Shown one piece after another: positions 1 through 64,000 of a stretch of 64,000 nt of DNA. The notes under the pieces were generated by a model, which was given only the letters and a program-made list of their open reading frames with translations, searched no databases and was not told the origin of the DNA. Both the position numbers and the translations under genes were made by a program. The stretch comes from Candidatus Latescibacterota bacterium. GTDB lineage: Bacteria > Latescibacterota > UBA2968 > GCA-2709665. Each line of letters starts with the position of its first letter. Positions within the stretch are counted from its first letter, which is position 1. Location of the stretch: positions 896,001 to 960,000 of the forward strand of contig OZ252100.1 of NCBI GenBank assembly GCA_965248435.1, in the 5' to 3' direction.

Positions 1-2283
1 ATGGCTCTGTGCCTGGCCGAAGGCCACCGACCCCATGGCCCTCCGCCCCGCTGCGAGGTTCAATTCGGAGAAACGCAATCTATCGGACTCGGAGTCGACG
101 AGCCCACATCCATAGTTCAGATGGTGGATAAACTCAGGGACTCGCTCATCTACCTCGTCTCGTTCTTCCGCCTCCGTCAGCATCAAGCGGCCGAGCCTAA
201 GGCGAGTCGAAGCTCGTTCGTTGTCCGAAAGGCGGTCCTCGACGGCCTCCTGTACGCGATCGTGGACAAAGCGATAGGTCGATATCGACTCGGTTTCATC
301 GGGTCGCGAATGAACGATGAGACCACGAAGGGTTGGCTCTTCGAGCTCTTGTTCTACCTGCTGTTCGGTCTTGTTCTGGACAGCAGCGACCGTTTGCAAA
401 TCGAACCGGCCGCCCACGCAGCAAGCGATCTCGAGGGAACGCAGTGCCTGCACGTTCAGCTTTTCGATGTATTGTGCAAGAAACTCTGCGACGTTGTCAC
501 TCACTTCAGCCTGACTCATCGAATCCAGATCGCAACGCCACTGATCTTCTTCCTGATCGAAGACCAAATTGTGATCCTCGTGAAGGGAACGTAGAAGCGC
601 TCGCGCGTGGAACGGATTACCACCCGATGTTTCGTAGATAAGGTTCGCGACTCTGTGGACTCGGGACGCTTCGCTCTGGAGCGTGTCAGCGATGAGGCTT
701 GAGACGTGCCCGATGTCGAGAGGCTCCAGCTGTATGCGATTGAGTTCAGCATCGGCCGCTTCGATAGCCGCGATGGTAGTGGTCACGGGGTGATCCTCGG
801 ATACTTCGTTGTCCCGATACGCGCCGATGATCAAAAGGTGCGACGGGTCACCTTCGATCAGCAGCGACCTGACCAGATCCAGAGAAGAGGAGTCCGCCCA
901 TTGCAGATCGTCGAGGAAAACAACGAGAGGAAGGCGATCGGAAGTCAACACGCTGATAAACGACTGAAAAAGATGCTGGAAGCGATTCCTGGCCAGGTCA
1001 GGAGGCAGATCGGGCGGGTCCGGCTGCGGACCGATGATCAATTCCAGGTCCGGTACGAGGTCGATCACGATCTGGCCGTTCGATCCGAACACCTGGTGAA
1101 GCCGGTGGCGCCACCGAGCGATCTCGTCGTCCCCTCCAGTCAGGATCCTCCGAACCGACTCCTGAAGCGCCTGAGCCAGCGCCGTATAGGGCACGTCACG
1201 GGTCAGCGGACTGAATCTTCCCGCCACGAACTGTCCATTCGCCAGCGTGACCGGTTTTCGGATCGTCTCGACCAGCGCGGTCTTTCCGACGCCCGAATAG
1301 CCGGCGACGAGTTGAAGCACTGCTGCCCCGGAGCAGACCCGATCCAGGGTCTCCTGCATCGATTCGACACCCTGCGCTCTGCCGTAAAGCTTCTCTGATA
1401 TCTGAAGAAACTCGGGACGGTCATTCAGTCCGATGTCGAAACCTTCAACACAACCTTCTGATTCCAGCTGCTCCAGACAGCGTTCCAGATCGGCTTTGAG
1501 ACCCCGAACACTCTGGTAGCGCGACTCCGGCTCTTTCTCCAGCAGCCTCATCACGATCTCTGAGAGCACTCTCGGGATTCTTTGATCTCCTTCATCGAAC
1601 GGCTGAGGTGTTCTGGCCAGGTGTGCGTGTATGAGTTCGGCGGGATCCTTCGCTTCGAAGGGCGGACGACCGGTCAACATCTCATAGAAGAGGATGCCCA
1701 TCGTATAGAGATCAGAACGAAGGTCCGGCAGCCGATCCACCCGGCCGGTCTGTTCGGGTGAAAGGTATGTCGGGTCCCTTTCGATAGTCGGCAGCTCGAT
1801 CGTCGAACCCGAATCGCGTTCGATCATCGACGCATACTCGAACCCGCAAAGCGACACTTGCTGAGATGATTCATCCCAGAAGACGGTCGTCGGGTTGATG
1901 CCCCCGTGAACGATCTGTTGTTCGTGGACTGCGGCGACGATCTCGGACAGCCGTTCTGCGATCTTGAGGAAATCGGGCAGGGAGATCGGATCATCATCGA
2001 TTCTCTTCCTGACAGGTAACCCTGCGATCCGCTCTGTGACGAGATGGATCGATTCGGGACGCTCCAGTAAGTCGATGAAACCCGGAATGCCCTTCACATT
2101 CAGCCGTCTCAACAGTTCTGCCTCTGCTCGGAGCCCATTGCCTTCGCTCTCCGAGAGCCGGCGTTTCGGGGAAACCTTGATCGCTACCGGGTGACCGTCT
2201 TGATCACGCTTCGCACTGTAGAGCGCCCAGAAACCGAGAGCGCACAGCTGATCTGTGACCTGATATCCAGGAACGGACGGCAT
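1..2283 (-). CDS. Ser/Thr kinase-like domain + AAA ATPase multidomain sensor (3' end runs off window)
   Basis: Manual translation from ATG 2283: MPSVPGYQV..VAIK..HGGINP..YLSPEQTGR..RSDLYTMGILFYEMLTGRPPF..RYQS..GYSGVGKT (Walker A). Absent from the ORF track because there is no stop in the window. Confidence 0.85.
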   Translation of the reverse strand, partial: MPSVPGYQVTDQLCALGFWALYSAKRDQDGHPVAIKVSPKRRLSESEGNGLRAEAELLRRLNVKGIPGFIDLLERPESIHLVTERIAGLPVRKRIDDDPISLPDFLKIAERLSEIVAAVHEQQIVHGGINPTTVFWDESSQQVSLCGFEYASMIERDSGSTIELPTIERDPTYLSPEQTGRVDRLPDLRSDLYTMGILFYEMLTGRPPFEAKDPAELIHAHLARTPQPFDEGDQRIPRVLSEIVMRLLEKEPESRYQSVRGLKADLERCLEQLESEGCVEGFDIGLNDRPEFLQISEKLYGRAQGVESMQETLDRVCSGAAVLQLVAGYSGVGKTALVETIRKPVTLANGQFVAGRFSPLTRDVPYTALAQALQESVRRILTGGDDEIARWRHRLHQVFGSNGQIVIDLVPDLELIIGPQPDPPDLPPDLARNRFQHLFQSFISVLTSDRLPLVVFLDDLQWADSSSLDLVRSLLIEGDPSHLLIIGAYRDNEVSEDHPVTTTIAAIEAADAELNRIQLEPLDIGHVSSLIADTLQSEASRVHRVANLIYETSGGNPFHARALLRSLHEDHNLVFDQEEDQWRCDLDSMSQAEVSDNVAEFLAQYIEKLNVQALRSLEIACCVGGRFDLQTVAAVQNKTEQQVEQELEEPTLRGLIVHSRPDETESISTYRFVHDRVQEAVEDRLSDNERASTRLRLGRLMLTEAEERDEVDERVPEFIHHLNYGCGLVDSESDRLRFSELNLAAGRRAMGSVAFGQAQSH

Positions 2284-2490
2284 GATTTCCTTCTCGAGTC
2301 GGCGTCGCCTACGATAAGACCACGTGAGACCACCTGCGATAGACAGGACGAAATTCTGTCTACCCTAAGAAGACAAAAAGATAATTTTTTCCTTTGCACA
2401 AAGCAACTTCGGTCCTTTCTGCTCTTTGAAACAGAAAAGGTCCGGATCTCGGCCGAGACCCGGACCTGAATCCAATCTGTAGAGCCCTAC

Positions 2491-3061
2491 TCACGACCAT
2501 AGCGAAAACCGGCCCAGCAGCTCCCTATAGGGACTCTGCGCCGCCGCGGAGTTAAAGTAGACCTTCCGCGTATAGTCGAGCGCCCCTGAAATTCGTTCGA
2601 ACTCCGAGGCCATAGTCTCGAACCTCCACGCGCCTGGCAGGGCAAGCATCCGATCCAGCCTCGCCGTATCGCGATAGGCCTTCTCACCTTCCCGGAGATA
2701 GAAACCCAGAAAGCCGTGTCGCTCGACATACCCCCTGAACATGCCGCTCATGAATAATGTATAGTCTCCGACGTGCTGACGAACCTCCCGCTCCTGCTCG
2801 ACGAGATTTCCGGAGCGGCCGAACGCCTCGATCAACAGTTCGACCACCGTCTCGAGGCGTCTCCCGTGAGGTTCCTGGGATGCGGTAGAGGGCATCCGTG
2901 CGCGCGAACCTCACCAGCAGGTCTACCACGTAGTTCACGACTTCCCGGACCCAGACCCACAGCTCGCTGAAGCTCCTGTAAACCAGGCGCTCGAAGAAAA
3001 GGGAAAGCCCTGAGTTCGAGACGGGTTTGAGCCCAACGCTTGATCGGATCCTTTCGGTCAA
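2491..3061 (-). pseudogene. Conserved hypothetical protein split by a frameshift near 2880
   Basis: ORF 2684..3061 (..YVVDLLVRFARTDALYRI) continues in another frame in ORF 2491..2895 (GRRLETVVELL..RQHVGDYTLFMSGMF). Confidence 0.6.
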
Positions 3062-3481
3062 AACGGCGCGTCCTCGTTATGGGTTCCAGCGGGGATGTCG
3101 GTTGCGACTGAATCTCGGTTGTGAAGCATTTTGAAATCTCCCCTCAATCCCCATTTTAGAAAGGTTCATCACCGATTTCCGTGGAAGGCGTGGCGCATCT
3201 CGAGACGATGTTCTCTGACTCCAAAGCCGTTTGCTCCGCTCTGCAATGACGATGTCTCCGGGGCTGCACAATCCGTCCCCTCCTGGGTCGGGGTGGGTCT
3301 CAATAGGGTTTCTGCCCATCAGACCCACCCCTAAATCCCCCCCAAGGAGGGCACTCTAACAATCGCACCAGACGCTTTCCGAGGTGCCCCGCAGGGGCGG
3401 GGTGGGTTATATCGCGAGAACCAGAAACAAGACCATGCCTCCGGCGGCCTACTTTTCTTGTCTCGCCACAAGAAAAGTAGG

Positions 3482-3675
3482 CAAAAGAAGGGCCCCCCTC
3501 AAACGCCGGGGGGCTCGGGCCGCGGCACCTTACGCTCAGTGGAAAAAACAATCATGGCAGGAGGGCCAAATCTTCACCACGCGCTCGCGATCACTGAGAA
3601 ACCAAACCGCTGGGAGGAGAAATCCACTCGTTGCACGGTAAGTCGCACACCGCGGCCCTGATGGCATCGAGCGAT
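3482..3675 (+). repeat. ~200-bp dispersed intergenic repeat (MITE-like), copy 1
   Basis: CAAAAGAAGGGC..GGCCGCGGCACCT..CTCAGTGGAAA..AGTCGCACACCGCGGCCC..GATGGC.TCGAGCGATC is shared with 17452-17662 on the minus strand. Confidence 0.75.
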
Positions 3676-3865
3676 CCATCTCCTGAGTTACAGGGACGCT
3701 GGCTAGCTGGCGAGTTCTACAAATAGAGCTTGATGGCCTAACCCCAACATTCGGCGAAGAACCTTAGGAGAAGGGTGGCAGGGGGGATTTGTTTCAATGT
3801 CAACTACCGACCTCAAATCACCCACTGCGATCACGGCATTTACTCGAAGGATACATGCTTGATAT

Positions 3866-5266
3866 TCACTTTTTCCCGAACGGCGTCCCACCCTCCCATT
3901 CCCAATCCCCTCGTTCCGGTTTCTCCTCGATCTGTTCTTCCCGTCCTTTGTTTGGTCCTCGCCGTAAAAAGAGATAAACCGGGAGCCCGGCAAGCATGAT
4001 CACTACGCCCAGGGATGCCTCCAGCGGACTGTAGATCAGGGTGTTGTAGAACAGCCAGAGGCTCACCACGACAAAGACGCACGGAAGCGGAGCCCAGACT
4101 CGATATGGCCGGTCCATCTCGGGGCGTTTCTGCCTCAGCACGAACACGGCGAGTCCGACCAGGCCGGAGAAGAGCCAGGTGACAGCGCTTGTATACGAAA
4201 CCAACTGATCGAACGTGCCTGACGCGACCAGCGCGCTCGCCCACAGTCCGTTCAAGATCAATCCGACCGCAGGCGTCCGGTATTGGCGGTGAACATCGGC
4301 CATTCTGCCAAGTCGTTCGTGATCGCTCCCAAAAGCCAATGAAATCCGTCCTCCCGTGAGCACCAGGCCGTTCACGGCCCCCAGCGCAAACAACATAATC
4401 GTGGCTGCGATCACCGTGCCTCCAACGTGGCCGAACAGATTCTCCGCAAACAGGGAAGCCACCATCTCGGAACCGGCCATCTGCGAAATCGGAACGCGAT
4501 AGAGGTAGACCGCGTTAATCAACACGTAGAGCAGAATCGTCAATGCGATGCCAAGGGCGATGGAAGAAGGCAGGTCTTTCGCCGGCCGGTGCATCTCTCC
4601 GGCCATGTAAGTACTCTCGTTCCATCCTCCGTATGTCCACATCACAAAGATCAGCGCCATTCCGAAGGCCCCCAGAAGCGGAACGGTCGCCTGGCTTTCT
4701 GTCGGAGCCAGTTCAAGCGAACCCTCACCCCAGAAGAGACCCGCACCGATCAGAAACAGAATCCCGGCGATTTTTCCGAGGACGAGGAGATTCTGGGCCA
4801 GCTTTCCATACCTGAGTCCAAAGACGTTCAGGGCGGTGAGGAGCAGAATGACACTCACGGCGACGGCCCTGACGCCCCAGGCCTGCAGCGGAAGGAAATA
4901 AGCCGCGTAGCCGGCAAAGATGAACGCGACGCCTGCGATCGATCCGGGCCGGATCACAAGCAGCTTGGTCCACCCGAACAGGAAACCGACGCAGGGACCG
5001 TAGGCCTCCCGCAGATAGACGTAATCTCCGCCGGTTTTCGGGAGCGAAGCGGACAGCTCCGCGTAGCAGAGGCCGCCACAGAGGGCGAGCAGTCCACCCA
5101 CGACCCAGGCGGCGAGGATCGCGGAGGGGGAGTGTAGATACCCGGCGATCGAGCCCGGCACCCGGAAGATCCCGACACCGATGATGACGCCCACCATAAT
5201 CGCGATGCTGTCGACGACGCCCAGTTGGGGAATCAGGCCGCTGCCCTTGTTATCGCTCTGCGTCAT
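3866..5266 (-). CDS. APC family amino acid permease
   Basis: IGVGIF, YAELSASLPKTGGDYVYLREAYG, YGGWN, RPYRVW; about 12 hydrophobic segments; start placed at MTQSD. Confidence 0.92.
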   Translation of the reverse strand: MTQSDNKGSGLIPQLGVVDSIAIMVGVIIGVGIFRVPGSIAGYLHSPSAILAAWVVGGLLALCGGLCYAELSASLPKTGGDYVYLREAYGPCVGFLFGWTKLLVIRPGSIAGVAFIFAGYAAYFLPLQAWGVRAVAVSVILLLTALNVFGLRYGKLAQNLLVLGKIAGILFLIGAGLFWGEGSLELAPTESQATVPLLGAFGMALIFVMWTYGGWNESTYMAGEMHRPAKDLPSSIALGIALTILLYVLINAVYLYRVPISQMAGSEMVASLFAENLFGHVGGTVIAATIMLFALGAVNGLVLTGGRISLAFGSDHERLGRMADVHRQYRTPAVGLILNGLWASALVASGTFDQLVSYTSAVTWLFSGLVGLAVFVLRQKRPEMDRPYRVWAPLPCVFVVVSLWLFYNTLIYSPLEASLGVVIMLAGLPVYLFLRRGPNKGREEQIEEKPERGDWEWEGGTPFGKK

Positions 5267-5289
5267 AACTTTTCGCTCTATGAAACTCA

Positions 5290-5486
5290 AAGGGGCACGG
5301 CACGCCGTGCCCCTACGGGTTTCAAATCCTCTATCCAACGGGCGAGTCCGCCGAGGGCGGACTTCGTGATTCTCCAGCGCGGGAATTTATTCCCGTGCTG
5401 ACGGGCGTGGCGGTCACGCTGTTTATATGCGTGATCGATCACGCGACCAATGAAATTCATCGGGCGAACACAAGGTTCGCCCCTAC
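5290..5486. repeat. GTAG-type REP palindromes (also 8404-8429, 17665-17689, 17706-17731)
   Basis: GGGGCACGGCACGCCGTGCCCCTAC and CGGGCGAACACAAGGTTCGCCCCTAC hairpins ending in CTAC; the latter recurs exactly at 8404. Confidence 0.75.
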
Positions 5487-5620
5487 AGGACGAACCACGA
5501 ACGACGAGCGACGGTTTTGCGGTACCCCGTCCCCGTGTTTTGATTTCTCGGGGCGACGCAGGCGTCGCCCCCAAACCGTCAGGTCTCTGTAACCTATCTA
5601 CCTATCCCGGTACCCGTTTA

Positions 5621-6925
5621 TTACTCTCCTCTGTAGGCCTCCGCAAGAAGCGATATCGGGTGCTTCACTTCCACGCCGACCCCGCACCGTTTCGCCCCGT
5701 GGACGAGCTGAATGATGCAGCCCGGGTTCGCAGCAACCACGACGTCGGCCCCCGTCTTCTGGATGTTGTTCATCTTTCTCTCCTGGAGCTGCATCGACAT
5801 CTCCGGCTGTGTGATGTTGTAGACGCCAGCGCTGCCGCAGCACCAGTCCGCTTCGTGCAGTTCCACACGATCTACGCCCGGGATCGCATCGAGCACCTGC
5901 CGGGGCGCCGTCGTGATCTTCTGTCCGTGTGCAAGGTGGCAGGAATCGTGGTAAGCGACGGTCTTGTGAATGCCTTCCCCTTCAGGTGTCCGGTGGCCGA
6001 TCGCGATCAGGAATTCGTGAATATCCTTGACCTTATCGCTCCAGATCCTCGCCCGCTCCGCATACTCAGGATCATCACCCAGCAGCCGATCGTAATGTTT
6101 CATATGCGACCCGCACCCACCCGAATTCGTGATCACGGCATCCAGTTCGTCCAAACAGAAGGCGTCGAGGTTCTTCCTGGCGAGGGCGCGGGCGTGCTCC
6201 GGTTCGCCGTTGTGTCCGAACAGCGACCCACAGCACTCCTGGCCTTCGGGCAGAACCACCTCGCATCCGTTTTTCTGCAGTACATAGATCGTATCTGCGT
6301 TCACGTCCGGAAACGCAAGGTCCTGGATGCATCCAGCGAGCAGGCCAACACGGTATCTGGCACCGACGGGATTCTGAGTTGCATACTCGTCTCGAAACAA
6401 GGACTCGGTAGTCTGGTCCTGCACCACCGGCGTGAGAGGCTCCAATTCCCCGAGCGAGCCGGGCAGCCATTTCAGGATCCCGCTCTCTCGCACCCAGCGT
6501 TGAAGACCGCTCCGCTGATAGAAACGGAGCAGACCGCCGAGTCGTTGGAGTCGCTTGCGAGACGAGAACAGCCACTTTAGCGCGATCCAGCGAACTGCTG
6601 AGCGCAGGGGCGTTTTCAGCACACCGGTCCGCTCGATTTCCGCTCGCGCGTGCTCGAACAGATTGGTGTAATCTACGCCCGCAGGACAAGCCGTCTGACA
6701 GGCCAGGCAGCCCAGGCAAAAATAGAGCTCCTCGGCAAATGTGCGAGAGACCTCCAGGCGGTCATCCGCAATCGCCCGCATCATCGCGATTCTCCCCCGG
6801 GGAGAGGACCGCTCCATCAGGGTCGCTTCGTAGGTCGGACAGGAGGATAGACAGATCCCGCAGTGGATACATTTTTGCAGGACCGAGTAGTCAAGACCGG
6901 CGAGCAGGTTCTCGGGTTCAGTCAA
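5621..6925 (-). CDS. glcF: Glycolate oxidase Fe-S subunit-like protein
   Basis: CIHCGICLSSCP, CLGCLACQTACP, two CCG domains (ECCGS, WCCGSAG), YHDSCHL. Confidence 0.9.
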   Translation of the reverse strand: MTEPENLLAGLDYSVLQKCIHCGICLSSCPTYEATLMERSSPRGRIAMMRAIADDRLEVSRTFAEELYFCLGCLACQTACPAGVDYTNLFEHARAEIERTGVLKTPLRSAVRWIALKWLFSSRKRLQRLGGLLRFYQRSGLQRWVRESGILKWLPGSLGELEPLTPVVQDQTTESLFRDEYATQNPVGARYRVGLLAGCIQDLAFPDVNADTIYVLQKNGCEVVLPEGQECCGSLFGHNGEPEHARALARKNLDAFCLDELDAVITNSGGCGSHMKHYDRLLGDDPEYAERARIWSDKVKDIHEFLIAIGHRTPEGEGIHKTVAYHDSCHLAHGQKITTAPRQVLDAIPGVDRVELHEADWCCGSAGVYNITQPEMSMQLQERKMNNIQKTGADVVVAANPGCIIQLVHGAKRCGVGVEVKHPISLLAEAYRGE

Positions 6926-8298
6926 TCGAAGATCTTTCCGGGGTTCAGGATGGTGTTGGGGTCGAAGCTCCCCTTCACGCGCCGCATCACATCCAGCGCC
7001 ACCGGCCCTACCATAGACTCGAGATAGGGCTTCTTTACCAGGCCGACCCCGTGTTCCCCGGTGACGGTTCCCCCAAGCTTTACCGCAAACTCCACGATCT
7101 CCTTTATCGCACGCTCAACGTGCTCCATTTCGCCTTCCTTGCGTTCGTCTACCATAAAGGTCGGATGCAGATTGCCGTCTCCCATGTGGCCGAGCGTGCC
7201 GATCCTGATCTGATACCGCTCCGCTACCTCCTGAATGTAGGCCACCATCCGGGCAAGTTCGCTGCGCGGCACCGTTGCGTCCTCCAGGATGATCGTCGGC
7301 GCCAGGTGGGCGAGCGCACCGAAGGCCGCACGCCTGGCCGCGATCATCTCCGCGGCCTCCTCTTCGGAGGCTGCGTGGCGCACCTCGCGCGCACCGTGAT
7401 CTAGCGCGATCCTCCCCGTCCGCTCGGCCTGCTCCTCGACCTGCGCCGGGTGCCCATCCACCTCTATCAATAAGACTGCCTCCGCATCACGGGGCAGTCC
7501 GATCTGGGCGTGGTCCTCCAGGCAGCCAATGGTTATCCGGTCCATGAATTCGAGCGTGCAGGGAATGATCTTCTCACGAATGATCGCAGAAGTCGTCTCC
7601 GCGGCGTCCGTCATCCGATCGAAAAGAGCCAGAAGGGTCTTTTTGGATTCGGGAGTGGGGATCAGTTTGAGGGTGATCTTCGTAATCACGCCGAGCGATC
7701 CTTCGGACCCGACGAAGAGATCTTTCAGCGTGAATCCCGCGACATCCTTCACGCACTTCGTTCCGGTGTTGAGGATTTGGCCGTCGGCCAGGACCACCTC
7801 CAATGCCATCACATAATCCCGAGTCACGCCGTACTTCAATCCCCTCAGCCCTCCTGAGTTGTTGGCCACATTCCCACCGATGGTCGAGATCTTCACGGAA
7901 CCCGGATCGGGCGGATAGAACAGCCCCGAGGCAGCAGCCGTTTCAAAGATCTTTTGGGTAATGACGCCGGGCTCCGCCGTGATCGTCAGGTTCTTCACAT
8001 CGAGTTCCAGAATCTTGTTCATCCGCACAAGGCAGAGCACGATACATCCAGGCACGGGTAACGATCCCCCACCCAGTCCCGTCCCCGAACCTCGCGTCAC
8101 GACGGGGATCCGGTCTCGATTCGCGATCTGGAGGACACGAGACACCTCGCTCGTCGTCTCGGCCATAAGAACGCAGCCGGGCATCTCGTGAAGGACGGCC
8201 GTGGCATCGAAGGCATAGACGCTCAGATCCTCGGGATCCGTGAGGATCTGATCCGGCTTCAAGAAATCGCGAAGCTCCTTGATGACGGACTCAATCAT
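6922..8298 (-). CDS. glcD: FAD-linked glycolate/D-lactate oxidase subunit
   Basis: RGSGTGLGGG, YPPDPGS, STIGGNVA, GHMGDGNLHP, GEHGVG, LNPGKIF; overlaps glcF by 4 nt. Confidence 0.92.
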   Translation of the reverse strand: MIESVIKELRDFLKPDQILTDPEDLSVYAFDATAVLHEMPGCVLMAETTSEVSRVLQIANRDRIPVVTRGSGTGLGGGSLPVPGCIVLCLVRMNKILELDVKNLTITAEPGVITQKIFETAAASGLFYPPDPGSVKISTIGGNVANNSGGLRGLKYGVTRDYVMALEVVLADGQILNTGTKCVKDVAGFTLKDLFVGSEGSLGVITKITLKLIPTPESKKTLLALFDRMTDAAETTSAIIREKIIPCTLEFMDRITIGCLEDHAQIGLPRDAEAVLLIEVDGHPAQVEEQAERTGRIALDHGAREVRHAASEEEAAEMIAARRAAFGALAHLAPTIILEDATVPRSELARMVAYIQEVAERYQIRIGTLGHMGDGNLHPTFMVDERKEGEMEHVERAIKEIVEFAVKLGGTVTGEHGVGLVKKPYLESMVGPVALDVMRRVKGSFDPNTILNPGKIFD

Positions 8299-8526
8299 TT
8301 GGACGGCAACGCTCCGGCCATTACAAATAGTGTATGGCTATATTTGCTCGGCGATTTAACCTACGGTCATGGATAGGATGTGAGGTTCGGCTTTTCACTG
8401 GATCGGGCGAACACAAGGTTCGCCCCTACCGGGCCCATAACCAGCCACGATACTCGAATCCCTCTACCCGGTCTTTTCCGTTACAGAAGTACCAATCAAT
8501 AGATCCGGTCCCCGGTACCCGTTCTT

Positions 8527-8952
8527 TCAGAGGTACTCATCAATGGGCGCACCCATGAACAGCCACCAGCAGTCTTCGTCCGAGTGATTGTAAACCGAAC
8601 GGTAGACTTCTGCCGGGATGCGAAACGCATCGCGCGCTTCCGCGTCCACTACTTGATCACCGATGCGGATCTTGGCGCGGCCGCGCATCAGCACATAGAT
8701 CTCTTCAGCCTGCTTGTGGCGGTGATGTGCTACGGACTGGCCCGGCTTCAGGTGGCCGATGGAGAAGGCCAGGTGCTCGCAACCCAGCGGGGCGCTGTAG
8801 GCCCGTATCGAGAGGTTTTCTCGCTTCGGCCAGGGATGGTCCTCGGGCAAGGGCCCGCAGGGGTAGTCTTCGAGCTTGTCCCAGCTCACCGTGGTGTATT
8901 CAGACGGGTTGTCCACGAATCCTCCTTTGAATGAATCAACCACTTCTACCAT
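8527..8952 (-). CDS. Cupin domain protein
   Basis: LKPGQSVAHHRHKQAEEIYVLMRG cupin motif. Confidence 0.85.
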   Translation of the reverse strand: MVEVVDSFKGGFVDNPSEYTTVSWDKLEDYPCGPLPEDHPWPKRENLSIRAYSAPLGCEHLAFSIGHLKPGQSVAHHRHKQAEEIYVLMRGRAKIRIGDQVVDAEARDAFRIPAEVYRSVYNHSDEDCWWLFMGAPIDEYL

Positions 8953-8999
8953 TAATTCATAATCGATTCGCCCGCCGCTTCAACTATTCGGTTCCTCGA

Positions 9000-9330
9000 T
9001 TCTGGAGTATTGCAGTACTGGAGTATTGGAGAATCTTACCTTCCTATTTCTCCATTACTCGATTCGTCTGTTACTCCAGCTTTCCAGCCCTCCGATCCTG
9101 GAGTACTGCTGTACTGGAGTAATGGGGTATGGAAAAACCTGCCTTCCCATTACTCCAACACTCCATTCCTCCAGCACCCGCGCCTTTGTTCTTTGTCCTC
9201 CATTACTCCATTCCCCCAACACTGACGCCTTTGTTCTTTGTCCTCCATTACTCCATTCCCCCAACACTGGCGCCTCTGTTCTTTGTTCTCCATTACTCCA
9301 ATACCCCATGACTCCATTCCCCCAGCACTC
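9000..9330. repeat. CCATTACTCCA short-repeat tract including a 45-bp tandem unit (~2.7 copies, 9181-9300)
   Basis: CGCCTTTGTTCTTTGTCCTCCATTACTCCATTCCCCCAACACT repeated; same motif family at 41410-41570. Confidence 0.85.
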
Positions 9331-9346
9331 GCGATTCTGTTCCTCA

Positions 9347-10672
9347 TTATTGTATTCCCCAAACCGATGAAGGCCGCTTCGGGAAGAGCGCGTCAACAAG
9401 CTCTCGCGTTTCGTCCGAGCCTATGGTTATGTCCGGAAACGCATACTCGATGTCGTCCAGGGACCGAAATCCAAACAGCAGCTGAATAAAGGTCAGCCCG
9501 GGAAAAGTTACGTCCGGGACGTCGGGCCTCGGATCGTGGTTCTGCGGGGGTGTCCAGTCCTCGACCTTCGCCAGCCTCCCGTGCTCAAGAACGATCCGCA
9601 TCCCGCTCGTGCCGAAGCTGAGGAGAAGCTCGCCGGCCCATCCTTCAAGATGAGCCGCTAACCTCTGTTCCAGGGCCGGCGTCACGTGTCGGACGAATTT
9701 GGGAACGTCGGCGACACGGACGTACCAGGCGAACGGACGAATCTGTCGGGGCAGCTGGTCTTTCACGGCTTCATAGGCGGGATGCTCCGTTCCCAGCATC
9801 AAGGAGACCACGCCCGACCATGCTTCAGAACCCGCGACCTGCTCTCCCGCCGAGCGAAGATAACGCAGAACACCGGGCATCACGGAAGGCCACGGCACGT
9901 CCCTGGACAGTTCGAAGGCCCTCACCTTCATCTCCCCGCCGATCAGCCCGGGCCAGTGCAACAATAGACCGACCGCTTCGCCCTCGGGCGATAGGATGAT
10001 TCGGAACGCCACCCTGTGGTGCTCCCGATCACTGCGTCCGTCCAGCTCGTAGCGCCACATCGTCTCGTCACGCGCGCAGGAAACCAGGTAGCGTTCCATC
10101 CCCTGGCTGTAAACCTCCGACACGTAGGGAAGATCCTCACGCGTCCCCGGACGCAGTTGAACAGGCTCTGCATCTGCCGCTGTCGAATCAGGCTCGTCAC
10201 CCTTGCCTCCAGCCCGTCCTCCGAGCCACTCGACGGCCGTCTCGTAGCCGAACTGTCGATAGAACGGAAACCCCCCTCCCACGGCCTGCACCATCTCACC
10301 GCGCCCCCCACTCCACCCGTGCGCCAACTCCATCTGAGCCCGGACGAGTCCTCGACCTCGGTATTCGGGATGCGTAACAACGAGATCGATGGACCCGACG
10401 TCGAAATCGATGCCATCGAAGGACCAGGTCTGAGATATCAGGGCCAAAGATGAGATGATGGTTGAGGAAGACCTGTCCTCCACGATCGTGAAATCCTCGG
10501 GACTGAAGCACGGATGGCGACCGCTGATCAGGTCCGTCGTCCAGGCACGGATACCCGCGGCACGTTCTTCGTCACCCACGTCACTCAGCACAGACGCATT
10601 CAGCTCGGCCAGCGCTTCGGCGTCTTCAGCCCTCGCTTGCCTTAGAACCAGCCCGCTTCCTATATCTTTCAT
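9347..10672 (-). CDS. GNAT family N-acetyltransferase (Eis-like architecture)
   Basis: VVTHPEYRGRGLVRAQM, FYRQFGYE; start placed at MKDIG. Confidence 0.85.
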   Translation of the reverse strand: MKDIGSGLVLRQARAEDAEALAELNASVLSDVGDEERAAGIRAWTTDLISGRHPCFSPEDFTIVEDRSSSTIISSLALISQTWSFDGIDFDVGSIDLVVTHPEYRGRGLVRAQMELAHGWSGGRGEMVQAVGGGFPFYRQFGYETAVEWLGGRAGGKGDEPDSTAADAEPVQLRPGTREDLPYVSEVYSQGMERYLVSCARDETMWRYELDGRSDREHHRVAFRIILSPEGEAVGLLLHWPGLIGGEMKVRAFELSRDVPWPSVMPGVLRYLRSAGEQVAGSEAWSGVVSLMLGTEHPAYEAVKDQLPRQIRPFAWYVRVADVPKFVRHVTPALEQRLAAHLEGWAGELLLSFGTSGMRIVLEHGRLAKVEDWTPPQNHDPRPDVPDVTFPGLTFIQLLFGFRSLDDIEYAFPDITIGSDETRELVDALFPKRPSSVWGIQ

Positions 10673-10797
10673 GGGTTCATTTCGTCTCAGACACAAAAAA
10701 TGGACCTGGAGTCGAAACCAATATAAAACCCCAAGTCCATTCGTCAAACAAAGGAAGTGATGATTGCGAATTATTCAGGCAGCCAGATTACGTCCCC

Positions 10798-12201
10798 TCA
10801 AAGTTCCCTGTGCCAGAACGGATTTTGAAGTTCTCCCGGATAGTCCGAATGGACGAGCTCGAAATTTCCCAGTCCTCTCCGGTCGCGGAAAATGAACTGG
10901 TACCTTCCGGCCATGTTGTAGAACCACACCTCATAGGGCTTTTGACCGGCAGCGGAGGTGTGATAGTCGACGTCGTCGGGAGGTCCGTACTTGATGTAGA
11001 CTCGGCCTTTGTCCGTGTCCGATCCGCGCACACCACGGTTCCCCTGAAACCTGACATCCGCGTGATGCACCCAGTACATGTGTTTAAGCAGACGCTCGTT
11101 CGTCGGGGTCTCGGGCGTAGGGTCCATCTTCTTCCAGAATGCCCTCAGAAACTTCATCCGCGAAGGCCAATCGTCGAGTTTTTTGAAGGCACCGATCTGC
11201 ACCGAAGAGGCAATGTATCGAATGTCCGAAAAATACCGGATCATGTCTCTCTGAGCCTGGAGCAGGGCCAGCCGGTCTTCAGAAGCGACGAACAGCTTAC
11301 GGCGGATGCGGAGATATTCTCGACTGACACCATCAAAGGCCTCGATCTGGATCTCATGGGGCCCGTCCTCAAGACCCTCCGTGTCCAGAAACTCGGTCTT
11401 GACGACACTCTCACCCGGTTTCAACACCAGCTTTGCCGGAAACTGTTTCACGGCCTGTCCCGTCGAATCCAGAAGGGTATAGCCAAGGATAAAACTGTCG
11501 TCGGATTGATCCGGATAGAGTGAAAAATTGTAAAGCTCGAAATAGATCGGAAGCGCATCTCCGGCAACATAGGTCCGGTTGACGTTTGGAACGACCTTCC
11601 ACCCCTGCTTTTCGTACTGGTCGGAATCTCCCGTCCGAACCATCTCTTTGGCAAGCTGGATATCGCTGAATACCAGACCTTCTCTCTCGAACCCCCTCAC
11701 CTCCAGGAGCGTGGCGGCCGTGCCCGTTATGCCGGCCTTGGAATCCGTGACCGAGATACTCGCCCCGTAGAGGCCGGGCTTCAGATCGAATTTCACAACC
11801 TCGCGATGTGGCGCCCCGCCATCCGCCAGGGCGTCCAGGTCTTCGATCGACACCGCACGCCGCCACTTCTTTTCCTTTACGGTTTCGCCGGAAGAGTCGA
11901 TCAGGGTCGTGGAGAATTCCATCTTCCCGATCCGTTTATTTTTCTTTACCTCAAGGCGCAGCTGCTTCACATCGATCAGAACATAGATCTCCTGGCGCGT
12001 GTAACCCACGGCTCCCCGAAACCCGGCGACATCCATGAAGAATCTCAAGTTGCCGGCGCTCTCGATCGGCATTTCAGCGCTTTCGAAAAACTCGACGCTT
12101 CCTGCCGGTATGATCGCGGGCTCCTCTGCACGGACCGACAGGTCGGAGATCCCGATCCCGATCACCGCGACAATGATCAGGCTAGGCCAGAGATATCGCA
12201 A
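10798..12201 (-). CDS. GWxTD domain-containing exported protein
   Basis: Signal peptide; FWKKMDPTPETPTNE; GSDTDKGRVYIKYGPPD; YEVWFY. Confidence 0.85.
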   Translation of the reverse strand: MRYLWPSLIIVAVIGIGISDLSVRAEEPAIIPAGSVEFFESAEMPIESAGNLRFFMDVAGFRGAVGYTRQEIYVLIDVKQLRLEVKKNKRIGKMEFSTTLIDSSGETVKEKKWRRAVSIEDLDALADGGAPHREVVKFDLKPGLYGASISVTDSKAGITGTAATLLEVRGFEREGLVFSDIQLAKEMVRTGDSDQYEKQGWKVVPNVNRTYVAGDALPIYFELYNFSLYPDQSDDSFILGYTLLDSTGQAVKQFPAKLVLKPGESVVKTEFLDTEGLEDGPHEIQIEAFDGVSREYLRIRRKLFVASEDRLALLQAQRDMIRYFSDIRYIASSVQIGAFKKLDDWPSRMKFLRAFWKKMDPTPETPTNERLLKHMYWVHHADVRFQGNRGVRGSDTDKGRVYIKYGPPDDVDYHTSAAGQKPYEVWFYNMAGRYQFIFRDRRGLGNFELVHSDYPGELQNPFWHREL

Positions 12202-12320
12202 GGGTCGATCCCTCCTTTTGCCAGTCCATTCCTCGGGTACTGATTAGGATTTCGATAGAGGCTAGTGGGGCGGGTTGAAATCGCGCCCCGCTGAGGAGAT
12301 TTGATGAAAAGCGGTTTCTG

Positions 12321-14780
12321 TCAGCCCCCATACCTGAAGCGGACCTCACGCGAGGAGGACTGGCCACTGACCAGGTCTTCGACTCTAACTTCCAGGACCT
12401 GAAGCCCGGCCTTCGCTTTGCTGAGGTCAAGCTCGAAGTACTCGCGTTCTGTCGGATCGGATCCAACCTGTTCGTAACTGACCGAAACCTGCGGTTTACC
12501 TCTGTTGAATATGGAGCCGATTCCCCGCTTCATTGCCCCGAAGACGCCGACGGAATGCCCCTTCCCGGTTCGGACCGTGTAGTTGACCTTATAGCGAGTC
12601 TGACCGAACGTGTCCTTCGACAGGTTGTAGACTTCGTAGTAGGCGTGCACTTTCTGATCGTCTCCATAGGACCGGGTCGGCATCGGAATGATCCAGACGT
12701 CCCCCTTCCGGAACTTCGCGGCCTGTTCGGTAGCCCCGATGTCCATCGCCAGTTCTATGTCGCTCAGCTGCAGGACATCGATCGTGAAGTCCGGGACCTC
12801 AAGGGACTGTTTGTAGAGCCCTGTCCGCCCTGAAATCCGATCTTTCAACTGGACCTGAAGCTCATACTTGCCGGGAGGAATCTGGGTCTTCAGAATCTCC
12901 GGGACGAATGACCCCTTCGTCTTGTTCATTTCCCCGACAGTCCGGTAGTAAAACTCCTCTTTCGTTCGGTAGATAACCGTGTGATCTTCGTCGGCCAGTG
13001 CGATTGCCGCCTCCACGTGGATGTAGGAGGAATCCGCCTCTTCGATCGCCTCAACCTGCTCGGGCGGTATGCCGTAATAGATTTCCAGTGAGGTATGGCC
13101 GTCGTGAGAAGAAAAATTCGCAAGGTCGTAGTAGAAGTTCAGAGCAGGGCCCAGGAGTCCGGGCCTGTAGTAGTCGGGGACTTCGCCTGCGGCATTCGCG
13201 TAGATCGTGGCGGGCGCGTGTTGGGAAATAACAGCGATCGATCTTATCATATTCGAACTCAGGTCACTCACCGGAGGGATCGGGGCGAAATCGAAACGCC
13301 CGTTCCTTTTCTCATCAGTGAAGACGATTTCAATCCCCCCCTGGATCTGCGTGTAGGTCCAGGCCTCCCAAGACACCATCGCGATATCCTGTTCGGACGT
13401 CACGGGGGCGTAATCGCCGAACAGAAGTTTGACCCTTCCGAAAGACTCGAAATCCGCGTCAGCCGCATCATCCTCAAGGCCGCCGTCCTCCGCTGGGGCA
13501 TCGATGTCCACCGATTCGAGGCCGCTCGGGTCACCGCCCAAGTCCTGGTCTTCCACTTGGCCCCCAAAGTCATCCAGACTCCTCTGCATCACGGAATGCC
13601 GATGCGACCGAATCGGGTAGACAGGACCGACGAAGGTCAGGAACTGGGCCTCGGGTCCGTAGATCTGTACGGCCATCCGGTTGCGTACCGCCTCGACCTC
13701 CGGGCTCTGTCGAAACTCTCTCTTGGCGGATCGGGACCGGAAGTCCGGCTCACCGTACCGAATGTAAACTTCGCCGCGCTTGTCCCACGGATAGATCCTG
13801 TCGGCAAAATAGGTCCGGGCAAACCAGACCCTTCTGTAGTGCTCGATAATCCGTTCGTTGATCTTCGTCAGAATGTCGGGATCCCGCCTCGCCCAGAACT
13901 GCTCAAGGTAGGCAATGCGCACGCCCTCATCCTGGATCTCCTTGTAATCTTCCAGCTCAGACTGCGAGCCGATTAGGGAGATGTCTGTGTACAATCTCCT
14001 CTCGTGGCCCTCTTTGTTTTGTAGATAGCGTTCGAAGTACTCCAGCGCCAGGTCAGGCTTGTCCTGGTAGAAGTATCCCTGAGCCGCCAACGGAAGAAGC
14101 CTGAAGTCGTCCGGATTGGCCCTCAAGTGCGGGGCAATGTACTTATCAATATTCTCGTACTGCTGGTCCAGCACACTGGCCAGCCCGAAATGGTATAGGC
14201 CGTCCGGATTATCCGGCTCGAGCTCGATGTACCTGAGATAATATCGGATAGCCTTCTTGTGGTCCTCCTGATACTTCTCGTAGACCTCCCCCAGCAGACG
14301 ATAGGCCGGTCCGTAGGACGAGTCGATCCTTGCGGCCCGCTTGGCGTGCCCGATCGCTCGGCGGTAATTGTAGAAAGCAGTAATTCCTCTGGCCGGTTTT
14401 TGGGCGTGTGTCATTCCCAATCCGACATAGGCCGGCGCATACTTCTTGTCCAGTTTCTTGGCCTTCTCGAAGGACTTCTCCGCCTCGCCAAAATTCTCTC
14501 GTTTCAACTGGACGGTGCCAAGCCAGGTCCGAATGACGGCATCCTTCGGATAGGCCTCGACGAGCCGGGCGAAGATTTCCTCCGCCTCGAAGTATTCCTC
14601 CGCGCCGAAGTGGCTCTCTGCGAGGATCATCAGAGAATCCCGCTCGGCCTCGGTCATCGTGGGGACCTCAACCTCGTCCTCCTCGTCGCCGGCAGCCGCA
14701 GGCCCGCTCACGACAATCAAAAGGCAAAGCAGAAACATGATGGAGAGGGTGAAAGGCCAAAATCGCTTAGCCCCGTGCAT
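12321..14780 (-). CDS. TPR + GWxTD domain exported protein
   Basis: AAGGAGG then ATG 14780; signal peptide; TPR repeats; FWARRDPD..NER; WDKRGEVYIRYGEPD. Confidence 0.85.
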   Translation of the reverse strand: MHGAKRFWPFTLSIMFLLCLLIVVSGPAAAGDEEDEVEVPTMTEAERDSLMILAESHFGAEEYFEAEEIFARLVEAYPKDAVIRTWLGTVQLKRENFGEAEKSFEKAKKLDKKYAPAYVGLGMTHAQKPARGITAFYNYRRAIGHAKRAARIDSSYGPAYRLLGEVYEKYQEDHKKAIRYYLRYIELEPDNPDGLYHFGLASVLDQQYENIDKYIAPHLRANPDDFRLLPLAAQGYFYQDKPDLALEYFERYLQNKEGHERRLYTDISLIGSQSELEDYKEIQDEGVRIAYLEQFWARRDPDILTKINERIIEHYRRVWFARTYFADRIYPWDKRGEVYIRYGEPDFRSRSAKREFRQSPEVEAVRNRMAVQIYGPEAQFLTFVGPVYPIRSHRHSVMQRSLDDFGGQVEDQDLGGDPSGLESVDIDAPAEDGGLEDDAADADFESFGRVKLLFGDYAPVTSEQDIAMVSWEAWTYTQIQGGIEIVFTDEKRNGRFDFAPIPPVSDLSSNMIRSIAVISQHAPATIYANAAGEVPDYYRPGLLGPALNFYYDLANFSSHDGHTSLEIYYGIPPEQVEAIEEADSSYIHVEAAIALADEDHTVIYRTKEEFYYRTVGEMNKTKGSFVPEILKTQIPPGKYELQVQLKDRISGRTGLYKQSLEVPDFTIDVLQLSDIELAMDIGATEQAAKFRKGDVWIIPMPTRSYGDDQKVHAYYEVYNLSKDTFGQTRYKVNYTVRTGKGHSVGVFGAMKRGIGSIFNRGKPQVSVSYEQVGSDPTEREYFELDLSKAKAGLQVLEVRVEDLVSGQSSSREVRFRYGG

Positions 14781-15229
14781 GGCTTCCTCCTTGCTGTCAG
14801 ACTGATCCAGGTTGCTGCAGATTATTATTGTCGCTACCCGGCTGCTATTTTTCACGTCCGGATAAGGCCAAAGTTCCACGGAATCAGCTCCGCTTGGGAG
14901 GGATTTCCCATAAATCAGCCCTTTCCGCGTCCAGACCCGAAATATCGATGGAATCTGAACGCGTCTGGCCTCATAAATCGCAAAAAAATAACAGGAAGCG
15001 GCAGCACTGTCAAGCACCTTGCGCGGAGGGAAGATGGTCGAATCTGCCCCGGGTCGCCCCGCACGGTGGGTTGCCTGGCGCCGAAATATGGCTGAACGAC
15101 CAACTCGTGGAATCGTAGAGAACGTCCCCGCCGCACGCTCCCCGATTTCTTCTTACGCTTGTGAAAACCGAAGGGTTTCATTATCTTTCCGCCCCGCAAT
15201 CATCACAGCACGTAACTCGAGGAAATCTT

Positions 15230-15727
15230 ATGGCACACAACCTCCTCATCGTTGACGATGAAGAAGACATTCGGTCCGTCCTGGAGGATTTATTCACGAG
15301 CCGGGGATGCGAGGTCACCAAGGCCACGAACGGCAAGGAGGCACTCGATCTCCTTCAGGGGTTCACCCCTGACCTTATCCTGGCCGACTACCAGATGCCC
15401 GAAATGGACGGAATCGAGCTCTTCAAAGAGGCCCGATCTCTTTATCCGGACACCACTCGCATCCTGCTCACCGCTCACGGCGACCTCAAGGTGGCCATCG
15501 CCGCCATCAACGAGGCCGGGGTTTATAGATTTATAACTAAACCCTGGAATAACAATGACTTGATTCTGACCGTGCAGCGGGCCCTCGAACACCACGACCT
15601 GATCAAGGAAAACCGCGCCTTCGCTGACACCCTGGAACTGATGGTAGACGAAAATACTCAGGAAATCGAACGCCTCAGGTCCGAACTTCGGAAGATTGCC
15701 GCCCGGATCCGCAGCCTCCTGCCCTAG
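15230..15727 (+). CDS. Response regulator (receiver domain + coiled coil)
   Basis: LIVDDE, DYQMPEMDG, LLTAH, FITKPW. Confidence 0.92.
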   Translation: MAHNLLIVDDEEDIRSVLEDLFTSRGCEVTKATNGKEALDLLQGFTPDLILADYQMPEMDGIELFKEARSLYPDTTRILLTAHGDLKVAIAAINEAGVYRFITKPWNNNDLILTVQRALEHHDLIKENRAFADTLELMVDENTQEIERLRSELRKIAARIRSLLP

Positions 15728-15745
15728 AATCAAGCCCCGCTCCGC

Positions 15746-15774
15746 CTAAAGTTTTTTCCCTAAATAGCCGATAA
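15746..15774 (+). promoter_or_regulatory. Sigma28 (FliA/SigD)-type promoter
   Basis: CTAAAGTTT..GCCGATAA, i.e. TAAA-N16-GCCGATAA. Confidence 0.75.
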
Positions 15775-15827
15775 CTTGAATAGATACTCCATTTAGGGAA
15801 ACAACTTGATCACAGGCGGTGTTCGGG

Positions 15828-15983
15828 ATGTTGACTCCGATTACATCCGTAATCAGTCCGGCGGAAGATAGAGATGCCTGGAAGCAGCGCAGGCGGCGGG
15901 ATCGAAAGCCGGGCAAAAAGCAGACGGATTCGGACACTCACCCGTCCGAGAAGAAGCCGGATCACCTCGACCTCACGGCTTGA
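15828..15983 (+). CDS. Small 51-aa basic protein (not in ORF track)
   Basis: AGGCGGTG RBS, then MLTPITSVISPAEDRDAWKQRRRRDRKPGKKQTDSDTHPSEKKPDHLDLTA*; lies between a sigma28 promoter and a terminator. Confidence 0.65.
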   Translation: MLTPITSVISPAEDRDAWKQRRRRDRKPGKKQTDSDTHPSEKKPDHLDLTA

Positions 15984-16005
15984 CCCTCAAGACCATTGCA
16001 CTGAT

Positions 16006-16043
16006 AAGCCGGTCTTCGCAAGAGCGAGGACCGGCTTTTTTTT
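16006..16043 (+). terminator. Rho-independent terminator
   Basis: AAGCCGGTC..GACCGGCTT hairpin followed by a T8 run. Confidence 0.85.
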
Positions 16044-16163
16044 ATGCAGACGGCAGACGGCGGGATGAATAACGTAATCCTTGGGGTATAAGCGGTCCAC
16101 GGTCCGTCGTCCGTGGTCAAGCACAACCTCTCTTAGAGTCGCAGCCGCGGCCCCTGACCCTGG

Positions 16164-17303
16164 TCAGATCTTGCCACCAACTACCCGATCATAGATCCCC
16201 TCCAGCCGTCCACCCAGGACCCTTCGGTCGTGATTCGCCTCCACGTGCGCCCTGCCCGCCCTGCCCATCTCGGCCCGAAGCTCCTCTGACCCCAAGATCG
16301 CATCCAGGCCTTCGGCAAGTCCTTCCACGTCTCGCTCTCGGAAGAGCAGCCCGCACTTCTCGTGGGGAACGATGGTCGGAATGTCGGCGTGCAGAGAGGA
16401 GACCACGGGGAGCCCCGACGCCATCGCTTCGATCAATGCCACGGGTGCCCCGCCCTCTGTATCGCCGTCTCCGGCAGTCACGCTCGGATGCAGAAGCACC
16501 GTCGCTCGGTGCAATTCCTCCAGGCAGGCGGCGTGCGGTTGCAAACCCAATAGATCGACGCGATCACCCATCCCCAGTGCTTCGATCTCCGTTTCAATCT
16601 CCGGTCGAAGGGGCCCGTCTCCGACCATCCTAACGCACAGGCCGGGATACCTGTCCAGGACTCGGTGAACGGCACGCAGCCCGTAGACCAGCCCCTTCTT
16701 CTCTCGAAACGAGGCGTAGGTCATTACGATCGGCCCCGCCTTGGACAGATCATCACCGGCGCGCGGGGTGATCCTTTCGAGGTCGACACCAAGGCAGTGC
16801 ATCTCGATCTTGTCGTGCGGGCATCCCAGCGCCTCTATCGACTCCGCCATTCTCGGACCCTCCGCCAGAAAAAGCTGCCCCTCGGCGAAGAGCCGTTTAA
16901 ATCGGTTGAACCAGATCCGCTGTTTCGGGAGCACAGAGACGTCCAGTCCATAAAAACTGGTCACCATCGGAATCCGCGCGCCCCTTCCTGCCCCGAGGCA
17001 CCGGAACCCTTCCTGTCCGAAATGGGCGTGCATCAGGACCGCGCCTTCCTGCATCAACACCTGCTGGTATCCCACATAGGTGCCCCTCCACTTTCGGAGC
17101 CCCCGGTAGGCCATCCGTCGAAAAGTGGGCAGTGCCTCCTGGGCGAAAACGACATCTGTAGAGGGATAGTGATCGCGGTTTCGGACGGCCTGTGTCAAAA
17201 CAACAGGCCGGTAGCGGGAGAGGGATCGGATCTGGTCGTAGATCCAGACGTTCGTCATCTCCAGGTATGGGCTTGCGCAGTGTGCAACGGTTCGCTTTCG
17301 CAT
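16164..17303 (-). CDS. GT4 glycosyltransferase (WcaL-like)
   Basis: HAHFG, EKKG, GDTEGGAPVALIEAMASGLPVVSS. Confidence 0.9.
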   Translation of the reverse strand: MRKRTVAHCASPYLEMTNVWIYDQIRSLSRYRPVVLTQAVRNRDHYPSTDVVFAQEALPTFRRMAYRGLRKWRGTYVGYQQVLMQEGAVLMHAHFGQEGFRCLGAGRGARIPMVTSFYGLDVSVLPKQRIWFNRFKRLFAEGQLFLAEGPRMAESIEALGCPHDKIEMHCLGVDLERITPRAGDDLSKAGPIVMTYASFREKKGLVYGLRAVHRVLDRYPGLCVRMVGDGPLRPEIETEIEALGMGDRVDLLGLQPHAACLEELHRATVLLHPSVTAGDGDTEGGAPVALIEAMASGLPVVSSLHADIPTIVPHEKCGLLFRERDVEGLAEGLDAILGSEELRAEMGRAGRAHVEANHDRRVLGGRLEGIYDRVVGGKI

Positions 17304-17451
17304 CTCTTAGTATAAATGTATAGGCTGTCGTCGATGTCGGGCTAAATAGCGTATCTCGTATCTCGTGAAGCGTATCTCGTCCGAGGTATCCCGTACCAGA
17401 AATACCCACCCCGACCCAGGAGGGGACTGGCGTCTCTCAAACTCGCGAAAG

Positions 17452-17662
17452 AGATCGCTCGAAGCCATCGGGGCCGCGGTGTGCGACTCCCAGGCAACCT
17501 CGTTCTTTCATCTCCCACGCGCTTAGGCCCTCTGGGCCGGTCCCATAGTGGGCGTCGGGCGGTGCAGGAGTCCCGCCCTGATTGCCGCCATCGTCCTTTC
17601 CACTGAGGGTGAGGTGCCGCGGCCGAAGCCCCCGCGGCGTTGAGCGGCGCCCTTCTTTTGTC
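17452..17662 (-). repeat. ~200-bp dispersed repeat, copy 2
   Basis: Homologous to 3482-3675; flanked by REPs and GTATCTC heptamer repeats (17348-17397). Confidence 0.75.
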
Positions 17663-18133
17663 CTCGGGCGCGGCACGCCGCGCCCCTACAGCGAAATCTT
17701 GGAGTGTAGGGGCACAGCCGCGCTGTGCCCCAGGGTGGCGGTTGCGGTAGGCCTTTTCTTGGGCGAGCAAGAAAAGCATGCCCTGAGCCTGCCGAAGGGT
17801 GGGCTGCCGGAGGCATAGGTTGTAGGCTCAGAAAAACTGTATGCAATCACCGCGAATCATTTCGTCGCCAGGGGGAAGACAGGCTTCAGGCGGCGAACCG
17901 TCACCCTGATAATCGCCTTCGCCAGCAGGAGCTGGCTCCTACCGGATACAATTCGCGCGTTCAGTGCCACGGTGTCCGCAATCCAAAATTCGCAATTACT
18001 CGAAATGCGCCACACCTTCTCAGGAATGCGGTGAAGAACCAAAACAAAAGGGCCTCCCAATCTGTTCGTGACAGACCGGCAGGCCCATTCATCTTCTCAT
18101 TCTGGTGATTAGTGCCCTGAGTTCTCCGGGAGA

Positions 18134-18502
18134 TTAGCCCTGTACATCCACAAGGTTCCCAGGCCTTTCAGGGGGTCTTCTCTCTCCCTGCTCGCGAGCG
18201 GCATCATCCTGCTGCTCGGCAGCATCCCGATCTTGACTAAGCTGCTCTGCCCGATCGTCGGCGGACGGGCCCTGAGCTGCCCCGCCTGCCTCGTTCGCGG
18301 GCGCGTCGGTCTGAGGTGGGTTCGCGGCCGGCGTCTGAGTGGTCCGGGCGCGGGCCTCGTTCGAAATCTCTACCCGATCTGGTTCCGGCCGCTCGGCCGC
18401 TTGCCTTGCCTGCTGGGCAGCCTGATCAGGACCTTCTCCTCCCTGTGGTCTGGCGGGCGCGGGGCGGGCCCCACTCGTGTTTGCATCGACTCGATCCGGC
18501 AT
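18134..18502 (-). CDS. Small disordered protein with FlgM-like DRVEIS motif and YjfB-like C-terminus
   Basis: AAGGAGG then ATG 18502; PDRVEISNEAR; ends PGNLVDVQG. Confidence 0.65.
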   Translation of the reverse strand: MPDRVDANTSGARPAPARPQGGEGPDQAAQQARQAAERPEPDRVEISNEARARTTQTPAANPPQTDAPANEAGGAAQGPSADDRAEQLSQDRDAAEQQDDAAREQGERRPPERPGNLVDVQG

Positions 18503-18650
18503 CACGACCTCCTTATGCGCAATCCTGCTCGCGAGTCCATTATGAACCCACGAAAGACTTGACACTTCGGAGCCATCAGGATATATACGTTACACACTTA
18601 AAATATCGTGAACGCCCCCGATAAACACAACAGGAAAATTAAAAATAAAA

Positions 18651-20132
18651 ATGGGAGAGACGGTCAACTACCTCGCGTATGACCTCGGCGCTTCGAGCGG
18701 GCGTGCCGTCGTGGGGAAATTCGACGGCGAGCGGGTCATTTTGGAAGAGGTGCACCGCTTTTCGAATGGCGCCGTCTCAGTATTAGATGGGCTCTATTGG
18801 GACGTCTTGCGCCTACACGAAGAAATGCTTCAGGGGTTACGTCGATATGTTCAGTCCTTCGGCAGCCAACTTTCGGGAATCGGAATCGACACGTGGGGGG
18901 TCGATTTCGCGCTCCTGGATGGGGACGATGAACTCCTGGGCAATCCTCGCTCCCACAGAGATCCGCGGACTGATGGAATGATGAACAAGGCCTTCGACAT
19001 CGTGCCCAAAGAGGAGATCTTCGAACAGACAGGCATTCAGTTCTTCGAGCTCAACACCCTCTACCAGCTCCTGGCGATGGTATCTCAGGACGCGCAGCAG
19101 CTCCAGGCGGCCAAAACCTTCCTGATGTTACCGGACCTGTTCAACTTTTGGCTGACAGGGGCCAAGGTCTCCGAATTCTCGGACGCGACGACAACGCAGT
19201 TCTACGATCCGCGCAAGGCCGGCTGGGCGACTGACCTGCTTTCCCGGATGCAGATCCCGACTGGAATCCTTCCACATATCGTCCAGCCCGGCACGAAGCT
19301 CGGCCCGCTACGCCCCTCGATCGCGAAAGAGGCAGGCCTGGATTCCACTGAAGTCATCGCACCCGCGTGCCACGACACCGGTTCGGCCGTCGCCGCCGTC
19401 CCGATGCAGCAGCAGGACGCCGCCTACATCAGCTGCGGGACCTGGGCGCTCATGGGCGCCGAAATCCCGGAACCCAGAATCTCATCGGACGTCCTATCCC
19501 ACAACTTCACGAACGAGGGAGGGGTCTGCGGAACCTTCCGCTTCCTGAAGAACATCAGCGGACTCTGGATCGTGCAGGAATGTCGGCGAATCTGGGAGGC
19601 GGAGGGCCGGTCCTTCGCTTTTGAAGACCTGGTGAGGCTCGCCGGTGAGGCGGCCCCACTCGTCGCGCTCGTCGACCCGGATGACGGCAGCTTTATCACG
19701 CCGGGAGACATGCCTTCCAGAATCCGCGCTTTCTGCAAGCGCACCGGCCAGCCGGAACCTGAAACCGAGGGCGCGATCATCCGATGCGCGCTCGAAAGCC
19801 TGGCACTCAAGTTTCGACAGGTCTTGATCGAACTCGAATCTGTCCTCGAGAGAAAGATGGAGACCATCCACGTCGTGGGAGGCGGAAGCCGCAACACGCT
19901 CCTTTGCCAGCTCACAGCCGACGTGACGGGCCGGCCGGTCATCGCGGGGCCGGCCGAAGCGACTGCCCTCGGAAACATCCTGATGCAGGCCACGGCGGAC
20001 GGTCAGGTCGACTCCTTGAATCAGATCAGAGAAATCGTACGCAACTCCACCGAGGTCGTCACCTACGAGCCGGGCCCCTCAGAGTTTTGGGAGCCGGCCT
20101 ACGGACGATTCCTCAAACTCCTCGCAAACTGA
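18651..20132 (+). CDS. rhaB: Rhamnulokinase (FGGY kinase)
   Basis: DLGASSGR, GIDTWGVDF, HDTGSA, FTNEGG, LKNISGLW, VGGGSRN, GPAEATALGN. Confidence 0.9.
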   Translation: MGETVNYLAYDLGASSGRAVVGKFDGERVILEEVHRFSNGAVSVLDGLYWDVLRLHEEMLQGLRRYVQSFGSQLSGIGIDTWGVDFALLDGDDELLGNPRSHRDPRTDGMMNKAFDIVPKEEIFEQTGIQFFELNTLYQLLAMVSQDAQQLQAAKTFLMLPDLFNFWLTGAKVSEFSDATTTQFYDPRKAGWATDLLSRMQIPTGILPHIVQPGTKLGPLRPSIAKEAGLDSTEVIAPACHDTGSAVAAVPMQQQDAAYISCGTWALMGAEIPEPRISSDVLSHNFTNEGGVCGTFRFLKNISGLWIVQECRRIWEAEGRSFAFEDLVRLAGEAAPLVALVDPDDGSFITPGDMPSRIRAFCKRTGQPEPETEGAIIRCALESLALKFRQVLIELESVLERKMETIHVVGGGSRNTLLCQLTADVTGRPVIAGPAEATALGNILMQATADGQVDSLNQIREIVRNSTEVVTYEPGPSEFWEPAYGRFLKLLAN

Positions 20133-20133
20133 T

Positions 20134-21111
20134 ATGGGACCAGAACAAAACAGGCAGAGAGGCAACTCACGCCGTGTCCTTGTTGCCGCTCGAATCTGCC
20201 AGATCCTGATCGGCCTCGTCTTCCTGGTTGCGGGCGCGGCCAAGTCGTGGAACCCCGTGATCTTCTACTGGGAAGCCCTGCCGTTCGTACAGGGCATCCT
20301 GACTCTGGGTCCCAGCATCGGTCCCGCGGTTTCCCGGGCTGCCCTCCTGATGAGTGTGATCGAGTTCGGTCTCGGGCTCTCTCTCGTGATGAACTGGCGG
20401 CCAAAACTGACCCTGCGGATCGGCGTCGGCCTGATGGCTTTTTTCCTGTTCCTGACGGTTTCGGCCTGGTCGAAGGGATTTGACGCGAGGTGCGGATGTT
20501 TTGGCACCCTGCTTCAAAGGGGACCGGGTGAGGCGACGATCGAAAATACGGTCATGCTCGCCATGCTCCTGTTGGCGCTCTTTAAGCAGGGATCCGTCTT
20601 CACTGCACCCGAAGGGCTTGCTCGAAGGATTGTGACAGGGGGTCTACTTGTCGCGCTGATCGTGGCGGGCGCCCGCTTCTTCCCTGAAATGGGACGTCTC
20701 GAGGCAGGGGATTTGCAGGTGGGACTGGAACTGGAAAGTCTGGAGGTTTCAGGAACGGACGTAGATATCTATCGAGGGGCCTATCTCCTACAGCTCTTCA
20801 GCCCCACGTGTAAACACTGTAAAGAGAAGGTGCCGGCGATGAACCGGCTCTCCGCGATTCCGGGCGTCCCGCAGGTCGTCGCGCTGTCCCCCTACGAGAC
20901 CCACTCGACGGAGATTCGACATTTCGTAAAGCAGCTGCAGCCCAGATACAAGATCGCACAGATCTCCTTCACCGATTTCGCGCGTCTCGTCCACGGCCAC
21001 GGCTTTCCACGTATGGCCTACGTGAGAAACGGTGAAATTCTGGCCGTGTGGGAATCGAATCAGTTCCCCACCCGATCGCAGATCAAGCAGTTCTTCCAGA
21101 GTTCATCGTAA
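20134..21111 (+). CDS. MauE/DoxX membrane domain + thioredoxin-like domain
   Basis: GLVFLVAGAAK, CGCFG, FSPTCKHC, GFP cis-Pro motif. Confidence 0.8.
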   Translation: MGPEQNRQRGNSRRVLVAARICQILIGLVFLVAGAAKSWNPVIFYWEALPFVQGILTLGPSIGPAVSRAALLMSVIEFGLGLSLVMNWRPKLTLRIGVGLMAFFLFLTVSAWSKGFDARCGCFGTLLQRGPGEATIENTVMLAMLLLALFKQGSVFTAPEGLARRIVTGGLLVALIVAGARFFPEMGRLEAGDLQVGLELESLEVSGTDVDIYRGAYLLQLFSPTCKHCKEKVPAMNRLSAIPGVPQVVALSPYETHSTEIRHFVKQLQPRYKIAQISFTDFARLVHGHGFPRMAYVRNGEILAVWESNQFPTRSQIKQFFQSSS

Positions 21112-21115
21112 GAGA

Positions 21116-21747
21116 TCAAGCCCTGCCCCAAAGTGAAAGCTGCCTTACCGCTTCGCTCCCCGATCCGGGCCTCACCCGCTCCTCCTCCATCAGATCATCA
21201 GGAACCTCTCGAACGAAGCGAGATACTTCAGGCTTGATCCGCCTACAGTAGAGACGCCGGCTCCGTGCGCGAGTCAATAATACTTCATCCTTCGCGCGCG
21301 TCAGCCCGACATAAAACAGCCTTCGCTCTTCATCCACGTCGACATCGCCCGCGCCCGACGGAATCAACCCCTCCTCTACCCCGCAGATGAAGACGACTGG
21401 AAACTCGAGCCCCTTCGCGGCGTGAAGCGTCATCAGGCTTACGGCCTCCTGGCGTGGCGCGCCTCCCCGCCGTTCCAGGTCGGCCTCCTTTCCGGTCAGG
21501 ACGGTGTCGAGCCCAAGCACCGAGCCCGCCGATTCCGCCAGCCTCACCAAGCGTTCGGTTTCAAGTTTATCTCCGCGGCCGAAATCCTCTTGCCAGCGCC
21601 TCAAGAGCGCTTCGGGAGACGCCTCCTTTGCGAAGTGACGATAGCGCGCCAAGAACTGAAAAAGGAGATCGACGCGATCCGATACCTTTCGAAGCGCCTC
21701 GATCCTGGCACCCTGGCCCAGCCGCCTGCGCAACGCCGACAAGACCG
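21116..21747 (-). pseudogene. 3' fragment of UvrD helicase (duplicate of 24878-25512)
   Basis: LMTLHAAKGLEFPVVF, EERRLFYVGLTRAK; homology stops abruptly at 21747. Confidence 0.85.
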
Positions 21748-21861
21748 GTGGTGCCTAGAGCCGTGGAAGTTTCGACGCTGCCGTCAGCCGCCCGGCGGTG
21801 GCTTGATCACCGCGGACCAGCACCACCGCTCTGAGCAGAGCACCGAGCACGACGCGCTTCG

Positions 21862-24110
21862 TCATTTTGGCTCTCCTTTGAACGCCGCGCGGATCTCCAC
21901 CAGGTTGAAGTGCAGGAGCGCGTTGGAGTTCTTGAAGCGGTCGAGCACGCGGTAGATGCCCGAGTACTCCAGTCGTGGCCGGTCGTCGGTGACCAGCGGA
22001 GCGCTGTCGGTGTAGGCGCGCACCTTCGCCGGGTCGAGCACGAACGAGGTGCGCATCAGGTTTTCGTTCAGGGGAATCGCGCGCAGCGACTCGGGGCCTT
22101 CGCGGAGTCGGCGCACCGCGCGCTCGGGCTCGATGGGGCTCGGCGAGCCGATCGCCAAGCCGGTCATGTCTCCCGGCATGATGAACAGATGGGTTTCGGG
22201 GAACACGCTTTGTAGCGTCGCGAGGATCTGGCGGCTGTCGTCGGGTGAGACCAGGTGCAGCGGCAGCCACTGCACGAGGATGCCGTCGTCGGCGAGCCGG
22301 CCGCGCGCCAGCTCGTAGAACTCGCGTGAGTAGAGGTTCACGGCCCCGGCGAAGTGCGGCGGCATCGGCTCGAGCGTGATGATGTCGTAGACGTCGCGCG
22401 AACGGTGCAAGAACGTGCGGCCGTCCTCGAGCGTGACGTGCGGCAGGATGCGCAGGTTGTCAAGGGTGAAGTGCTCGGCGCAGGCCAGCACGTCGGGGTT
22501 GATCTCGGCGACATCGAGATGCAGCGGCCAGCTACCCAGCGCGCGCGCGGTCGAGCCGGTGCCGAAGCCGATGACGAGCCCACGCTTCGGGTCGGGGTGC
22601 AGCAACGCGGGGAGGTGCCCCATCATCGGCATGTAGTGCGTGCCGGGGCCATCGGCCGCGGTGACGAAGCCGTCGAGGAACAACGAGCGCCGGTTGGTCA
22701 CGATGTTGCGCACGACCGTCGTCGTCGTGCTCGCGCCCTCGCGGTAGTAGAGCACGCGGTAGAAGTGCTCTTTTCCGACGGTGTGCGGGGGGACCGACGT
22801 GCCTTCGCCGAGCTGCTTGCCGACGGCGGCGGGCCAGGCGAGCACCACCGCGGCCGCGAACACCCCGGCGAGCGCCCAGGCCGCGCGGGGTACCCGCGCG
22901 CCGCGACGGTCGCGCACCATCAGCCACAGCCCGCAGCCGGCTTGGACCAGGGCCAACGCGATGAGCGCACCGCGCACGCCGAGCGCGGGAAGCAGCCAGA
23001 AGCCGGTCGCGAGCGAACCTGCCACCGCGCCGAGGGTGTTTACGAGGTACGCGCCGCCAAGAGACGCTCCGGCGCGGCCCTTGGTCACGAAGCGTCCGGC
23101 GGCCATCGGGAACGCCATGCCCCACACCACGGCGGGCAGCCCAATTAGAACGATCGACAGCCCGATGTAAATCGTCAGCCGCACCCAGAAGCGCACGTCG
23201 TTGCCGCGCAGGAGCTCCACCAGCTCCGGCGTCGCGGCCACCAACGGCGCAAACGCGAGAGCGAGCGCCGCGCCCGCGGCGATGATGGCGCCGAGCAGCG
23301 CGGTGGACTTCCTACGGGACGGCGGCGCGACGGCCGCTCCGATCGCGAGCCCGCCGAGAAACGCCGCGAGGATGATGGTGAACGAGTAGGCGGTGCCCAA
23401 GAACCCCTGGAGCAGCAAGCGCGTGAAGAGGATCTCGTAGCCTAGCGTGACCAGGCCCGAGACGAACAGCGCGCAAGCGGCAGGCAGCGCGGGCCACGCG
23501 CGCGGCTGGGGCTCGGTGGCCGGGGGCGTACGGTCGAGCGCGATGGCGCAGACTCCCGCGACGACCTCCAGCGCCGCGGCGACGCAGGCGGCACCCCACA
23601 GACCGAGGTTCTCGATGAGCACGAAACCGGCGAGCGCCGCGCCCGCGAGCGCGCCAAACGTGTTCGCGGAGTAGAGCGGACCGAGGGCTTTGGCGGGCTT
23701 CTCGCCGACGCGGTCGACGTAGGCGAGCATCGCCGGCAGCGTCGCGCCCATCAGCACCGTAGGCACGACGAGCAGCGCCAAGGCGGCGAGCGCGACCAAC
23801 GAGTAGTGCGACGATGCGTGAAGCGACGGAAGGTGTGCGGCCAGCGCGGTCACGGCGAGCCCGGTGACGGCCGCGCCGATCTCCAACACGCCGTAGAGGC
23901 GCAACGGACCTCGGACCTTGTCACCGTACCGTCCGATCGCGATCGCGCCCAGCGCCAGCCCGAGCATGAACGTGGCGAGCACCATGGCCACGCCGCGCGC
24001 CGTGCCCCCGAGCACTAGCGTCATGTGCCGCGCCCAGATGACCTGGTAGATCAGCGACGCCCCGCCCGAGAGCAGCAGCAGCGCCTGCAACGCGCGAACG
24101 TGACGGGAAA
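21862..24110 (-). CDS. Membrane-fused spermidine synthase-like methyltransferase (start uncertain)
   Basis: LSGGASLIYQVIWAR, LYSANTFG, LVIGFGTGST, EDGR, NLYSREFY, VTDDRPRLEY; about 70% GC. Confidence 0.85.
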
Positions 24111-24122
24111 TCGAGATGGGAT

Positions 24123-24385
24123 CTACCTCGGTACGCGGAAACCGCTGTGCAAGTCGCCACCGTCGGTCCACGCGAACGACATGCCGCTCGTGTTGTGGGC
24201 CATTCCGATAGCACCGTCGGGGGACAGCAAGATGACGCCGCCTCGGCCCCCATGGGTGCGCTCTTCCATGCGCGCCACCGCGTCGCGCGCCGCGTTCATG
24301 GGGGTGACTCCCCGGGGAAGCCTTTGGAGCGAGTCGAGCGACAACGCGGAGCGCAGGATGGCCTCGCCATGGCCGACCTGCCCCC
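24123..24385 (-). pseudogene. C-terminal fragment of isoaspartyl peptidase/asparaginase 2
   Basis: GHGEAILR..GRGGVILLSPDGAIGMAHNTSGM. Confidence 0.7.
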
Positions 24386-24407
24386 ACCTATGTATCTAGA
24401 TCCAGAG

Positions 24408-24655
24408 TTAGGATGCGGTTGCGACTAGCGGTCCTAAGACCGTTTCAGGTGCCGGTGGCCTATAGCCCAGCGAGCTGTGTGGGCGGACCCTATTGTACTG
24501 CCGTCGCCACACCTCAGTCAACACCTTTGCCTCCTGCAGCGTCGTAAAGATCTCACCGTTGAGGAGTTCATCCCTGAGTTTCCCGTTGAAGCTTTCGATG
24601 TAGCCGTTCTCCCACGGACTACCCGGCTCGATGAACAACGTTCCGATCTCCAACC
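24408..24655 (-). mobile_element. IS3-family transposase 3' fragment
   Basis: FIEPGSPWENGYIESFNGKLRDELLN..YNRVRPHSSLGY. Confidence 0.9.
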
Positions 24656-24656
24656 T

Positions 24657-24873
24657 CGAGACGCACTCGTTGGAGATTCGACAGTTCGTGGAGAAGCTGC
24701 AACCCAGATACAAGATCGCGCAGATCTCTTTCACCGATTTCGCGCGTCTCGTCCACGGCCACGGCTTTCCCCGCATGGCCTACGTGAGAAACGGTGAGAT
24801 TTTGGCCGTGTGGGAAGCGAATCAGTTCCCCACTCGCTCGCAGATCAAGCCGTTCTTTCAGAGTTCATCGTAG
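24657..24873 (+). pseudogene. 3' fragment of the MauE-thioredoxin gene (duplicate of 20895-21111)
   Basis: ETHSLEIRQFVEKLQPRYKIAQISFTDFARLVHGHGFP is near-identical to the end of 20134..21111. Confidence 0.85.
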
Positions 24874-24877
24874 GGCA

Positions 24878-27800
24878 TCAAATCCCGCCCCAGATCGAGA
24901 GCTGCCTGACCGCTTCACTCCTCGATCCCGGCCTCACCCGCTCCTCCTCCATCAGATCATCAGGAACCTCTCGAACGAAGCGAGATACCTCCGGCTTGAT
25001 CCGTTTCCCGTAGAGACGCCGACTCCGCGCACGCGTCAACAATACTTCATCCTTCGCGCGGGTCAGCCCGACATAAAACAGCCTTCGCTCTTCATCCACA
25101 TCCACATCGCCTGTGCCGTGAGGAATCAGCCCCTCCTCTACCCCACAGATAAAGACGACCGGAAACTCGAGCCCCTTCGCGGCGTGAAGCGTCATCAAGC
25201 TCACGGCCTCCTGGCGCGGCGCGCCTCCCTTCCGTTCCAGGTCGGCCTCCTTCCCGGTCAAGATGGTGTCGAGCAGCGCCCCTAGAGAGCCCGCCGACTC
25301 CGCCAGGCTCACCAGGCGTTCGGTTTCCAGTTTATCTCCGCGGCCGAAATCCTCCTGCCAGCGCCCCAAGAGCGCTTCGGGAGACGCCTCCTTTGCGAAG
25401 TGACGATAGCGCGCCAAGAACTGAAAAAGGAGGTCGACGCGGTCCGATACCTTTCGAAGCGCCTCGATCCTCTCACCCTGACCCAGCCGCCTGCGCAACG
25501 CCGACAAGACCGAGGGACCTGGATTGAACGGCGCGAGCGCCATTGCGTTCAGAAAACGAAACGTCCCGCCAGGAGAGTGGACGCAACGAAAAAAGGTCAG
25601 CGCATCCCTAACCGCTTTGGCCTCGAGAACATCCTTCTGTCCGATGATCCGATACGGCAGGCCCTCCTCCAAAAAGCAGCGCTCCAGCGTCTCGGCCTGC
25701 CACCACGTGCGGAACAACACCGCGAAATCGGCGAAGCTGCGAGCCTGATCGATCTCCGCGGCGCCATTCCCTGGAGCAACCTCGTCGGACTGAAGCATGT
25801 CCGCCCCGCCGACCCTCCGGCTGATCTCTCGCACGACGGCGATCCCCTCGGCCGTCTCGCCTGGCACGGTGAGCAGGCGAATCGCAGGTCCGCGATCCCT
25901 CACGCTCCGTGTATCCTTACGATGTCTACCAACCGAAATGACCGCCCCCGCCGCCTCGATGATGTTGGGTGTGGATCTGTAGGTGGTTTCCAGATTCACC
26001 CTGTGGGCGGAAGGAAAGTCATCGGTCAACGCGTTGAAGAATGCCGGCCGCGCACCGCGAAATCCGTAGATCGCTTGATCGGGGTCGCCGATCACGAACA
26101 GCCCCTCCCCGGCGCCCGCCAGAAGTTTGACCAGGTGGTACTGCACCCCGTTGACATCCTGGAACTCGTCGACCAGCAGGTGCGAGAACCGTCCCCTGAG
26201 CTCCGTCAGGATCTCCACGCGTGCGACCAGAAGCTCGACCAGGTCCACGAGGATGTCGTCGAAATCTCTTGCCCCGTAGGCCTTGAGCTGGTCCTGGTAG
26301 GTTTGATAGACCGCTCTGATTTCCTTACCCCTGAGCTCTCCGGGGTGTATTCCCGCAGACTTGGCCAGCGATATCGACGCGACAGCCTCCTTGAGGGGAA
26401 TCGCGCACTTCACGCGGGAAAGGGCATCCGACAGGATCTGCCGTGCTTCGAACTCATCCACCACCGAGGGTCCAGGCCCCGGCTCGTAGCGCTTCAGGAG
26501 ACTCAGGGCAATCCCGTGAAACGTTCCGACGGTCACCTCTCTCCCGCGCTCGACGTCACCGAGCAGGTCCACGAGGCGGCGGCGCATCTCGCCCGCCGCT
26601 CGATTCGTGAACGTCACGGCGGCGATCTGATCGGGCGCGACCTCCCGTTCTCTGATCAGGTGGGCGATCCGGTGCGTGAGCACGCGCGTCTTTCCCGTGC
26701 CCGGTCCCGCCACGACGACGATCGGTCCGTCCACCGCCACGACCGCCGCCCTCTGGTCGACGTCGAGCGCGCGAGGGCCTGAAGGCGACGAACCTGGATC
26801 GCCCAAACGGGACGCGGCTTCCTCCCCCGCTTCGATCGCCCGGGCACCGCCGTTCTTCCCGTTCTTGCCGTTCTTCCCGTTCGTCGTCCACTCGAGCGAG
26901 GCCGTCGTTCGCGTTGCATCCACGTCGAACAGGAGCCGCTGTCCCTTGATCCGCTCTCGCTCTTCATCCGAGAAGACCCGGATCTCTCCGTAGACCCCGT
27001 CATACCCCGCGTGGATCTCCACTTCCCCCGCCCGCAGCCTGCGCACCCCTTCGGCAACGAGCGGCCCACCCGAACTGGAGATCCTCTCCACGGAGACATC
27101 TCTCAAGATCTCCAGTTCGGGGCCTAACTCATTCAGGAGCCGTGCGTAGATCGTCTGGACCTTCTTGCTGCTCGGTCCTACCCCGATGACAGAGCCGATC
27201 ACCTCGGGCAGGGGAATCAGGTTTTCGTATGGGGCGGCGCCGTCCGGGCGGCTTCCTTCGGGCCTGTCGGCCAGTGTCTCCACCCGGTGCAACACACCTA
27301 CCGTCAGTTTCCCGCCGCAGACGGGACAGATGCCATCCGCCGCCCTCGTCTCTTCCGGCGACCAGTGGATGTCGCATTTTCGATGGCCGTCCCAGTGATA
27401 CTTCCCTTCCTCCGGATAAAACTCGATCGTCCCACAAAATCTGCCTGTGTCCCTTTCCTTCAGCGCTTCGTAAATCCCGGAATACGACAGCTCCGTGTCG
27501 AAACAGGTCGCCTCTCGCGCCAGCTTCTGGGGGGAGTGCGCGTCCGAGTTCGACACGATCGCGTATCTGTCCAGCGCCGACAGCCGCCAGTTCATCGGAG
27601 GATCGGAAGAGAGACCGGTCTCCACCGCGAAGATGTGCGGGAGCATGTCTTCAAAGCATTCTTCCAGGCTGTCGAACCCCGAGCTCGACCCGAGCACCGC
27701 GAAGTGAGGCGTCCAGATGTGGGCGGGGATGAACAGTACGTCTTCGCAGGCCTCCAGACAGATCTCCACCAGGTCCCGGCTGTCCAGGCCCAGGATCGGC

Positions 27801-27995
27801 CGCCCGTCCGACTTCAAGTTCCCGATCTCCGCGAGCCGGGTGCTCAACCGCTCCACCGCCTCGAAGCCCGGTAGAATCACGACGTGATGCACCTTTCGGG
27901 TCTTTCCGTTCTTCTTGTAGATCAGGCTGATCTCGGTCGAAAGCAGGAACCGCACGTCACCGCGACACGACGCGGGCAGTTCGTGTTCGATCCGC
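24878..27995 (-). CDS. Endonuclease Q-like PHP domain fused to UvrD/PcrA helicase; 5'-truncated
   Basis: PAHIWTP, ETGLSSD, NSDAHS, GKYHWDGH, CPVCG; AGPGTGKT, DEFQD, GDPDQAIYGFRGA, TLHAAKGLEF. The N-terminal HxH motif is missing. Confidence 0.88.
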
Positions 27996-28801
27996 AAAGC
28001 AATAAAGTGCTTAGAATAATCGAAGCCAGAAAGAGTAGCCTCGGTGAGGGCGAACCCTACATCATGTATCCGCATGGCATATCAGCTTACGGGGACAGAA
28101 TGGTTGTCACGTCAACGATTCACCCCGATCTCGCCACCGGAGTCGGAAATGCGGTCACCGTTATCGACTTGAATACGTTTGCACCGATAGAAATAATTAC
28201 GATTGAAGATGCGCAACCGGTAGGTTTTCCCTCCTCTCCGGTTGAGGTGTTATTTCTGCGACCAAGTATCGTTGCGGACATTGAGCCGAGCGTGTTGGTT
28301 AATACTATGTTCGGGTTTGAAACCTGGAAGATACCCTATAACGAGTCTGATAAATCATTTGGAGATCCAGAAATTATCTATGCTGGCGTTGATCAAGGAA
28401 CAGGTGTACCACTCGAATTTTATGGCAATGAAACGGAATTGTTTGTCAGCCATGCAATTCCTGGCGTAGTTAAGAGATACCAACTATCGAGTCTTCCGAA
28501 TTTGGTTTCCTCTGGCCCCGATCTTGAATCAGGCCTGGGGGCACATCATATGATTTTCTATGCCACCAAATCAGACAGGCAGGTCATTGCGATACAAAAC
28601 AACCTGCTAAATCTGGGAAATGCGGCTGACAATGACCCGACTGATCTGGATTTCATTGCCAAGGTGAATGATCACACGATCACTGTTCATGACCTTAAAA
28701 CCAGTGAGAAGTTGGCGACAGTCAACTTCAAAGAGAGGTATGGCAAAGGAGTAGATAATGTTGAATCCCTCTTTGGCTCGGGATTCGTGCATCATCATTA
28801 G
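27975..28801 (+). CDS. 5'-truncated beta-propeller-like protein
   Basis: YPHGI, NAVTVIDL, GAHHM; lower GC; no credible start; abuts the uvrD truncation. Confidence 0.6.
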
Positions 28802-28878
28802 ACTGTCTGTCCAAGCGGAAGACTGTCCGTCCGCCAGGAATTCTTTGATTGTAAAATGATTCAGAGCGCACTAGTCAA

Positions 28879-28915
28879 AAGCCCATGTTTGAGCTCACCA
28901 CTCAAACATGGGCTT
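28879..28915. terminator. Strong intergenic hairpin
   Basis: AAGCCCATGTTTGAG-N7-CTCAAACATGGGCTT, perfect 15-bp stem. Confidence 0.7.
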
Positions 28916-28961
28916 CGAGTTTCGGTGACTTATTGAGTAGGGTATTGACGAACGCGTTGCC

Positions 28962-30071
28962 GTGAAGAAATCACTCTCAATAAGTGCAATAATCATCGCC
29001 GTTATGGTGGTGGGCGGTTATGTCTATATTGAAACACAATTCAATCGGCCCACGCCTATCACCAACTTCTCTGCGCCCTTTGTTTTTGGCCGGTTTCGCG
29101 TTCCAGAAGATAACCCATTAACCGATGAAGCAGTCGAACTGGGCAGGAGACTATTTTACGATGTCCGCCTGTCTGGGAATAATGAAGTTTCCTGCGCTAC
29201 CTGTCACGTGCAGCAGCTGGCGTTCACTGATGGTAGAAAGACGGCGGTAAGCGCTTCCGGAGAAGCGCTGGCGTTTAATAGCATGGGCCTGGCAAACCTG
29301 ATGTGGGGTCCGCGGCATTTCTTCTGGAACGGTCGCGTGACTTCATTGGAAGCGCAAGCTCTTGTCCCAATACAGGCTGACGAAATGGGTCAGGATCTAG
29401 CGGAGCTTGTTGATGAACTAAAGGCAGATGCTCAATATGTAGCACTATTCAAGAAAGCCTATGGGAGCATCACGGATGATCATATCGCCAAGGCGCTGGC
29501 CTCTTTTCAGCGCACACTGATCTCTTCAGATTCAAAATACGACAAATACTTGCGTGGAGAAGCCGCTCTGACCGTGCAGGAAAACCTGGGCAGGAAACTA
29601 TTCATGGCTCATCCTGATGTAAAGGCCAGTTTACGGGGTGCCAATTGTATTGATTGTCATAGTCAATTTCTGACCAGCGGTTTCAACACGCAGTATGACG
29701 GTTTTTCCAACAATGGCCTGGACAGTGAAGAGAACTTATTGACCGGACTGGAAGATGTTACTCAGAACCCGGCACATCGAGGCCTTTTCAAAGTCCCTAC
29801 TTTAAGAAATATTGCTCTAACGGCGCCCTACATGCACGACGGTAGATTCGCCACCCTGGAAGAGGTTCTGGATCACTATAACGAGGGCATAAAATTGAGC
29901 AGTACACTTAGTCCACTAATAGCGGAAGCCGACAATTTAATAAAAGGAGCGAATACACAGCCGAGTCTTAATCTAACCGAAAATGAAAAAGGCGCAGTTA
30001 TAGCCTTCCTGCACACGCTGACGGATCAGAAGTTTATCGCGGCTGAGAAGTTTTCAAACCCATTCGAATAG
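28962..30071 (+). CDS. Di-heme cytochrome c peroxidase (MbnH/MauG family)
   Basis: LGRRLFYD, CATCH, FFWNGR, CIDCH, FKVPTLRN, PYMHDG. Confidence 0.9.
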   Translation: MKKSLSISAIIIAVMVVGGYVYIETQFNRPTPITNFSAPFVFGRFRVPEDNPLTDEAVELGRRLFYDVRLSGNNEVSCATCHVQQLAFTDGRKTAVSASGEALAFNSMGLANLMWGPRHFFWNGRVTSLEAQALVPIQADEMGQDLAELVDELKADAQYVALFKKAYGSITDDHIAKALASFQRTLISSDSKYDKYLRGEAALTVQENLGRKLFMAHPDVKASLRGANCIDCHSQFLTSGFNTQYDGFSNNGLDSEENLLTGLEDVTQNPAHRGLFKVPTLRNIALTAPYMHDGRFATLEEVLDHYNEGIKLSSTLSPLIAEADNLIKGANTQPSLNLTENEKGAVIAFLHTLTDQKFIAAEKFSNPFE

Positions 30072-30075
30072 TCAT

Positions 30076-30816
30076 ATGGCAATAACCGTCCAAAGGAAGT
30101 ATTTACTAATAGCATCGATTATTTTGGCATCATTGCTGCTTACTGTTTCCTATTCCTTACTAACCACGCGTTCCACGGAAACGGTAAACCTGCATTTCGA
30201 AGCAGTTGTCGGCGGCGATCCAGTCGTATTCGACCAACTTCGGTATTCTAATCCAGGCGGCGAAGGTCAATTTAAGATACGAAGTTTCCTGTTTTATCTA
30301 AGCAATGTTACGTTAATCGGCGATTCGGAAAATTATATCGAAGCAGATAGCTATCATCTTGCGCGCTTCGACAATGGTAACAACGCCTTCACGATTGAAC
30401 TGAGTGACGTTCCCAGACAAAGATACAAAAGGATCGAATTCTCCATTGGAGTGGACGAAACGGCCAACAATTCGATCAAACCGATTGGAGATCTGGATCC
30501 GAATAGTCGTATGGCCTGGAGCTGGGATTTTGGTTATAAGTTCGTTCTCTTCGAAGGAGGACTCTATCTGAATGAAGCACTGCACCCCCTCGTCTACCAC
30601 GTTGGCTTTGATGAGAACTACAAATCTATGGCGTTCAATCTGGACCAAGCCCATAATGAGGGTCGGCTGAAATCGGCTTACTTCAAAGTAGATATCATGC
30701 GGCTCTTCACGGGGGCTACCACAATCGATATGGCCGAATTATCGACGGTGAAGTTTGATACACTAGATGCCCAAGTAATAGCCAACAATTACGCAAAAAT
30801 GATCGCCTTGAAATAA
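30076..30816 (+). CDS. MbnP family copper-binding protein
   Basis: FYLSNV, FSIGVD, MAWSWDFGYKF (WxW motif), YHVG; adjacent to the MbnH-like gene. Confidence 0.8.
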   Translation: MAITVQRKYLLIASIILASLLLTVSYSLLTTRSTETVNLHFEAVVGGDPVVFDQLRYSNPGGEGQFKIRSFLFYLSNVTLIGDSENYIEADSYHLARFDNGNNAFTIELSDVPRQRYKRIEFSIGVDETANNSIKPIGDLDPNSRMAWSWDFGYKFVLFEGGLYLNEALHPLVYHVGFDENYKSMAFNLDQAHNEGRLKSAYFKVDIMRLFTGATTIDMAELSTVKFDTLDAQVIANNYAKMIALK

Positions 30817-31024
30817 TGGTGTTTGGCTTTTTCCTCTGAACGGTAGCCCATCTCGTACAGCCCAGATAACGGCCTCAAACCCAATTTACTTGCTCGACCC
30901 CGCATTCATCGGCAGATGAATTTTCATCGGGCGCTCGGTCGTCAGGCAGAATTCTGCCGTTTTGGCACAGGTGAATCGTCGCCTGTCATCTAAGGTTGAC
31001 GTGCCGAACTAAGGAGGAAAAATT

Positions 31025-31597
31025 ATGTCCAATTGGTTGAAGGTTGTGGCCGCAGCGGTTCTAGGCGCGCTCGGATCATTCGCTCTTTTGCAATACATGC
31101 ACGGCAGAGAGATTCAGAAGGTGCAAGATGGTGCTGTAGCCATTACTCGTGGGCCAGGCGAGGGGGCCTGGGTTCGGTGGGTGCCTGGGCATAAAATTAT
31201 AGCCAAGGCTGATGCAAAAGAGACGGCCAGCGCCTACTCGCTGTTGGAGACGCTGATGCCAGGTGAAGGACCTCCACAGCACATCCACAAAAATGAAGAC
31301 GAAGCATTTTATCTTTTGGAAGGTGAGGTGGGCGTCAAGAGAGGGGAAGAGACTATGCACGCGTCTCCCGGAACCTACGTTATGATTCCAAAAGGGACAA
31401 TTCATACAGTATGGAGCACTGGGTCGACCCCGGTTAAGATTCTGGCGATTTTGTCACCGCCGGGATTCGAGGAATACTTCCTTGAGACTGGGATGGAAGA
31501 CAGAGAACCAGATAAGGCCGCCTACATTGAGAAGGCAATGACCGTTTCTGAGAAATACAACCTAGAAATCGTGGGGCCCCCACTTTCTGCCCAGTAG
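31025..31597 (+). CDS. Cupin domain protein with N-terminal anchor
   Basis: AAGGAGG RBS; GPPQHIHKNEDEAFYLLEG; PKGTIH; PPGFEEYF. Confidence 0.85.
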   Translation: MSNWLKVVAAAVLGALGSFALLQYMHGREIQKVQDGAVAITRGPGEGAWVRWVPGHKIIAKADAKETASAYSLLETLMPGEGPPQHIHKNEDEAFYLLEGEVGVKRGEETMHASPGTYVMIPKGTIHTVWSTGSTPVKILAILSPPGFEEYFLETGMEDREPDKAAYIEKAMTVSEKYNLEIVGPPLSAQ

Positions 31598-31924
31598 CCC
31601 CTCTTCGCGAATGCCTTTCTATAGAGACACTTACTTAGTCTGAACTCAAGTACCTATTCTCCATCAGATCGTCACTTCGACCGCTCAGCTTGATGTCGCT
31701 GCATAGCCTCCTGCGACCTCTACATTCCTCTGTGCGAGCAACACCGCCGATTCTCGAAACTGAGATTCCACATCGCTAGGCAGCTCCAGCGCATGAAGAT
31801 TTCTCGCCACAACCCAATATTCCACGCGCGTGGAATATTGGTCTAAATGAAAAGGCCTCCGCTATTTTGACATAAGCCCTTGTTTATTATGCTGATGACC
31901 TTCTGACAGAGCCGTGCTCCGCAC

Positions 31925-33814
31925 TCAAATTTCGCCCGCTTTCAACACTGCTCTGGCGAACCCCGAGCGGCTGACAGTGCTACCTCCTGATGGGCCAGCG
32001 ATGTCTGGATCCCCTCTTCCTGCGAGCCAGGCCGCTCGATCTTTCTCCGTAACCAGCTCGTCCGGCGCGAACTCCAGGCTGTCCTCCCTGCCCCCATAGC
32101 CGCGCGTCATCACCAGCCGTTGAACCGCCGGGAAGTCGGCGCTCCCTATCGGCACATCGATCAGCCAGCAGAGCGGCACGCCTTCGCCCACCACCTCCCT
32201 TTGAAATGCCCGCAGCAGCGTTTCGTCTTCGCGGATCGCTCCGGGCGTCCTGCCCTGCTCGATCGCGAACGCGGCGACGAGTCCCGCCGCCTCGCCGATG
32301 TTCCACTCGACCGGGTGCAGCCGGAAGCAGCCATTCGTGATGTGCGTCGTGCCGATGTTCTTGTTGGCCGCGATCAGGTTCTGGACACGCACGGGGATCA
32401 ATGCGCCCAGGGGGATCTGGAACGGCTTCGTCCGCGTACTCGTGCCGACTTCATCATCGCTGACCTGATGGATGTCGATCGGATACCAGCCGACACCGAC
32501 AGAGTCGTCGAAATGAGCGGCGCGCGGCCCCGGCTGGTGGGCGACGGCGACCTCCTGCTCGATGACCGTCTTGACCGCTTTGATCCTCCGGCATTCGCGG
32601 ATGTAGGGAAACTTGCTCAGTCCGTCGCTGCTGCCCATGAGGTCGGGTCGCAGCAAGAGATTCGCGAATCCCGGAGCGCCGTCCGGATTCGGCGCGCCGG
32701 TCTGCAGCCAGGTGACGAACCCCAGGCTCACCCGCTTTGCGCCCTGAAGCGCTGATGCCAGCGCCTCCGGCGATTGGTCCACGAGCGGCACGTCTCGATA
32801 GTCGTTGCCCGGCCAGTTGAACATCGTCAGGTCGTGTGTGTAATGACCGGGAAACTGCGTCGCCTCGACGAGCCTGCGGTATTCCCAGAGCGGGCCTTTC
32901 GTGTCCGGCGTGGCTTCAAAGACCTGGTAATCCAGCCACCCCGTCGTCTCGCCGTAGATCTCGCCGCCGTGCACGTGGATGCGCAGACCGTAGGGCTGGC
33001 GGTCGCGGTAATGCTCGTATCGCGTCGGCTTGGAAATGCGATGGTCTTCACCCACGGGCCTGCGTTCCAGAGCGAAGATGTAGGTGCAGCTCTGCACGCA
33101 GTGCGGCTTCGCTTCGTCCGGCTGTGCGTGCGGCTCGGTGGTCTGCGACACCGACTCCGCGCCCACCACATATTCCGTGCCCGTCAGCGGGAGCAGATCC
33201 CCCAGCTCCGTCGCGTCCAGGACGTACTCAAACGCGAATCGCACGGCGTCGCCGGTGTCGAGGTTGATCGCTCTGATGCTCGTGACGCGGTCCCCGTCCG
33301 TCTCAGCTTCGGTCGCCTTCGTGCGCAGAAAAACGCGCAGCCGCCCCGCCTCGACGTGCGGCGAAAGCAGATCGCCGATCACGCCGACCGCGACCCGCGG
33401 CTCGAACGCCAGGCGGCTGACCCAGCAGCGGCCCGGATTCAGGGGCTCCTGCGGCTCGTCCGCCAGCTTTCGATAATGGTCTCGGATCGCTTCGCAGAGC
33501 GCATAGTAGGACCGCGTGCCCCCGAACGCCTCGATATGTTCGTGCTCGTCGAGCGCCGCAACGCCCTGGCTGGCCATCTGCCCGCCCAGCCAATCGGTCT
33601 CCTCCAGCAGGCAGACGCGATGTCCGCGCCGCGCTGCCGCCCACCCGGCAGCGACACCGCCCATCCCGCCGCCGACGACGAGGATGTCGCACGACTCGTC
33701 GGAACAGGGCGCGTCGGGGTCGACCACCACGATCGCGCTTGACGGATCGCCCTCCGCGGGGACGCTCATGACGTCAATGACCGTCTCCAACTTCCTATTC
33801 ATTGGTGGCACCAA
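31925..33814 (-). CDS. FAD-dependent oxidoreductase
   Basis: VVGGGMGGVAA, EETDWLGGQ, DATELGD, PYIRECRR, FQIPLGALIP, RLHPVEWNIGE. Confidence 0.88.
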   Translation of the reverse strand: MVPPMNRKLETVIDVMSVPAEGDPSSAIVVVDPDAPCSDESCDILVVGGGMGGVAAGWAAARRGHRVCLLEETDWLGGQMASQGVAALDEHEHIEAFGGTRSYYALCEAIRDHYRKLADEPQEPLNPGRCWVSRLAFEPRVAVGVIGDLLSPHVEAGRLRVFLRTKATEAETDGDRVTSIRAINLDTGDAVRFAFEYVLDATELGDLLPLTGTEYVVGAESVSQTTEPHAQPDEAKPHCVQSCTYIFALERRPVGEDHRISKPTRYEHYRDRQPYGLRIHVHGGEIYGETTGWLDYQVFEATPDTKGPLWEYRRLVEATQFPGHYTHDLTMFNWPGNDYRDVPLVDQSPEALASALQGAKRVSLGFVTWLQTGAPNPDGAPGFANLLLRPDLMGSSDGLSKFPYIRECRRIKAVKTVIEQEVAVAHQPGPRAAHFDDSVGVGWYPIDIHQVSDDEVGTSTRTKPFQIPLGALIPVRVQNLIAANKNIGTTHITNGCFRLHPVEWNIGEAAGLVAAFAIEQGRTPGAIREDETLLRAFQREVVGEGVPLCWLIDVPIGSADFPAVQRLVMTRGYGGREDSLEFAPDELVTEKDRAAWLAGRGDPDIAGPSGGSTVSRSGFARAVLKAGEI

Positions 33815-33984
33815 AGATCATAAAGAGGGCTCCGTTTAGGCATCGGAAAGCCTGTGCCGGTCCTCGGTTCTATCGAAAAGTGTGCACGCACCGTCGACGA
33901 CAAAAAAAATCGCCTGCGTTATGAACTCGTTGACGGAACACAGGCAATTCGTCTAGAGGGGCTAGCATCCTGAGGTTGCTCTCG

Positions 33985-34254
33985 CTAGGCTGCCTCCAGT
34001 GGGGCTAGTTCGTTCGACTCCATCGGTGGAAGTTTGAGCTTTGCGAGTGCAGCATTGATATGATCAAGTGTTATTTGAGAGGGAGTAGTGATTTCCAATC
34101 CGATGGGCTCACCGTCTGCACCGTAATCTATCAGTAGTCCGTCACCGATGGATTTAGTGTTCGCGCTCTTTGCGCTGGCCTTTCTCGGAAAGTAAAGGTA
34201 GGCAGCAAGAGGCTTTCCGCCCCGGAAGGTCACTTCCAAATATCGATCTTTCAT
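33985..34254 (-). CDS. DUF2283 protein (putative antitoxin)
   Basis: AAYLYF..LLIDYGADGEPIGLEI. Confidence 0.8.
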   Translation of the reverse strand: MKDRYLEVTFRGGKPLAAYLYFPRKASAKSANTKSIGDGLLIDYGADGEPIGLEITTPSQITLDHINAALAKLKLPPMESNELAPLEAA

Positions 34255-34263
34255 TTGTAACCC

Positions 34264-34512
34264 TTAGATTCGATAGGCTGTGACGACCACGAGCAGTTGC
34301 TCTTCGTCGTCTGGTTCGACTACGACCTCAAAGTTCCGATTGCGATGGCGTGTCTCAATGATCCATCGTCCTTCAAATTTGTCCTGTCTGAGTCCTCGTG
34401 CATCTTGGAGCATCTGCCTAAGATCAATCTGGGAAAAACCCCTTTGCTCCATCCGTTTTTCAATGTGAGGGGTAACTTCAATCTCCCAATCCCACCAGTG
34501 AGGCCAGTTCAT
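34264..34512 (-). CDS. DUF4258 protein (putative toxin)
   Basis: TPHIEKRMEQRG..LVVVTAY; paired with DUF2283. Confidence 0.8.
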   Translation of the reverse strand: MNWPHWWDWEIEVTPHIEKRMEQRGFSQIDLRQMLQDARGLRQDKFEGRWIIETRHRNRNFEVVVEPDDEEQLLVVVTAYRI

Positions 34513-34718
34513 CCCTCCCCCAAGTGCGAGCTAGGATCGATTATTACAAAGATAAGCAAAACATAGCCACGATGAAATACCTTTAAATGATTGCCCTTTT
34601 GGGAATTTGTCTTCAAACTTGGCAATGGACCGGCATGGCTCATAACCACGGCACTAGCGAACCAGTTTGCAAAAACGTCTGACCAGTCTTTGTAATTATC
34701 CCGTATTTGTGAAGCAAG

Positions 34719-35009
34719 CTAAGAGACCTCAACCTCGTTTTTCTCAGGACGCGCTAAGTAGGCTGATCTGACGTATTCCGCCATCGCCCGGACACTGTCG
34801 AACAGCTCCGGGCGCAGGTCCTCATCCTCGATCTCGATTCCGAATTCCCCCTCCAAACCGACGATGATCTCTATCGTGGCTTCGGAATCCAGGCCCAATG
34901 CCCCTTCAAAGAGTTGATCCTCGTCACCAATCTCTTCAGGTTCGATCTCCAGAGAGAGGGTTCGCACGATCACTCGTTTTATGCGATCCTCTATCCGCTC
35001 TTCTTCCAT
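34719..35009 (-). CDS. Acyl carrier protein
   Basis: LGLDSEATIEIIVGLEGEFGIEIEDEDL (phosphopantetheine Ser). Confidence 0.85.
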   Translation of the reverse strand: MEEERIEDRIKRVIVRTLSLEIEPEEIGDEDQLFEGALGLDSEATIEIIVGLEGEFGIEIEDEDLRPELFDSVRAMAEYVRSAYLARPEKNEVEVS

Positions 35010-35046
35010 CGACCCTCGCTCCCATCGGCCAGAATTATTCTTTGGG

Positions 35047-37005
35047 TTATGATGTGACTGCTGCCTCCTCGCGAAAGTATTCAATGACCGTCGTCACCAT
35101 CCTCTGCTGCCCTTCTTCAGAGGTGATCTCCACCGCGGGGAGCTCGAACTGCTCCTCCAGATGACGCAGCTTTTGATCGATCTCCGCCTGGGACATCTGA
35201 CGCGGCGTGACCAGAGTTCGCCCGTAGGCGGCCCGGATGTGTTTCTCCTTGTCGCTCATCGCCAGCATGATCGTGGGCGCCTTGCCCAGGGCACGGATGG
35301 CGTCGATAGTGTCACGGATGTAATCAACCGGGTCGATGCTGTTCACAACGAGGATGCAGGCATCTGGCTTCGTCCCCAGCAGAAACGCAAGGGTCGGCAG
35401 AGAATGCGTCGTGTGCTCGAGGATATCGTATGGAATCGTCCCGGATTGGGAGCCGACGAGGATGATCTCCGGCTTCTTACGGGAGATCGCACGCATCTCG
35501 TGATCCAGGTAGGGCAGGTAGACCTGAAGCGGCAGTTCCAGAGGGGACGCATATCCTATAGGAAAGGCCAGGTCCATCCCGAACATTTCGGCGTGATGTT
35601 CCGTACCGATCTGCCCGACCCTGTAGCCGATCTCCATCAGCTTTCGCCGGAGCGCGAGCTGAACCGTAAACTTGCCCTGCTGAGAGCTGGTCCCGAACAC
35701 GCCTATCACGGGGGCGTCAACTCTACCTTCTGTCCGGTAATGTCGAAGCGTTTCTTGAACTCCGGCCTGAGAGATCGAGGGGTAAACGATCTTGAGGCGC
35801 TTTCTGCGAGCTGCAACATAGAGGTCGCCGTAGACAGCGCGAGGCACCGGAAGGAAGCTGAACACGTGGACGTCCTGATTCAGGGCCTTCTGGATCGAAT
35901 CCCGAATCAGGTCTCGCCTCGTAATGCGTGCGATCTGGTCTACATAACCGAGGATGAGCGTATCCGCATCTTTGAGGGCATCTTCCAGGCGCGGCTTGAT
36001 CTTGATGCCCGCTGAAGGGATCCCGATGGCCTCTCCGGCGTCCTTGCCGACGAGTCCTTTTCCTACGGGATCCGCGATGCCCACGATCTCGAAATCGAGC
36101 AAGTCCCTGAAGCGGATGAAGGCGTGCATCTCCTTGTTATAGGGGTAGAGCGCTGCCTTTTTGATCCACTTGAATCCCGAGACCCGCTCCAAACGAACTG
36201 TCGGCGGTATCGTGGGAGGCGTTGACCGTCCCCTCAGAGACGCGTCCGTTTTACGGACCAGGTCGGGTTCCCCCTCCACGGCATTCGATCTCAGGATCTC
36301 TCTTACCTCTTCCAACGTCGCGCCCGGGTGGACTTCACGAATCAGGGCGATGAGACCCGCGATGTGCGGCGCGGCATAGCTCGTCCCCCCCATCATAATC
36401 TCCCGACCTTCCGACCAGCAGACCCGCTGCTCGTCTCCGCGGGCAACACACTCGATCATTTCGCCGGGCCTGTAGCTGTACCCATACCGTCCGTAAGCCC
36501 TTCCGCCCGTCACCCCGATGACTTCGGTCAGGCAGGCAGGATAGCTTTCAAGGCCGTCGTTATGCTCCGCGGAGACGAGGATCACACCCTCCTTTACGGC
36601 CTCACTGCATGCCTCCGCTATCGCATCTCGAAAAGAGACCTCGGTCGTCCCCAGACTCAGATTGACGACGTCCATTCCCTTCGCTGTGGCCCATCGGATG
36701 GCGGCGACGAGCGCTCGCCCGTCAGCGGAGAGGGACTCTCCGAAGATCCGGATGCTGTAGAGGTCCACCTCCGGCGCCTTCCTCCGGATAATACCCGCGC
36801 AGGCCGTGCCGTGTCCCGCGCCGTCGAACCTGTCCAACCCCTGGATCACCTGACCGTTGGGACCCATACAGAGCTCCACGCCCCCCGCGATGCGCCCGAT
36901 CTTCGGATGCGTGGCGTCGATCCCACTGTCCACGACTGCAACCTTGATCCCGCGTCCCGTCAGACGCGAGAAGGAGAATCGTTTTCTGAACTTGCTTTGT
37001 TCCAT
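35047..37005 (-). CDS. S8 peptidase fused to DUF1611-like P-loop domain
   Basis: VVDSG, GHGTACAG, GTSYAAP catalytic triad; GTSSQQGKFT, GQIGTE, FLLGTKPD. Confidence 0.85.
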   Translation of the reverse strand: MEQSKFRKRFSFSRLTGRGIKVAVVDSGIDATHPKIGRIAGGVELCMGPNGQVIQGLDRFDGAGHGTACAGIIRRKAPEVDLYSIRIFGESLSADGRALVAAIRWATAKGMDVVNLSLGTTEVSFRDAIAEACSEAVKEGVILVSAEHNDGLESYPACLTEVIGVTGGRAYGRYGYSYRPGEMIECVARGDEQRVCWSEGREIMMGGTSYAAPHIAGLIALIREVHPGATLEEVREILRSNAVEGEPDLVRKTDASLRGRSTPPTIPPTVRLERVSGFKWIKKAALYPYNKEMHAFIRFRDLLDFEIVGIADPVGKGLVGKDAGEAIGIPSAGIKIKPRLEDALKDADTLILGYVDQIARITRRDLIRDSIQKALNQDVHVFSFLPVPRAVYGDLYVAARRKRLKIVYPSISQAGVQETLRHYRTEGRVDAPVIGVFGTSSQQGKFTVQLALRRKLMEIGYRVGQIGTEHHAEMFGMDLAFPIGYASPLELPLQVYLPYLDHEMRAISRKKPEIILVGSQSGTIPYDILEHTTHSLPTLAFLLGTKPDACILVVNSIDPVDYIRDTIDAIRALGKAPTIMLAMSDKEKHIRAAYGRTLVTPRQMSQAEIDQKLRHLEEQFELPAVEITSEEGQQRMVTTVIEYFREEAAVTS

Positions 37006-37013
37006 TATGACTA

Positions 37014-37730
37014 TCAGAATGAAATTGTGGGTGTTGTGAAAACAGACGCGACCCACGCGATTCCGGCGCCGAACGCCATCGATAGACCCCAGAAGGTTCC
37101 CACGACGCCCGCAGAACGAGCGCGACTGCAATCAGAGACCGTCGCGATGCCTATTGTCAGAAGACCATAATACCAGAGGTTGAAGGGATTCAGGCTCGTG
37201 AGCAGCACTTTCAAGGAGGGGTGAACGATACCCTCCACGAACAGGTCCGCCCCAAGGCTGATCTCCAGATCCTGAAGATCTATCTCACCTTTCTGAGCCT
37301 TCAACAGGACCAAAGCCGCTACAAGAACCGCAGAAATCAAAGAGACGACGCTGCCGTGCGAAACCACGGAGAATATGGCCGCAAAGCCGCTTCTGCCTTC
37401 GAAGACCTGAACAAGCAGCCAGATCAGAAATGCAGAGACGAACCAGAAGACAAGCGTTCCCAGGACTGCACCCCCGGCGTAGACGTACCTCATGGTCCGA
37501 TGCATCTGAGTGACCTGTTCCAGCTGATCAGAAGAGAGTGATTCGGAAAGGGAAGGAAGAAAGGCCTTCTGAAAGACGGGGAGGGTCATCCAGGCGATGG
37601 CAGATGTGCCGAAACTGACCACGAGAAAGGCACACAACCAGGTCGGCCTCTCCCGGATTTCTCCGAATGCCCGCAGCGGTGACCAGATCATGAGGGCCAG
37701 TCGTCCGACTGAACGGGAGAAGGCTGTCAA
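37014..37730 (-). CDS. Yip1 domain membrane protein
   Basis: SPLRAFGEIRERPTW..LNPFNLW; five TM segments. Confidence 0.75.
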   Translation of the reverse strand: MTAFSRSVGRLALMIWSPLRAFGEIRERPTWLCAFLVVSFGTSAIAWMTLPVFQKAFLPSLSESLSSDQLEQVTQMHRTMRYVYAGGAVLGTLVFWFVSAFLIWLLVQVFEGRSGFAAIFSVVSHGSVVSLISAVLVAALVLLKAQKGEIDLQDLEISLGADLFVEGIVHPSLKVLLTSLNPFNLWYYGLLTIGIATVSDCSRARSAGVVGTFWGLSMAFGAGIAWVASVFTTPTISF

Positions 37731-37734
37731 TTGT

Positions 37735-38271
37735 TCAGCCGCCCTGGAAAAGATTCCTGATCATTCCACGCATATTCCGAACCGACTGATAGCCGACAGC
37801 TGTTTGTCTCAGAATGCCTTCCTCGTCCAACAGGAACATCGCCGGGACGTTGGAGGTGCCCAACTGCTTATAAAGCCTCCGCTGGGGGTCGATCCAGATC
37901 GGGAATGAGGCAGGGAAGGCTTTGAAAAACTCAGCGGTCTCGGCCGGCGCATCTGTCGAGATAACGACCACAGCAAGTTCACCATCCCCGTATCGCTCCT
38001 CCCGCAGCTTCTCCAGGACCGACAACTGTGCTCCGCAATGACCGCATCCGACCTGTATAAAGGAGGCCAGCAGGATCTTCCCCCGGTAGGTGTCGAGGCT
38101 GACCGGATGGCCCTCCAAATCCGTAAGCGTTAAAGACGGGAAGGGACGGTCGATCACTGCAACATTTTCAGGTCGATAGGTGTCCCGCATTCCAAGAATC
38201 GCTCCTGTCCCACCCCCAACGATGGCGAGCAGGACAGCAAGAGCGATCCATCTGCGATTGCTCGAATGCAT
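37735..38271 (-). CDS. TlpA/redoxin family protein
   Basis: LTDLEGHPVSLDTYRGK, CGHC, VPAMFLLD. Confidence 0.85.
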   Translation of the reverse strand: MHSSNRRWIALAVLLAIVGGGTGAILGMRDTYRPENVAVIDRPFPSLTLTDLEGHPVSLDTYRGKILLASFIQVGCGHCGAQLSVLEKLREERYGDGELAVVVISTDAPAETAEFFKAFPASFPIWIDPQRRLYKQLGTSNVPAMFLLDEEGILRQTAVGYQSVRNMRGMIRNLFQGG

Positions 38272-38373
38272 TCTTTTCCTCTCTTCCCACGACTATCCCT
38301 GCAATCGAATAGTCTGGGTGGACGGGATTTCATTTTCGTGGAGGCACGCGACAGACGACCAAGTCAAACCATC

Positions 38374-38817
38374 TCAATTCTTCTGTCGATCAAGAATACT
38401 ATCAAACAGAACTGTCAATACAGGCGCCCTCCGATACTCGAGCAACATCGCCTTCACACGGTGGGACGTGTCCGCCCCTTCACCAGGTGCTCCTGGCGAA
38501 CGGACTTCGATATCTGCAAGCAAATCGGGCCCTTCCTTCACCAGACATCCATTCACTTTTATGATCTGTCCGTACCATACCTTCTCTCCCTCTGACCCGA
38601 TGCGCACAAGACGACATCTACTCAGTAGACCCAGCCGCTCCCCGGGCACTCGAGTGCGAAGGTTCCACCCTTCCTGCGTATGGCTTATCTCCCCTTCGAC
38701 TTCCAGACCGACGTCCATGTGTGCGAGCGTCAGGACGATCAGCAGCCCGAGAAAAATCGCCGATACCCCGATTAAAATCGCACCGGCTCGCCACTCTATG
38801 TTCCGAGGAATCCTCAT
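38374..38817 (-). CDS. Hypothetical single-TM protein (minimal HlyD-like accessory?)
   Basis: N-terminal TM helix; overlaps the ABC gene stop; family assignment is a guess. Confidence 0.55.
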   Translation of the reverse strand: MRIPRNIEWRAGAILIGVSAIFLGLLIVLTLAHMDVGLEVEGEISHTQEGWNLRTRVPGERLGLLSRCRLVRIGSEGEKVWYGQIIKVNGCLVKEGPDLLADIEVRSPGAPGEGADTSHRVKAMLLEYRRAPVLTVLFDSILDRQKN

Positions 38818-40532
38818 ACCGCAGCGGCTGTCAGATCCTTCTGGTAATATGTGCTGAAGTGACCACCCTGCTCCAATAGCTCAGGAAACGTCCCTTCCTC
38901 AACGATCCGTCCACCGACGAGTAGGAAGATTCGGTCTGCTATCGATACAGTAGAGAGCCGATGGGCAATCAGCAGGGTTGTTCGCCCGGCTGCAGCTCGC
39001 TTCAAGGCATCCTGAATCAGACGCTCTGAGCAGGTATCCAGTGACGAGGTTGCTTCATCAAGCACCAGGATCTTGGGATCGCGAATCACCGCGCGGGCCA
39101 GAGCGACCCGCTGCTTCTGACCACCGGAGAGCTGCACACCGCCAGACCCGATCCGCGTGTCCAACCCACGAGGAAATCTCCGGATAAACTCGGCGCAGTT
39201 CATCGCCTCCGCTGCCGCTTCCACCTCCTTCTCCGTCGCGTCCAGCTTGCCGTACGCAATATTCTCCCGGATCGTCCCAGAAAAGAGCCGGATGTCCTGC
39301 TCGACCAACGCGATCTCCTTGCGCAATGCCCGAACGTCGAAAGTGGAAAACTCCTCCCCATCGATCAGAACTTGGCCAGAAATCGGTTCGTAGAAGCGGA
39401 GCAAGAGGTTGACCAGCGTCGTCTTGCCCGCACCCGTGGGCCCGACAACTGCAGAGATCCTTCCCCGCTCGAGAGTGAGGTTCACCGAATTCAGAATGGG
39501 CCGATGCAGATCGTATCCGAATCGGACTGCTCGAAATACAACCTCACCTCTCGGTATGGTGAAAACTCTGTTGCTGCGACCCACCTCTGCAGGGGCATCC
39601 AGGATGTCGAGGACGCGCCTTAGAATGCTCAAGCCCTGTTGGAAACTGACGTACAGACCCGAAAGCTGCCCCATCGGGCCGTAGACGTAGGCCATCAGCA
39701 TGTTGAAGCCGACGAACCGACCGAGCGTCAGCCTATCTGCCATGATCTCGTAAGCGCCGTACCAGAGAAGAAAGAGCCCGCCCGCACTGTAGAGGAGCAT
39801 CTGCAGTAGGCCCGCACCCGCCATCGTAACGTTCCGCCGCAACTTGGTATCCGCCTCTTTGTGCAGCTTCCCGGCCAGACGCCGGGCCTCCAGTTTCCCA
39901 CGCTCGAAGGCCCGAGCCACGTGAGCCGAGTCCAGAGATTCCACCCGGGTCGCGTTTGCAATCCCCTTCCGCTCCTGTAGCTGGTCGCTCTGCACGCTCA
40001 CAACGCGGCCGAAGTGGATATTGACCCACACAAACCCCGGGAGAACGACCAGCACGGCAACCGCCAGTCTCGGATGGATCGTCACCATCGCTGCCAGAGC
40101 AACGACGAGCAGAACCAGCCCGCTCAACCCATCGATGTAAGCGCCAGCCATCAGCGACCCGAGCTGCCTGACATCGTCACTGATCCGGGTAGCGATGTAG
40201 CCCGAGCCATGCTTCTTGAAAAAGGCGATCGGAATCGTGTGGACCTTCCTGAATAGCCGCATCTCCAGGTCGAAGAAGACCCTTCGCGTAAACACGAGCA
40301 GCAGGTAGCGCTGGAGGAAGCTCAACGCCAGGCCCAGGACCGTCGCGAGCGCAAGCGCCTCACACACCAGGTGAAGCACCTGCATCTGCCCGTTGGCGAT
40401 CACCCGATCGATGATGTAGATCGACAGCAGGGGCATCGGCAGGGCCAGCACGGTTGTGAACACCATGCAGACACCTGCCTCGAGCGCGCGGAGCCAGTAT
40501 GGTTTTAGGAATGAGAGAAGACGAAATAGCAT
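38814..40532 (-). CDS. ABC exporter (TMD + NBD)
   Basis: GPTGAGKT, LSGGQKQR, LVLDEATSSLD, IAHRLST. Confidence 0.93.
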   Translation of the reverse strand: MLFRLLSFLKPYWLRALEAGVCMVFTTVLALPMPLLSIYIIDRVIANGQMQVLHLVCEALALATVLGLALSFLQRYLLLVFTRRVFFDLEMRLFRKVHTIPIAFFKKHGSGYIATRISDDVRQLGSLMAGAYIDGLSGLVLLVVALAAMVTIHPRLAVAVLVVLPGFVWVNIHFGRVVSVQSDQLQERKGIANATRVESLDSAHVARAFERGKLEARRLAGKLHKEADTKLRRNVTMAGAGLLQMLLYSAGGLFLLWYGAYEIMADRLTLGRFVGFNMLMAYVYGPMGQLSGLYVSFQQGLSILRRVLDILDAPAEVGRSNRVFTIPRGEVVFRAVRFGYDLHRPILNSVNLTLERGRISAVVGPTGAGKTTLVNLLLRFYEPISGQVLIDGEEFSTFDVRALRKEIALVEQDIRLFSGTIRENIAYGKLDATEKEVEAAAEAMNCAEFIRRFPRGLDTRIGSGGVQLSGGQKQRVALARAVIRDPKILVLDEATSSLDTCSERLIQDALKRAAAGRTTLLIAHRLSTVSIADRIFLLVGGRIVEEGTFPELLEQGGHFSTYYQKDLTAAAV

Positions 40533-40626
40533 AAATCTGTTCTCTATAGGTACTATGACGGACAGGATTATGATTTGGACGATCCCGGGGGATCTGACGA
40601 AAAGTTTGTCAACCGAGATACGGACT

Positions 40627-41319
40627 CTAGAACAAATTTGCTTCTTTCATGCTCAAGAACCGCTCGGAGCCAAGGATCACGTGGTCCAGGACCTCGATCC
40701 CCATAATCTCTCCGGCCTGGACCATTCGGCTGGTCAGTTCAATATCTTCTCGGCTCGGCGTCACGTCCCCGGATGGATGGTTGTGGCACAGAATGACACT
40801 CGCAGCGGATGAACCCACGGCAGGCTGGAAGACTTCCCGCGGGTGTACAAGGGAAGCGTTCAAGCTCCCGACTGAGACATCTTCTCTGCAGATGACCTGA
40901 TTCCGCGCGTTCAGGAAAACCGCCACAAAGTACTCCTTCCTGCGGTCCTTGATGTCGGACACGATCGGCACGAGATCCGCTGGGCTCGTGATCGTGGGCG
41001 CGATTCCGATTCCTTTTCCAAGTCCTCTGCGCGAGAATTCGAACGCCGCCATCATCCCTGCGGCCTTCGCGCGTCCGATCCCCTTGATCCGCGTCAGCTC
41101 GGCGAGGCCCATCTTCATCAACTCCTCTGGCGAGCGCTTCACGAGGATCTCCGAGGCGATCTCCAGTACGTTTTTCCCCTCATAGCCGGTTCTGAGCAAG
41201 ACAGCGAGCAGCTCCTCATTACGGAGTGCCTCTGGTCCCAACCGCTCCATCTTCTCGCGGGGCAGGTCTATGTCGGCAACACCGGGAAATCCCTCACGCA
41301 TACTCATACACAAAGCCAT
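40627..41319 (-). CDS. radC: RadC/JAB domain protein
   Basis: PREKM, ELLAVLLRTG, VHPREVF, HNHPSGD..S..D, LDHVI. Confidence 0.93.
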   Translation of the reverse strand: MALCMSMREGFPGVADIDLPREKMERLGPEALRNEELLAVLLRTGYEGKNVLEIASEILVKRSPEELMKMGLAELTRIKGIGRAKAAGMMAAFEFSRRGLGKGIGIAPTITSPADLVPIVSDIKDRRKEYFVAVFLNARNQVICREDVSVGSLNASLVHPREVFQPAVGSSAASVILCHNHPSGDVTPSREDIELTSRMVQAGEIMGIEVLDHVILGSERFLSMKEANLF

Positions 41320-41409
41320 TTGTCAATACGACCTGCTACCCGGTTCTGTAGTGTTGGGGATACTCCTTGTGTTTCCACTACGCGATCACAAATGTGATTC
41401 TAGAGTTTT

Positions 41410-41570
41410 GCAGTACTGGAGTGTTGGAAAAACCTGTTTTCTCATCCCTCCATTACTCCATTCCCCCATTACTCCAACACTCACGCTTTTTTCTCGGTTC
41501 CCATTACTCCATTCCCCCAAACACTCACGCTTTCCTCCTCGTCACTCCATTCCCCCCATTACTCCAGCAA
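41410..41570. repeat. CCATTACTCCA repeat tract
   Basis: Same motif family as 9000-9330, including GCAGTACTGGAGT. Confidence 0.8.
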
Positions 41571-41848
41571 TCAGGTTTTTGTTCATCGTTCCTCCCCCGC
41601 AAATTCCGTTCCGAAAACAAACAGGGGAAGATCCCCTTTTCCGAATTGGGATCTTCCCCTGTCGTTCCAAACCTCAGCAGCGAGGTTTGAACAGGCTTTT
41701 CAATCAATCAAGCAAGAGATTTTCAGAGATCAGGCTTCGACTGCCCTCGCCCACCGGACGCCGCCATCTTCACGGCTTACGCCCTCAGCCCGCTTGCAAC
41801 CTGACAAAACAAGATCACGGCCAGGTCGCCATTACCCAACAAAACAAG

Positions 41849-42232
41849 TCAACGCTTGACTGTACCACTCTGAAAATTGACCATGTTTCCGTCAGGATCT
41901 CGGAAATAGATGGAGGTTGTGCCCCATGGCTGAGTCGTCGGAGGTTTCACCCAGTCAATATCGAATCGCTGCAGTCGTTCGTATTCGGCTTTGGCACTTT
42001 GCACACGAAACAAGATCGACACCGTCCTATTTGACGCGCCCTCCATCGCCCCTGGCGCGAGCTTATCCTTTCCCTTCTTGCTGAAGAGTGCCAGGGTGCC
42101 AACAGGTGTGGGAAATTCAATCCACCCACCACTTCCTACCGGTTCGACTTGAAGAACATCCTGATAAAATTCTGTCAAACGCGGGAAGTTTTCAGTGATA
42201 ATGACAGTATGGCTGAGTTCTATTGGTTTCAT
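41849..42232 (-). CDS. VOC/glyoxalase protein
   Basis: FYQDVL, QPWGTTSIYFRDPDGN. Confidence 0.88.
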   Translation of the reverse strand: MKPIELSHTVIITENFPRLTEFYQDVLQVEPVGSGGWIEFPTPVGTLALFSKKGKDKLAPGAMEGASNRTVSILFRVQSAKAEYERLQRFDIDWVKPPTTQPWGTTSIYFRDPDGNMVNFQSGTVKR

Positions 42233-43203
42233 TATGACAAATCCTCAATGCGGCCAAAAGCCCTCAAGCTGATGAGGGTTTCTAGAGTCAGATGTCCGCG
42301 CCACTCATCTCTGGCTGCGGGCCACGCTTCAGGGAGGGTCTTGGACCAGTCCCAGGCCGGATCCCACGTGCCCTCGTCGCTCTGTGCTGCAACCGTATGG
42401 TCCAGGTGTGATTGTAGCTCCTCCCTTAACACACGTGCTGCCACAGATGTTGGGCTCGGTGCAGCCTTTAAAGGGGTAAGGCAGTACCCGGACCATTTCT
42501 CAGGCTCAAGCGTTATGACTTCTGGAAGCACCGCCTGAAGGTGCCGTTGCAGTCGCTCTCGATATCGAGACGACAACGCAGAAGCATCAGCGAGTTTAGC
42601 GGCATAGACAAACCCGTCTCCTCGAAGCGCATCGACCTGGGTTGTTTCTATGAAGTCTACACACGCTTCTGTCACATCCTCCAGCCAGTCATCAGATACT
42701 AAAGTCCGGAAGTGATGCAACGAGGCAAGAATCGATGCTCGGGGTATCACGCCGAAGCCAGAGAACATCCGGGCTACACTCCCATCTTCATCGTGCCACC
42801 ACCCGGCGTGTGGATAATTGTTTGCATCACCTGGTATGGCTCGCCAAACTTTTGAGATAGGCTCAAAAGTCCCAGAGAGGTAATTAACAGCTCCCGTAAC
42901 GATCGATGCGACTGGAGGACAGCAGACCTCTCTAAGGACCTCAAGAGCAATCCCTGTCGCAAGTGCCGACGAACTAGGCGTTCGCAGATCTGGCTCCAAT
43001 CCTCTACCAAATCCTCCGTCCTCGTTCTGGTATTCGGCAAGCACCTCGATTACCGCATCTTCTCGCCCACCTTCAAAACGATGCTTAAAGACCGCCCAAT
43101 CTACTGGCCTCGCCCTTCTTTCCAAGAATCCACGCGCTGCATCGTATCCGCTTTGAGTAAGCAGCTTCAAATTCACCACCTCCTGACACCTTTTGTTGGT
43201 CAA
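42232..43203 (-). CDS. Conserved protein with prenyltransferase/squalene cyclase-like repeats
   Basis: YQNEDGGFGRGLEPDLR, PHAGWW, QSDEGTW. Confidence 0.7.
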   Translation of the reverse strand: MTNKRCQEVVNLKLLTQSGYDAARGFLERRARPVDWAVFKHRFEGGREDAVIEVLAEYQNEDGGFGRGLEPDLRTPSSSALATGIALEVLREVCCPPVASIVTGAVNYLSGTFEPISKVWRAIPGDANNYPHAGWWHDEDGSVARMFSGFGVIPRASILASLHHFRTLVSDDWLEDVTEACVDFIETTQVDALRGDGFVYAAKLADASALSSRYRERLQRHLQAVLPEVITLEPEKWSGYCLTPLKAAPSPTSVAARVLREELQSHLDHTVAAQSDEGTWDPAWDWSKTLPEAWPAARDEWRGHLTLETLISLRAFGRIEDLS

Positions 43204-43832
43204 ATATCACGATAGACGTGGAACCGGTGACCATCGGTATCTCTAATTGTAAACTGCCTGGTCCCGTAAGGCATGTTTTCCAGGCCACTCACGATTTCGG
43301 CACCTGCTTTCTTGAATTCCTCATAGGTCGTATCGACATCTTCAGCATACATCCACTGAACAGTGGTCTGAAATCCCTTTTCCTTCCTGCTAAAGTAGAT
43401 GCTGGTCTCACCTCTTGTCACGCCACCAATGGACTTGTCTGGCGCGATCCACGCGATCTGGAATCCGAGCACATCGCGATAATAGGCTTGAGATGCTTCG
43501 ACATCAACGACGGGAAGCTGTGGAATTACGGGTGGGGCGTTGTGCACTTCATCTGGCGTGAGTGCTTCAACGTGCTGCTTGAGCTTTGTCCAACTGTCGA
43601 AACCATACTCCCTGGCGACGACCAGTTGGGCATCCTGCAGAACGAACCGATACGCTAGAACCTGATCTTCGGGTGCTGACTTCAGCTTTGGGAAGTGGGC
43701 CGAGATTCTGGTGACAGCAGTTCTGTCCCGGTCCTTAAACCCGTTGAGCAATTCTTTTGCCTGATTCTTCAGGTGCTCGACACTCGGGCGATCAGGAAGG
43801 GACTTCGGCGAGGAATTGTGAGGTGTAGGCAT
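43200..43832 (-). CDS. LPxRPxxEHLK helical N-terminal domain fused to VOC domain
   Basis: LPDRPSVEHLKNQAKEL..DAQLVVAREYGFDSWTKLK followed by YYRDVLGF..PYGTRQFTIRDTDG. Confidence 0.85.
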   Translation of the reverse strand: MPTPHNSSPKSLPDRPSVEHLKNQAKELLNGFKDRDRTAVTRISAHFPKLKSAPEDQVLAYRFVLQDAQLVVAREYGFDSWTKLKQHVEALTPDEVHNAPPVIPQLPVVDVEASQAYYRDVLGFQIAWIAPDKSIGGVTRGETSIYFSRKEKGFQTTVQWMYAEDVDTTYEEFKKAGAEIVSGLENMPYGTRQFTIRDTDGHRFHVYRDI

Positions 43833-43988
43833 ACGAAAACCCTCTCTCTTTTGGGCCTGGCGTCCGCAACTCAGGCAAGAAAGAAGGTCTGAGAAGACCC
43901 TGCGAGGAGGTGGGCTAAGCCCTTCCCGCGGACTAGAAGCTGCCTATCAGCTCGACAGAAAAATAGCCCCTTATCCACAATTTGTCAA
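43833..43988 (-). promoter_or_regulatory. Sigma70 promoter + structured 5' leader
   Basis: TTGACA-17-TATTTT (43988-43960); leader has GTCCGC/GCGGAC closing stem, two internal hairpins and a pyrimidine anti-SD. Confidence 0.65.
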
Positions 43989-44017
43989 GGGAAGGTTAAC
44001 ACAATAATTGACTCTGC

Positions 44018-44485
44018 CTACCGATTCAGATCAATCTCCATCACGACACGTTTCTCATCCAGGTACTCCACTTCTTCGTTCCCATGCCATCCGAGTTTCT
44101 CGTAGAAATTTGGTAAGGTACCTGAAGTATAGAGATACAGCTTCCGCCAATTCCGTCGTCTAGCTTCTTTTTCTACAGCACGAACCAGCTCAGACCCAAT
44201 CCCCCTTCCACGCGCTTCAGGATAGACATAAAGCTGACCCAACCACGGAGTCAGATCTTTTCGTACCGGCAAATCATTCGCAACTAGATTGACAGACCCA
44301 AGAACTCGCTCCCGCTCCAGTGCAAGTAGTGTGGCAGGCAGGCCATCGGTATTGATTCCACCTTGCAGGAACTCTTTATATCCCTCTAGGTCTTCCGAAC
44401 CTGTCAACGGTCCCCACAGCTCGAACTGTAGTGCCGCGAGCTGATCAAGGAACTGTTGGTGGCTCTTTAGGTAGTCGATTGTCAC
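44018..44485 (-). CDS. GNAT acetyltransferase
   Basis: LYVYPEARGRGIG, FYEKLGW. Confidence 0.9.
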   Translation of the reverse strand: MTIDYLKSHQQFLDQLAALQFELWGPLTGSEDLEGYKEFLQGGINTDGLPATLLALERERVLGSVNLVANDLPVRKDLTPWLGQLYVYPEARGRGIGSELVRAVEKEARRRNWRKLYLYTSGTLPNFYEKLGWHGNEEVEYLDEKRVVMEIDLNR

Positions 44486-44539
44486 AGTCTAATTTGCAGT
44501 CGGCAGGTCTTGCAAAGGTGACATCAGCCCGTCGGCGTA

Positions 44540-45715
44540 TCAACTGACGAGGTGGGTCGATTTTGCCTCTCTTGGTAACCACAAGATTGTGGCAAAGAAC
44601 GCAAGGAATGCAGGGGCTACTGCGATCAGGAACACTGGCGCAAAGATACCTGAATACTTGAAAACGGAAATCGCAATCAGGGGCCCAATGAACAATGACA
44701 GATCCATCATTGAATCGAAGGCACCCATAGAGGTGGCCATATACCTCTCATCGAAGTTATCCTTCGCGTAAACGAAAGCAAGAAGATATGTGACAGTTTC
44801 TCCAATACAGAATAGACCATAGTATGCAGCTAGTGAGAGAAAATTGTTACTGAATGCGAGGCCGATTCCTGCTGTAACAACGATCAGTTGAGATAGAATA
44901 ACAAAGACTCTTCGACCCAGCTTATCGGCAAGTATGCCAGTCAAATACGATGTGAGGCTAAATATGATCGCTCCCCCACTCAGAATTGCCCCGATTTCCC
45001 ACGCCTGCAGGCCGACATGCTGAGCCTTAGTGACCACAAAGCTGTAAAGGATTCCAAATGAGAACAATCCCGAAATCCCCATCAAGAGATAGAGATACAC
45101 CCGTGGATTCGAGAATGTCGAGCTAAGACCGCGAAATAGGCTCAGACCGTGAGGGGAAGCGACCTTTTCAGATCTACCTATGAGGTGAAAGACAGCAACG
45201 AATGCCAGCAGAGAAAGTATTCCATCTACAAGAAATGGGGTTCGGAGTGAGACAAGGGAGAACAAGCCCCCCAGTGCAGGAGCGACTGCAAATGAAAGAC
45301 CCTGGCTGCTCCTCAGAATCCCGAAAAACCTTCCAGGCCGGTCGGACCCAAGAGAAGCTGTTAAGGCAAGCAGAGCCGGCATTGCAATCGCATCAGCGAT
45401 ACCCCCGATCACGCGGAGAACGAGCAGTTGCACCCAGTCGGTGGCAACCACACACAACAACGACGATACGGCTCCTAACAGAGCACCAACCAGGATGAGA
45501 GCCTGCCTAGAATAGCGATCGGCTAAGATTCCAGTGAAAAATTGGACGAGGACCACTGTTGCCAAGGCTGCTGAAACTACAATTGGAACTCCCGCTGGTC
45601 CAGCCCCCAGTTCAACAGAGAGCTGCGGAAGCACGGGGACAGCAACCAAAGTACTGAGAAATAAGATGAATGCCATAACACCAACGGCATACATCTGGCC
45701 TAGATTTGTTCTCAC
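44540..45715 (-). CDS. MFS transporter
   Basis: GILADRYSR, GILADKLGRR; 12 TM segments. Confidence 0.9.
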   Translation of the reverse strand: MRTNLGQMYAVGVMAFILFLSTLVAVPVLPQLSVELGAGPAGVPIVVSAALATVVLVQFFTGILADRYSRQALILVGALLGAVSSLLCVVATDWVQLLVLRVIGGIADAIAMPALLALTASLGSDRPGRFFGILRSSQGLSFAVAPALGGLFSLVSLRTPFLVDGILSLLAFVAVFHLIGRSEKVASPHGLSLFRGLSSTFSNPRVYLYLLMGISGLFSFGILYSFVVTKAQHVGLQAWEIGAILSGGAIIFSLTSYLTGILADKLGRRVFVILSQLIVVTAGIGLAFSNNFLSLAAYYGLFCIGETVTYLLAFVYAKDNFDERYMATSMGAFDSMMDLSLFIGPLIAISVFKYSGIFAPVFLIAVAPAFLAFFATILWLPREAKSTHLVS

Positions 45716-45820
45716 TCTTGGCCGTCCTCTTGAGTGTAGGCAAGAAGAATGTTCTAAGAAGATTCTAACCTGATTGCTACCTGAACCAGGCGGTTACTGA
45801 ACAGTTTAATGTCACCCTAG

Positions 45821-46435
45821 TCAATTCCGTGCCTTAAACATATCTCTGGTGTTTCTCCTTGGGAATGGCTCATCTGGAACGCTATAACCCAGAAATTCAC
45901 ATAAGGGTCCCCAGCCCTGCGAGACCTCGTAGTCGAGCAGTCGCTCTTTACTGATGCTTCCCCGAACCTCGTCGCAGTATTGCCTATACCTTGCTATCGC
46001 GTAGTCCTTATCCTCGAATCGACCCTTGAAATAGCGTTCGAAGAAGACGCGCTTCACCATTGCCAATGCCGGCTCAGTCTCTCCCTTTGGCCCCATCACA
46101 ACTTGGTGAGTCGTGGAGAGCATGCTTTCGTACCAACTCTCTGGATCGCGCCTGAGCAGGAGCACCTTGGCGCTTGGAAAGCACTGCGCAAGTTCTCTCC
46201 AGTAGAGACAGGCCGGTGCGTCGAGTGTCGCCGCATACCCTGAGAATAGACTCTTCCAATCAGGCATCTTGCCGTCGCAGGTTGCATTCCAGATTTCAAT
46301 ATGCTCAGGGTTGAGGAACACCTCATGCATGTGGTAGCAGCGGCCTATGCCCAGATGTTCGAGGGCACTCTTTACAGACATTGTGCCCGTCCTTGGGAAG
46401 GCTGCGCCAACTAGCACCATTTTGTCATCTGTCAT
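45821..46435 (-). CDS. Sulfotransferase family protein
   Basis: FPRTGTMS, CYHM, RDPESWYES, GWGPLCEFLG, PFPRRN. Confidence 0.88.
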   Translation of the reverse strand: MTDDKMVLVGAAFPRTGTMSVKSALEHLGIGRCYHMHEVFLNPEHIEIWNATCDGKMPDWKSLFSGYAATLDAPACLYWRELAQCFPSAKVLLLRRDPESWYESMLSTTHQVVMGPKGETEPALAMVKRVFFERYFKGRFEDKDYAIARYRQYCDEVRGSISKERLLDYEVSQGWGPLCEFLGYSVPDEPFPRRNTRDMFKARN

Positions 46436-46448
46436 TTAAGTGCTTCCT

Positions 46449-47401
46449 TTAAACCGAGCCTTCATCTGATTGTACAAAGTTCTCAAGTGCAGTGGCTTTC
46501 AGGTTGAATCGTCGAAAGTAACCTTCCTCGTATTTGGTGCCATCGTAATCTCTGATTGTGGAGCCCCCACTCTCAGATTCAGCACCTACGTGGATCATAT
46601 AGTGGTTTATCGCTAGATTGCGCCCGAAACGGTCTCTCAACTTGCTCGCCCATGCCTCAATTTGCTCCGTCTTGTGAGGTAACACCTCTTCGTATGCACC
46701 GACAAGCTCTTCGAATGCCCTTGACTCTCGAAATCCTCTGGTTAGCTCGACAGGCCTCCGAAGCAAGCACGACTCGACAGTTTTCAGGATTGTTGGGATG
46801 CCTTCGTTCTCGATTTGAATCAGATACAAGAAAGCCTGCCCGTCCTTCTCAAGCAAGGCTGGAATCTTGTTCAATAGTTGCTCAGCAGGACCGTTCCCAT
46901 CCACCCCAGCGTCGGAGTGCAGGGCTCCAACGACACCTTGGGGTGTGGCGACGAAGGGTGGGTTGGCGAAGATCGCATCAAACCTGCCAGGAGACTGAAA
47001 GCTGCTGAAATCTGAGACGGCTGTACAAACCCTGTTCGAAGGAAGGTTGTTTCTCTTAACATTCTTCAGAAGGAACTCCATTGCTCTTGGGTTGATGTCT
47101 ATGAAGGTGACCCTCTCGGCACCCAGCGATAAGGCGACCATCCCGAGTGGGCCCGACCCCGAAAACGGCTCCAGGATGTTTTGCCTCGGGCCAGCTCCGG
47201 ATGACGAGCCATATACCGCATCTGGATCCCACAGGCTTGTCCCAAAGCAATGACTCTGTTGCGGTCAGGTCGATCCAGCTTGTCCGTCTTGAAAATGAGG
47301 TTGCCAAATCTATAGACCCAAGAGTCTCCCTTCTCCCCAATGAACCTGAGTTTGGACACTTCATCCTGGCTGGTCAATGAGTTTTCATCCCTTTTTGACA
47401 A
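46449..47401 (-). pseudogene. Class I SAM methyltransferase with frameshift near 47180
   Basis: N-terminal frame ..LARGK shifts to ILEPFSGSGP..DINPRA..NPPF; one A appears missing in an A4 run. Confidence 0.7.
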
Positions 47402-47470
47402 GTTTTCAGGCCCGATTTGCGTCTATCTTTATACAGCGCCAGACCCAAGGATTCATGAGAGTGATCTCAG

Positions 47471-48376
47471 ATGAAATTAGATGAAATTCTCGTTCAACGT
47501 GCTGCTAAGGGCTGCAGCCAAAGTTTCGACACTCTGGTGAAGAAGTATCAGACTGGGATTCTTTCACTCTGCTACGAGACCGTGGGCTCCTTTGCTGAAG
47601 CACAAGATTTGACCCAAGAAACTTTTGTGCGGGCATTTGAGCGGATTGATCAACTTAGGGAATCGAAAAGATTTGTTTGGTGGCTAAGGCGAATTGCTCT
47701 CAATCTGTGCTACTCTGCTACACGAAGCCAAGTCAGAACTGAGTCAGTTGAGCTTTTTTCTCATGACAGTCCTCCGGTTTCACTCAGATCTCAGGCCCGC
47801 CAACTAGAAGCACTGGAGGACGTCGAGAAGCGCAGGACCGTGATTGATCTCTTAGACATTCTTTCCGATAAGACTCGTATCACAGCAAGACTGTTCTACA
47901 TAGACGGGCTTTCCTACCAAGAAATCAGTGATCTTCTCAACATCACGGTTACGACCGTGGAGAGTCGCCTTCACAAGGCCCGACAGAAACTCAAGATTGA
48001 ATTTAGGGACGGATATTCTGATTCAAAGCGAAGAGGTGTTCTCCAGAGACTCACTGATATTGCAGGAGGTGACAGGAAAATGGACGAAGTCCGAATCGAA
48101 ATAGGCTGTGATCTTATTGCACACGCGAAGGACGAAAGCCCGGAGGGATTCTTGGCTCAAATTCGAGAATTGCGCAATGATCTGGCAAAAGCTCACAGAC
48201 TGGGGCTTCCGCCGGTTCGGATAATTGACAAGACCGGGTTACGACAAAGAGCCTTTGACATCCTAATTCGAGAGGTTCGGTGCAAGTCAGGAGAACTGAG
48301 TACGGAAGATTCTCACATAAAGGTCATTGAAGAATTGAGGGAGTCGATTCTGGAACAGCGAAATCTGTTTGACTAA
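47471..48376 (+). CDS. ECF sigma factor fused to FlhA cytoplasmic (FHIPEP)-like domain
   Basis: Sigma2 AQDLTQETF..WLRRIALN; sigma4 LSYQEIS..TVESRLHKAR; C-terminus VRIEIGCDLI..IRELRNDLA..LGLPPVRIIDKTGL..FDILIREV..GEL. Confidence 0.85.
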   Translation: MKLDEILVQRAAKGCSQSFDTLVKKYQTGILSLCYETVGSFAEAQDLTQETFVRAFERIDQLRESKRFVWWLRRIALNLCYSATRSQVRTESVELFSHDSPPVSLRSQARQLEALEDVEKRRTVIDLLDILSDKTRITARLFYIDGLSYQEISDLLNITVTTVESRLHKARQKLKIEFRDGYSDSKRRGVLQRLTDIAGGDRKMDEVRIEIGCDLIAHAKDESPEGFLAQIRELRNDLAKAHRLGLPPVRIIDKTGLRQRAFDILIREVRCKSGELSTEDSHIKVIEELRESILEQRNLFD

Positions 48377-48382
48377 TTAGCT

Positions 48383-50218
48383 CTAGACTTGCTGTTTTGT
48401 TTGATCTATCAGCCCGTCTAGACGGTTCACCAACTCGGCAAGGACGGCATATGTCTTGTCTATGGGTTCGGGGGTGGAGATGTCTATCCCACACAGTTTG
48501 AAAAGGTCCATGGTGTAGAGAGAGGAACCAGCTTTGAGGAAGTTGAGGTAATTTTCCCTGGCATCGTCCGAGCCCGACAGAACCCCTTCGGCCAGGGCAT
48601 GGGCGGCGCTGATGCCGACAGCATACTGGAAGGTATAGTAAGGCATGTAAAGATGGGCGAACTGGGCCCAGGTGATTTGAGTGCGATCAGGATCGTCGAT
48701 CATGGTGGCTCCATAACCTTCGGAAAAGAGGTCCTTCATAAGGCCGTTCAAGATGTCGGCAGTGAGGGGTTTGTTCTGTTCGGCTCGACAGTAGACTTCC
48801 CACTCGAAGCGGGCAAGCGTGGGCATGATAAAGAAGTAGCGGTGAAAATTGTCCATGGCTTCGTCGATGAGTGCCATCTGAAATGTGGGATCGTCAGCCT
48901 TTTCTTCCATCAGGTAGGCCCGGGTGACGGCTTGATTGAAATTAGATGCTGTTTCAGTGACCATGGCAATGGGAAACCCTTTATAGACGTCGGGCTGCGT
49001 CTGGTCAGCGAGGTACGAGTGCATCGCATGTCCAAGTTCGTGGGCCAGAACGCTCATATCCATCAGGGTATCGTTGTAGGAAGTAAACGCAAACGCGTAA
49101 CCATCAATCGAACCCGGGGCAGCTGCGCCCTGGCGCTTACCCTCGTTGGGGGCGTAGTCAACCCACCGGTCTTCGAGGCAGCCACGAAGGAGAATGGAAA
49201 CGTATTCATCACCCAAAGGGGCCATGCCCTTGCTGATCCAGTCTATGGCCTCTTCGTAAGGGACTTCCGTCTGATCTTCAACAATCGGTGCCCAGATGTC
49301 GTAAGGGTGAAGCGTTTCCACTCCCAAGGCCCGGCGCTTGACCTCCCAGTATCGGTGCCAGGTTGATAGGTTGGCTTTGTAGGAGTCGATCAGATTGTGA
49401 AAGACTTCGACGGGGACATTGCCGGGGAAGAGGCGCGACTCAAGGACAGAGTTGTAACCACGTACCCGAATGTTGAATGCCTGTTGTTTTACGAAGGTGG
49501 CGTAGTTGTTCGCCAAAGTATTTTTGAAGCTTAGGTAACCGTCGCTGAAATTTTCCCAGGCTGTGCGCCGCTGTTCACGGTCGGGACTCTGGATACCGGT
49601 GGGCGGAATGGTAGTCTGTCCCACGTGGTACAATCTACCACTGCTATCGATGGCCTCGGCGAATTTCAGGTCGGTGTTGGTGAGTTCGACCGCGGTCTGT
49701 GAAACACCCGAAAAAGGGTCGGCCAGCAGCCCTAGGATTTCTTCGACTTCTGCAGAGCGAAGGTGGGCTTTCTGGCGGAGCAGGTTGTCGAAGAAGTGCT
49801 TGTAAATGGCCAGACGCGGCTCTCGTTTGCACCACTGCAAGAGCGAGTCACCTATCTCAAGCATTTCGGGTTCGGCAAAGGCGGAGTTGGCAACAAACCT
49901 GGAGAACACACCAATAGCCAAGCCTTGCTTAGCTTTTGCAGTGATATCGTTGCTGTCCACGGAAGAAGACATGCTCAAGTAGATCCCTACCCGATTTAGC
50001 CGCCTGACCAAGGCGAAATAGGCGTCGAACCAGTCTGCCAGGACAGTGGGGCCGTCGCCTAGTTTACCGGCAAAGTCCGACAATGCAGGCAGGGCCTCTT
50101 CGACGGCATCCAGCTCCGTCTGCCACGTGTTCCAGGACTCAAACAGCGCCTCGGCGTTCCAGGTGCTTTTTTCTGGGACGTCTTTGCGTTTGAGGACTTG
50201 ACCCGTTTCCGACATCAA
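48383..50218 (-). CDS. pepF: Oligoendopeptidase F (M3B)
   Basis: KRKDVPEKSTWN, NEGKRQGA, LAHELGHAMH, ETAS, YTFQYA, FLKAGSS. Confidence 0.92.
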   Translation of the reverse strand: MMSETGQVLKRKDVPEKSTWNAEALFESWNTWQTELDAVEEALPALSDFAGKLGDGPTVLADWFDAYFALVRRLNRVGIYLSMSSSVDSNDITAKAKQGLAIGVFSRFVANSAFAEPEMLEIGDSLLQWCKREPRLAIYKHFFDNLLRQKAHLRSAEVEEILGLLADPFSGVSQTAVELTNTDLKFAEAIDSSGRLYHVGQTTIPPTGIQSPDREQRRTAWENFSDGYLSFKNTLANNYATFVKQQAFNIRVRGYNSVLESRLFPGNVPVEVFHNLIDSYKANLSTWHRYWEVKRRALGVETLHPYDIWAPIVEDQTEVPYEEAIDWISKGMAPLGDEYVSILLRGCLEDRWVDYAPNEGKRQGAAAPGSIDGYAFAFTSYNDTLMDMSVLAHELGHAMHSYLADQTQPDVYKGFPIAMVTETASNFNQAVTRAYLMEEKADDPTFQMALIDEAMDNFHRYFFIMPTLARFEWEVYCRAEQNKPLTADILNGLMKDLFSEGYGATMIDDPDRTQITWAQFAHLYMPYYTFQYAVGISAAHALAEGVLSGSDDARENYLNFLKAGSSLYTMDLFKLCGIDISTPEPIDKTYAVLAELVNRLDGLIDQTKQQV

Positions 50219-50272
50219 AACTCCGGTTACTCTGTGCGCCGAGCCGGGGGTACCGTGTTAGCGGGCGTGCGT

Positions 50273-50749
50273 CTACGTTGACGACACTTCCGAGTCAGCT
50301 CGAATACGAGAACCAATCTCTTCCGCAATTTTCCCCAGTAACTCTTCAGAAACAGTCCTCCTGACTCCGGGAACTGCGTAATGGGCAGGATAGTCTGGAT
50401 CATCAAATTGGCATCCTGCAAATGTCCGGACTTTGCTGTAGCGGGGAATCAGATGGAAGTGAACATGCCGATCCTGATTTTGAAGAAAAGCGTAGTTGAA
50501 GTGATCTGGACTAAAGGCTTGAGTCAAAGCTCGAGAAGCTATGCGTATTTGCTGGTGCAAATCGACCCACTCATCCTCCAAAACCTCGCTGACGACTTCG
50601 GCGTGACGACGCAATACCAAGAAGCACTTACCCAGTAGGTTCTGATTCGTGTTGACAACAAGCATCCAACGCGAGCTTTGGGAGACTATGGGAGCCAATG
50701 CTGAATCACATAGTGCACATCCAGGTCTTGCATCAATGATATTTGACAC
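50273..50749 (-). CDS. HIT family protein
   Basis: CALC, FNYAFLQN, HVHFHLIPR; GTG start assumed. Confidence 0.88.
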   Translation of the reverse strand: MSNIIDARPGCALCDSALAPIVSQSSRWMLVVNTNQNLLGKCFLVLRRHAEVVSEVLEDEWVDLHQQIRIASRALTQAFSPDHFNYAFLQNQDRHVHFHLIPRYSKVRTFAGCQFDDPDYPAHYAVPGVRRTVSEELLGKIAEEIGSRIRADSEVSST

Positions 50750-50774
50750 TGTCGATTTCCTAAAACCGCAAGGC

Positions 50775-50860
50775 GCGTAACGTTCTCGCCGTGCGTGAAC
50801 TGCCGAAGGCAAGTTGGGCGAGTGCCCGAATGGGCCGAGCCGGGCAACTGCTACTAGTGG
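50775..50860 (-). mobile_element. Degenerate attC-like site (a truncated one also at 50226-50262)
   Basis: Ends GAACGTTACGC on minus; shares CCGGCTCGG and GCACGGC flank motifs with the other sites. Confidence 0.5.
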
Positions 50861-50969
50861 CCGTGCGGCTCCGATGGGGCTTGCCAGATCATTGGAACTT
50901 TTCTATAAAGCTACTGGCGCCAAAATGGGTCTCTATACGTAGAAGGCCTTCTTTTAGTAAGGATGGGAG

Positions 50970-52121
50970 ATGGAAGAGCTAGATGCATTAGTAGTCCGGG
51001 CTCAAGCAGGCGATCTGGCCGCTTTTGACACAATTGTTCTGCGATTCCAGGACATGGCAGTGGCCTATGCCTGCTCGCAACTGAATGATTTCCAATTAGC
51101 CCAAGATGTCGCTCAGGAAGCGTTTATTTGTGCCTTCCTAAATCTAGAAAAGGTGCGAGACCCTTCCGCATTTCCAGGATGGTTTCGCCGAGCGATCTTG
51201 ACTCAGTGTGACCGACTTACTCGGAGAAAGCAACTTTCAACTGAACAGCTAGATGAGACCGGTGATGTGGCCTCCGACCAAAAACGCCCCGACGAACTTC
51301 TGGATGAACGGAATCTAAAAGAAGAGGTGCTGACCGCGATCGAAGCGCTTCCAGAGTCTGAGCGTGCTGTTGTTTTGCTTTTCTACATCGCCGAGCACTC
51401 TCAGAAGGAAATTGCCTCTTTCCTGGAAATTGCCGTAACGAAAGTCAACAATCGGCTCCACACTTCCAGGAAGCGGCTGAGAAAGGAGTTGAGGAAGATG
51501 GAAAGCAAGAACTTACGACCTTCGCGAGACCAGGAATTTAGCGAAAAAGTGCGGAAGCACTTGAAGGGCCTAGAGAAACTTCACAGCAAGTTGGCGAGTT
51601 TGATGGGAGCGCTCATTTCGGTTGGACTGGGAACTAGCACGCAAGTAAAAGTCGCATCAGTGAATCAAGAAACATATGTCGATTTCATCGAATCTTTGCC
51701 TAATCCCAGTTGCGCTTTGACATTCAGGCTAGCACCGTCAGAAGGTAGAGTAACATTCAATATCCCAATGTCACTTGCTTGGGGGCTTCTGGACCATCTG
51801 AATCATCCAGAGGCGGCCCAAAGATTTCACAGAGAACAGAAAGTAGTCTGGGAAGAGATACAGCCTCTGGTTCCTTTTTTTAAACAAGCGGTGAAAAATC
51901 TTAGTCCCACCTGGGAAATGGAGCTCGATGTGGAAGCTTCAAAGATTGTAGTAGACACAAATCCTTTGTTGTTATTGGCCCAACCGGAGATCCGGAGTGC
52001 CGACCCGATCGAAACGGTAGTCCACCTAAGGCTTGACGTGAAGACGGAGGGAATCTCAGTCATGCTTAGCTTGTGTTATCCACCAGACATTCTGAGGTCT
52101 CTACTCCCATATCTCAACTAG
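50970..52121 (+). CDS. ECF sigma factor fused to FliM middle (CheC-like) domain
   Basis: AQDVAQEAF..AFPGWFRR; SQKEIA..VNNRLHTSRKRL; C-terminus LEKLH..VKVASVNQETYVDFIESLPNP..DTNP..LCYP. Confidence 0.88.
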   Translation: MEELDALVVRAQAGDLAAFDTIVLRFQDMAVAYACSQLNDFQLAQDVAQEAFICAFLNLEKVRDPSAFPGWFRRAILTQCDRLTRRKQLSTEQLDETGDVASDQKRPDELLDERNLKEEVLTAIEALPESERAVVLLFYIAEHSQKEIASFLEIAVTKVNNRLHTSRKRLRKELRKMESKNLRPSRDQEFSEKVRKHLKGLEKLHSKLASLMGALISVGLGTSTQVKVASVNQETYVDFIESLPNPSCALTFRLAPSEGRVTFNIPMSLAWGLLDHLNHPEAAQRFHREQKVVWEEIQPLVPFFKQAVKNLSPTWEMELDVEASKIVVDTNPLLLLAQPEIRSADPIETVVHLRLDVKTEGISVMLSLCYPPDILRSLLPYLN

Positions 52122-52151
52122 AGCGGCCAACTTCGTTTTTCGCACAATGCA

Positions 52152-53153
52152 TCATCTGGCGGTCCCACCAATCCTTAGAAGCAGCCTGTCCTCTGTCTGG
52201 TACGCCTCCTCATCTACCGTGATTTTCCAGATCTCGTTCGGTTCCGGCGGGTTCTCCACCTGCCAGAGGACGGTTTCCCTGAGTGCTTCTTTTACGGCCA
52301 CAACGTCACGGAGGCCCAGATCCCTTGAAGCGCGGGAAAGATCATACTGGCCCAGGGGTCCACTGTATATATCTCCCTCCCAAACATCGTCTGGTATCTC
52401 AACCACTTCCCATTCGTGACCCAAGATCTTAGATATCTCCTCGGCTATCTCGGGAAGCGTTTGGCATTCCATATCAGAGAGATTATAGGCCTTACCCACG
52501 GCCGCATCTGTTTCTAGAGCTGATACGACACTCGCTGCCAGATTCTTGTTGTAGCCCCGAGCAGCTGGTATTCGAAACGCCTTCCCTGGGAGGGCCAATC
52601 TGTCTCGGCCGTCCAAGACTCGCCTGATGATAGGCCACTCGCGGTATCCACCGGATCGGCCGGGACCATAGATGACCGGATAGCGGATCACGGTCGCAGG
52701 AAAGTCCCCTTCTTGACACGCTGCCAGCACCGCCCTCTCCATTAAAACCTTGTCGTAGTTCCGTGGCTCTTCCTCATAAGTCGGAGGATCTCTTAACGGC
52801 GCATCCTCCGAAATCGGTTCTTCTCCGAAGTCCGGGGCGTCTGCATACACATCGCCAGAACTGATGTGTACAGACGCCCTGATTCGGCCTCTGAAAGCCT
52901 CGATCACAGGCTTAGAGTCCGCATCGATCATGCTGAGCATGTCGATCACAGCATTTGCCTTGATCTTCTTCAGCGCCTCCCCGAACGCATCGCGATCTTT
53001 CCGATCACCATGAATGTGCTCACAATCCGGCATAAACGGGCTCTCGTGCTCCCCACGATGGTAGACCACTACCTCGTGGCCACGGTTCTGTAGTTCACGC
53101 GCAATAAAAGGACCACTGAGCCCGGTTCCACCAAGCAGAAGCACTCGCATCAA
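52152..53153 (-). CDS. NAD-dependent epimerase/dehydratase family protein
   Basis: GGTGLSG, HGDR, ISSGDVY, YPVIYGP. Confidence 0.88.
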   Translation of the reverse strand: MMRVLLLGGTGLSGPFIARELQNRGHEVVVYHRGEHESPFMPDCEHIHGDRKDRDAFGEALKKIKANAVIDMLSMIDADSKPVIEAFRGRIRASVHISSGDVYADAPDFGEEPISEDAPLRDPPTYEEEPRNYDKVLMERAVLAACQEGDFPATVIRYPVIYGPGRSGGYREWPIIRRVLDGRDRLALPGKAFRIPAARGYNKNLAASVVSALETDAAVGKAYNLSDMECQTLPEIAEEISKILGHEWEVVEIPDDVWEGDIYSGPLGQYDLSRASRDLGLRDVVAVKEALRETVLWQVENPPEPNEIWKITVDEEAYQTEDRLLLRIGGTAR

Positions 53154-53914
53154 TCACCCACACGAATTTGACGATCGTCGCCTACAGGATGCCGCATCCA
53201 AACATTTGGATCGGCATAGTATCCCTGATCCCGCTCGCGATCTATTTCTACTGGCTGCAACGCCCCTGACACAATGTAAGAACCACTTTCTGGAAACTGC
53301 AACCCGGTCCACGTCTCCCACTCGGCTATTGCGCCGATAACCACTACTCCTTTGGGAATCACCTTCAGCCTTTTAGCCCCCAGACGCCAGTGAACCCGAA
53401 CCCAGGGATCAAACGGCGAACCATCTTCCCGAGTCCAGCTTAGATATGTCTCGAAGGGTGTAAGCTGATAGGAGGGCTTCAAGGTAGGTCGCACAGGGGC
53501 GATGAGCGCGCTCAATCCGCGTTCGGCCGCCATGTCTGCCATCGCCTGCACCATCGTTCTGCTGTGCCCTTTTCGTCGGTGAGCGGGTGCTACCATCACT
53601 GCCAAGGCCGAGAGCGCTGTTGCGGTCTGATGGCGTTCCACCACCTCTTTCGCGCGGACAAAAATCGTGTGGAGGTCAGGGGGCAAATCTGCGAGCGACT
53701 CATCCCATACGAGGGGCAATGTGTGGCCGACCGCAATCACATCCTGCGAAGCGTCGCATAGAACCAGCTGAAACTCAGCAAATTGCTCGAAGAGGAGGTG
53801 CCAAAAGAGGATATTGGTGTGACGAAGGAATTCCGGCCACGCAGCAACGCTTAAGCGGTGGATCTGGTCCTCAAGGTCTGGCTTCTTTTCGAGAGTGATA
53901 AGTCTGTACGACAC
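53150..53914 (-). CDS. GNAT-like acetyltransferase
   Basis: VAPAHRRKGHS, APVRPTLK, FDPWVRVHWRLG. Confidence 0.8.
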   Translation of the reverse strand: MSYRLITLEKKPDLEDQIHRLSVAAWPEFLRHTNILFWHLLFEQFAEFQLVLCDASQDVIAVGHTLPLVWDESLADLPPDLHTIFVRAKEVVERHQTATALSALAVMVAPAHRRKGHSRTMVQAMADMAAERGLSALIAPVRPTLKPSYQLTPFETYLSWTREDGSPFDPWVRVHWRLGAKRLKVIPKGVVVIGAIAEWETWTGLQFPESGSYIVSGALQPVEIDRERDQGYYADPNVWMRHPVGDDRQIRVGD

Positions 53915-53951
53915 AGGTTGATCCTATTTGCGCTTTGCATTCAGAATCAGC

Positions 53952-54735
53952 TCACATTGCTGAGGCTGCGACGGTTAGCCACACGGGTAAACCGGCACGA
54001 GGATTCGCTTTCCAGTCTACCGAGGTTTCATCTGCTCCAAAGTCATATTGGCTTCCCTGCCAGAACCGGGAATCTGCACGACTTTCAACTATCCTCGTTA
54101 TCGTTAAGCCTGCTTCCCAGAGCGGATTCAGCAAGTCTGACAGAGTCCAATGAAATTCGTAGGATTCCTCTTCAGACACTCGAAATGGTCCGGTCTCCCA
54201 GTAAGACTTCTCCATTTCAATAGGCGATACTTGATCTTTCCACGGGCGCATGAATGGATGGATGTCGTAGAAGACATAGGACCCTCCCGGCTTCAGTATT
54301 CTCGATACTTCGCGGAATACTCCGGCAACATCAGCGATCCACACGAAAAAGCCATTCGTGGAGCAAACAAGATCAAAGGTCGAGTCGCCTGCGAACTCTA
54401 GAGATGCAGCATCGGCACGAACAAAATCGATCGACAAGCCGAGCTTCTCCGCCCTACGCGCAGACAGTTTCAATCGCTCCTCGGAGATGTCTGTCGAAGT
54501 CACCTCTGCCCCCAGCCCTGCGAAAGCGTACGCCGCAAGGTTATCCCCACTGCCAATGATGCACACCTGCTTGATCTCCAGCCATCTCTCGAATTGTCTC
54601 TAGAGCCCCGCCCTCAAATGCCAATTCCGGTTCCTTGTGACACCTTCGCCACCGATCGCTGCGATTTAGTCGGTCTTCCCATGTTGTTGCCTGCTCGTCC
54701 CAGATTCGACGGTTGGCTTCGTGCATTTTGTTCAT
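53952..54735 (-). pseudogene. Class I SAM methyltransferase with frameshift near 54570
   Basis: MNKMHEANRRIWD.. frame joins VCIIGSGDN..DIS..ILKPGG frame. Confidence 0.75.
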
Positions 54736-54761
54736 ATCTGATCGGTTGTGCTGAACTGTTC

Positions 54762-55613
54762 TTAACGGAGAGATGCTATCAGCTGACTCGCTCTTTTGTG
54801 TACACCGTCGGGAGCACCATAAAACACCGATACTGTCTTGCCCTCGCGGTCAAACACAAAAATTGTCGGAACCACAACAAAGTCTCCAAAGGCGGCCAAG
54901 ACCTCTTCTGTGCCAATCGCGATGGGAACTGAATTGTCCAAGGAAGCTGCAAATTCTCTGACGTCCTTTTCTTCAGAATCCACTGCCAAGGCCAGAACCC
55001 CTACATCATCACCATACTCACGCGCAAGGTTACCAAGCCACTTCATTGATCTACGGCATGGCGGACACCATGTCGCCCAGAGTTCGACCACCGCAATCTT
55101 TCCCGACAGATCGCCCGATCTGATAGACTCACCTTTCAGATTGTGGATGACGAATTTCGGCATCTCGTCGATCTCGCTATCTTCTTCCACGCTTTCAGGC
55201 TGCCCAAGAACATCCTCACCGCGGAGCGTAAGATCGATCATTTGCTTGAGGTCCCTTCGATACAGATCATAGCTCCCCGGGATCTTCCAGGAATACTTTC
55301 CCTCTTTCTTCCAGCTGAAATCCTTACGCCGTGCGAGAAGGGCCTCATTCACAAAGACAGCCGGGTACTTCATCACACCGTAGCGTGTAGCAAGTTCAGA
55401 TTCTCCAAAATTCTCGCTGGAAAACACGACCTGCCCACCATATTCACGCACCACTTCCTTAGTCAGCAAACTTGCTGGATCGGAAACGCCTCACGTATCG
55501 GGCCAGCGCACCAGAGTTACAGTAATTGGAGACATTCCCTGGCCTGCGGAGCTCAATGATTGTGGTATGAATCCGCAAGCCACTAACAGAAAGATCCCGC
55601 TCAGCCGTTTCAT
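54762..55613 (-). CDS. Predicted selenoprotein: exported Sec-thioredoxin-like domain + TlpA domain
   Basis: AGAGGAGG then ATG 55613; signal/lipobox LVAC; in-frame TGA at 55493-55491 (VRWPDT-U-GVS); downstream hairpin; KYPAVFVN; WATWCPPC. Confidence 0.8.
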
Positions 55614-55661
55614 CTTTCAACCTCCTCTACAAAGGTGAAATAGCGGGGCAAAATATCTTCA

Positions 55662-56716
55662 GCTGGATTCAATGACTAAGTGCAACACTTGGACTTGAAG
55701 ACTTCAGCTGGTGTTTTGAAGTTAAGACATTTTCTTGGTCGGTTGTTGATCCGGTTCTGAATTTTCTTTAACTCGTGTTTGCTGACCTTTGAGAAGTCTG
55801 TCTTCTTGGGGAGGTATCTGCGGACCAGACCGATAGCGTTTTCCACAGCGCCTCGCTCCCAGCTGTGGAACGGTTTGCAGAAATAGGATTTGGTGCCAAG
55901 CACCTCGTTGACCCGTTGATGTTGGCCGTTTTCGGATCCGTTGTCATATGTGATGCTCTTCCTCATGTGGGGAGGATGTCGCCCAAGGCGTCGATTAATC
56001 GCTTCGGCGACCTCCGAGGGTCCGTTCTTTGCCAGCTTAGCCAGGTGTAGGTATCTCGACGATCGCTCAAGACAAGCGCCAACGGCCTGTTTGCTCTCAC
56101 GAGAGATGATGGTGTCGGATTCCCAGTGGCCAGGTTGTTTCCGTTTTTCGATGTAACGGGGACGTCGATCGATCGAAATACGGCCTGGAATGTGGCTTTC
56201 CCGGTGTTTTCGGGTATGCCACCGCGGCTTTCGTTTTTTGTGAGCTCGGGATAAGCAAGCAACCAGATCCCGCTGCTTGTGCACCTTTGGATCGTAGATA
56301 TACTGGTAGATGGCTTCGTGGCTGATACCCGCGCTCGGACGCTCCTCGGGAAGCCTCCCAGCGATCAACTCGGGAGACCATCCTTGCTTGAGTTTGGTCT
56401 CGACATATCGCCGGATAACCGGATTCTTCAGCCGTTTCCGCTTGCCGGCCTCCCGCTTACGTTTCTCAGCCCTTCTGTGAGCCTGGAGGCCCGAGTAACT
56501 CTCAGCTATCGGGGACGGATTACGTTTCAACTCTCTTGAAATCGTGCTGGCGCTCCGGTCAAGGGCCTTGGCAATATCTCTAAGGCTTGCACCAGTGGCT
56601 CGACAAAGCGCAATCTGCTCGCGTTCGTCTATCGTAAGATGCTTGTAATTGTTTCCCATACACTTAGGATAGGACAGTTGCTACCCTAAGTGTTGCACTT
56701 CCTTATTGAACTCGGG
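55662..56716 (-). mobile_element. Complete IS30-family element (transposase 55676..56659)
   Basis: STISRELKRN, WSPE, GHWESDT, TYDNGSE, WERGAVEN; imperfect IRs with TTCAAT-N4-AAGTGCAACAC; TCA target duplication. Confidence 0.93.
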
Positions 56717-57741
56717 TCAATGATTACCGCCGCCAGTTTGAGGTCCTTATCGTTCTGATCGCCGAGGCCTGACCTGTCGAGCGCTGCCTTCCCTATTTGA
56801 AGATACAGCTGACCGATACTCTGATCGATCTCGCTTGAAGATAAACGCGCCTTGGCCAACTCATACGCTTCAAGCAGGGGGGCAACTGCAGAAGTGTCAG
56901 GTGATGCGCGAACCAACTCCCCGAATCGGAGGTGTGCTTCTAAATACTTGTAGAATGCGCCGTAAAGCAGTCCTTTCTGATCTAACTCGCGTGCAGTCTT
57001 CAACGTAGAATTTACCACATTGTAGGGCACGTGTCCTTCCGGGTCTTTATCCTCAAGCTCTCGATTTCGATCGATTAGCGCGCCCTCCAGTATGGCCAGC
57101 TCAGGTTCCATAGACCGAAGCGTAAGCGAAGCAGATCCGTCGTCGAACTCAAGACCCTGACAATAGATAGCAAAGTCGAGGTCCGGCTCGGACATGCCTA
57201 TGTAGTAAAGGCCTGGGGAAATTCTGAATCTCATACCATAAAATCCCCCACCTGTATAGTGCCTGTCGCTCAAGAAACGGGAGACCTGTGCCAACGCCTT
57301 TACGGCCGAAGGGAGACTCACCTCTGAAACATCCACGAGCAGCTTCTGCTTCGCCTTCAACCTTTCGCCAAGCTTCTCCCACTCGCGTTGAAAGGCGGCA
57401 ACTCCTTGATTCTCCGAATCCCGTTCAGGATCATAGATCGTCTTTCGGTGGTCAAGATGCGTCGGAGTCATCACGTTGACCCATCCACGTCTCAGCTCTT
57501 GCAAGCTCAAATAGAGATGGCCAGACGCTAACGCCGTTTCCACATCGGTCAATCGCGCCAAACCCTTCTCCTTCGTCTTGCGCCACCAATTCTCACCTGA
57601 TTTGTCAAGATCCGTCTGCTGCCTGAGCTGGTCTATCTGGACAGCGATCTGATCCCCCACGCGCGGCTTCTGACAGGAGCCCGCTAGGACCAGGAGCAGG
57701 GAACATCCAATAGCACGCAATCTCAATTGATATCGTCTCAT
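56686..57741 (-). CDS. Hypothetical lipoprotein; last ~16 codons cut off by IS30
   Basis: Lipobox LAGSC; removing the IS restores ..AVIIEDILPRYFTFVEEVER*. Confidence 0.75.
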   Translation of the reverse strand: MRRYQLRLRAIGCSLLLVLAGSCQKPRVGDQIAVQIDQLRQQTDLDKSGENWWRKTKEKGLARLTDVETALASGHLYLSLQELRRGWVNVMTPTHLDHRKTIYDPERDSENQGVAAFQREWEKLGERLKAKQKLLVDVSEVSLPSAVKALAQVSRFLSDRHYTGGGFYGMRFRISPGLYYIGMSEPDLDFAIYCQGLEFDDGSASLTLRSMEPELAILEGALIDRNRELEDKDPEGHVPYNVVNSTLKTARELDQKGLLYGAFYKYLEAHLRFGELVRASPDTSAVAPLLEAYELAKARLSSSEIDQSIGQLYLQIGKAALDRSGLGDQNDKDLKLAAVIIDPSSIRKCNT

Positions 57742-57742
57742 C

Positions 57743-58483
57743 TCACTCCTGGCTCCGAAGTTTCTCGATCTGTTTCGCGACGAATTTCGCTCGAGGCATG
57801 ATCTCTAGGGCCTTTTCAAAGCTTTGAAGTGCACTCTCCCGATCTCCCCCCCTCTCGAGGAGGAATCCAAGGTTCAGATGGGTCCCGAAAGATTCAGGAA
57901 AGTGCTCCAGATTCACCTTTAAGAGCGCTTCCGCCAATCCGGCCTCACCCAATTCCTCAAAGTGATGAGAGATAGGCCAGAGAGCCTTCTCGCCGAAGTC
58001 GTAACCGGCGCGTCCGTAGTATTTTTTTCGAAGCTGCCGGTACCTTGTCAACGTAGAGTCTTCTCCTCCTGCTGCCATCGTTTCTTCCAAAACCTGCATC
58101 AGGGTCTGGGGTCGCGTGTGTCCGCGGTGACAGGTCTCGCAGGTGACATCGAGCAAATCGGTGCGCCCTGTCTTCGTTAACAGTTCAGTGTTGATCGCCA
58201 GGGTCATTCGCATCATCGCCCGAGCGACCTTCTTGGTCTCCTTCTCGTCCAAAGCATAAGCCATCTTTCTTGGGTTGCTGGGGTCTTTGACGTGGCAGTG
58301 TGAGCAGTTCACGCCGAGCCCCTGAGTGAATGCATTCATCACCTTATGGATTATCTTGAGGTCTGTACCGGCTGGAATAACTTCAAGGTTGGTTGCCACG
58401 TAGTCTTCTGATGCGTTGACAGGCACCCACACTAAGGCAACGAGAACTCCGATGTTAACAAAACGAGCCAAGTTGCTCATCAT
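57743..58483 (-). CDS. Di-heme c-type cytochrome (reaction-centre cytochrome c-like) + TPR
   Basis: Signal peptide; LGVNCSHCH; ARAMMRM; TCETCHRG; C-terminal TPR. Confidence 0.85.
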   Translation of the reverse strand: MMSNLARFVNIGVLVALVWVPVNASEDYVATNLEVIPAGTDLKIIHKVMNAFTQGLGVNCSHCHVKDPSNPRKMAYALDEKETKKVARAMMRMTLAINTELLTKTGRTDLLDVTCETCHRGHTRPQTLMQVLEETMAAGGEDSTLTRYRQLRKKYYGRAGYDFGEKALWPISHHFEELGEAGLAEALLKVNLEHFPESFGTHLNLGFLLERGGDRESALQSFEKALEIMPRAKFVAKQIEKLRSQE

Positions 58484-58513
58484 ATTCCTCCTTACCAGTA
58501 ATATGCCTCGTCT

Positions 58514-59056
58514 TTACTTGACGAGTGAGCTAAACAACCGAAGCTCGTTCCTTTGGGCCTCTGACAACCGCAATTCTTTGTTCGCCTGGTCAGGGTATAT
58601 CTCTGCTTGATCCCACTGTTCATTAATAATGCTGGTGGCAATCCCGATCTTGACTCCTCTATTTCGAAGCTCTGCCACGAGTTCTTGTGCATTTAAAAGA
58701 AACACCCAATCAATGTGCCAGGGTCGAGCTTCTCCGCGCGAAGTCATCGATTCTGCCTTCGGACCCGTGAATACCAGATAGTAGTCGGGCAAGGCATCTT
58801 CTCGTATATCGAGCAGACCTTCTCGCTTTGCGTAAAACTTGATATTTACTGTCTTTCCATTGAGGGAACCTTCTTCGAACACACCATCGATGCCCTTGAC
58901 TGTGGCAGACTCCTCAAGTCGAATGTTAAAGACTTTCGAAGCTACATACTCTCCGACATGACCGATCTGAGCAGGCCTACCGATGATTCGGGTGGTTTCT
59001 CGAGCGACCTGATTGCGCTGCCTAATGAGATCTGCAAGCTCCTCGATATCGCTCAC
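58514..59056 (-). CDS. Hypothetical protein, possible PD-(D/E)XK fold
   Basis: GHVGEYVA..GIDG..VNIK pattern. Confidence 0.6.
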   Translation of the reverse strand: MSDIEELADLIRQRNQVARETTRIIGRPAQIGHVGEYVASKVFNIRLEESATVKGIDGVFEEGSLNGKTVNIKFYAKREGLLDIREDALPDYYLVFTGPKAESMTSRGEARPWHIDWVFLLNAQELVAELRNRGVKIGIATSIINEQWDQAEIYPDQANKELRLSEAQRNELRLFSSLVK

Positions 59057-59318
59057 TCAACCTCTCTCCTTGAACGTTCCTCTCCTCTGTAGAGCTGATG
59101 GGGGCCTCGATTCAACTTGCTGAGGGCCAAATCTCAAATCCGCTCAGATTTCGTCATTCTGAGACCTCTACCCGTCACTAGAATCAAAAAGACCTTGAGC
59201 CAGAGGTCATAAAACGCGGAAATTTCGTCGTTCTCGACGCAATCTATATCTGAACAGGGGCACCCTGGAGATCTCACGGGAGAGAACGAGAATCTGTCGC
59301 TAAGCATTGATGGCCTGA

Positions 59319-59942
59319 TTAAGGAACGAACCCAAACGTGTTCTCGACCACTCCTGGAGTCAAGCTGTAGATAGAACAACCAATGGCTTCTTCAAAATCC
59401 TTCTGGATTTGAAAAATCGCCTTCCATTTCGTGATCATTTGATCAGACCCCCAATTACCATCAGACCGAATCGCTCCATCCACCATTCTTTTCTCAAGCA
59501 GACAGAAGCCCGTTGGCAATGCAAGATCGTCACATAGTTGTAGCAACCTGTCATAGTCGTTATACTCAATCTCATCCAAGAAATCTCGCACCACCTTGCA
59601 GTCGGCCTCCGTGCAATCCCATTTCGCGAAGTCAAGCCTCACCTCCTTGCATGGAAACGAGTGAGTCAGACAGACGCGAGCGGCGTCCGCAAAGCCTTCG
59701 CCAGTCAAGAATTTGTAACCCTCCACAATGTGACGCATCCCCACCCGACCCACGCGCCGCCCTATGTCGTGCAGAATCCCCAGAATGTGAGCAGTTTCTG
59801 AATTAAGGTCTTCGTGTTTGGCTGCGATGGCTCTGGCAGCTTTGGCTACAACCATAGAGTGGTCCACCCACTTTCCGGGATTGAGCCTTTCTGCTTCTCT
59901 GAGGTAATTCTGTGCTTGATCCAGAGTTGGCACGCGAGTCAT
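59319..59942 (-). CDS. HD domain phosphohydrolase
   Basis: WVDHS, LHDIGRR, CLTHSF, LCDDLA; ATG 14 nt after the attC R' box. Confidence 0.88.
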   Translation of the reverse strand: MTRVPTLDQAQNYLREAERLNPGKWVDHSMVVAKAARAIAAKHEDLNSETAHILGILHDIGRRVGRVGMRHIVEGYKFLTGEGFADAARVCLTHSFPCKEVRLDFAKWDCTEADCKVVRDFLDEIEYNDYDRLLQLCDDLALPTGFCLLEKRMVDGAIRSDGNWGSDQMITKWKAIFQIQKDFEEAIGCSIYSLTPGVVENTFGFVP

Positions 59943-59955
59943 TAGCACTCCGATG

Positions 59956-60038
59956 AAATAACGTTCCAGGCACTTGCGCGAACCCCGGAGGGGTTGGTCG
60001 AGGCCGGACGGCCTGAGCCGCAAGTGCTATGTTATAAG
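59956..60038 (-). mobile_element. attC-like site
   Basis: Minus strand: CTTATAAC..GCACTTGCG..CGCAAGTGC..GAACGTTATTT. Confidence 0.75.
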
Positions 60039-60157
60039 CCGTGCCGGTTATCAATCATTACTCCTGCAAGTAACAGAAATATCTTCATAAAGAAAGATTT
60101 TCTTGGCATAATGGTGCTTTAGTTATAGAAGGCCTTCTGAGCTGCTAAGGATGTGAG

Positions 60158-61315
60158 ATGGAAGAGCTGAAAGCACTGGTCAAACTGGCGCAAGCTGGTG
60201 ATCTGAAGGCGTATGACAAGATTGTCGATCGCTTCCAGGACATGGCTATGGGATATGCCTACTCACTACTGGGAGACTTTCATCTGGCTGAGGATGCATC
60301 TCAAGACGCCTTTGTTGAAGCGTATCTGTACCTGGCTAAGTTACAAGATCCTTCAGCCTTTCCGGGTTGGTTTCGACGCATTGTGTTCACACGCTGTAAC
60401 CGGATAACTCGTAAGAAGCGGATTGCCATGGTGGATCTGGAAGTCGCTAGCGAGACTTTGTCAGATGAAAAGGGACCTGAGCAGCTTCTGGAAGAGCAAG
60501 TACTGAAAGACCAGGTCCTACAGATTATCCGCGCTTTGCCAGAGGCTCAACGTACTGTTGTGATGCTCTTCTACATCTCCGAACTCTCTCAAAAAGAGAT
60601 TTCTGCTTTTCTGGAGATACCCATAACTACGGTCAACAACCGGCTCAACGTCTCCAGGAAACGACTGAAAGAGGAGATACTGAATATGGCAACCGAAGAC
60701 TTACAAGCACAGAATCCCTCCAGGGATCGAATATTCGCGGAAAAGGTACAGAATCACCTGCAAGTCATTAGGAGCATTCACAATGAATATGCTTCGCGCC
60801 TAACAGATCTTTTCTCTCGTTCGCTAGGTAGAAAAGTGGATCTTACAGCATTAGCCGTGGAGCAGTCCACCTACGATGCGTTCATCCAATCACTGCCAAA
60901 GCCATGTTGCGCATACACCTTCTCGTTCAACATACCGACTCAGAAGGATGGCGGATGGGTCATCCTTGATTTGTCGAGACCCTTTGGTTGCGCGCTTGCA
61001 GGCAGAACTACCGAATCGGGGAATACACCTACGGAATTAAGCATTAATGAACGCAATAGGCTTGGCCCGATTATCACCAATTTGGTGGCCAACTTTGGCA
61101 TAATTTGGAAATTTCCACCCGGTGTCCTATCAGACGCCTATATACATGAGGACCCAGAAGAACTACCGTCGTATCCTCACGCAGATCGGGAAGAACCTAT
61201 AATCCAGGCAAAACTGATGATCGAGGCCGATGGGCTTTCGGGTATTGCCGGACTATGTTATCCAGCCAACACAATTGAAAAGGTGATTTTGCCCTATCTT
61301 GATCAAAGAGTATAG
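60158..61315 (+). CDS. ECF sigma factor fused to FliM middle domain (paralog of 50970)
   Basis: Same sigma core; IRSIHNEYASRL..VEQSTYDAFIQSLPKP..ELSINE..LCYPANTIE. Confidence 0.88.
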   Translation: MEELKALVKLAQAGDLKAYDKIVDRFQDMAMGYAYSLLGDFHLAEDASQDAFVEAYLYLAKLQDPSAFPGWFRRIVFTRCNRITRKKRIAMVDLEVASETLSDEKGPEQLLEEQVLKDQVLQIIRALPEAQRTVVMLFYISELSQKEISAFLEIPITTVNNRLNVSRKRLKEEILNMATEDLQAQNPSRDRIFAEKVQNHLQVIRSIHNEYASRLTDLFSRSLGRKVDLTALAVEQSTYDAFIQSLPKPCCAYTFSFNIPTQKDGGWVILDLSRPFGCALAGRTTESGNTPTELSINERNRLGPIITNLVANFGIIWKFPPGVLSDAYIHEDPEELPSYPHADREEPIIQAKLMIEADGLSGIAGLCYPANTIEKVILPYLDQRV

Positions 61316-61342
61316 ATTCCATAATCGTCTAAAACCGGCTGG

Positions 61343-61426
61343 CTTATAACGTGTTCCCCGAACCTGGCGAAGCCAGGTTGTAGCGAAGGCGCGTATGCGC
61401 CGAAGCCGGGTGTACTCGTGTTAAGC
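61343..61426 (-). mobile_element. attC-like site
   Basis: Minus strand: GCTTAAC..CCCGGCTTCGG..internal hairpins..GTTATAAG; immediately follows the GFA gene stop. Confidence 0.7.
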
Positions 61427-61438
61427 GCTGGTGCAGCC

Positions 61439-61921
61439 CTACTGCGGAGCTTTAGGTAGCTTTCTCAGTTCAATTCTGAGGCGCTCCAGGCTGTCCTGAG
61501 GCCATGCCTTGTTTCTGTCGTATCCTTCTTCAAACTGGGGGACATGAGCCGGCAGCTCAAGCCAGGCGTGCTTTTCTTTGGTCCAAATGTGTGCATTTAT
61601 CTCAAGAACCCTCATGTCGTCCAACGTTCGCGATCTCAATAGAGCAGTGGCCGGGTGATTAGTAGCAGTCCTGTAGATAACATCCTCGCAGGATTCGCAG
61701 AGGAACGTCGTTCGATGCGCCGCAATACGCTCCGAGACAAGTTTGCCCTGATCGAATCTAAGATCGCTTTCAAGAACGATGGTCGTAATCCCGAAGGCGG
61801 AACCGGAAGCCTTCTGACAGTCTAGGCAATGACATGCGTGCACAAAAAGAGGCGGGTTCCCAAGTCTGTATCGCACCTCTCCGCAGCTACAGCCACCGGA
61901 GAACTGGCAGTTCTTAGTCAT
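61439..61921 (-). CDS. GFA/CENP-V family protein
   Basis: GGCSCGEVRY, CHCLDCQ, FLCESC. Confidence 0.9.
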   Translation of the reverse strand: MTKNCQFSGGCSCGEVRYRLGNPPLFVHACHCLDCQKASGSAFGITTIVLESDLRFDQGKLVSERIAAHRTTFLCESCEDVIYRTATNHPATALLRSRTLDDMRVLEINAHIWTKEKHAWLELPAHVPQFEEGYDRNKAWPQDSLERLRIELRKLPKAPQ

Positions 61922-62034
61922 ACGCTCCTCCAGGTCAAGCCTGTCCCGCCATCAATCCGCTCTACGCGCGGGTTTGCCCGAATCCCCCCCTCACATCCTT
62001 CGATTAGCCGTGCGTTGTCAAGTTGAGCGATATG

Positions 62035-62927
62035 TTATACCGACCACTCGATGCCATCGAATGCTGCCCGCTGCGCATCGAAGAAGTGCCACCACTTGTC
62101 TAGCCACGGTTCATCAATCCCGCTACCCTTCGCGCAATCCACAATGACAGCTCTTATATTTCTCAGTTGAGTTGAGATCGCGTTCTCTTTCTCAGGTCCC
62201 ATCAACGATTCCGGGTCTGATTGAACGAGGTCAAGGATTCGGTCGACGCCCTCGAGCACCCGTGACCCGGTCGGCGAGAGCGCAGCAGCGACGTAAAGCC
62301 ACTTTGAGTATGGGAAGACTCTTCCATCTATCACAAGAGCGCAACGAATCGAATAGTTGATGGTCTCGAGTACACTGCTGAGAGCTGACAGCCGGTCGTT
62401 TCGATCCATGGGGTTATCTGCGTTACGATGAAAGCCTCTCATCTCAACATAGTTGAACAGCAGTGCTGCCCGTCGTAATTTCTCGTGCATTGGCAGACAA
62501 GCTCGGCTTTGGATTGCATCAAATCGACCGCTCGGATCGAGAACAGCCACTGCGTGTTGGAGTTCGTAGATGCTCTCAAGCTCTGGTGTGGCAAACGCAT
62601 TGTGGATGTCCGCAAACGACGTGACGTTGAGGTGACCGGGCTTGCCGTTGATGATCACGCCTACAAACCTGGATGGTGAAAGCGAATCGAATCGAGTTGC
62701 ACTTTCGTCATCCATCAGTAGGTAGAAGTCGAGGTCCGATGAAGGATCATCAACGTTGCGGGTGGTCGATCCATGAAGCACTACACATCATCACCAAAAG
62801 CTGAAAGGACGGGCGGTCGCTCTTTCGAGGCGAAGAATTTGCGCGACTGGGCCACCCACTTGGATCGGTTCTCGCCGGTGCCGTTTTCGCGATACGAATT
62901 GATTAGCTTCCCGAATGTATTGTCCAT
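62035..62927 (-). pseudogene. Nucleotidyltransferase-domain protein with frameshift near 62785
   Basis: ATG 62927 frame (MDNTFGK..DDV) shifts into LHGSTTR..SDLDF; PYSKWL. Confidence 0.65.
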
Positions 62928-63049
62928 GATGTGCGATTACGCCACGAAGCTGTGGTCGGTATAACTAGTGTTTGAACGGCGAATATGCAGCACATCTCGC
63001 GATATTCTGGAGATATACTGCAAGGTTCTGATTTCACTTTTCCCATTTC

Positions 63050-63185
63050 ATCTAACGTTCCGCAGGTTGCCGAAGCGGCTGTACATCAACAATATAGTAA
63101 AATGCCTCCCGGTAGGGGAGGCTGGTGACCTACAGCCGCTTTGGCGAAGGTCGTACGACCTGAGCCGGCAACCTGCTGTTATAAG
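63050..63185 (-). mobile_element. attC-like site (best conserved)
   Basis: Minus strand: CTTATAAC-A-GCAGGTTGCCG..CGGCAACCTGC-GGAAC-GTTAGAT; inner stem AAGCGGCTGTA/TACAGCCGCTT. Confidence 0.8.
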
Positions 63186-63276
63186 CCGTGCCGCCGTAAA
63201 TTAGTAAAACAAAGAGAAGCCGCCCAGAGGGGGCTTTCCCTGTGCGGTATTACCGTCTATGACTGGTTGTCCGTCG

Positions 63277-63999
63277 TCAGTCAACCAAAGAAGGCCGAAT
63301 GGTGCCAGCCCTCTGTAGATCGTGGATAGTCTTCAAAATCGTCGTGCGCGATGTATCAATCTCAGCCTCTGATGGTGACCTCTCTTCAATCATGTGTTGC
63401 ATGATTCCTTGAACACGCTTTGAAATGTTCCGCATGATCTTGTCTTCAACCCGGCGTGCGGCGTTGTCTTTCCTCACCAGGGCAATCGCGAGATCCTCGG
63501 TAAAGGTCTTCCTGAGCGTGGCCACCATCTCCTCATCTGTCAGCTTTGACCAGTCCGCGAAGGATTCTACATCCACTCTATCTGATTTCTCATCCATAGC
63601 GATCAACTCCTGTCTTAGTCTCTGCCGGCCACGGTGCAGGCGGACTTTCACGGCGTTTTTCGAGATAGCGAGTGATTCACTCACAGAATCCACACGCATC
63701 CCAAGAAGGTAGTAGAGGACGACAGCCTCCCTTTCTCCTTCCGGCAGGCAGTCCAGCACATCAAGAATCTGGCGCCTGCGCTCCTCCCGTTCGTATACCT
63801 CATCTGGAGAAAGGTCTAGTGCCGGCGTCCCGTCAGGGTCAATGCCATTCTCCTCGACCTTGGGCCGTCGCAGTTGCATTTTGCAGAGATTAATGGCTAT
63901 TGAACAGACCCAGTTCCTAAACTGGTCAGCGTCCCTGAGGCTCGGCAGGTCGGTAAAGGCCGCAATGAACGCCTCCTGTGCGACATCATCGGCCAGGCC
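63277..63999 (-). CDS. ECF sigma factor fused to FliG C-terminal-like domain (5' end outside window)
   Basis: Open frame to the edge: LADDVAQEAF..QFRNWVCSIAINLC; LPEGEREAV..VKVRLHRGR; C-terminus FADWSKLTDEEM..DLAIAL..KIMRNISKR..ILKTIHDLQRAGTI. Confidence 0.85.
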   Translation of the reverse strand, partial: GLADDVAQEAFIAAFTDLPSLRDADQFRNWVCSIAINLCKMQLRRPKVEENGIDPDGTPALDLSPDEVYEREERRRQILDVLDCLPEGEREAVVLYYLLGMRVDSVSESLAISKNAVKVRLHRGRQRLRQELIAMDEKSDRVDVESFADWSKLTDEEMVATLRKTFTEDLAIALVRKDNAARRVEDKIMRNISKRVQGIMQHMIEERSPSEAEIDTSRTTILKTIHDLQRAGTIRPSLVD

Positions 64000-64000
64000 A

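What the first reader, a model, noticed from the sequence alone, without database searches (positions are those of the whole stretch)
47471..63999. Four ECF sigma factors fused to flagellar motor/export domains (FlhA, FliM x2, FliG)
Seen: four genes within 17 kb (47471, 50970, 60158, 63277) have ECF sigma2+sigma4 cores (the last lacks its 5' end here) with C-terminal extensions. By my motif alignment the extensions match three different cytoplasmic basal-body components: FlhA-C, the FliM middle domain and FliG-C. No anti-sigma gene or flagellar operon lies next to any of them. Established: some ECF groups are regulated by fused C-terminal domains instead of anti-sigmas (SnoaL-like in ECF41, TPR in ECF42), and flagellar feedback normally runs through sigma28/FlgM. 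I know of no described ECF group with C-ring or export-gate domains. Inference: repeated recruitment of parts of one machine suggests sigma factors that dock on or sense assembly of the C-ring/export gate, or that bind each other through FliG/FliM-type contacts. This would be a new motor-coupled transcription system.
Basis: partly seen in the sequence, partly recalled or inferred. Interest (0 to 1): 0.93.

Follow-up and report, generated by a model that had tools for sequence, protein, structure and literature searches.

The report
Sigma factors fused to flagellar parts
Four alternative sigma factor genes in one 17-kb stretch each carry a built-in copy of a flagellar motor or export-gate domain, an architecture that recurs in related flagellated bacteria and may tie gene expression to the state of the motor.

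Summary
All four ORFs have an ECF sigma2+sigma4 core plus a C-terminal domain that passes Pfam's curated cut-offs: FHIPEP (35.5 bits), FliM (57.6 and 31.3) and FliG_C (40.4). The parts are cleanly excised domains: the N-terminal cytoplasmic subdomain of FlhA (SD1) with its insert removed, the FliM middle domain alone, and the FliG C-terminal domain alone.

The genes are real. Short-read contigs match three of them with no difference, and no indel was listed anywhere in the stretch. Intact relatives exist elsewhere: about 20 ECF-FliM clusters, six ECF-FliG_C proteins and a second ECF-SD1.

All three core types belong to one clade of extension-bearing ECFs. That clade also carries ankyrin repeats, PheRS-alpha, SAICAR synthetase, T2SS-F and other domains.

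All eight genomes with such fusions have flagellar genes. About 63 of 168 genomes in the phylum have a full FlhA, and the non-flagellated same-genus genome has none of these domains.

Docking on the motor is not shown. FliM's GGXG motif is absent in 0 of 25 fusions, and the one complex job gave no verdict.

I read this as a new variant of extension-regulated ECF sigma factors. I found no description in the texts I searched.

The parts
47471..48376 (+). ECF sigma factor fused to an FlhA SD1-like domain (P0001, 301 aa). Sigma2 is at 47534-47737 and sigma4 at 47840-47992.
   Evidence: AlphaFold2 model has mean pLDDT 82. Foldseek matches the core to SigW, AlgU and SigE, and the extension to FlhA-C.
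48080..48373 (+). FlhA SD1-only domain, starting at the junction Met204. It is collinear with whole ~97-aa free 'mini-FlhA' proteins found in other genomes.
   Evidence: Pfam FHIPEP covers 48056-48316. Alignment A3 shows that a 47-residue stretch of the host FlhA is absent here. Foldseek: 3a5i_A, rmsd 2.1 over 77 columns.
50970..52121 (+). ECF sigma factor fused to a FliM middle domain (P0002, 383 aa). Sigma2 is at 51036-51227, sigma4 at 51321-51479 and FliM_M at 51549-52109.
   Evidence: Relatives P0005-P0007. About 20 full-length clusters. The profile matches FliM_M structures at E 9e-22.
60158..61315 (+). Paralogous ECF sigma factor fused to a FliM middle domain (P0003, 385 aa). Sigma2 is at 60224-60421, sigma4 at 60509-60667 and the extension at 60716-61312.
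   Evidence: Full-length alignment to P0002 at 44% identity. It falls in the FliM clade, support 99/96.
63277..64000 (-). ECF sigma factor fused to a FliG C-terminal domain (P0004 in the window; full protein P0008 is 281 aa, and its first 41 codons lie beyond the window). Sigma4 is at 63616-63777 and FliG_C at 63298-63567.
   Evidence: Profile A5 matches 1qc7_A at E 2.2e-10. Orthologues in G077, G004, G083 and G079.
50941..50952 (.). 12-bp palindrome AGAAGGCCTTCT, 18 nt before the P0002 start codon. The same element lies at 60127-60138 before P0003.
   Evidence: Related versions precede P0008 and one ankyrin-ECF. The 10-mer core is common inside coding sequence, so it is not specific by itself. 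Function unknown.

Best explanation
Shown. These are four intact ECF-type sigma factor genes whose C-terminal extensions are cleanly excised copies of cytoplasmic flagellar domains:
- FlhA's first cytoplasmic subdomain (SD1), with its inserted subdomain removed;
- the FliM middle domain, without the CheY-binding peptide and without the FliN-like domain (two genes);
- the FliG C-terminal domain.

The three core types sit in three subclades of one large clade of ECFs that nearly always carry a C-terminal extension.

Inferred. As in other extension-bearing ECFs (ECF41, ECF42), the extension replaces a separate anti-sigma factor. It controls whether sigma2 and sigma4 can bind RNA polymerase. Here the control signal would be binding of the extension to its ancestral partner in or around the flagellar motor:
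- a MotA-type cytoplasmic domain for FliG_C;
- FlhA ring subunits for SD1;
- a C-ring or free FliM/FliG-like partner for FliM_M.

The regulon would then follow the assembly or occupancy state of the motor. Which way the switch works (sequestration or activation) and what the regulon contains are unknown.
For: Domain identity.

Real and conserved genes:
- Logan contigs cover 47000-52322 and 56689/58801-61417 with 0 differences, and no indel is listed for the 17-kb stretch.
- There are about 20 full-length ECF-FliM clusters among the best 150 hits in 1.84 billion representatives. 21 of 25 scanned proteins carry both sigma and FliM families.
- Six ECF-FliG_C proteins form one clade with support 99/98. 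The two ECF-SD1 proteins pair at 98/77.

Extension class:
- All 80 loci found with the core motifs encode long proteins, 316-858 aa where complete.
- 74 of 74 scanned have sigma domains plus varied extensions.
- No anti-sigma family lies beside the four genes.

Link to flagella:
- Motor parts were captured at least four or five separate times in three subclades.
- 8 of 8 fusion-bearing genomes have flagellar genes, against about 63 of 168 genomes in the phylum with a full FlhA.
- The same-genus genome G001 has 0 FHIPEP, 0 FliG_C and 0 FliM matches.
- A distant genome, G161, holds both ECF-SD1 and ECF-FliM.
- FliG_C is repeatedly joined in one polypeptide to the cytoplasmic parts of MotA. In G081, G004 and G083 the protein begins with a sigma core. 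MotA is FliG's known contact in the motor (recalled knowledge).
Against: - No binding was shown.
- The GGXG motif is absent in 0 of 25 ECF-FliM proteins, and that loop is hypervariable. From recalled literature, this motif mediates the FliM-FliG contact.
- In P0008 the helix that reads KEEME in the host FliG reads QHMIE, so acidic residues are lost.
- Identity to the host's own FliM, FliG and FlhA is only 25-30%.
- The same ECF clade carries many non-flagellar extensions. A generic regulatory scaffold could therefore explain the architecture.
- The free mini-FlhA genes lie among non-flagellar genes.
- Co-occurrence with flagella could partly reflect where donor genes exist. The genomes are related, so they are not independent counts.
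- No ECF-type promoter or regulon could be defined in this genome.
Confidence: 0.5

Rival explanations
1. Exapted scaffold. The flagellar-derived domains now serve only as in-cis regulatory or anti-sigma-like modules, or bind unrelated ligands. They have no physical link to the flagellum. The flagellar origin is historical.
For: - GGXG is absent in 0 of 25 fusions and that loop is hypervariable.
- Acidic residues are lost in the P0008 helix.
- Identity to the host flagellar proteins is only 25-30%.
- The same ECF clade uses ankyrin, PheRS-alpha, SAICAR synthetase, inositol-1-P synthase, GNAT, APH and T2SS-F domains.
- The mini-FlhA genes sit in conserved non-flagellar neighbourhoods.
Against: - Three different motor and gate components were captured in at least 4-5 independent events.
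- 8 of 8 fusion genomes have flagellar genes, and the domains are wholly absent from the non-flagellated same-genus genome.
- FliG_C is co-fused with MotA cytoplasmic parts.
Confidence: 0.3
2. The sigma factors pair with each other, or with the free mini-proteins, through FliM-FliG-type contacts. One protein would then act as the other's anti-sigma partner.
For: - The genes are clustered within 17 kb.
- The genome also has a free FliM_M protein (186 aa), a free FliG_C+MotA-cyt protein (232 aa) and a membrane protein with FliG_M and FliG_C.
- P0005 and P0010 lie on one 50.6-kb contig in a relative.
Against: - GGXG is absent.
- P0008 holds only the C-terminal domain matching 1qc7. From recalled structures, that is not the main FliM-binding part of FliG.
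Confidence: 0.08
3. Integrated decoys. The copies of machine parts act as baits that report attack on those machines by phage or toxin proteins, and then switch on a defence or stress regulon.
For: Only the pattern that the clade's extensions are often pieces of essential machines: PheRS-alpha, a Rho-like RNA-binding domain (by eye), T2SS-F, FliG, FliM and FlhA.
Against: - No defence genes lie beside the four genes.
- PADLOC was not run.
- Nothing ties the genes to phages.
Confidence: 0.05
4. Artefact or decay: mis-assembly, frameshift fusions or pseudogenes.
For: - The genome is an assembly with 7% estimated contamination.
- One truncated copy of the FliG_C fusion exists (P0009).
- One ECF-FliM in G161 has an in-frame TAG.
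Against: - Independent contigs are identical for three of the genes, and no indel is listed in the stretch. They may come from the same sample, though.
- Intact orthologues exist at 34-87% identity in other assemblies.
- Domain boundaries are precise.
Confidence: 0.02

Closest known systems
ECF sigma factors with C-terminal regulatory extensions (ECF41 with SnoaL-like, ECF42 with TPR, ECF238 with Cys-rich extensions)
   Same: - A sigma2+sigma4 core followed by a fused domain of more than 50 aa.
- No anti-sigma gene nearby.
- The extension type tracks the core phylogeny.
- The concept is described in PMC7826278 and PMC8999054 (passages read).
   Different: - The extension types here (FlhA SD1, FliM_M, FliG_C, with or without MotA cytoplasmic parts) appear in neither main text. 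The supplements were closed.
- Within one core clade the extension is swapped among many unrelated domains. This differs from the statement in PMC7826278 that ECFs with the same extension type cluster together.
Sigma28 (FliA) with FlgM, the flagellar assembly checkpoint
   Same: Transcription would be coupled to the state of the flagellar machine. This is function by analogy only.
   Different: - FliA is a group 3 sigma factor regulated by a secreted anti-sigma factor (recalled).
- This genome has its own FliA-like gene near flhA, a 268-aa ORF at C1:3523535-3524341, named by its position and sequence only; no family search was run on it.
- The four proteins are ECFs with the motor part built in.
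FliM, FliG and FlhA themselves
   Same: Homologous domains, by Pfam above cut-offs and by profile or fold matches to 5x0z/4fq0/2hp7 (FliM_M), 1qc7/1lkv (FliG_C) and 3a5i/3mix (FlhA-C).
   Different: - Only one domain of each protein is present.
- There is no CheY-binding peptide, GGXG motif or FliN-like domain.
- There is no FliG_N or FliG_M.
- There are no membrane domain or later subdomains of FlhA.
- Identity to the host copies is 25-30%.
Free 'mini' flagellar-domain proteins of the same phylum
   Same: - The P0001 extension is collinear with whole ~97-aa mini-FlhA proteins, start Met included.
- The host has a 186-aa FliM_M-only protein and a 232-aa FliG_C+MotA-cyt protein.
   Different: They lack a sigma core. 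I found no name or description for them; their function is unknown.

Membership tests
ECF (group 4) sigma-70 factors | Sigma2 and sigma4 domains present; sigma1 and sigma3 absent | tested here: met
   Pfam Sigma70_r2 and Sigma70_r4_2 are above cut-off in all four proteins, and no r3 or r1 match is listed. TIGR02937 scores 74.7-97.1 bits against a cut-off of 42.9. Foldseek's best hits are SigW, AlgU and SigE.
ECFs regulated by a fused C-terminal extension | An extension of more than 50 aa after sigma4, conserved within the phylogenetic group | tested here: met
   The extensions are about 100-200 aa. FliM clade support is 99/96, FliG_C clade 99/98 and the SD1 pair 98/77.
ECFs regulated by a fused C-terminal extension | No cognate anti-sigma factor gene in the neighbourhood | tested here: met
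   None of 17 neighbouring ORFs matches an anti-sigma family. Three ORFs have no family at all. One of those has a histidine-triad-like motif by eye.
ECFs regulated by a fused C-terminal extension | The extension modulates sigma activity | not testable with these tools
   This needs transcription assays with and without the extension.
ECF41 / ECF42 | SnoaL-like (ECF41) or TPR (ECF42) extension | tested here: not met
   No SnoaL or TPR family is listed at E up to 1 in the four proteins.
FliM (flagellar switch protein) | N-terminal CheY-binding peptide, GGXG motif in the middle domain, and C-terminal FliN-like domain | tested here: not met
   Only the middle domain is present. GGXG is found in 0 of 25 fusions. 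No PF01052 match is listed for P0002 or P0003, whereas the host paralogue FliM_b has it. The host FliM_a has the peptide and GGXG.
FliG (rotor protein) | N, middle and C domains together | tested here: not met
   Only FliG_C is present in P0008. It matches positions 4-89 of the 101-residue 1qc7 chain.
FlhA / FHIPEP export gate | Membrane domain plus a four-subdomain cytoplasmic domain | tested here: not met
   Only HMM positions 322-408 of 657 match. The inserted 47-residue stretch of the host FlhA is absent.
CheC/CheX/FliY phosphatases (same fold as FliM_M) | Sequence closer to CheC than to FliM | tested here: not met
   Profile A6 matches FliM_M structures at E 9e-22 to 6e-16. CheC (4hyn) scores only E 0.0076. 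No CheC family is listed.

The most novel reading that the evidence does not exclude
These are motor-reporting sigma factors. Each carries a domesticated piece of the flagellar machine that docks on its ancestral partner: FliG_C on the cytoplasmic face of MotA stator units, SD1 on the FlhA ring, and FliM_M on the C-ring or its free paralogues. RNA polymerase would thereby be told directly about stator engagement, export-gate assembly or rotor state. This would be a second checkpoint, independent of FlgM, and possibly a load or surface sensor.

More broadly, the whole ECF clade would be a family of sigma factors with integrated partner mimics. These would sense the state of cell machines and pathways such as PheRS, a Rho-like RNA binder, T2SS-F and purine synthesis.
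Probability: 0.25. Interest if true: 0.9.

Novelty: new variant of a known kind. Interest (0 to 1): 0.78.

Why it matters
Known coupling between flagellar assembly and transcription runs through sigma28 and the secreted FlgM. A sigma factor with a rotor, stator-facing or export-gate domain built in would be a direct protein-level link between a molecular machine and RNA polymerase.

The fusions also work like Rosetta stones. FliG_C joined to MotA's cytoplasmic parts, and sigma joined to both, name testable partners.

The wider result may matter more. One ECF clade, found in many phyla, swaps its C-terminal module among ankyrin repeats, enzymes and machine parts. That extends the idea of sigma factors as one-component sensors well beyond the extension types described in the papers I could read.

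All the organisms are known only from assemblies, so every functional step still needs heterologous experiments.

Tried and rejected
- **Complex prediction.** I tested the P0008 FliG_C domain against the MotA-cyt domain of the host's 232-aa protein. The result was no verdict (score 0.00, mark 0.32). It is not evidence either way.
- **Structure of P0002.** The model from the 5-row alignment A1 had mean pLDDT 45.7 and was not used.
- **The search for related loci with A1.** It chose patterns from the sigma core. The 80 loci therefore show the core family, not FliM fusions.
- **Regulon search.**
  - The shared 10-mer GAAGGCCTTC occurs 54 times in the genome, mostly inside coding sequence, so I dropped it as a regulon marker. 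My first pattern was mis-written and found nothing.
  - A promoter-like motif (GTAACC-N15-GGGAC) stands before 21 of 62 family members elsewhere. It has no match in this genome, so no regulon could be predicted.
- **MotA_N family PF20560.** It found nothing in the genome. I found MotA with PF01618 instead.
- **ESM Atlas.** No usable hit for the P0002 extension.
- **RNA evidence.** No RNA holder was listed among the 4 runs, which come from one sample and one study. That sample may be the source of the assembly.
- **Literature.** Eight searches and find-passages in four texts gave no ECF with a FliG, FliM, FlhA or ankyrin extension. I read matched passages only. Supplements are closed, and Supplementary Text S2 and Table S2 of PMC7826278 could list such groups.
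- **Not tested by a family search (judged by eye).** The Rho-like extension of L122, the TPR-like extensions of L117 and L118, the four FliG_C repeats in L110 (two are tool-supported) and the FecR-like end of the 571-aa membrane protein.
- **PADLOC and PHROGs.** Not run.

Full report
**1. What is there**

The region holds four long ORFs with sigma-factor cores:
- 47471-48376 (+), P0001, 301 aa
- 50970-52121 (+), P0002, 383 aa
- 60158-61315 (+), P0003, 385 aa
- 63277-63999 (-), P0004, open at the window's end

The window is G000:C1:896001-960000. In the whole genome the last gene is 281 aa (P0008).

Pfam finds Sigma70_r2 and Sigma70_r4_2 in all four. Each also has a flagellar family above its curated cut-off:

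| Protein | Family | Bits (cut-off) | Residues matched | HMM positions |
|---|---|---|---|---|
| P0001 | FHIPEP | 35.5 (29.1) | 196-282 | 322-408 of 657 |
| P0002 | FliM | 57.6 (27) | 194-380 | 10-190 of 192 |
| P0003 | FliM | 31.3 (27) | 197-252 | 10-65 of 192 |
| P0004 | FliG_C | 40.4 (23.3) | 145-234 | 19-106 of 108 |

The ECF superfamily model TIGR02937 is passed by all four. P0003 aligns with P0002 over residues 1-382 at 44% identity.

**2. The extensions are cleanly excised single domains**

*FlhA part.* In alignment A3, the P0001 extension runs from its junction Met204 to its last residues. It is collinear with complete ~97-residue free proteins from 12 other genomes of the phylum, and with host FlhA residues of about 345-500. 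A 47-residue stretch of FlhA is missing in between. From recalled structural work on FlhA-C, this layout is subdomain SD1 with the inserted SD2 removed.

The AlphaFold2 model built on A3 has mean pLDDT 82, and 85-91 over most of the extension. Foldseek matches its core to SigW, AlgU and SigE, and its extension to FlhA-C structures: 3a5i_A at rmsd 2.1 over 77 columns, plus 3mix, 6ai0 and 6ch2.

*FliM part.* The FliM extensions span exactly the middle domain. They start where the host FliM's middle domain starts and end at the LCYP...L motif, just before the FliN-like domain. The CheY-binding N-terminal peptide present in host FliM_a is absent. A profile of 25 family members matches solved FliM middle domains (5x0z_E, 4fq0_B and 4gc8_A at about 9e-22; 4fhr_A and 2hp7_A at about 1e-16). 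It matches CheC only at 0.0076.

*FliG part.* The P0008 profile matches FliG C-terminal domain structures: 1qc7_A at 2.2e-10, positions 4-89 of 101, plus 1lkv, 3ajc and 4fhr_B.

BLASTP identity to the host's own FliM, FliG and FlhA is 25-30%. These are therefore old paralogues, not recent duplicates.

**3. The genes are real**

Logan contigs of four runs cover 47000-52322 and 56689 or 58801-61417 with no differing letter. These spans contain P0001, P0002 and P0003 whole. No indel or joint is listed anywhere in 47000-64000. The runs come from one sample and one study, possibly the source of the assembly.

The P0008 region shows variant contigs, as expected from a 91% identical truncated second copy at C1:5324457-5325200 (P0009).

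Independent relatives exist for each fusion type:
- **ECF-FliM.** P0005 (86%), P0006 (59%) and P0007 (55%) all carry sigma plus FliM. A HMMER search of 1.84 billion representatives with A1 gave 130,149 hits at E up to 0.001, mostly sigma cores. About 20 of the best 150 cover the whole profile. 21 of 25 scanned proteins carry both sigma and FliM families. G161 has another, 425 aa long.
- **ECF-FliG_C.** P0010 is 86% identical and lies on the same 50.6-kb contig as P0005. Full-length matches occur in G077 (281 aa, 47%), G004, G083 and G079.
- **ECF-SD1.** G161 has one (309 aa, 34% over the whole length). G095 has a truncated one.

**4. Surroundings**

Each of the three + strand genes stands alone between genes on the minus strand. 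P0008 shares the minus strand with its downstream neighbours, and what lies upstream of it is beyond the window. The neighbours are:
- an MFS transporter
- a sulfotransferase
- methyltransferases
- an M3 peptidase
- an epimerase
- a GNAT
- a redoxin
- an IS30-type transposase
- a cytochrome c protein
- an HD protein
- a GFA protein
- DUF6998 and DUF4037 proteins

None is an anti-sigma or flagellar family. Three ORFs have no family.

The genome has flagellar genes elsewhere:
- a full FlhA
- two full FliM
- three FliG, two of them in tandem
- a MotA about 6 kb from flhA
- a FliA-like sigma factor next to flhA (named by its position and sequence only)

**5. The wider family**

The genome has 19 matches to Sigma70_r4_2 over the cut-off. 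Besides the five with flagellar domains, three carry ankyrin-like repeats and one carries another long extension, by eye.

A scan of 185,579 species' genomes with two core motifs gave 80 loci from many phyla. Record titles include Latescibacterota, Poribacteria, Planctomycetota, Acidobacteriota, Chloroflexota, Armatimonadota and Cyanobacteria. All 80 encode long proteins, 316-858 aa where complete.

I scanned the 74 complete proteins and dropped the 6 that were cut by contig ends. All 74 have sigma domains. Their extensions are:

| Extension | Members |
|---|---|
| Ankyrin repeats | 47 |
| PheRS-alpha core (tRNA-synt_2d) | 5 |
| T2SSF | 3 |
| A GNAT family | 3 |
| SAICAR synthetase | 1 |
| Inositol-1-phosphate synthase | 1 |
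| BFN domain | 1 |
| APH | 1 |
| Nucleotidyltransferase | 1 |

FliG_C, FliG_N and FliG_M each match one member. Per-locus scans confirm these. They also show one protein with FliG_C (L042) and another with FliG_N plus FliG_M (L087).

In a tree of 49 sigma cores (3 rows dropped as partial or non-ECF, 1 as a duplicate), all extension-bearing ECFs form one clade with support 99/96. The genome's 8 short ECFs fall outside it. Inside the clade:
- The SD1 pair lies in a 100/99 clade with two proteins that carry other extensions.
- The six FliG_C fusions form a 99/98 clade.
- The five FliM fusions form a 99/96 clade within the 100/99 'FQDMA' family. That family also holds the FliG_C+MotA-cyt fusion of G081 and the FliG_N+M fusion of L087.

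Motor parts were therefore captured at least four or five separate times.

**6. Free mini-proteins and the MotA link**

The genome also encodes three free relatives of these modules:
- a 186-aa protein that is only a FliM middle domain (69.5 bits);
- a 571-aa protein with FliG_M and FliG_C ahead of an apparent membrane segment;
- a 232-aa protein with FliG_C at its start.

The C-terminal half of the 232-aa protein matches two separate cytoplasmic stretches of the host MotA: residues 81-129 (53% identity, E 2.5e-14) and 212-241 (57%, E 8e-8). The stretch between them is left out. From recalled MotA topology, the omitted part is two membrane helices.

The same MotA-derived end follows the FliG_C domains of the sigma fusions of G081 (E 1e-10) and, more weakly, of G004 and G083 (E 0.002-0.003 to MotA; 1e-10 to the 232-aa protein). 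This FliG_C+MotA-cyt cassette is common in the phylum, behind varied N-terminal parts. From recalled knowledge, FliG_C and the MotA cytoplasmic domain are the two faces of the rotor-stator contact.

The ~97-aa mini-FlhA genes lie in a conserved neighbourhood of non-flagellar genes. No sigma gene lies within 4 kb of them.

**7. Co-occurrence with flagella**

Of the 168 genomes of the phylum, 65 match FHIPEP. Two of those (G161, G113) match only the fragment, so about 63 have a real FlhA. In the window's own family only G004 and G008 have FlhA besides G000.

There are eight fusion-bearing genomes:
- G000, G004, G077, G079, G081, G083 and G095 have a full or split FlhA.
- G161 (92% complete) lacks FlhA in its assembly, but has 15 FliG_C and 6 FliM matches, including normal-sized ones.

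The same-genus genome G001 (97% complete, one contig) has no FHIPEP, FliG_C or FliM match, and no full-length match to P0001, P0002 or P0008.

These genomes are kin, so the counts overstate independence.

**8. Evidence against canonical docking**

Host FliM_a and FliM_b have FGGTGG and FGGT in the loop that P0002 fills with HLNHPEAAQRF. No GG.G occurs in the extension of any of the 25 family members, and that loop varies in length and sequence. From recalled structural studies, this motif is central to the FliM-FliG_M contact.

In P0008 the helix that reads KEEME in the host FliG reads QHMIE.

**9. Mechanism**

*Shown.* The architecture, the domain boundaries, conservation, clade membership, the lack of a neighbouring anti-sigma gene, co-occurrence with flagella, and the FliG_C/MotA co-fusion.

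*Inferred.* The extension acts as the sigma factor's own regulator, as in ECF41 and ECF42 (PMC7826278 and PMC8999054, passages read). Its input would be the binding of a flagellar or flagellar-like partner.

My odds:
- Regulatory extension with a flagellar partner: about 0.5.
- Regulatory scaffold with no flagellar contact: about 0.3.
- Pairing among the sigma factors and the mini-proteins: about 0.08.
- Decoy sensors: about 0.05.
- Artefact: about 0.02.

**10. Novelty**

I found no text describing an ECF with a FliG, FliM, FlhA or ankyrin extension. I read only matched passages, and supplements were closed.

The kind itself, an ECF with a regulatory extension, is known. The extension types and the highly modular clade appear new. 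I therefore rate this a new variant of a known kind, with high interest.

Noticed in passing
window 55660-56717: An IS30-type element (transposase ORF 55676-56659, minus strand; HTH_38 plus rve). Contig depth is about 1200-1400 against about 40 in the flanks, with many loose ends at its borders. It is therefore multi-copy in the sample.
   Followed up: partly
window 50941-50952 and 60127-60138: A 12-bp palindrome, AGAAGGCCTTCT, lies about 20 nt before the start codons of both ECF-FliM genes. Related versions precede P0008 and one ankyrin-ECF. It may be an operator. The 10-mer core is common in coding sequence.
   Followed up: partly
L010 (G000:C1:2717826-2721335): An operon-like row: a short ECF sigma factor, a zinc-finger anti-sigma-like ORF (CxxC...HxxxCxxC, by eye), a second FliM without the CheY-binding peptide, FliN, and a FliG-like ORF. 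This would be a second switch set under an ECF/anti-sigma pair.
   Followed up: partly
L005:1093-1791 (-), G000:C1:2513186-2513884: A 232-aa soluble protein made of FliG_C plus the two cytoplasmic stretches of MotA with the middle left out. The cassette is widespread in the phylum behind varied N-terminal parts.
   Followed up: partly
L004:934-2649 (+), G000:C1:31623-33338: A 571-aa protein with FliG_M and FliG_C, then an apparent membrane segment and a C-terminal part that looks FecR-like by eye. Pfam did not confirm the last part. The layout resembles an anti-sigma factor.
   Followed up: no
L130-L141 (12 genomes of one family of the phylum): A conserved ~97-aa free protein that is an FlhA SD1-only domain. 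It is syntenic with three non-flagellar genes, and no sigma gene lies within 4 kb.
   Followed up: partly
L038, L095, L069, L030, L051, L122 and others: ECF sigma factors of the same clade fused to PheRS-alpha core, SAICAR synthetase (246.7 bits), inositol-1-phosphate synthase, T2SS-F, a BFN domain and, by eye, a Rho-like RNA-binding domain.
   Followed up: partly
Upstream regions of L039-L102: A promoter-like motif, GGTAACCTTTT-N11-TGGG(A/T)CTTA, at fixed spacing 55-87 nt before the start in 21 of 62 family members. This suggests autoregulation. There is no match in the window's genome.
   Followed up: partly
G000:C1:5324457-5325200: A truncated copy of the ECF-FliG_C gene (200-aa ORF, 91-93% identical) that lacks the sigma2 part.
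   Followed up: no
window 22001-24000 and 28001-32000: Composition outliers: GC is 0.707 at 22-24 kb and 0.47-0.49 at 28-32 kb, against a genome mean of 0.566. I did not examine them.
   Followed up: no
G161:C8:69677-72203: A cluster of one FliG_C-bearing and two FliM-bearing frames of unusual length (579, 721 and 828 aa) in a distant relative.
   Followed up: no

Follow-up and report, generated by a model that had tools for sequence, protein, structure and literature searches.

A sigma factor joined to a domain related to D1 of the flagellar export protein FlhA in a Latescibacterota genome

[quoted passage not shown]

Three groups of ECF sigma factors, ECF41 (SnoaL-like extension), ECF42 (TPR), and ECF238 (CorE), combine sigma regions 2 and 4 with one C-terminal domain, and their genes are monocistronic with no anti-sigma gene nearby. 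In PMC8999054, the extensions of ECF41 and ECF42 are reported to act on their own sigma factor, with contact between proteins via the tail as the proposed mode of control of ECF42. Planctomycetes have ECF sigma factors with heterogeneous extensions, which arise by duplication and insertion according to PMC7671368 (Pinto and da Fonseca 2020): closely related cores carry unrelated tails that resemble pieces of ordinary genes, the trees of core and tail are discordant, and there is no common genomic context. The exchange of C-terminal extensions between ECF cores is thus already published. Still, few types of tail have been studied, and all of these sense small molecules or unknown partners. At the flagellar checkpoint, control is exerted by FlgM, a separate anti-sigma factor that is exported and whose partner is sigma28 (FliA).

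We analyzed a stretch of 64,000 nucleotides from a Candidatus Latescibacterota bacterium (the window; positions are those of this stretch, on the forward strand unless stated otherwise). The open reading frame at 47471..48376 (ATG start, 301 amino acids plus stop) encodes an ECF sigma factor with a C-terminal domain that we call mini-D1. An earlier note on this DNA had described the protein as an ECF-FlhA(C) fusion, and this is borne out: the open reading frame is exact, the C-terminal peptide quoted there corresponds to residues 204-276, and the Pfam family FHIPEP matches above its cut-off. The N-terminus lines up with the invariant M1 of the family.

Sigma region 2 is at residues 22-89 (47534..47737; Sigma70_r2, PF04542, 51.3 bits versus a cut-off of 24), and its Foldseek matches are SigW, AlgU, and sigmaE. 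A 34-residue linker joins it to sigma region 4 at residues 124-174 (47840..47992; Sigma70_r4_2, PF08281, 48.2 bits versus a cut-off of 25.7). The protein scores 97.1 bits against the NCBIfam model TIGR02937 (sigma70-ECF; cut-off 42.9), and among the 17 Pfam families listed for it, neither Sigma70_r1 nor Sigma70_r3 matches at E ≤ 1. The protein is an ECF (group 4) sigma factor, as predicted from the presence of regions 2 and 4 without regions 1.1 or 3. Its layout is that of ECF41, ECF42, and ECF238, but Pfam finds no SnoaL, TPR, or Cys-rich tail (E ≤ 1); the tail is instead D1 of FHIPEP.

Between sigma region 4 and the tail lies a linker (residues 175-203; 47993..48079) with one predicted helix (185-198) and low model confidence (AF2 pLDDT under 50 at residues 181-203). 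The AF2 model of the whole protein (pTM 0.35) does not place the domains confidently relative to each other, so it is silent on contacts in cis between the sigma domains and the tail.

The gene is monocistronic, with a divergent methyltransferase gene on one side, across the upstream intergenic region (47142..47470), and a convergent pepF-like gene on the other. A consensus scan of 47100-48500 gave no matches to sigma70-type promoters or to terminators. We compared two fusion genes at the DNA level, the one in the window and L045 (the other approximately 11 fusion clusters are represented by proteins from ENA/Logan). Neither locus has an anti-sigma gene or a conserved neighbor, as expected for ECF sigma factors that are regulated via an extension, with ECF41 and ECF42 as precedents. 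By eye, the upstream regions of these two genes have only TTTTCAG.CC in common, which we do not count as evidence. The fusion gene is outside the flagellar locus: flhA, fliP, and fliA are 2.6 Mb away, and an ordinary FliA/WhiG adjoins flhA in the host genome (TIGR02479, 281.7 bits). In the sigma-core tree, the genome has no close paralogue of this sigma core.

Identity of the tail and its family

The mini-D1 domain (residues 204-301; 48080..48373) corresponds to the thioredoxin-like domain D1 of FlhA without the D2 insertion. FHIPEP aligns with residues 196-282 over positions 322-408 of its 657 (E = 5.4e-9; 35.5 bits versus a cut-off of 29.1), a positive outcome for the HMM search proposed in the earlier note. 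When we scanned the whole 5.67-Mb genome in six frames with FHIPEP, there were only two matches, the true flhA and this open reading frame. A profile of the tail family matches FlhA chains in the PDB (E = 2e-14 to 5e-9), covering them only at residues 361-434, and matches SctV (LcrD) at only 6.6e-4. The homology of the tail to FlhA is far beyond chance.

An AF2 model of the tail alone has a pLDDT of 85.6 and a pTM of 0.78. FlhA_C occupies ranks 1-14 in Foldseek and comes out on top in VIA-align (Z of 15.7-14.2), followed by SctV. The earlier note had named a best structural match other than FlhA/SctV as the refuting outcome, and this outcome did not occur. The fold is that of FlhA D1 from Salmonella (3a5i) and B. 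subtilis (3mix), with Z of 15.6-15.7. Residues 2-108 of the model superpose on residues 351-504 of Salmonella FlhA_C (Z 15.6, rmsd 3.6 Å, 107 aligned residues), and since about 107 model residues are spread over a 154-residue span of the chain, D2 is skipped. Judging by the model, the tail is a complete D1 (both halves) with D2 excised and D3/D4 absent, and the protein stops where D1 stops, so the tail is a precisely trimmed domain and no random remainder. The earlier note had seen in the tail FlhA's first cytoplasmic subdomain; the identity with D1 stands, but the tail is the whole of D1, reaching beyond the first part of FlhA_C.

Unlike FlhA, the module occurs either fused to a sigma factor or as a protein by itself, and it lacks D2, D3, D4, and the transmembrane FHIPEP core. 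(The N-terminal polytopic membrane domain that holds this core is absent from the fusion, whose residues 1-180 are sigma domains.) The nonameric ring and the D1-D2 chaperone pocket are therefore impossible, and because FlhA_C needs D3 for ring building, the tail is excluded as an ordinary ring subunit. With just 27% identity to the host's own FlhA, it is no recent scrap of the host flhA.

A search of 1.84 billion representatives gave 22 proteins at E ≤ 0.001, all of 314 amino acids or less. Twelve of the 22 are sigma fusions of 292-314 amino acids (clusters at 50% identity). Over their full length, family members are 24-43% identical to each other. We define the mini-D1 family as domains of about 97 amino acids that start with M-[DE]-x-[IV]-[RQ]-x-E-[IV]-G and have the D1 fold without D2; the tail under study belongs to it (alignment A4; tail-model pLDDT as above). 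In alignment A4 (13 sequences), E17, G19, I38, R42, P54, D60, L64, and L96 (tail numbering) are invariant. In the tree, a long branch parts all of the mini-D1 domains from FlhA D1 (SH-aLRT 97, length 1.19), and mini-D1 evolves much faster than FlhA D1. Mini-D1 is, on the strength of these sequence comparisons, a distinct, old, and conserved family.

The domain also occurs as a free-standing gene of 97-116 amino acids in 12 genomes from two genera. For these genes, each of the 22 pairs computed gave a dN/dS within 0.03-0.17. The free-standing form is therefore under purifying selection, and the module must be functional in its own right. Upstream of them, tblastn with 10 sigma parts found no sigma remnants at E < 0.3; an apparent upstream extension (P0129 versus L047) was spurious. 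When the whole fusion protein was searched against genome contigs, there were 37 loci, mostly from Bacteroidota and Puniceicoccales, and all of them were ordinary ECF genes that match the sigma part only. An HMM scan of 80 related metagenome-contig loci (query alignment A6) found mini-D1 in none of them (0/80).

As far as our searches show, the mini-D1 module is undescribed. A literature search for ECF fusions to FHIPEP or FliM returned only an unrelated paper or a mention in a reference list. FHIPEP and FliM are absent from the main text of PMC7671368 and from part of one supplementary file; FliM and FliG are absent from the main text of Casas-Pastor 2021, where the single mention of "flagell" concerns FliA. 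The fusion has thus led to a previously undescribed small family, in which free-standing FlhA D1 domains track flagellar genes.

Flagellar genes and a possible link to the export gate

Nearly all genomes with mini-D1 have flagellar genes as well. The domain is present in 14 of the 168 genomes of the phylum, and 12 of these 14 have full-length FlhA. The other two have other flagellar genes: G113 (83% complete) has FliP, and G161 (92% complete) has genes for FliM and FliG. (FlhA and FliP were not found in G161, where the fusion is intact, which carries little weight for a 92%-complete MAG.) FlhA is also present in 48 of the 154 phylum genomes that lack mini-D1. Within the genus g25, FlhA and mini-D1 are both present in four of 31 genomes and both absent from the other 27, and at least 13 of the latter have PIG-L directly next to PhyH at the site where mini-D1 would be expected. 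The same both-or-neither split of mini-D1 and flagellar genes is seen within the window's own genus, in which the complete sister genome G040 has no FlhA, mini-D1, FliM, or FliG_C. At the DNA level, the window and G040 share only three short matches (66-79% identity), and at this divergence, insertion and deletion are indistinguishable. The co-occurrence could be trivial, in that the raw material of the fusion is flagellar genes and related genomes are not independent.

The tail retains several residues of FlhA D1. From the EIG segment, it has kept Glu and also Gly, with which GYXLI begins, and it has the equivalents of R388/R391, P403, and D409. In a gap-free HMMER alignment with Salmonella-type FlhA, G212-C-D-L-I216 (48104..48118) is the equivalent of GYXLI, with the G and L retained and the Y changed to C, and R232-E-L-R235 (48164..48175; HMMER alignment) contains the equivalents of R388 and R391 in the linker-binding basic cluster. 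In a recent preprint (bioRxiv 10.64898/2026.05.20.726703), the GYXLI motif is numbered 368-372 in Salmonella FlhA, the basic cluster R388/R391/K392/K393 of D1 receives E351/D356 from the linker of the neighboring subunit, and R391 forms a salt bridge with E351 of that linker. This agrees with the earlier note's statement that D1 takes part in ring contacts. R232 is retained in the tail, and R235 (R391 in FlhA) is invariant in alignments A2 and A4 (13 sequences each); the positions of K392/K393 are N236/D237, so two of the four cluster positions are not basic.

We tentatively propose that the fusion is a one-component sigma factor whose mini-D1 tail binds a component of flagellar type III export, so that its activity would follow the state of the export gate. 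That the module could join or sense the export-gate ring, as the earlier note suggested, is likewise a hypothesis. The tail, descended from FlhA D1, would serve as a folded protein-contact module. Its likeliest partner would be the FlhA linker, through the acidic C-terminal portion that docks, within the ring, on the D1 basic cluster of the neighboring subunit, although another ligand of D1 is possible. This partner would be free or occupied according to how the gate is assembled or which conformation it has, and the sigma factor would be active accordingly. Any partner, any regulon, and the way in which control is exerted, by sequestration or by activation, are inferred. A complex prediction for the tail (alignment A4) with host FlhA_C (residues 325-686, alignment A5) scored 0.00 in two runs (mark 0.32), which is evidence neither way.

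Alternatively, the tail may be functional but have no present link to the flagellum, either because it regulates its own sigma factor directly in cis, like the SnoaL-like domain of ECF41, or because it has a non-flagellar partner. The distance from FlhA (the 27% identity and the long branch) is consistent with this, as is the setting of the free-standing copies, which sit between genes for a PIG-L deacetylase and a PhyH dioxygenase, none of them flagellar. The missing FlhA and FliP in G161 and the published action of the ECF41 and ECF42 extensions on their own sigma factors (PMC8999054) fit as well. Against it, mini-D1 tracks flagellar genes, with the both-or-neither splits in g25 and in the window's genus, the linker-binding arginine is invariant, and three neighboring sigma factors have flagellar domains too. 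We consider this alternative rather doubtful.

A tail that can be recognized as a trimmed contact domain of the export gate offers a concrete and testable hypothesis about its partner. Binding to the FlhA linker, if it occurs, would be a new wiring of transcription to flagellar assembly, and it would be direct evidence that the seemingly random tails in this sigma clade work as sensors and are not accidents.

Interchangeable tails and the origin of the fusion

Within 17 kb of the fusion, the window contains three other ECF sigma factors with flagellar domains. The first (50970..52121, 383 amino acids) has a tail that matches the FliM middle domain (Pfam FliM, 57.6 bits, residues 194-380), and three further proteins with 55-86% identity have the same architecture. 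The second (60158..61315, 385 amino acids) has a FliM-like tail (Pfam FliM, 31.3 bits), and its sigma core groups with that of the first. The third (63277..64000, reverse strand, 281 amino acids) has a FliG_C tail (40.1 bits, residues 187-275); its first 41 codons are beyond the end of the window. As these flagellar domains are on sigma cores from at least three clades, they were captured repeatedly.

Taken together, the sigma factors might be plugged into the basal body by mimics of its subunits. FlhA D1 would connect to the export gate, and FliM and FliG_C to the C-ring, and each sigma factor would be held or released by the assembly or switching state of its part. While the gate is in the hook-type state, its free FlhA linker would be captured by the D1 tail, and the switch from hook to filament would dock the linker on the neighboring D1 and displace the tail. 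This would be a checkpoint parallel to that of FlgM and sigma28, made from a piece of the gate: in place of a separate anti-sigma factor such as FlgM, the sigma factor itself would carry the sensor, as a domain derived from the gate. Free mini-D1 from a conserved internal start could compete. By extension, fusions to Rho, DnaN, ClpN, PheRS, and FliN would form a general class that reads the state of cellular machines via copies of their subunits. We think this extended reading improbable.

The same list of captured domains (FlhA, FliM, FliG, Rho, DnaN, ClpN, PheRS), all of them parts of conserved cellular machines, might instead suggest decoys: when a protein from a phage or a toxin attacks the real machine, it would strike the copy too, and the sigma factor would switch on a defense regulon. 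But none of the four sigma loci in the window has visible defense genes beside it, and decoys explain the flagellar co-occurrence and the free-standing form no better. We regard this as very improbable.

Another possibility is that the fusion is a by-product: a duplicated sigma2-sigma4 segment landed upstream of a mini-D1 gene and was read into it, and the tail is dispensable baggage. A scenario of "fortuitous insertion" has been published for Planctomycetes in PMC7671368. Our tree of the sigma cores disagrees with the tails, since cores with Rho or Rho+Clp_N tails fall within the clade that has D1 tails (supports of 93/91 to 99/90). In the clade of the fusion, the Rho tail is the RNA-binding domain, in place of D1; replacement of D1 by Rho RNA-binding and Clp_N domains fits tails that are interchangeable and not specific to the flagellum. 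Related sigma cores carry DnaN, PheRS, ABC ATPase, BFN, FliN, ankyrin, and other domains, and the genomic context is not conserved. On the other hand, the fusion is old and intact, with twelve clusters of full-length proteins; among them, conservation is at about the same level in the tail and in the sigma part, and the tail has a confident D1 fold, whereas a neutral tail would be expected to show decay or truncation at such divergence.

The planctomycete proteins of PMC7671368 differ in these very respects. There, the fusions are recent duplicates within one genome with poorly conserved tails, while here, an old family without a close paralogue has a precisely bounded tail that is conserved in 12 clusters and has free-standing homologues under selection. 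The nearest named relatives of the host FlhA are from Latescibacterota MAGs (74-77% identity), which lends no support to a planctomycete host. DUF1559 (PF07596) gave no match in the genome, but it gave none in the control genomes either, so it is uninformative about the taxon. We judge a dispensable tail unlikely. Even if the tail does not bind FlhA, the locus is still a clean example of how extensions of sigma factors arise by gene capture.

The start of a free-standing gene can be recognized inside the fusion, as if a whole downstream gene had been captured, which would also fit the by-product scenario. M204, the first residue of the mini-D1 domain, is kept in at least 90% of the family members, and 10 nucleotides before this conserved internal ATG, within the codons of the linker, is a Shine-Dalgarno-like AGGAGG (48064..48069), a possible internal ribosome-binding site by its sequence. 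AAGGAG is found 8 nucleotides ahead of the same Met in the fusion of G161 and 9 nucleotides ahead of the start of a free-standing gene.

An ECF sigma factor with a D2-less FlhA domain

The window's protein is an intact ECF sigma factor followed by a conserved, confidently folded FlhA-D1 module. The open reading frame (47471–48376, + strand) starts with ATG and encodes 301 amino acids; the peptide quoted in the earlier note is residues 204–276 of its translation. Pfam identifies Sigma70_r2 at residues 22–89 (51.3 bits) and Sigma70_r4_2 at residues 124–174 (48.2 bits), and the general ECF model of NCBIfam (TIGR02937) gives 97.1 bits (cut-off 42.9). Residues 196–282 match positions 322–408 of the 657-position FHIPEP profile (E = 5.4e-9; 35.5 bits versus a curated cut-off of 29.1 bits). 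The earlier note had proposed an ECF-FlhA(C) fusion and suggested a search with FHIPEP: this match above the cut-off, together with sigma regions 2 and 4, confirms the fusion. In a six-frame scan of the 5.67-Mb genome, the only other FHIPEP match was a normal flhA (genome coordinates C1:3526404–3528347, 687 aa), which excludes a chance resemblance.

An AlphaFold model of the full-length protein (7-sequence alignment) had a pLDDT of 74.1 and a pTM of 0.35. The PDB matches of its first 180 residues are ECF sigma structures (SigW, AlgU, and sigmaE), and 71–86 residues match FlhA_C structures at about 2–3 Å. The tail modelled alone, with a 13-sequence family alignment, reached a pLDDT of 85.6 and a pTM of 0.78. 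Foldseek placed FlhA_C structures at ranks 1–14 for this model, followed by the SctV proteins CdsV, MxiA, YscV, and InvA, so the comparison that the earlier note had suggested leads to FlhA_C and not to another fold. In a scan of 48,161 chains that is independent of Foldseek, the best four were also FlhA_C structures (Bacillus subtilis, Z = 15.7; Salmonella, 15.6; Vibrio, 14.8; Helicobacter, 14.2; 107 residues aligned). Five SctV entries came next (Z = 13.4–7.6), and unrelated thioredoxin-like folds (Z of 6.5 or less) came after all of the FlhA_C and SctV entries.

In FlhA, D1 comprises residues 362–434 plus 484–503. Residues 2–108 of the tail model correspond to residues 351–504 of 3a5i, or about 107 residues over a 154-residue span. 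This region of 3a5i contains the end of the linker and both halves of D1; the D2 insertion is skipped, and the protein stops where D1 ends. (The architecture of D1–D4 plus linker is named in the accessible part of bioRxiv 10.64898/2026.05.20.726703.) As modelled, the tail is a complete D1 domain without D2. The earlier note had described it as the first cytoplasmic subdomain of FlhA; the identification with D1 stands, and the structure alignment sharpens it to a complete D1 minus D2. Because the tail spans the whole of D1 with D2 skipped, it is not an arbitrary leftover of a broken flhA. The family's sequence profile matches flagellar FlhA chains with E values of 2e-14 to 5e-9 and SctV (LcrD) at only 6.6e-4; the module came from the flagellar branch and not from that of the injectisome.

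Conserved contact residues and a proposed role

Profile positions 2–71 align without gaps (HMMER) to residues 361–430 of a 692-aa Salmonella-type FlhA. This numbering agrees with the sites given in the accessible part of the same preprint (bioRxiv 10.64898/2026.05.20.726703): GYXLI at 368–372, the basic cluster R388/R391/K392/K393, P402, and V404. [quoted passage not shown] The counterparts of R388 and R391 in the window's protein are R232 and R235, and R235 is invariant in both family alignments. The positions of K392 and K393 are occupied by N236 and D237, and the counterpart of GYXLI is G212-C-D-L-I216, without the tyrosine. Thus, the linker-receiving surface is partly kept, which is compatible with linker binding, though no proof of it.

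By analogy with the proposal for ECF42, the tail would act as a protein-contact switch, and its partner would be a component of flagellar export. Our most specific guess for the partner is the acidic FlhA linker, which normally docks on the basic cluster of D1. We hold this flagellum-coupled reading tentatively, as somewhat less than an even bet. The earlier note's suggestion that the module joins or senses the export-gate ring is putative and plausible. A decoy role for the tail seems highly improbable to us.

The mini-D1 family

Over 77 residues, the tail and the host's own FlhA share only 27% identity. A search with the tail alone against 1.84 billion representative proteins returned 22 proteins at E ≤ 0.001, all of 314 aa or less: 12 sigma-plus-D1 fusions (292–314 aa), four N-terminally cut fragments of fusions, five proteins that start at the D1-opening methionine (97–113 aa), and P0136 (144 aa), which runs on into a D2-like stretch and probably represents part of a true FlhA. 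In a tree of D1 segments, a long branch (1.19, SH-aLRT 97) separates all 19 true FlhA proteins from all 29 members of the D2-less family (mini-D1), among which fused and free-standing forms are intermixed. The tree has just 74 columns, so its inner forks are weak, and some of the short database proteins in it may be truncated gene calls.

Among 168 genomes of the phylum, 14 have a match to the whole tail profile. Two of these are fusions, in the window's genome (open frame of 303 aa) and in G161 (319 aa). The others are free-standing reading frames of 97–116 aa in eight genomes of one genus (g24) and four of another (g25), flanked by genes for a PIG-L deacetylase and a PhyH dioxygenase; a search upstream of these genes found no sigma remnant. 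For all 22 pairs computed, within three groups, dN/dS (Nei-Gojobori) was 0.03–0.17, which implies that the free-standing mini-D1 is a real, selected small protein. None of the 20 other genomes of the window's own family has a mini-D1, and two of them have FlhA without it.

At least 90% of 13 aligned full-length fusions retain the methionine at the opening of D1. Of 18 fusion proteins, 16 yielded this start residue in a motif search (15 Met, 1 Val), and all 16 have a pair of purine-rich codons (encoding EG, KE, KG, GG, etc.) five to six positions before it. A Shine-Dalgarno-like hexamer precedes this residue in all three DNA sequences examined (two fusions and one free gene): AGGAGG at 48064–48069 in the window's fusion, 10 nt upstream of the methionine; AAGGAG, 8 nt upstream, in the G161 fusion; and AAGGAG, 9 nt upstream of the start of a free-standing gene. 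This putative internal ribosome-binding site and methionine fit the capture of a whole small gene along with its ribosome-binding site. Free mini-D1 may possibly still be produced from the fusion gene, a lead only, from two fusion DNAs. That the tail is a dispensable relic of gene capture seems improbable to us; across the full-length fusions (24–43% identity to the window's protein), conservation of the tail is roughly on a par with that of the sigma part.

Full-length FlhA is present in 12 of the 14 mini-D1 genomes and in 48 of the 154 genomes without mini-D1, counts in which related genomes are not independent. The two exceptions are incomplete: in G113 (83% complete), FliP is present and FlhA was not found, and in G161 (92% complete), neither FlhA nor FliP was found and there are several FliM and FliG genes. 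With such a genome in the set, a tail that is functional but independent of the flagellum is possible, if rather unlikely. Bearing on the flagellum-coupled reading, 4 of the 31 genomes of g25 have both FlhA and mini-D1 and 27 (many of them single contigs) have neither, a pattern that could reflect a single event. By DNA matching, the PIG-L and PhyH genes are 26–133 bp apart in 13 of the 27, which is too short for a mini-D1 gene; in 10, the gap is 0.47–5.7 kb with other content (G125 was examined); and in four, the matches are partial. FlhA, mini-D1, FliM, and FliG_C are all absent from the complete genome of a sister in the window's own genus (G040). Because the mini-D1 locus is unlinked to flagellar genes, this joint presence and absence is suggestive of mini-D1 tracking flagella across genomes.

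Small genes seem to have used the interval between PIG-L and PhyH as a landing site. In G125 (locus L066, 2436–3079, − strand), the gap has two unrelated small reading frames (144 aa, with a DTGFNG stretch, and 91 aa) and no mini-D1. Separately, flagellar switch domains are heavily multiplied in the window's genome (G000) and its relatives G041, G042, and G161: G000 has 5 matches to FliM and 8 to FliG_C, and the FliG_C matches number 12 in G041 and 15 in G161. Among them are open frames of 510–752 aa, some with several FliG_C repeats. Two fliG copies with identical scores lie 1.5 kb apart (C1:2546558 and C1:2548049).

Flagellar-tailed sigma factors in the window

The fusion gene is monocistronic, with a methyltransferase gene diverging on one side, an oligopeptidase F gene converging on the other, and no anti-sigma gene beside it; the G161 fusion has different neighbors. 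Within 17 kb in the window are three further ECF sigma factors with flagellar tails: one with a FliM middle domain (50970–52121, +; Pfam FliM, 57.6 bits), one with a FliM-like tail (60158–61315, +; 31.3 bits), and a 281-aa protein with a FliG_C tail (63277–64000 and on to C1:960122, −; 40.1 bits). Searching with the tail of the first found three more proteins with the same layout (55–86% identity). Both ECF-FliM genes are monocistronic and on the + strand among minus-strand genes, and their 5' regions have about 50 nt in common, with the palindrome AGAAGGCCTTCT and TAAGGATG.GAGATGGAAGAGCT. A second ECF-FliG_C copy (C1:5324598–5325200, 200 aa) is without sigma region 2; by eye, the two copies differ at few residues (branch of 0.073 in the sigma-core tree).

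A sigma-core HMM found 19 sigma-like reading frames in the genome. One is an ordinary FliA/WhiG sigma-28 gene adjoining flhA (C1:3523535–3524341, −; TIGR02479, 281.7 bits; about 2 kb away), so the organism also has a canonical flagellar sigma factor. Other extended ECF proteins in the genome bear predicted ankyrin repeats. A tree of 54 sigma cores groups the D1-tailed cores together (85/97), with cores that have Rho-RNA-binding or Rho plus Clp_N tails nested inside (93/91 to 99/90). The FliM-tailed cores join ankyrin- and PheRS-tailed cores (100/97), and the FliG_C-tailed core stands apart. The nesting of unlike tails among related cores indicates that tails were swapped, and the separate positions of the D1-, FliM-, and FliG_C-tailed cores imply at least three separate captures of flagellar domains. 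Related cores from the database (P0009–P0013, P0015, P0017, P0020, P0037, and P0080) bear Rho_RNA_bind, Clp_N, ABC_tran (ABC ATPase), DnaN central, PheRS core, BFN (bifunctional-nuclease), and FliN domains, with BFN and FliN together in P0080.

The fusion belongs among the ECF sigma factors with fused regulatory extensions, within published tail swapping. Control by fused tails is established for ECF41, ECF42, and ECF238 (PMC8999054, as far as its accessible text goes). In the accessible text on Planctomycetes (Pinto and da Fonseca 2020, PMC7671368), closely related sigma2-sigma4 units bear unrelated C-terminal extensions, just as in the window's sigma clade; the authors explain these tails by duplicated sigma units that inserted fortuitously within or ahead of other genes, without deciding whether the tails have a regulatory role. 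(Our host need not be a planctomycete: the closest matches to its FlhA, at 74–77% identity, carry names from Latescibacterota MAGs.) Neither FHIPEP nor FliM appears in the main text or the accessible supplementary text of PMC7671368, whose Pfam heat-map data may list them. In the main text of the paper that reclassified the ECF factors, "FliM" and "FliG" do not occur and "flagell" appears once, about FliA, and a targeted literature search found no description of an ECF-FHIPEP or ECF-FliM fusion. This case is distinguished by the exact identity of its tail, by a mini-D1 family with free-standing members, and by the four sigma factors with flagellar domains in one locus; together, these give a concrete, testable hypothesis.

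An IS30-like transposase gene (55676–56659, −; HTH_38 and a weak rve match) lies between the two ECF-FliM genes. The G+C content of the window is 0.56–0.65 over much of the first 40 kb and about 0.50–0.55 from 42 kb on, and given this fall, the latter stretch may be an island. Two other regions are outliers in composition: 22001–24000 (G+C 0.707, AT skew +0.19) and 28001–32000 (G+C 0.47–0.49).
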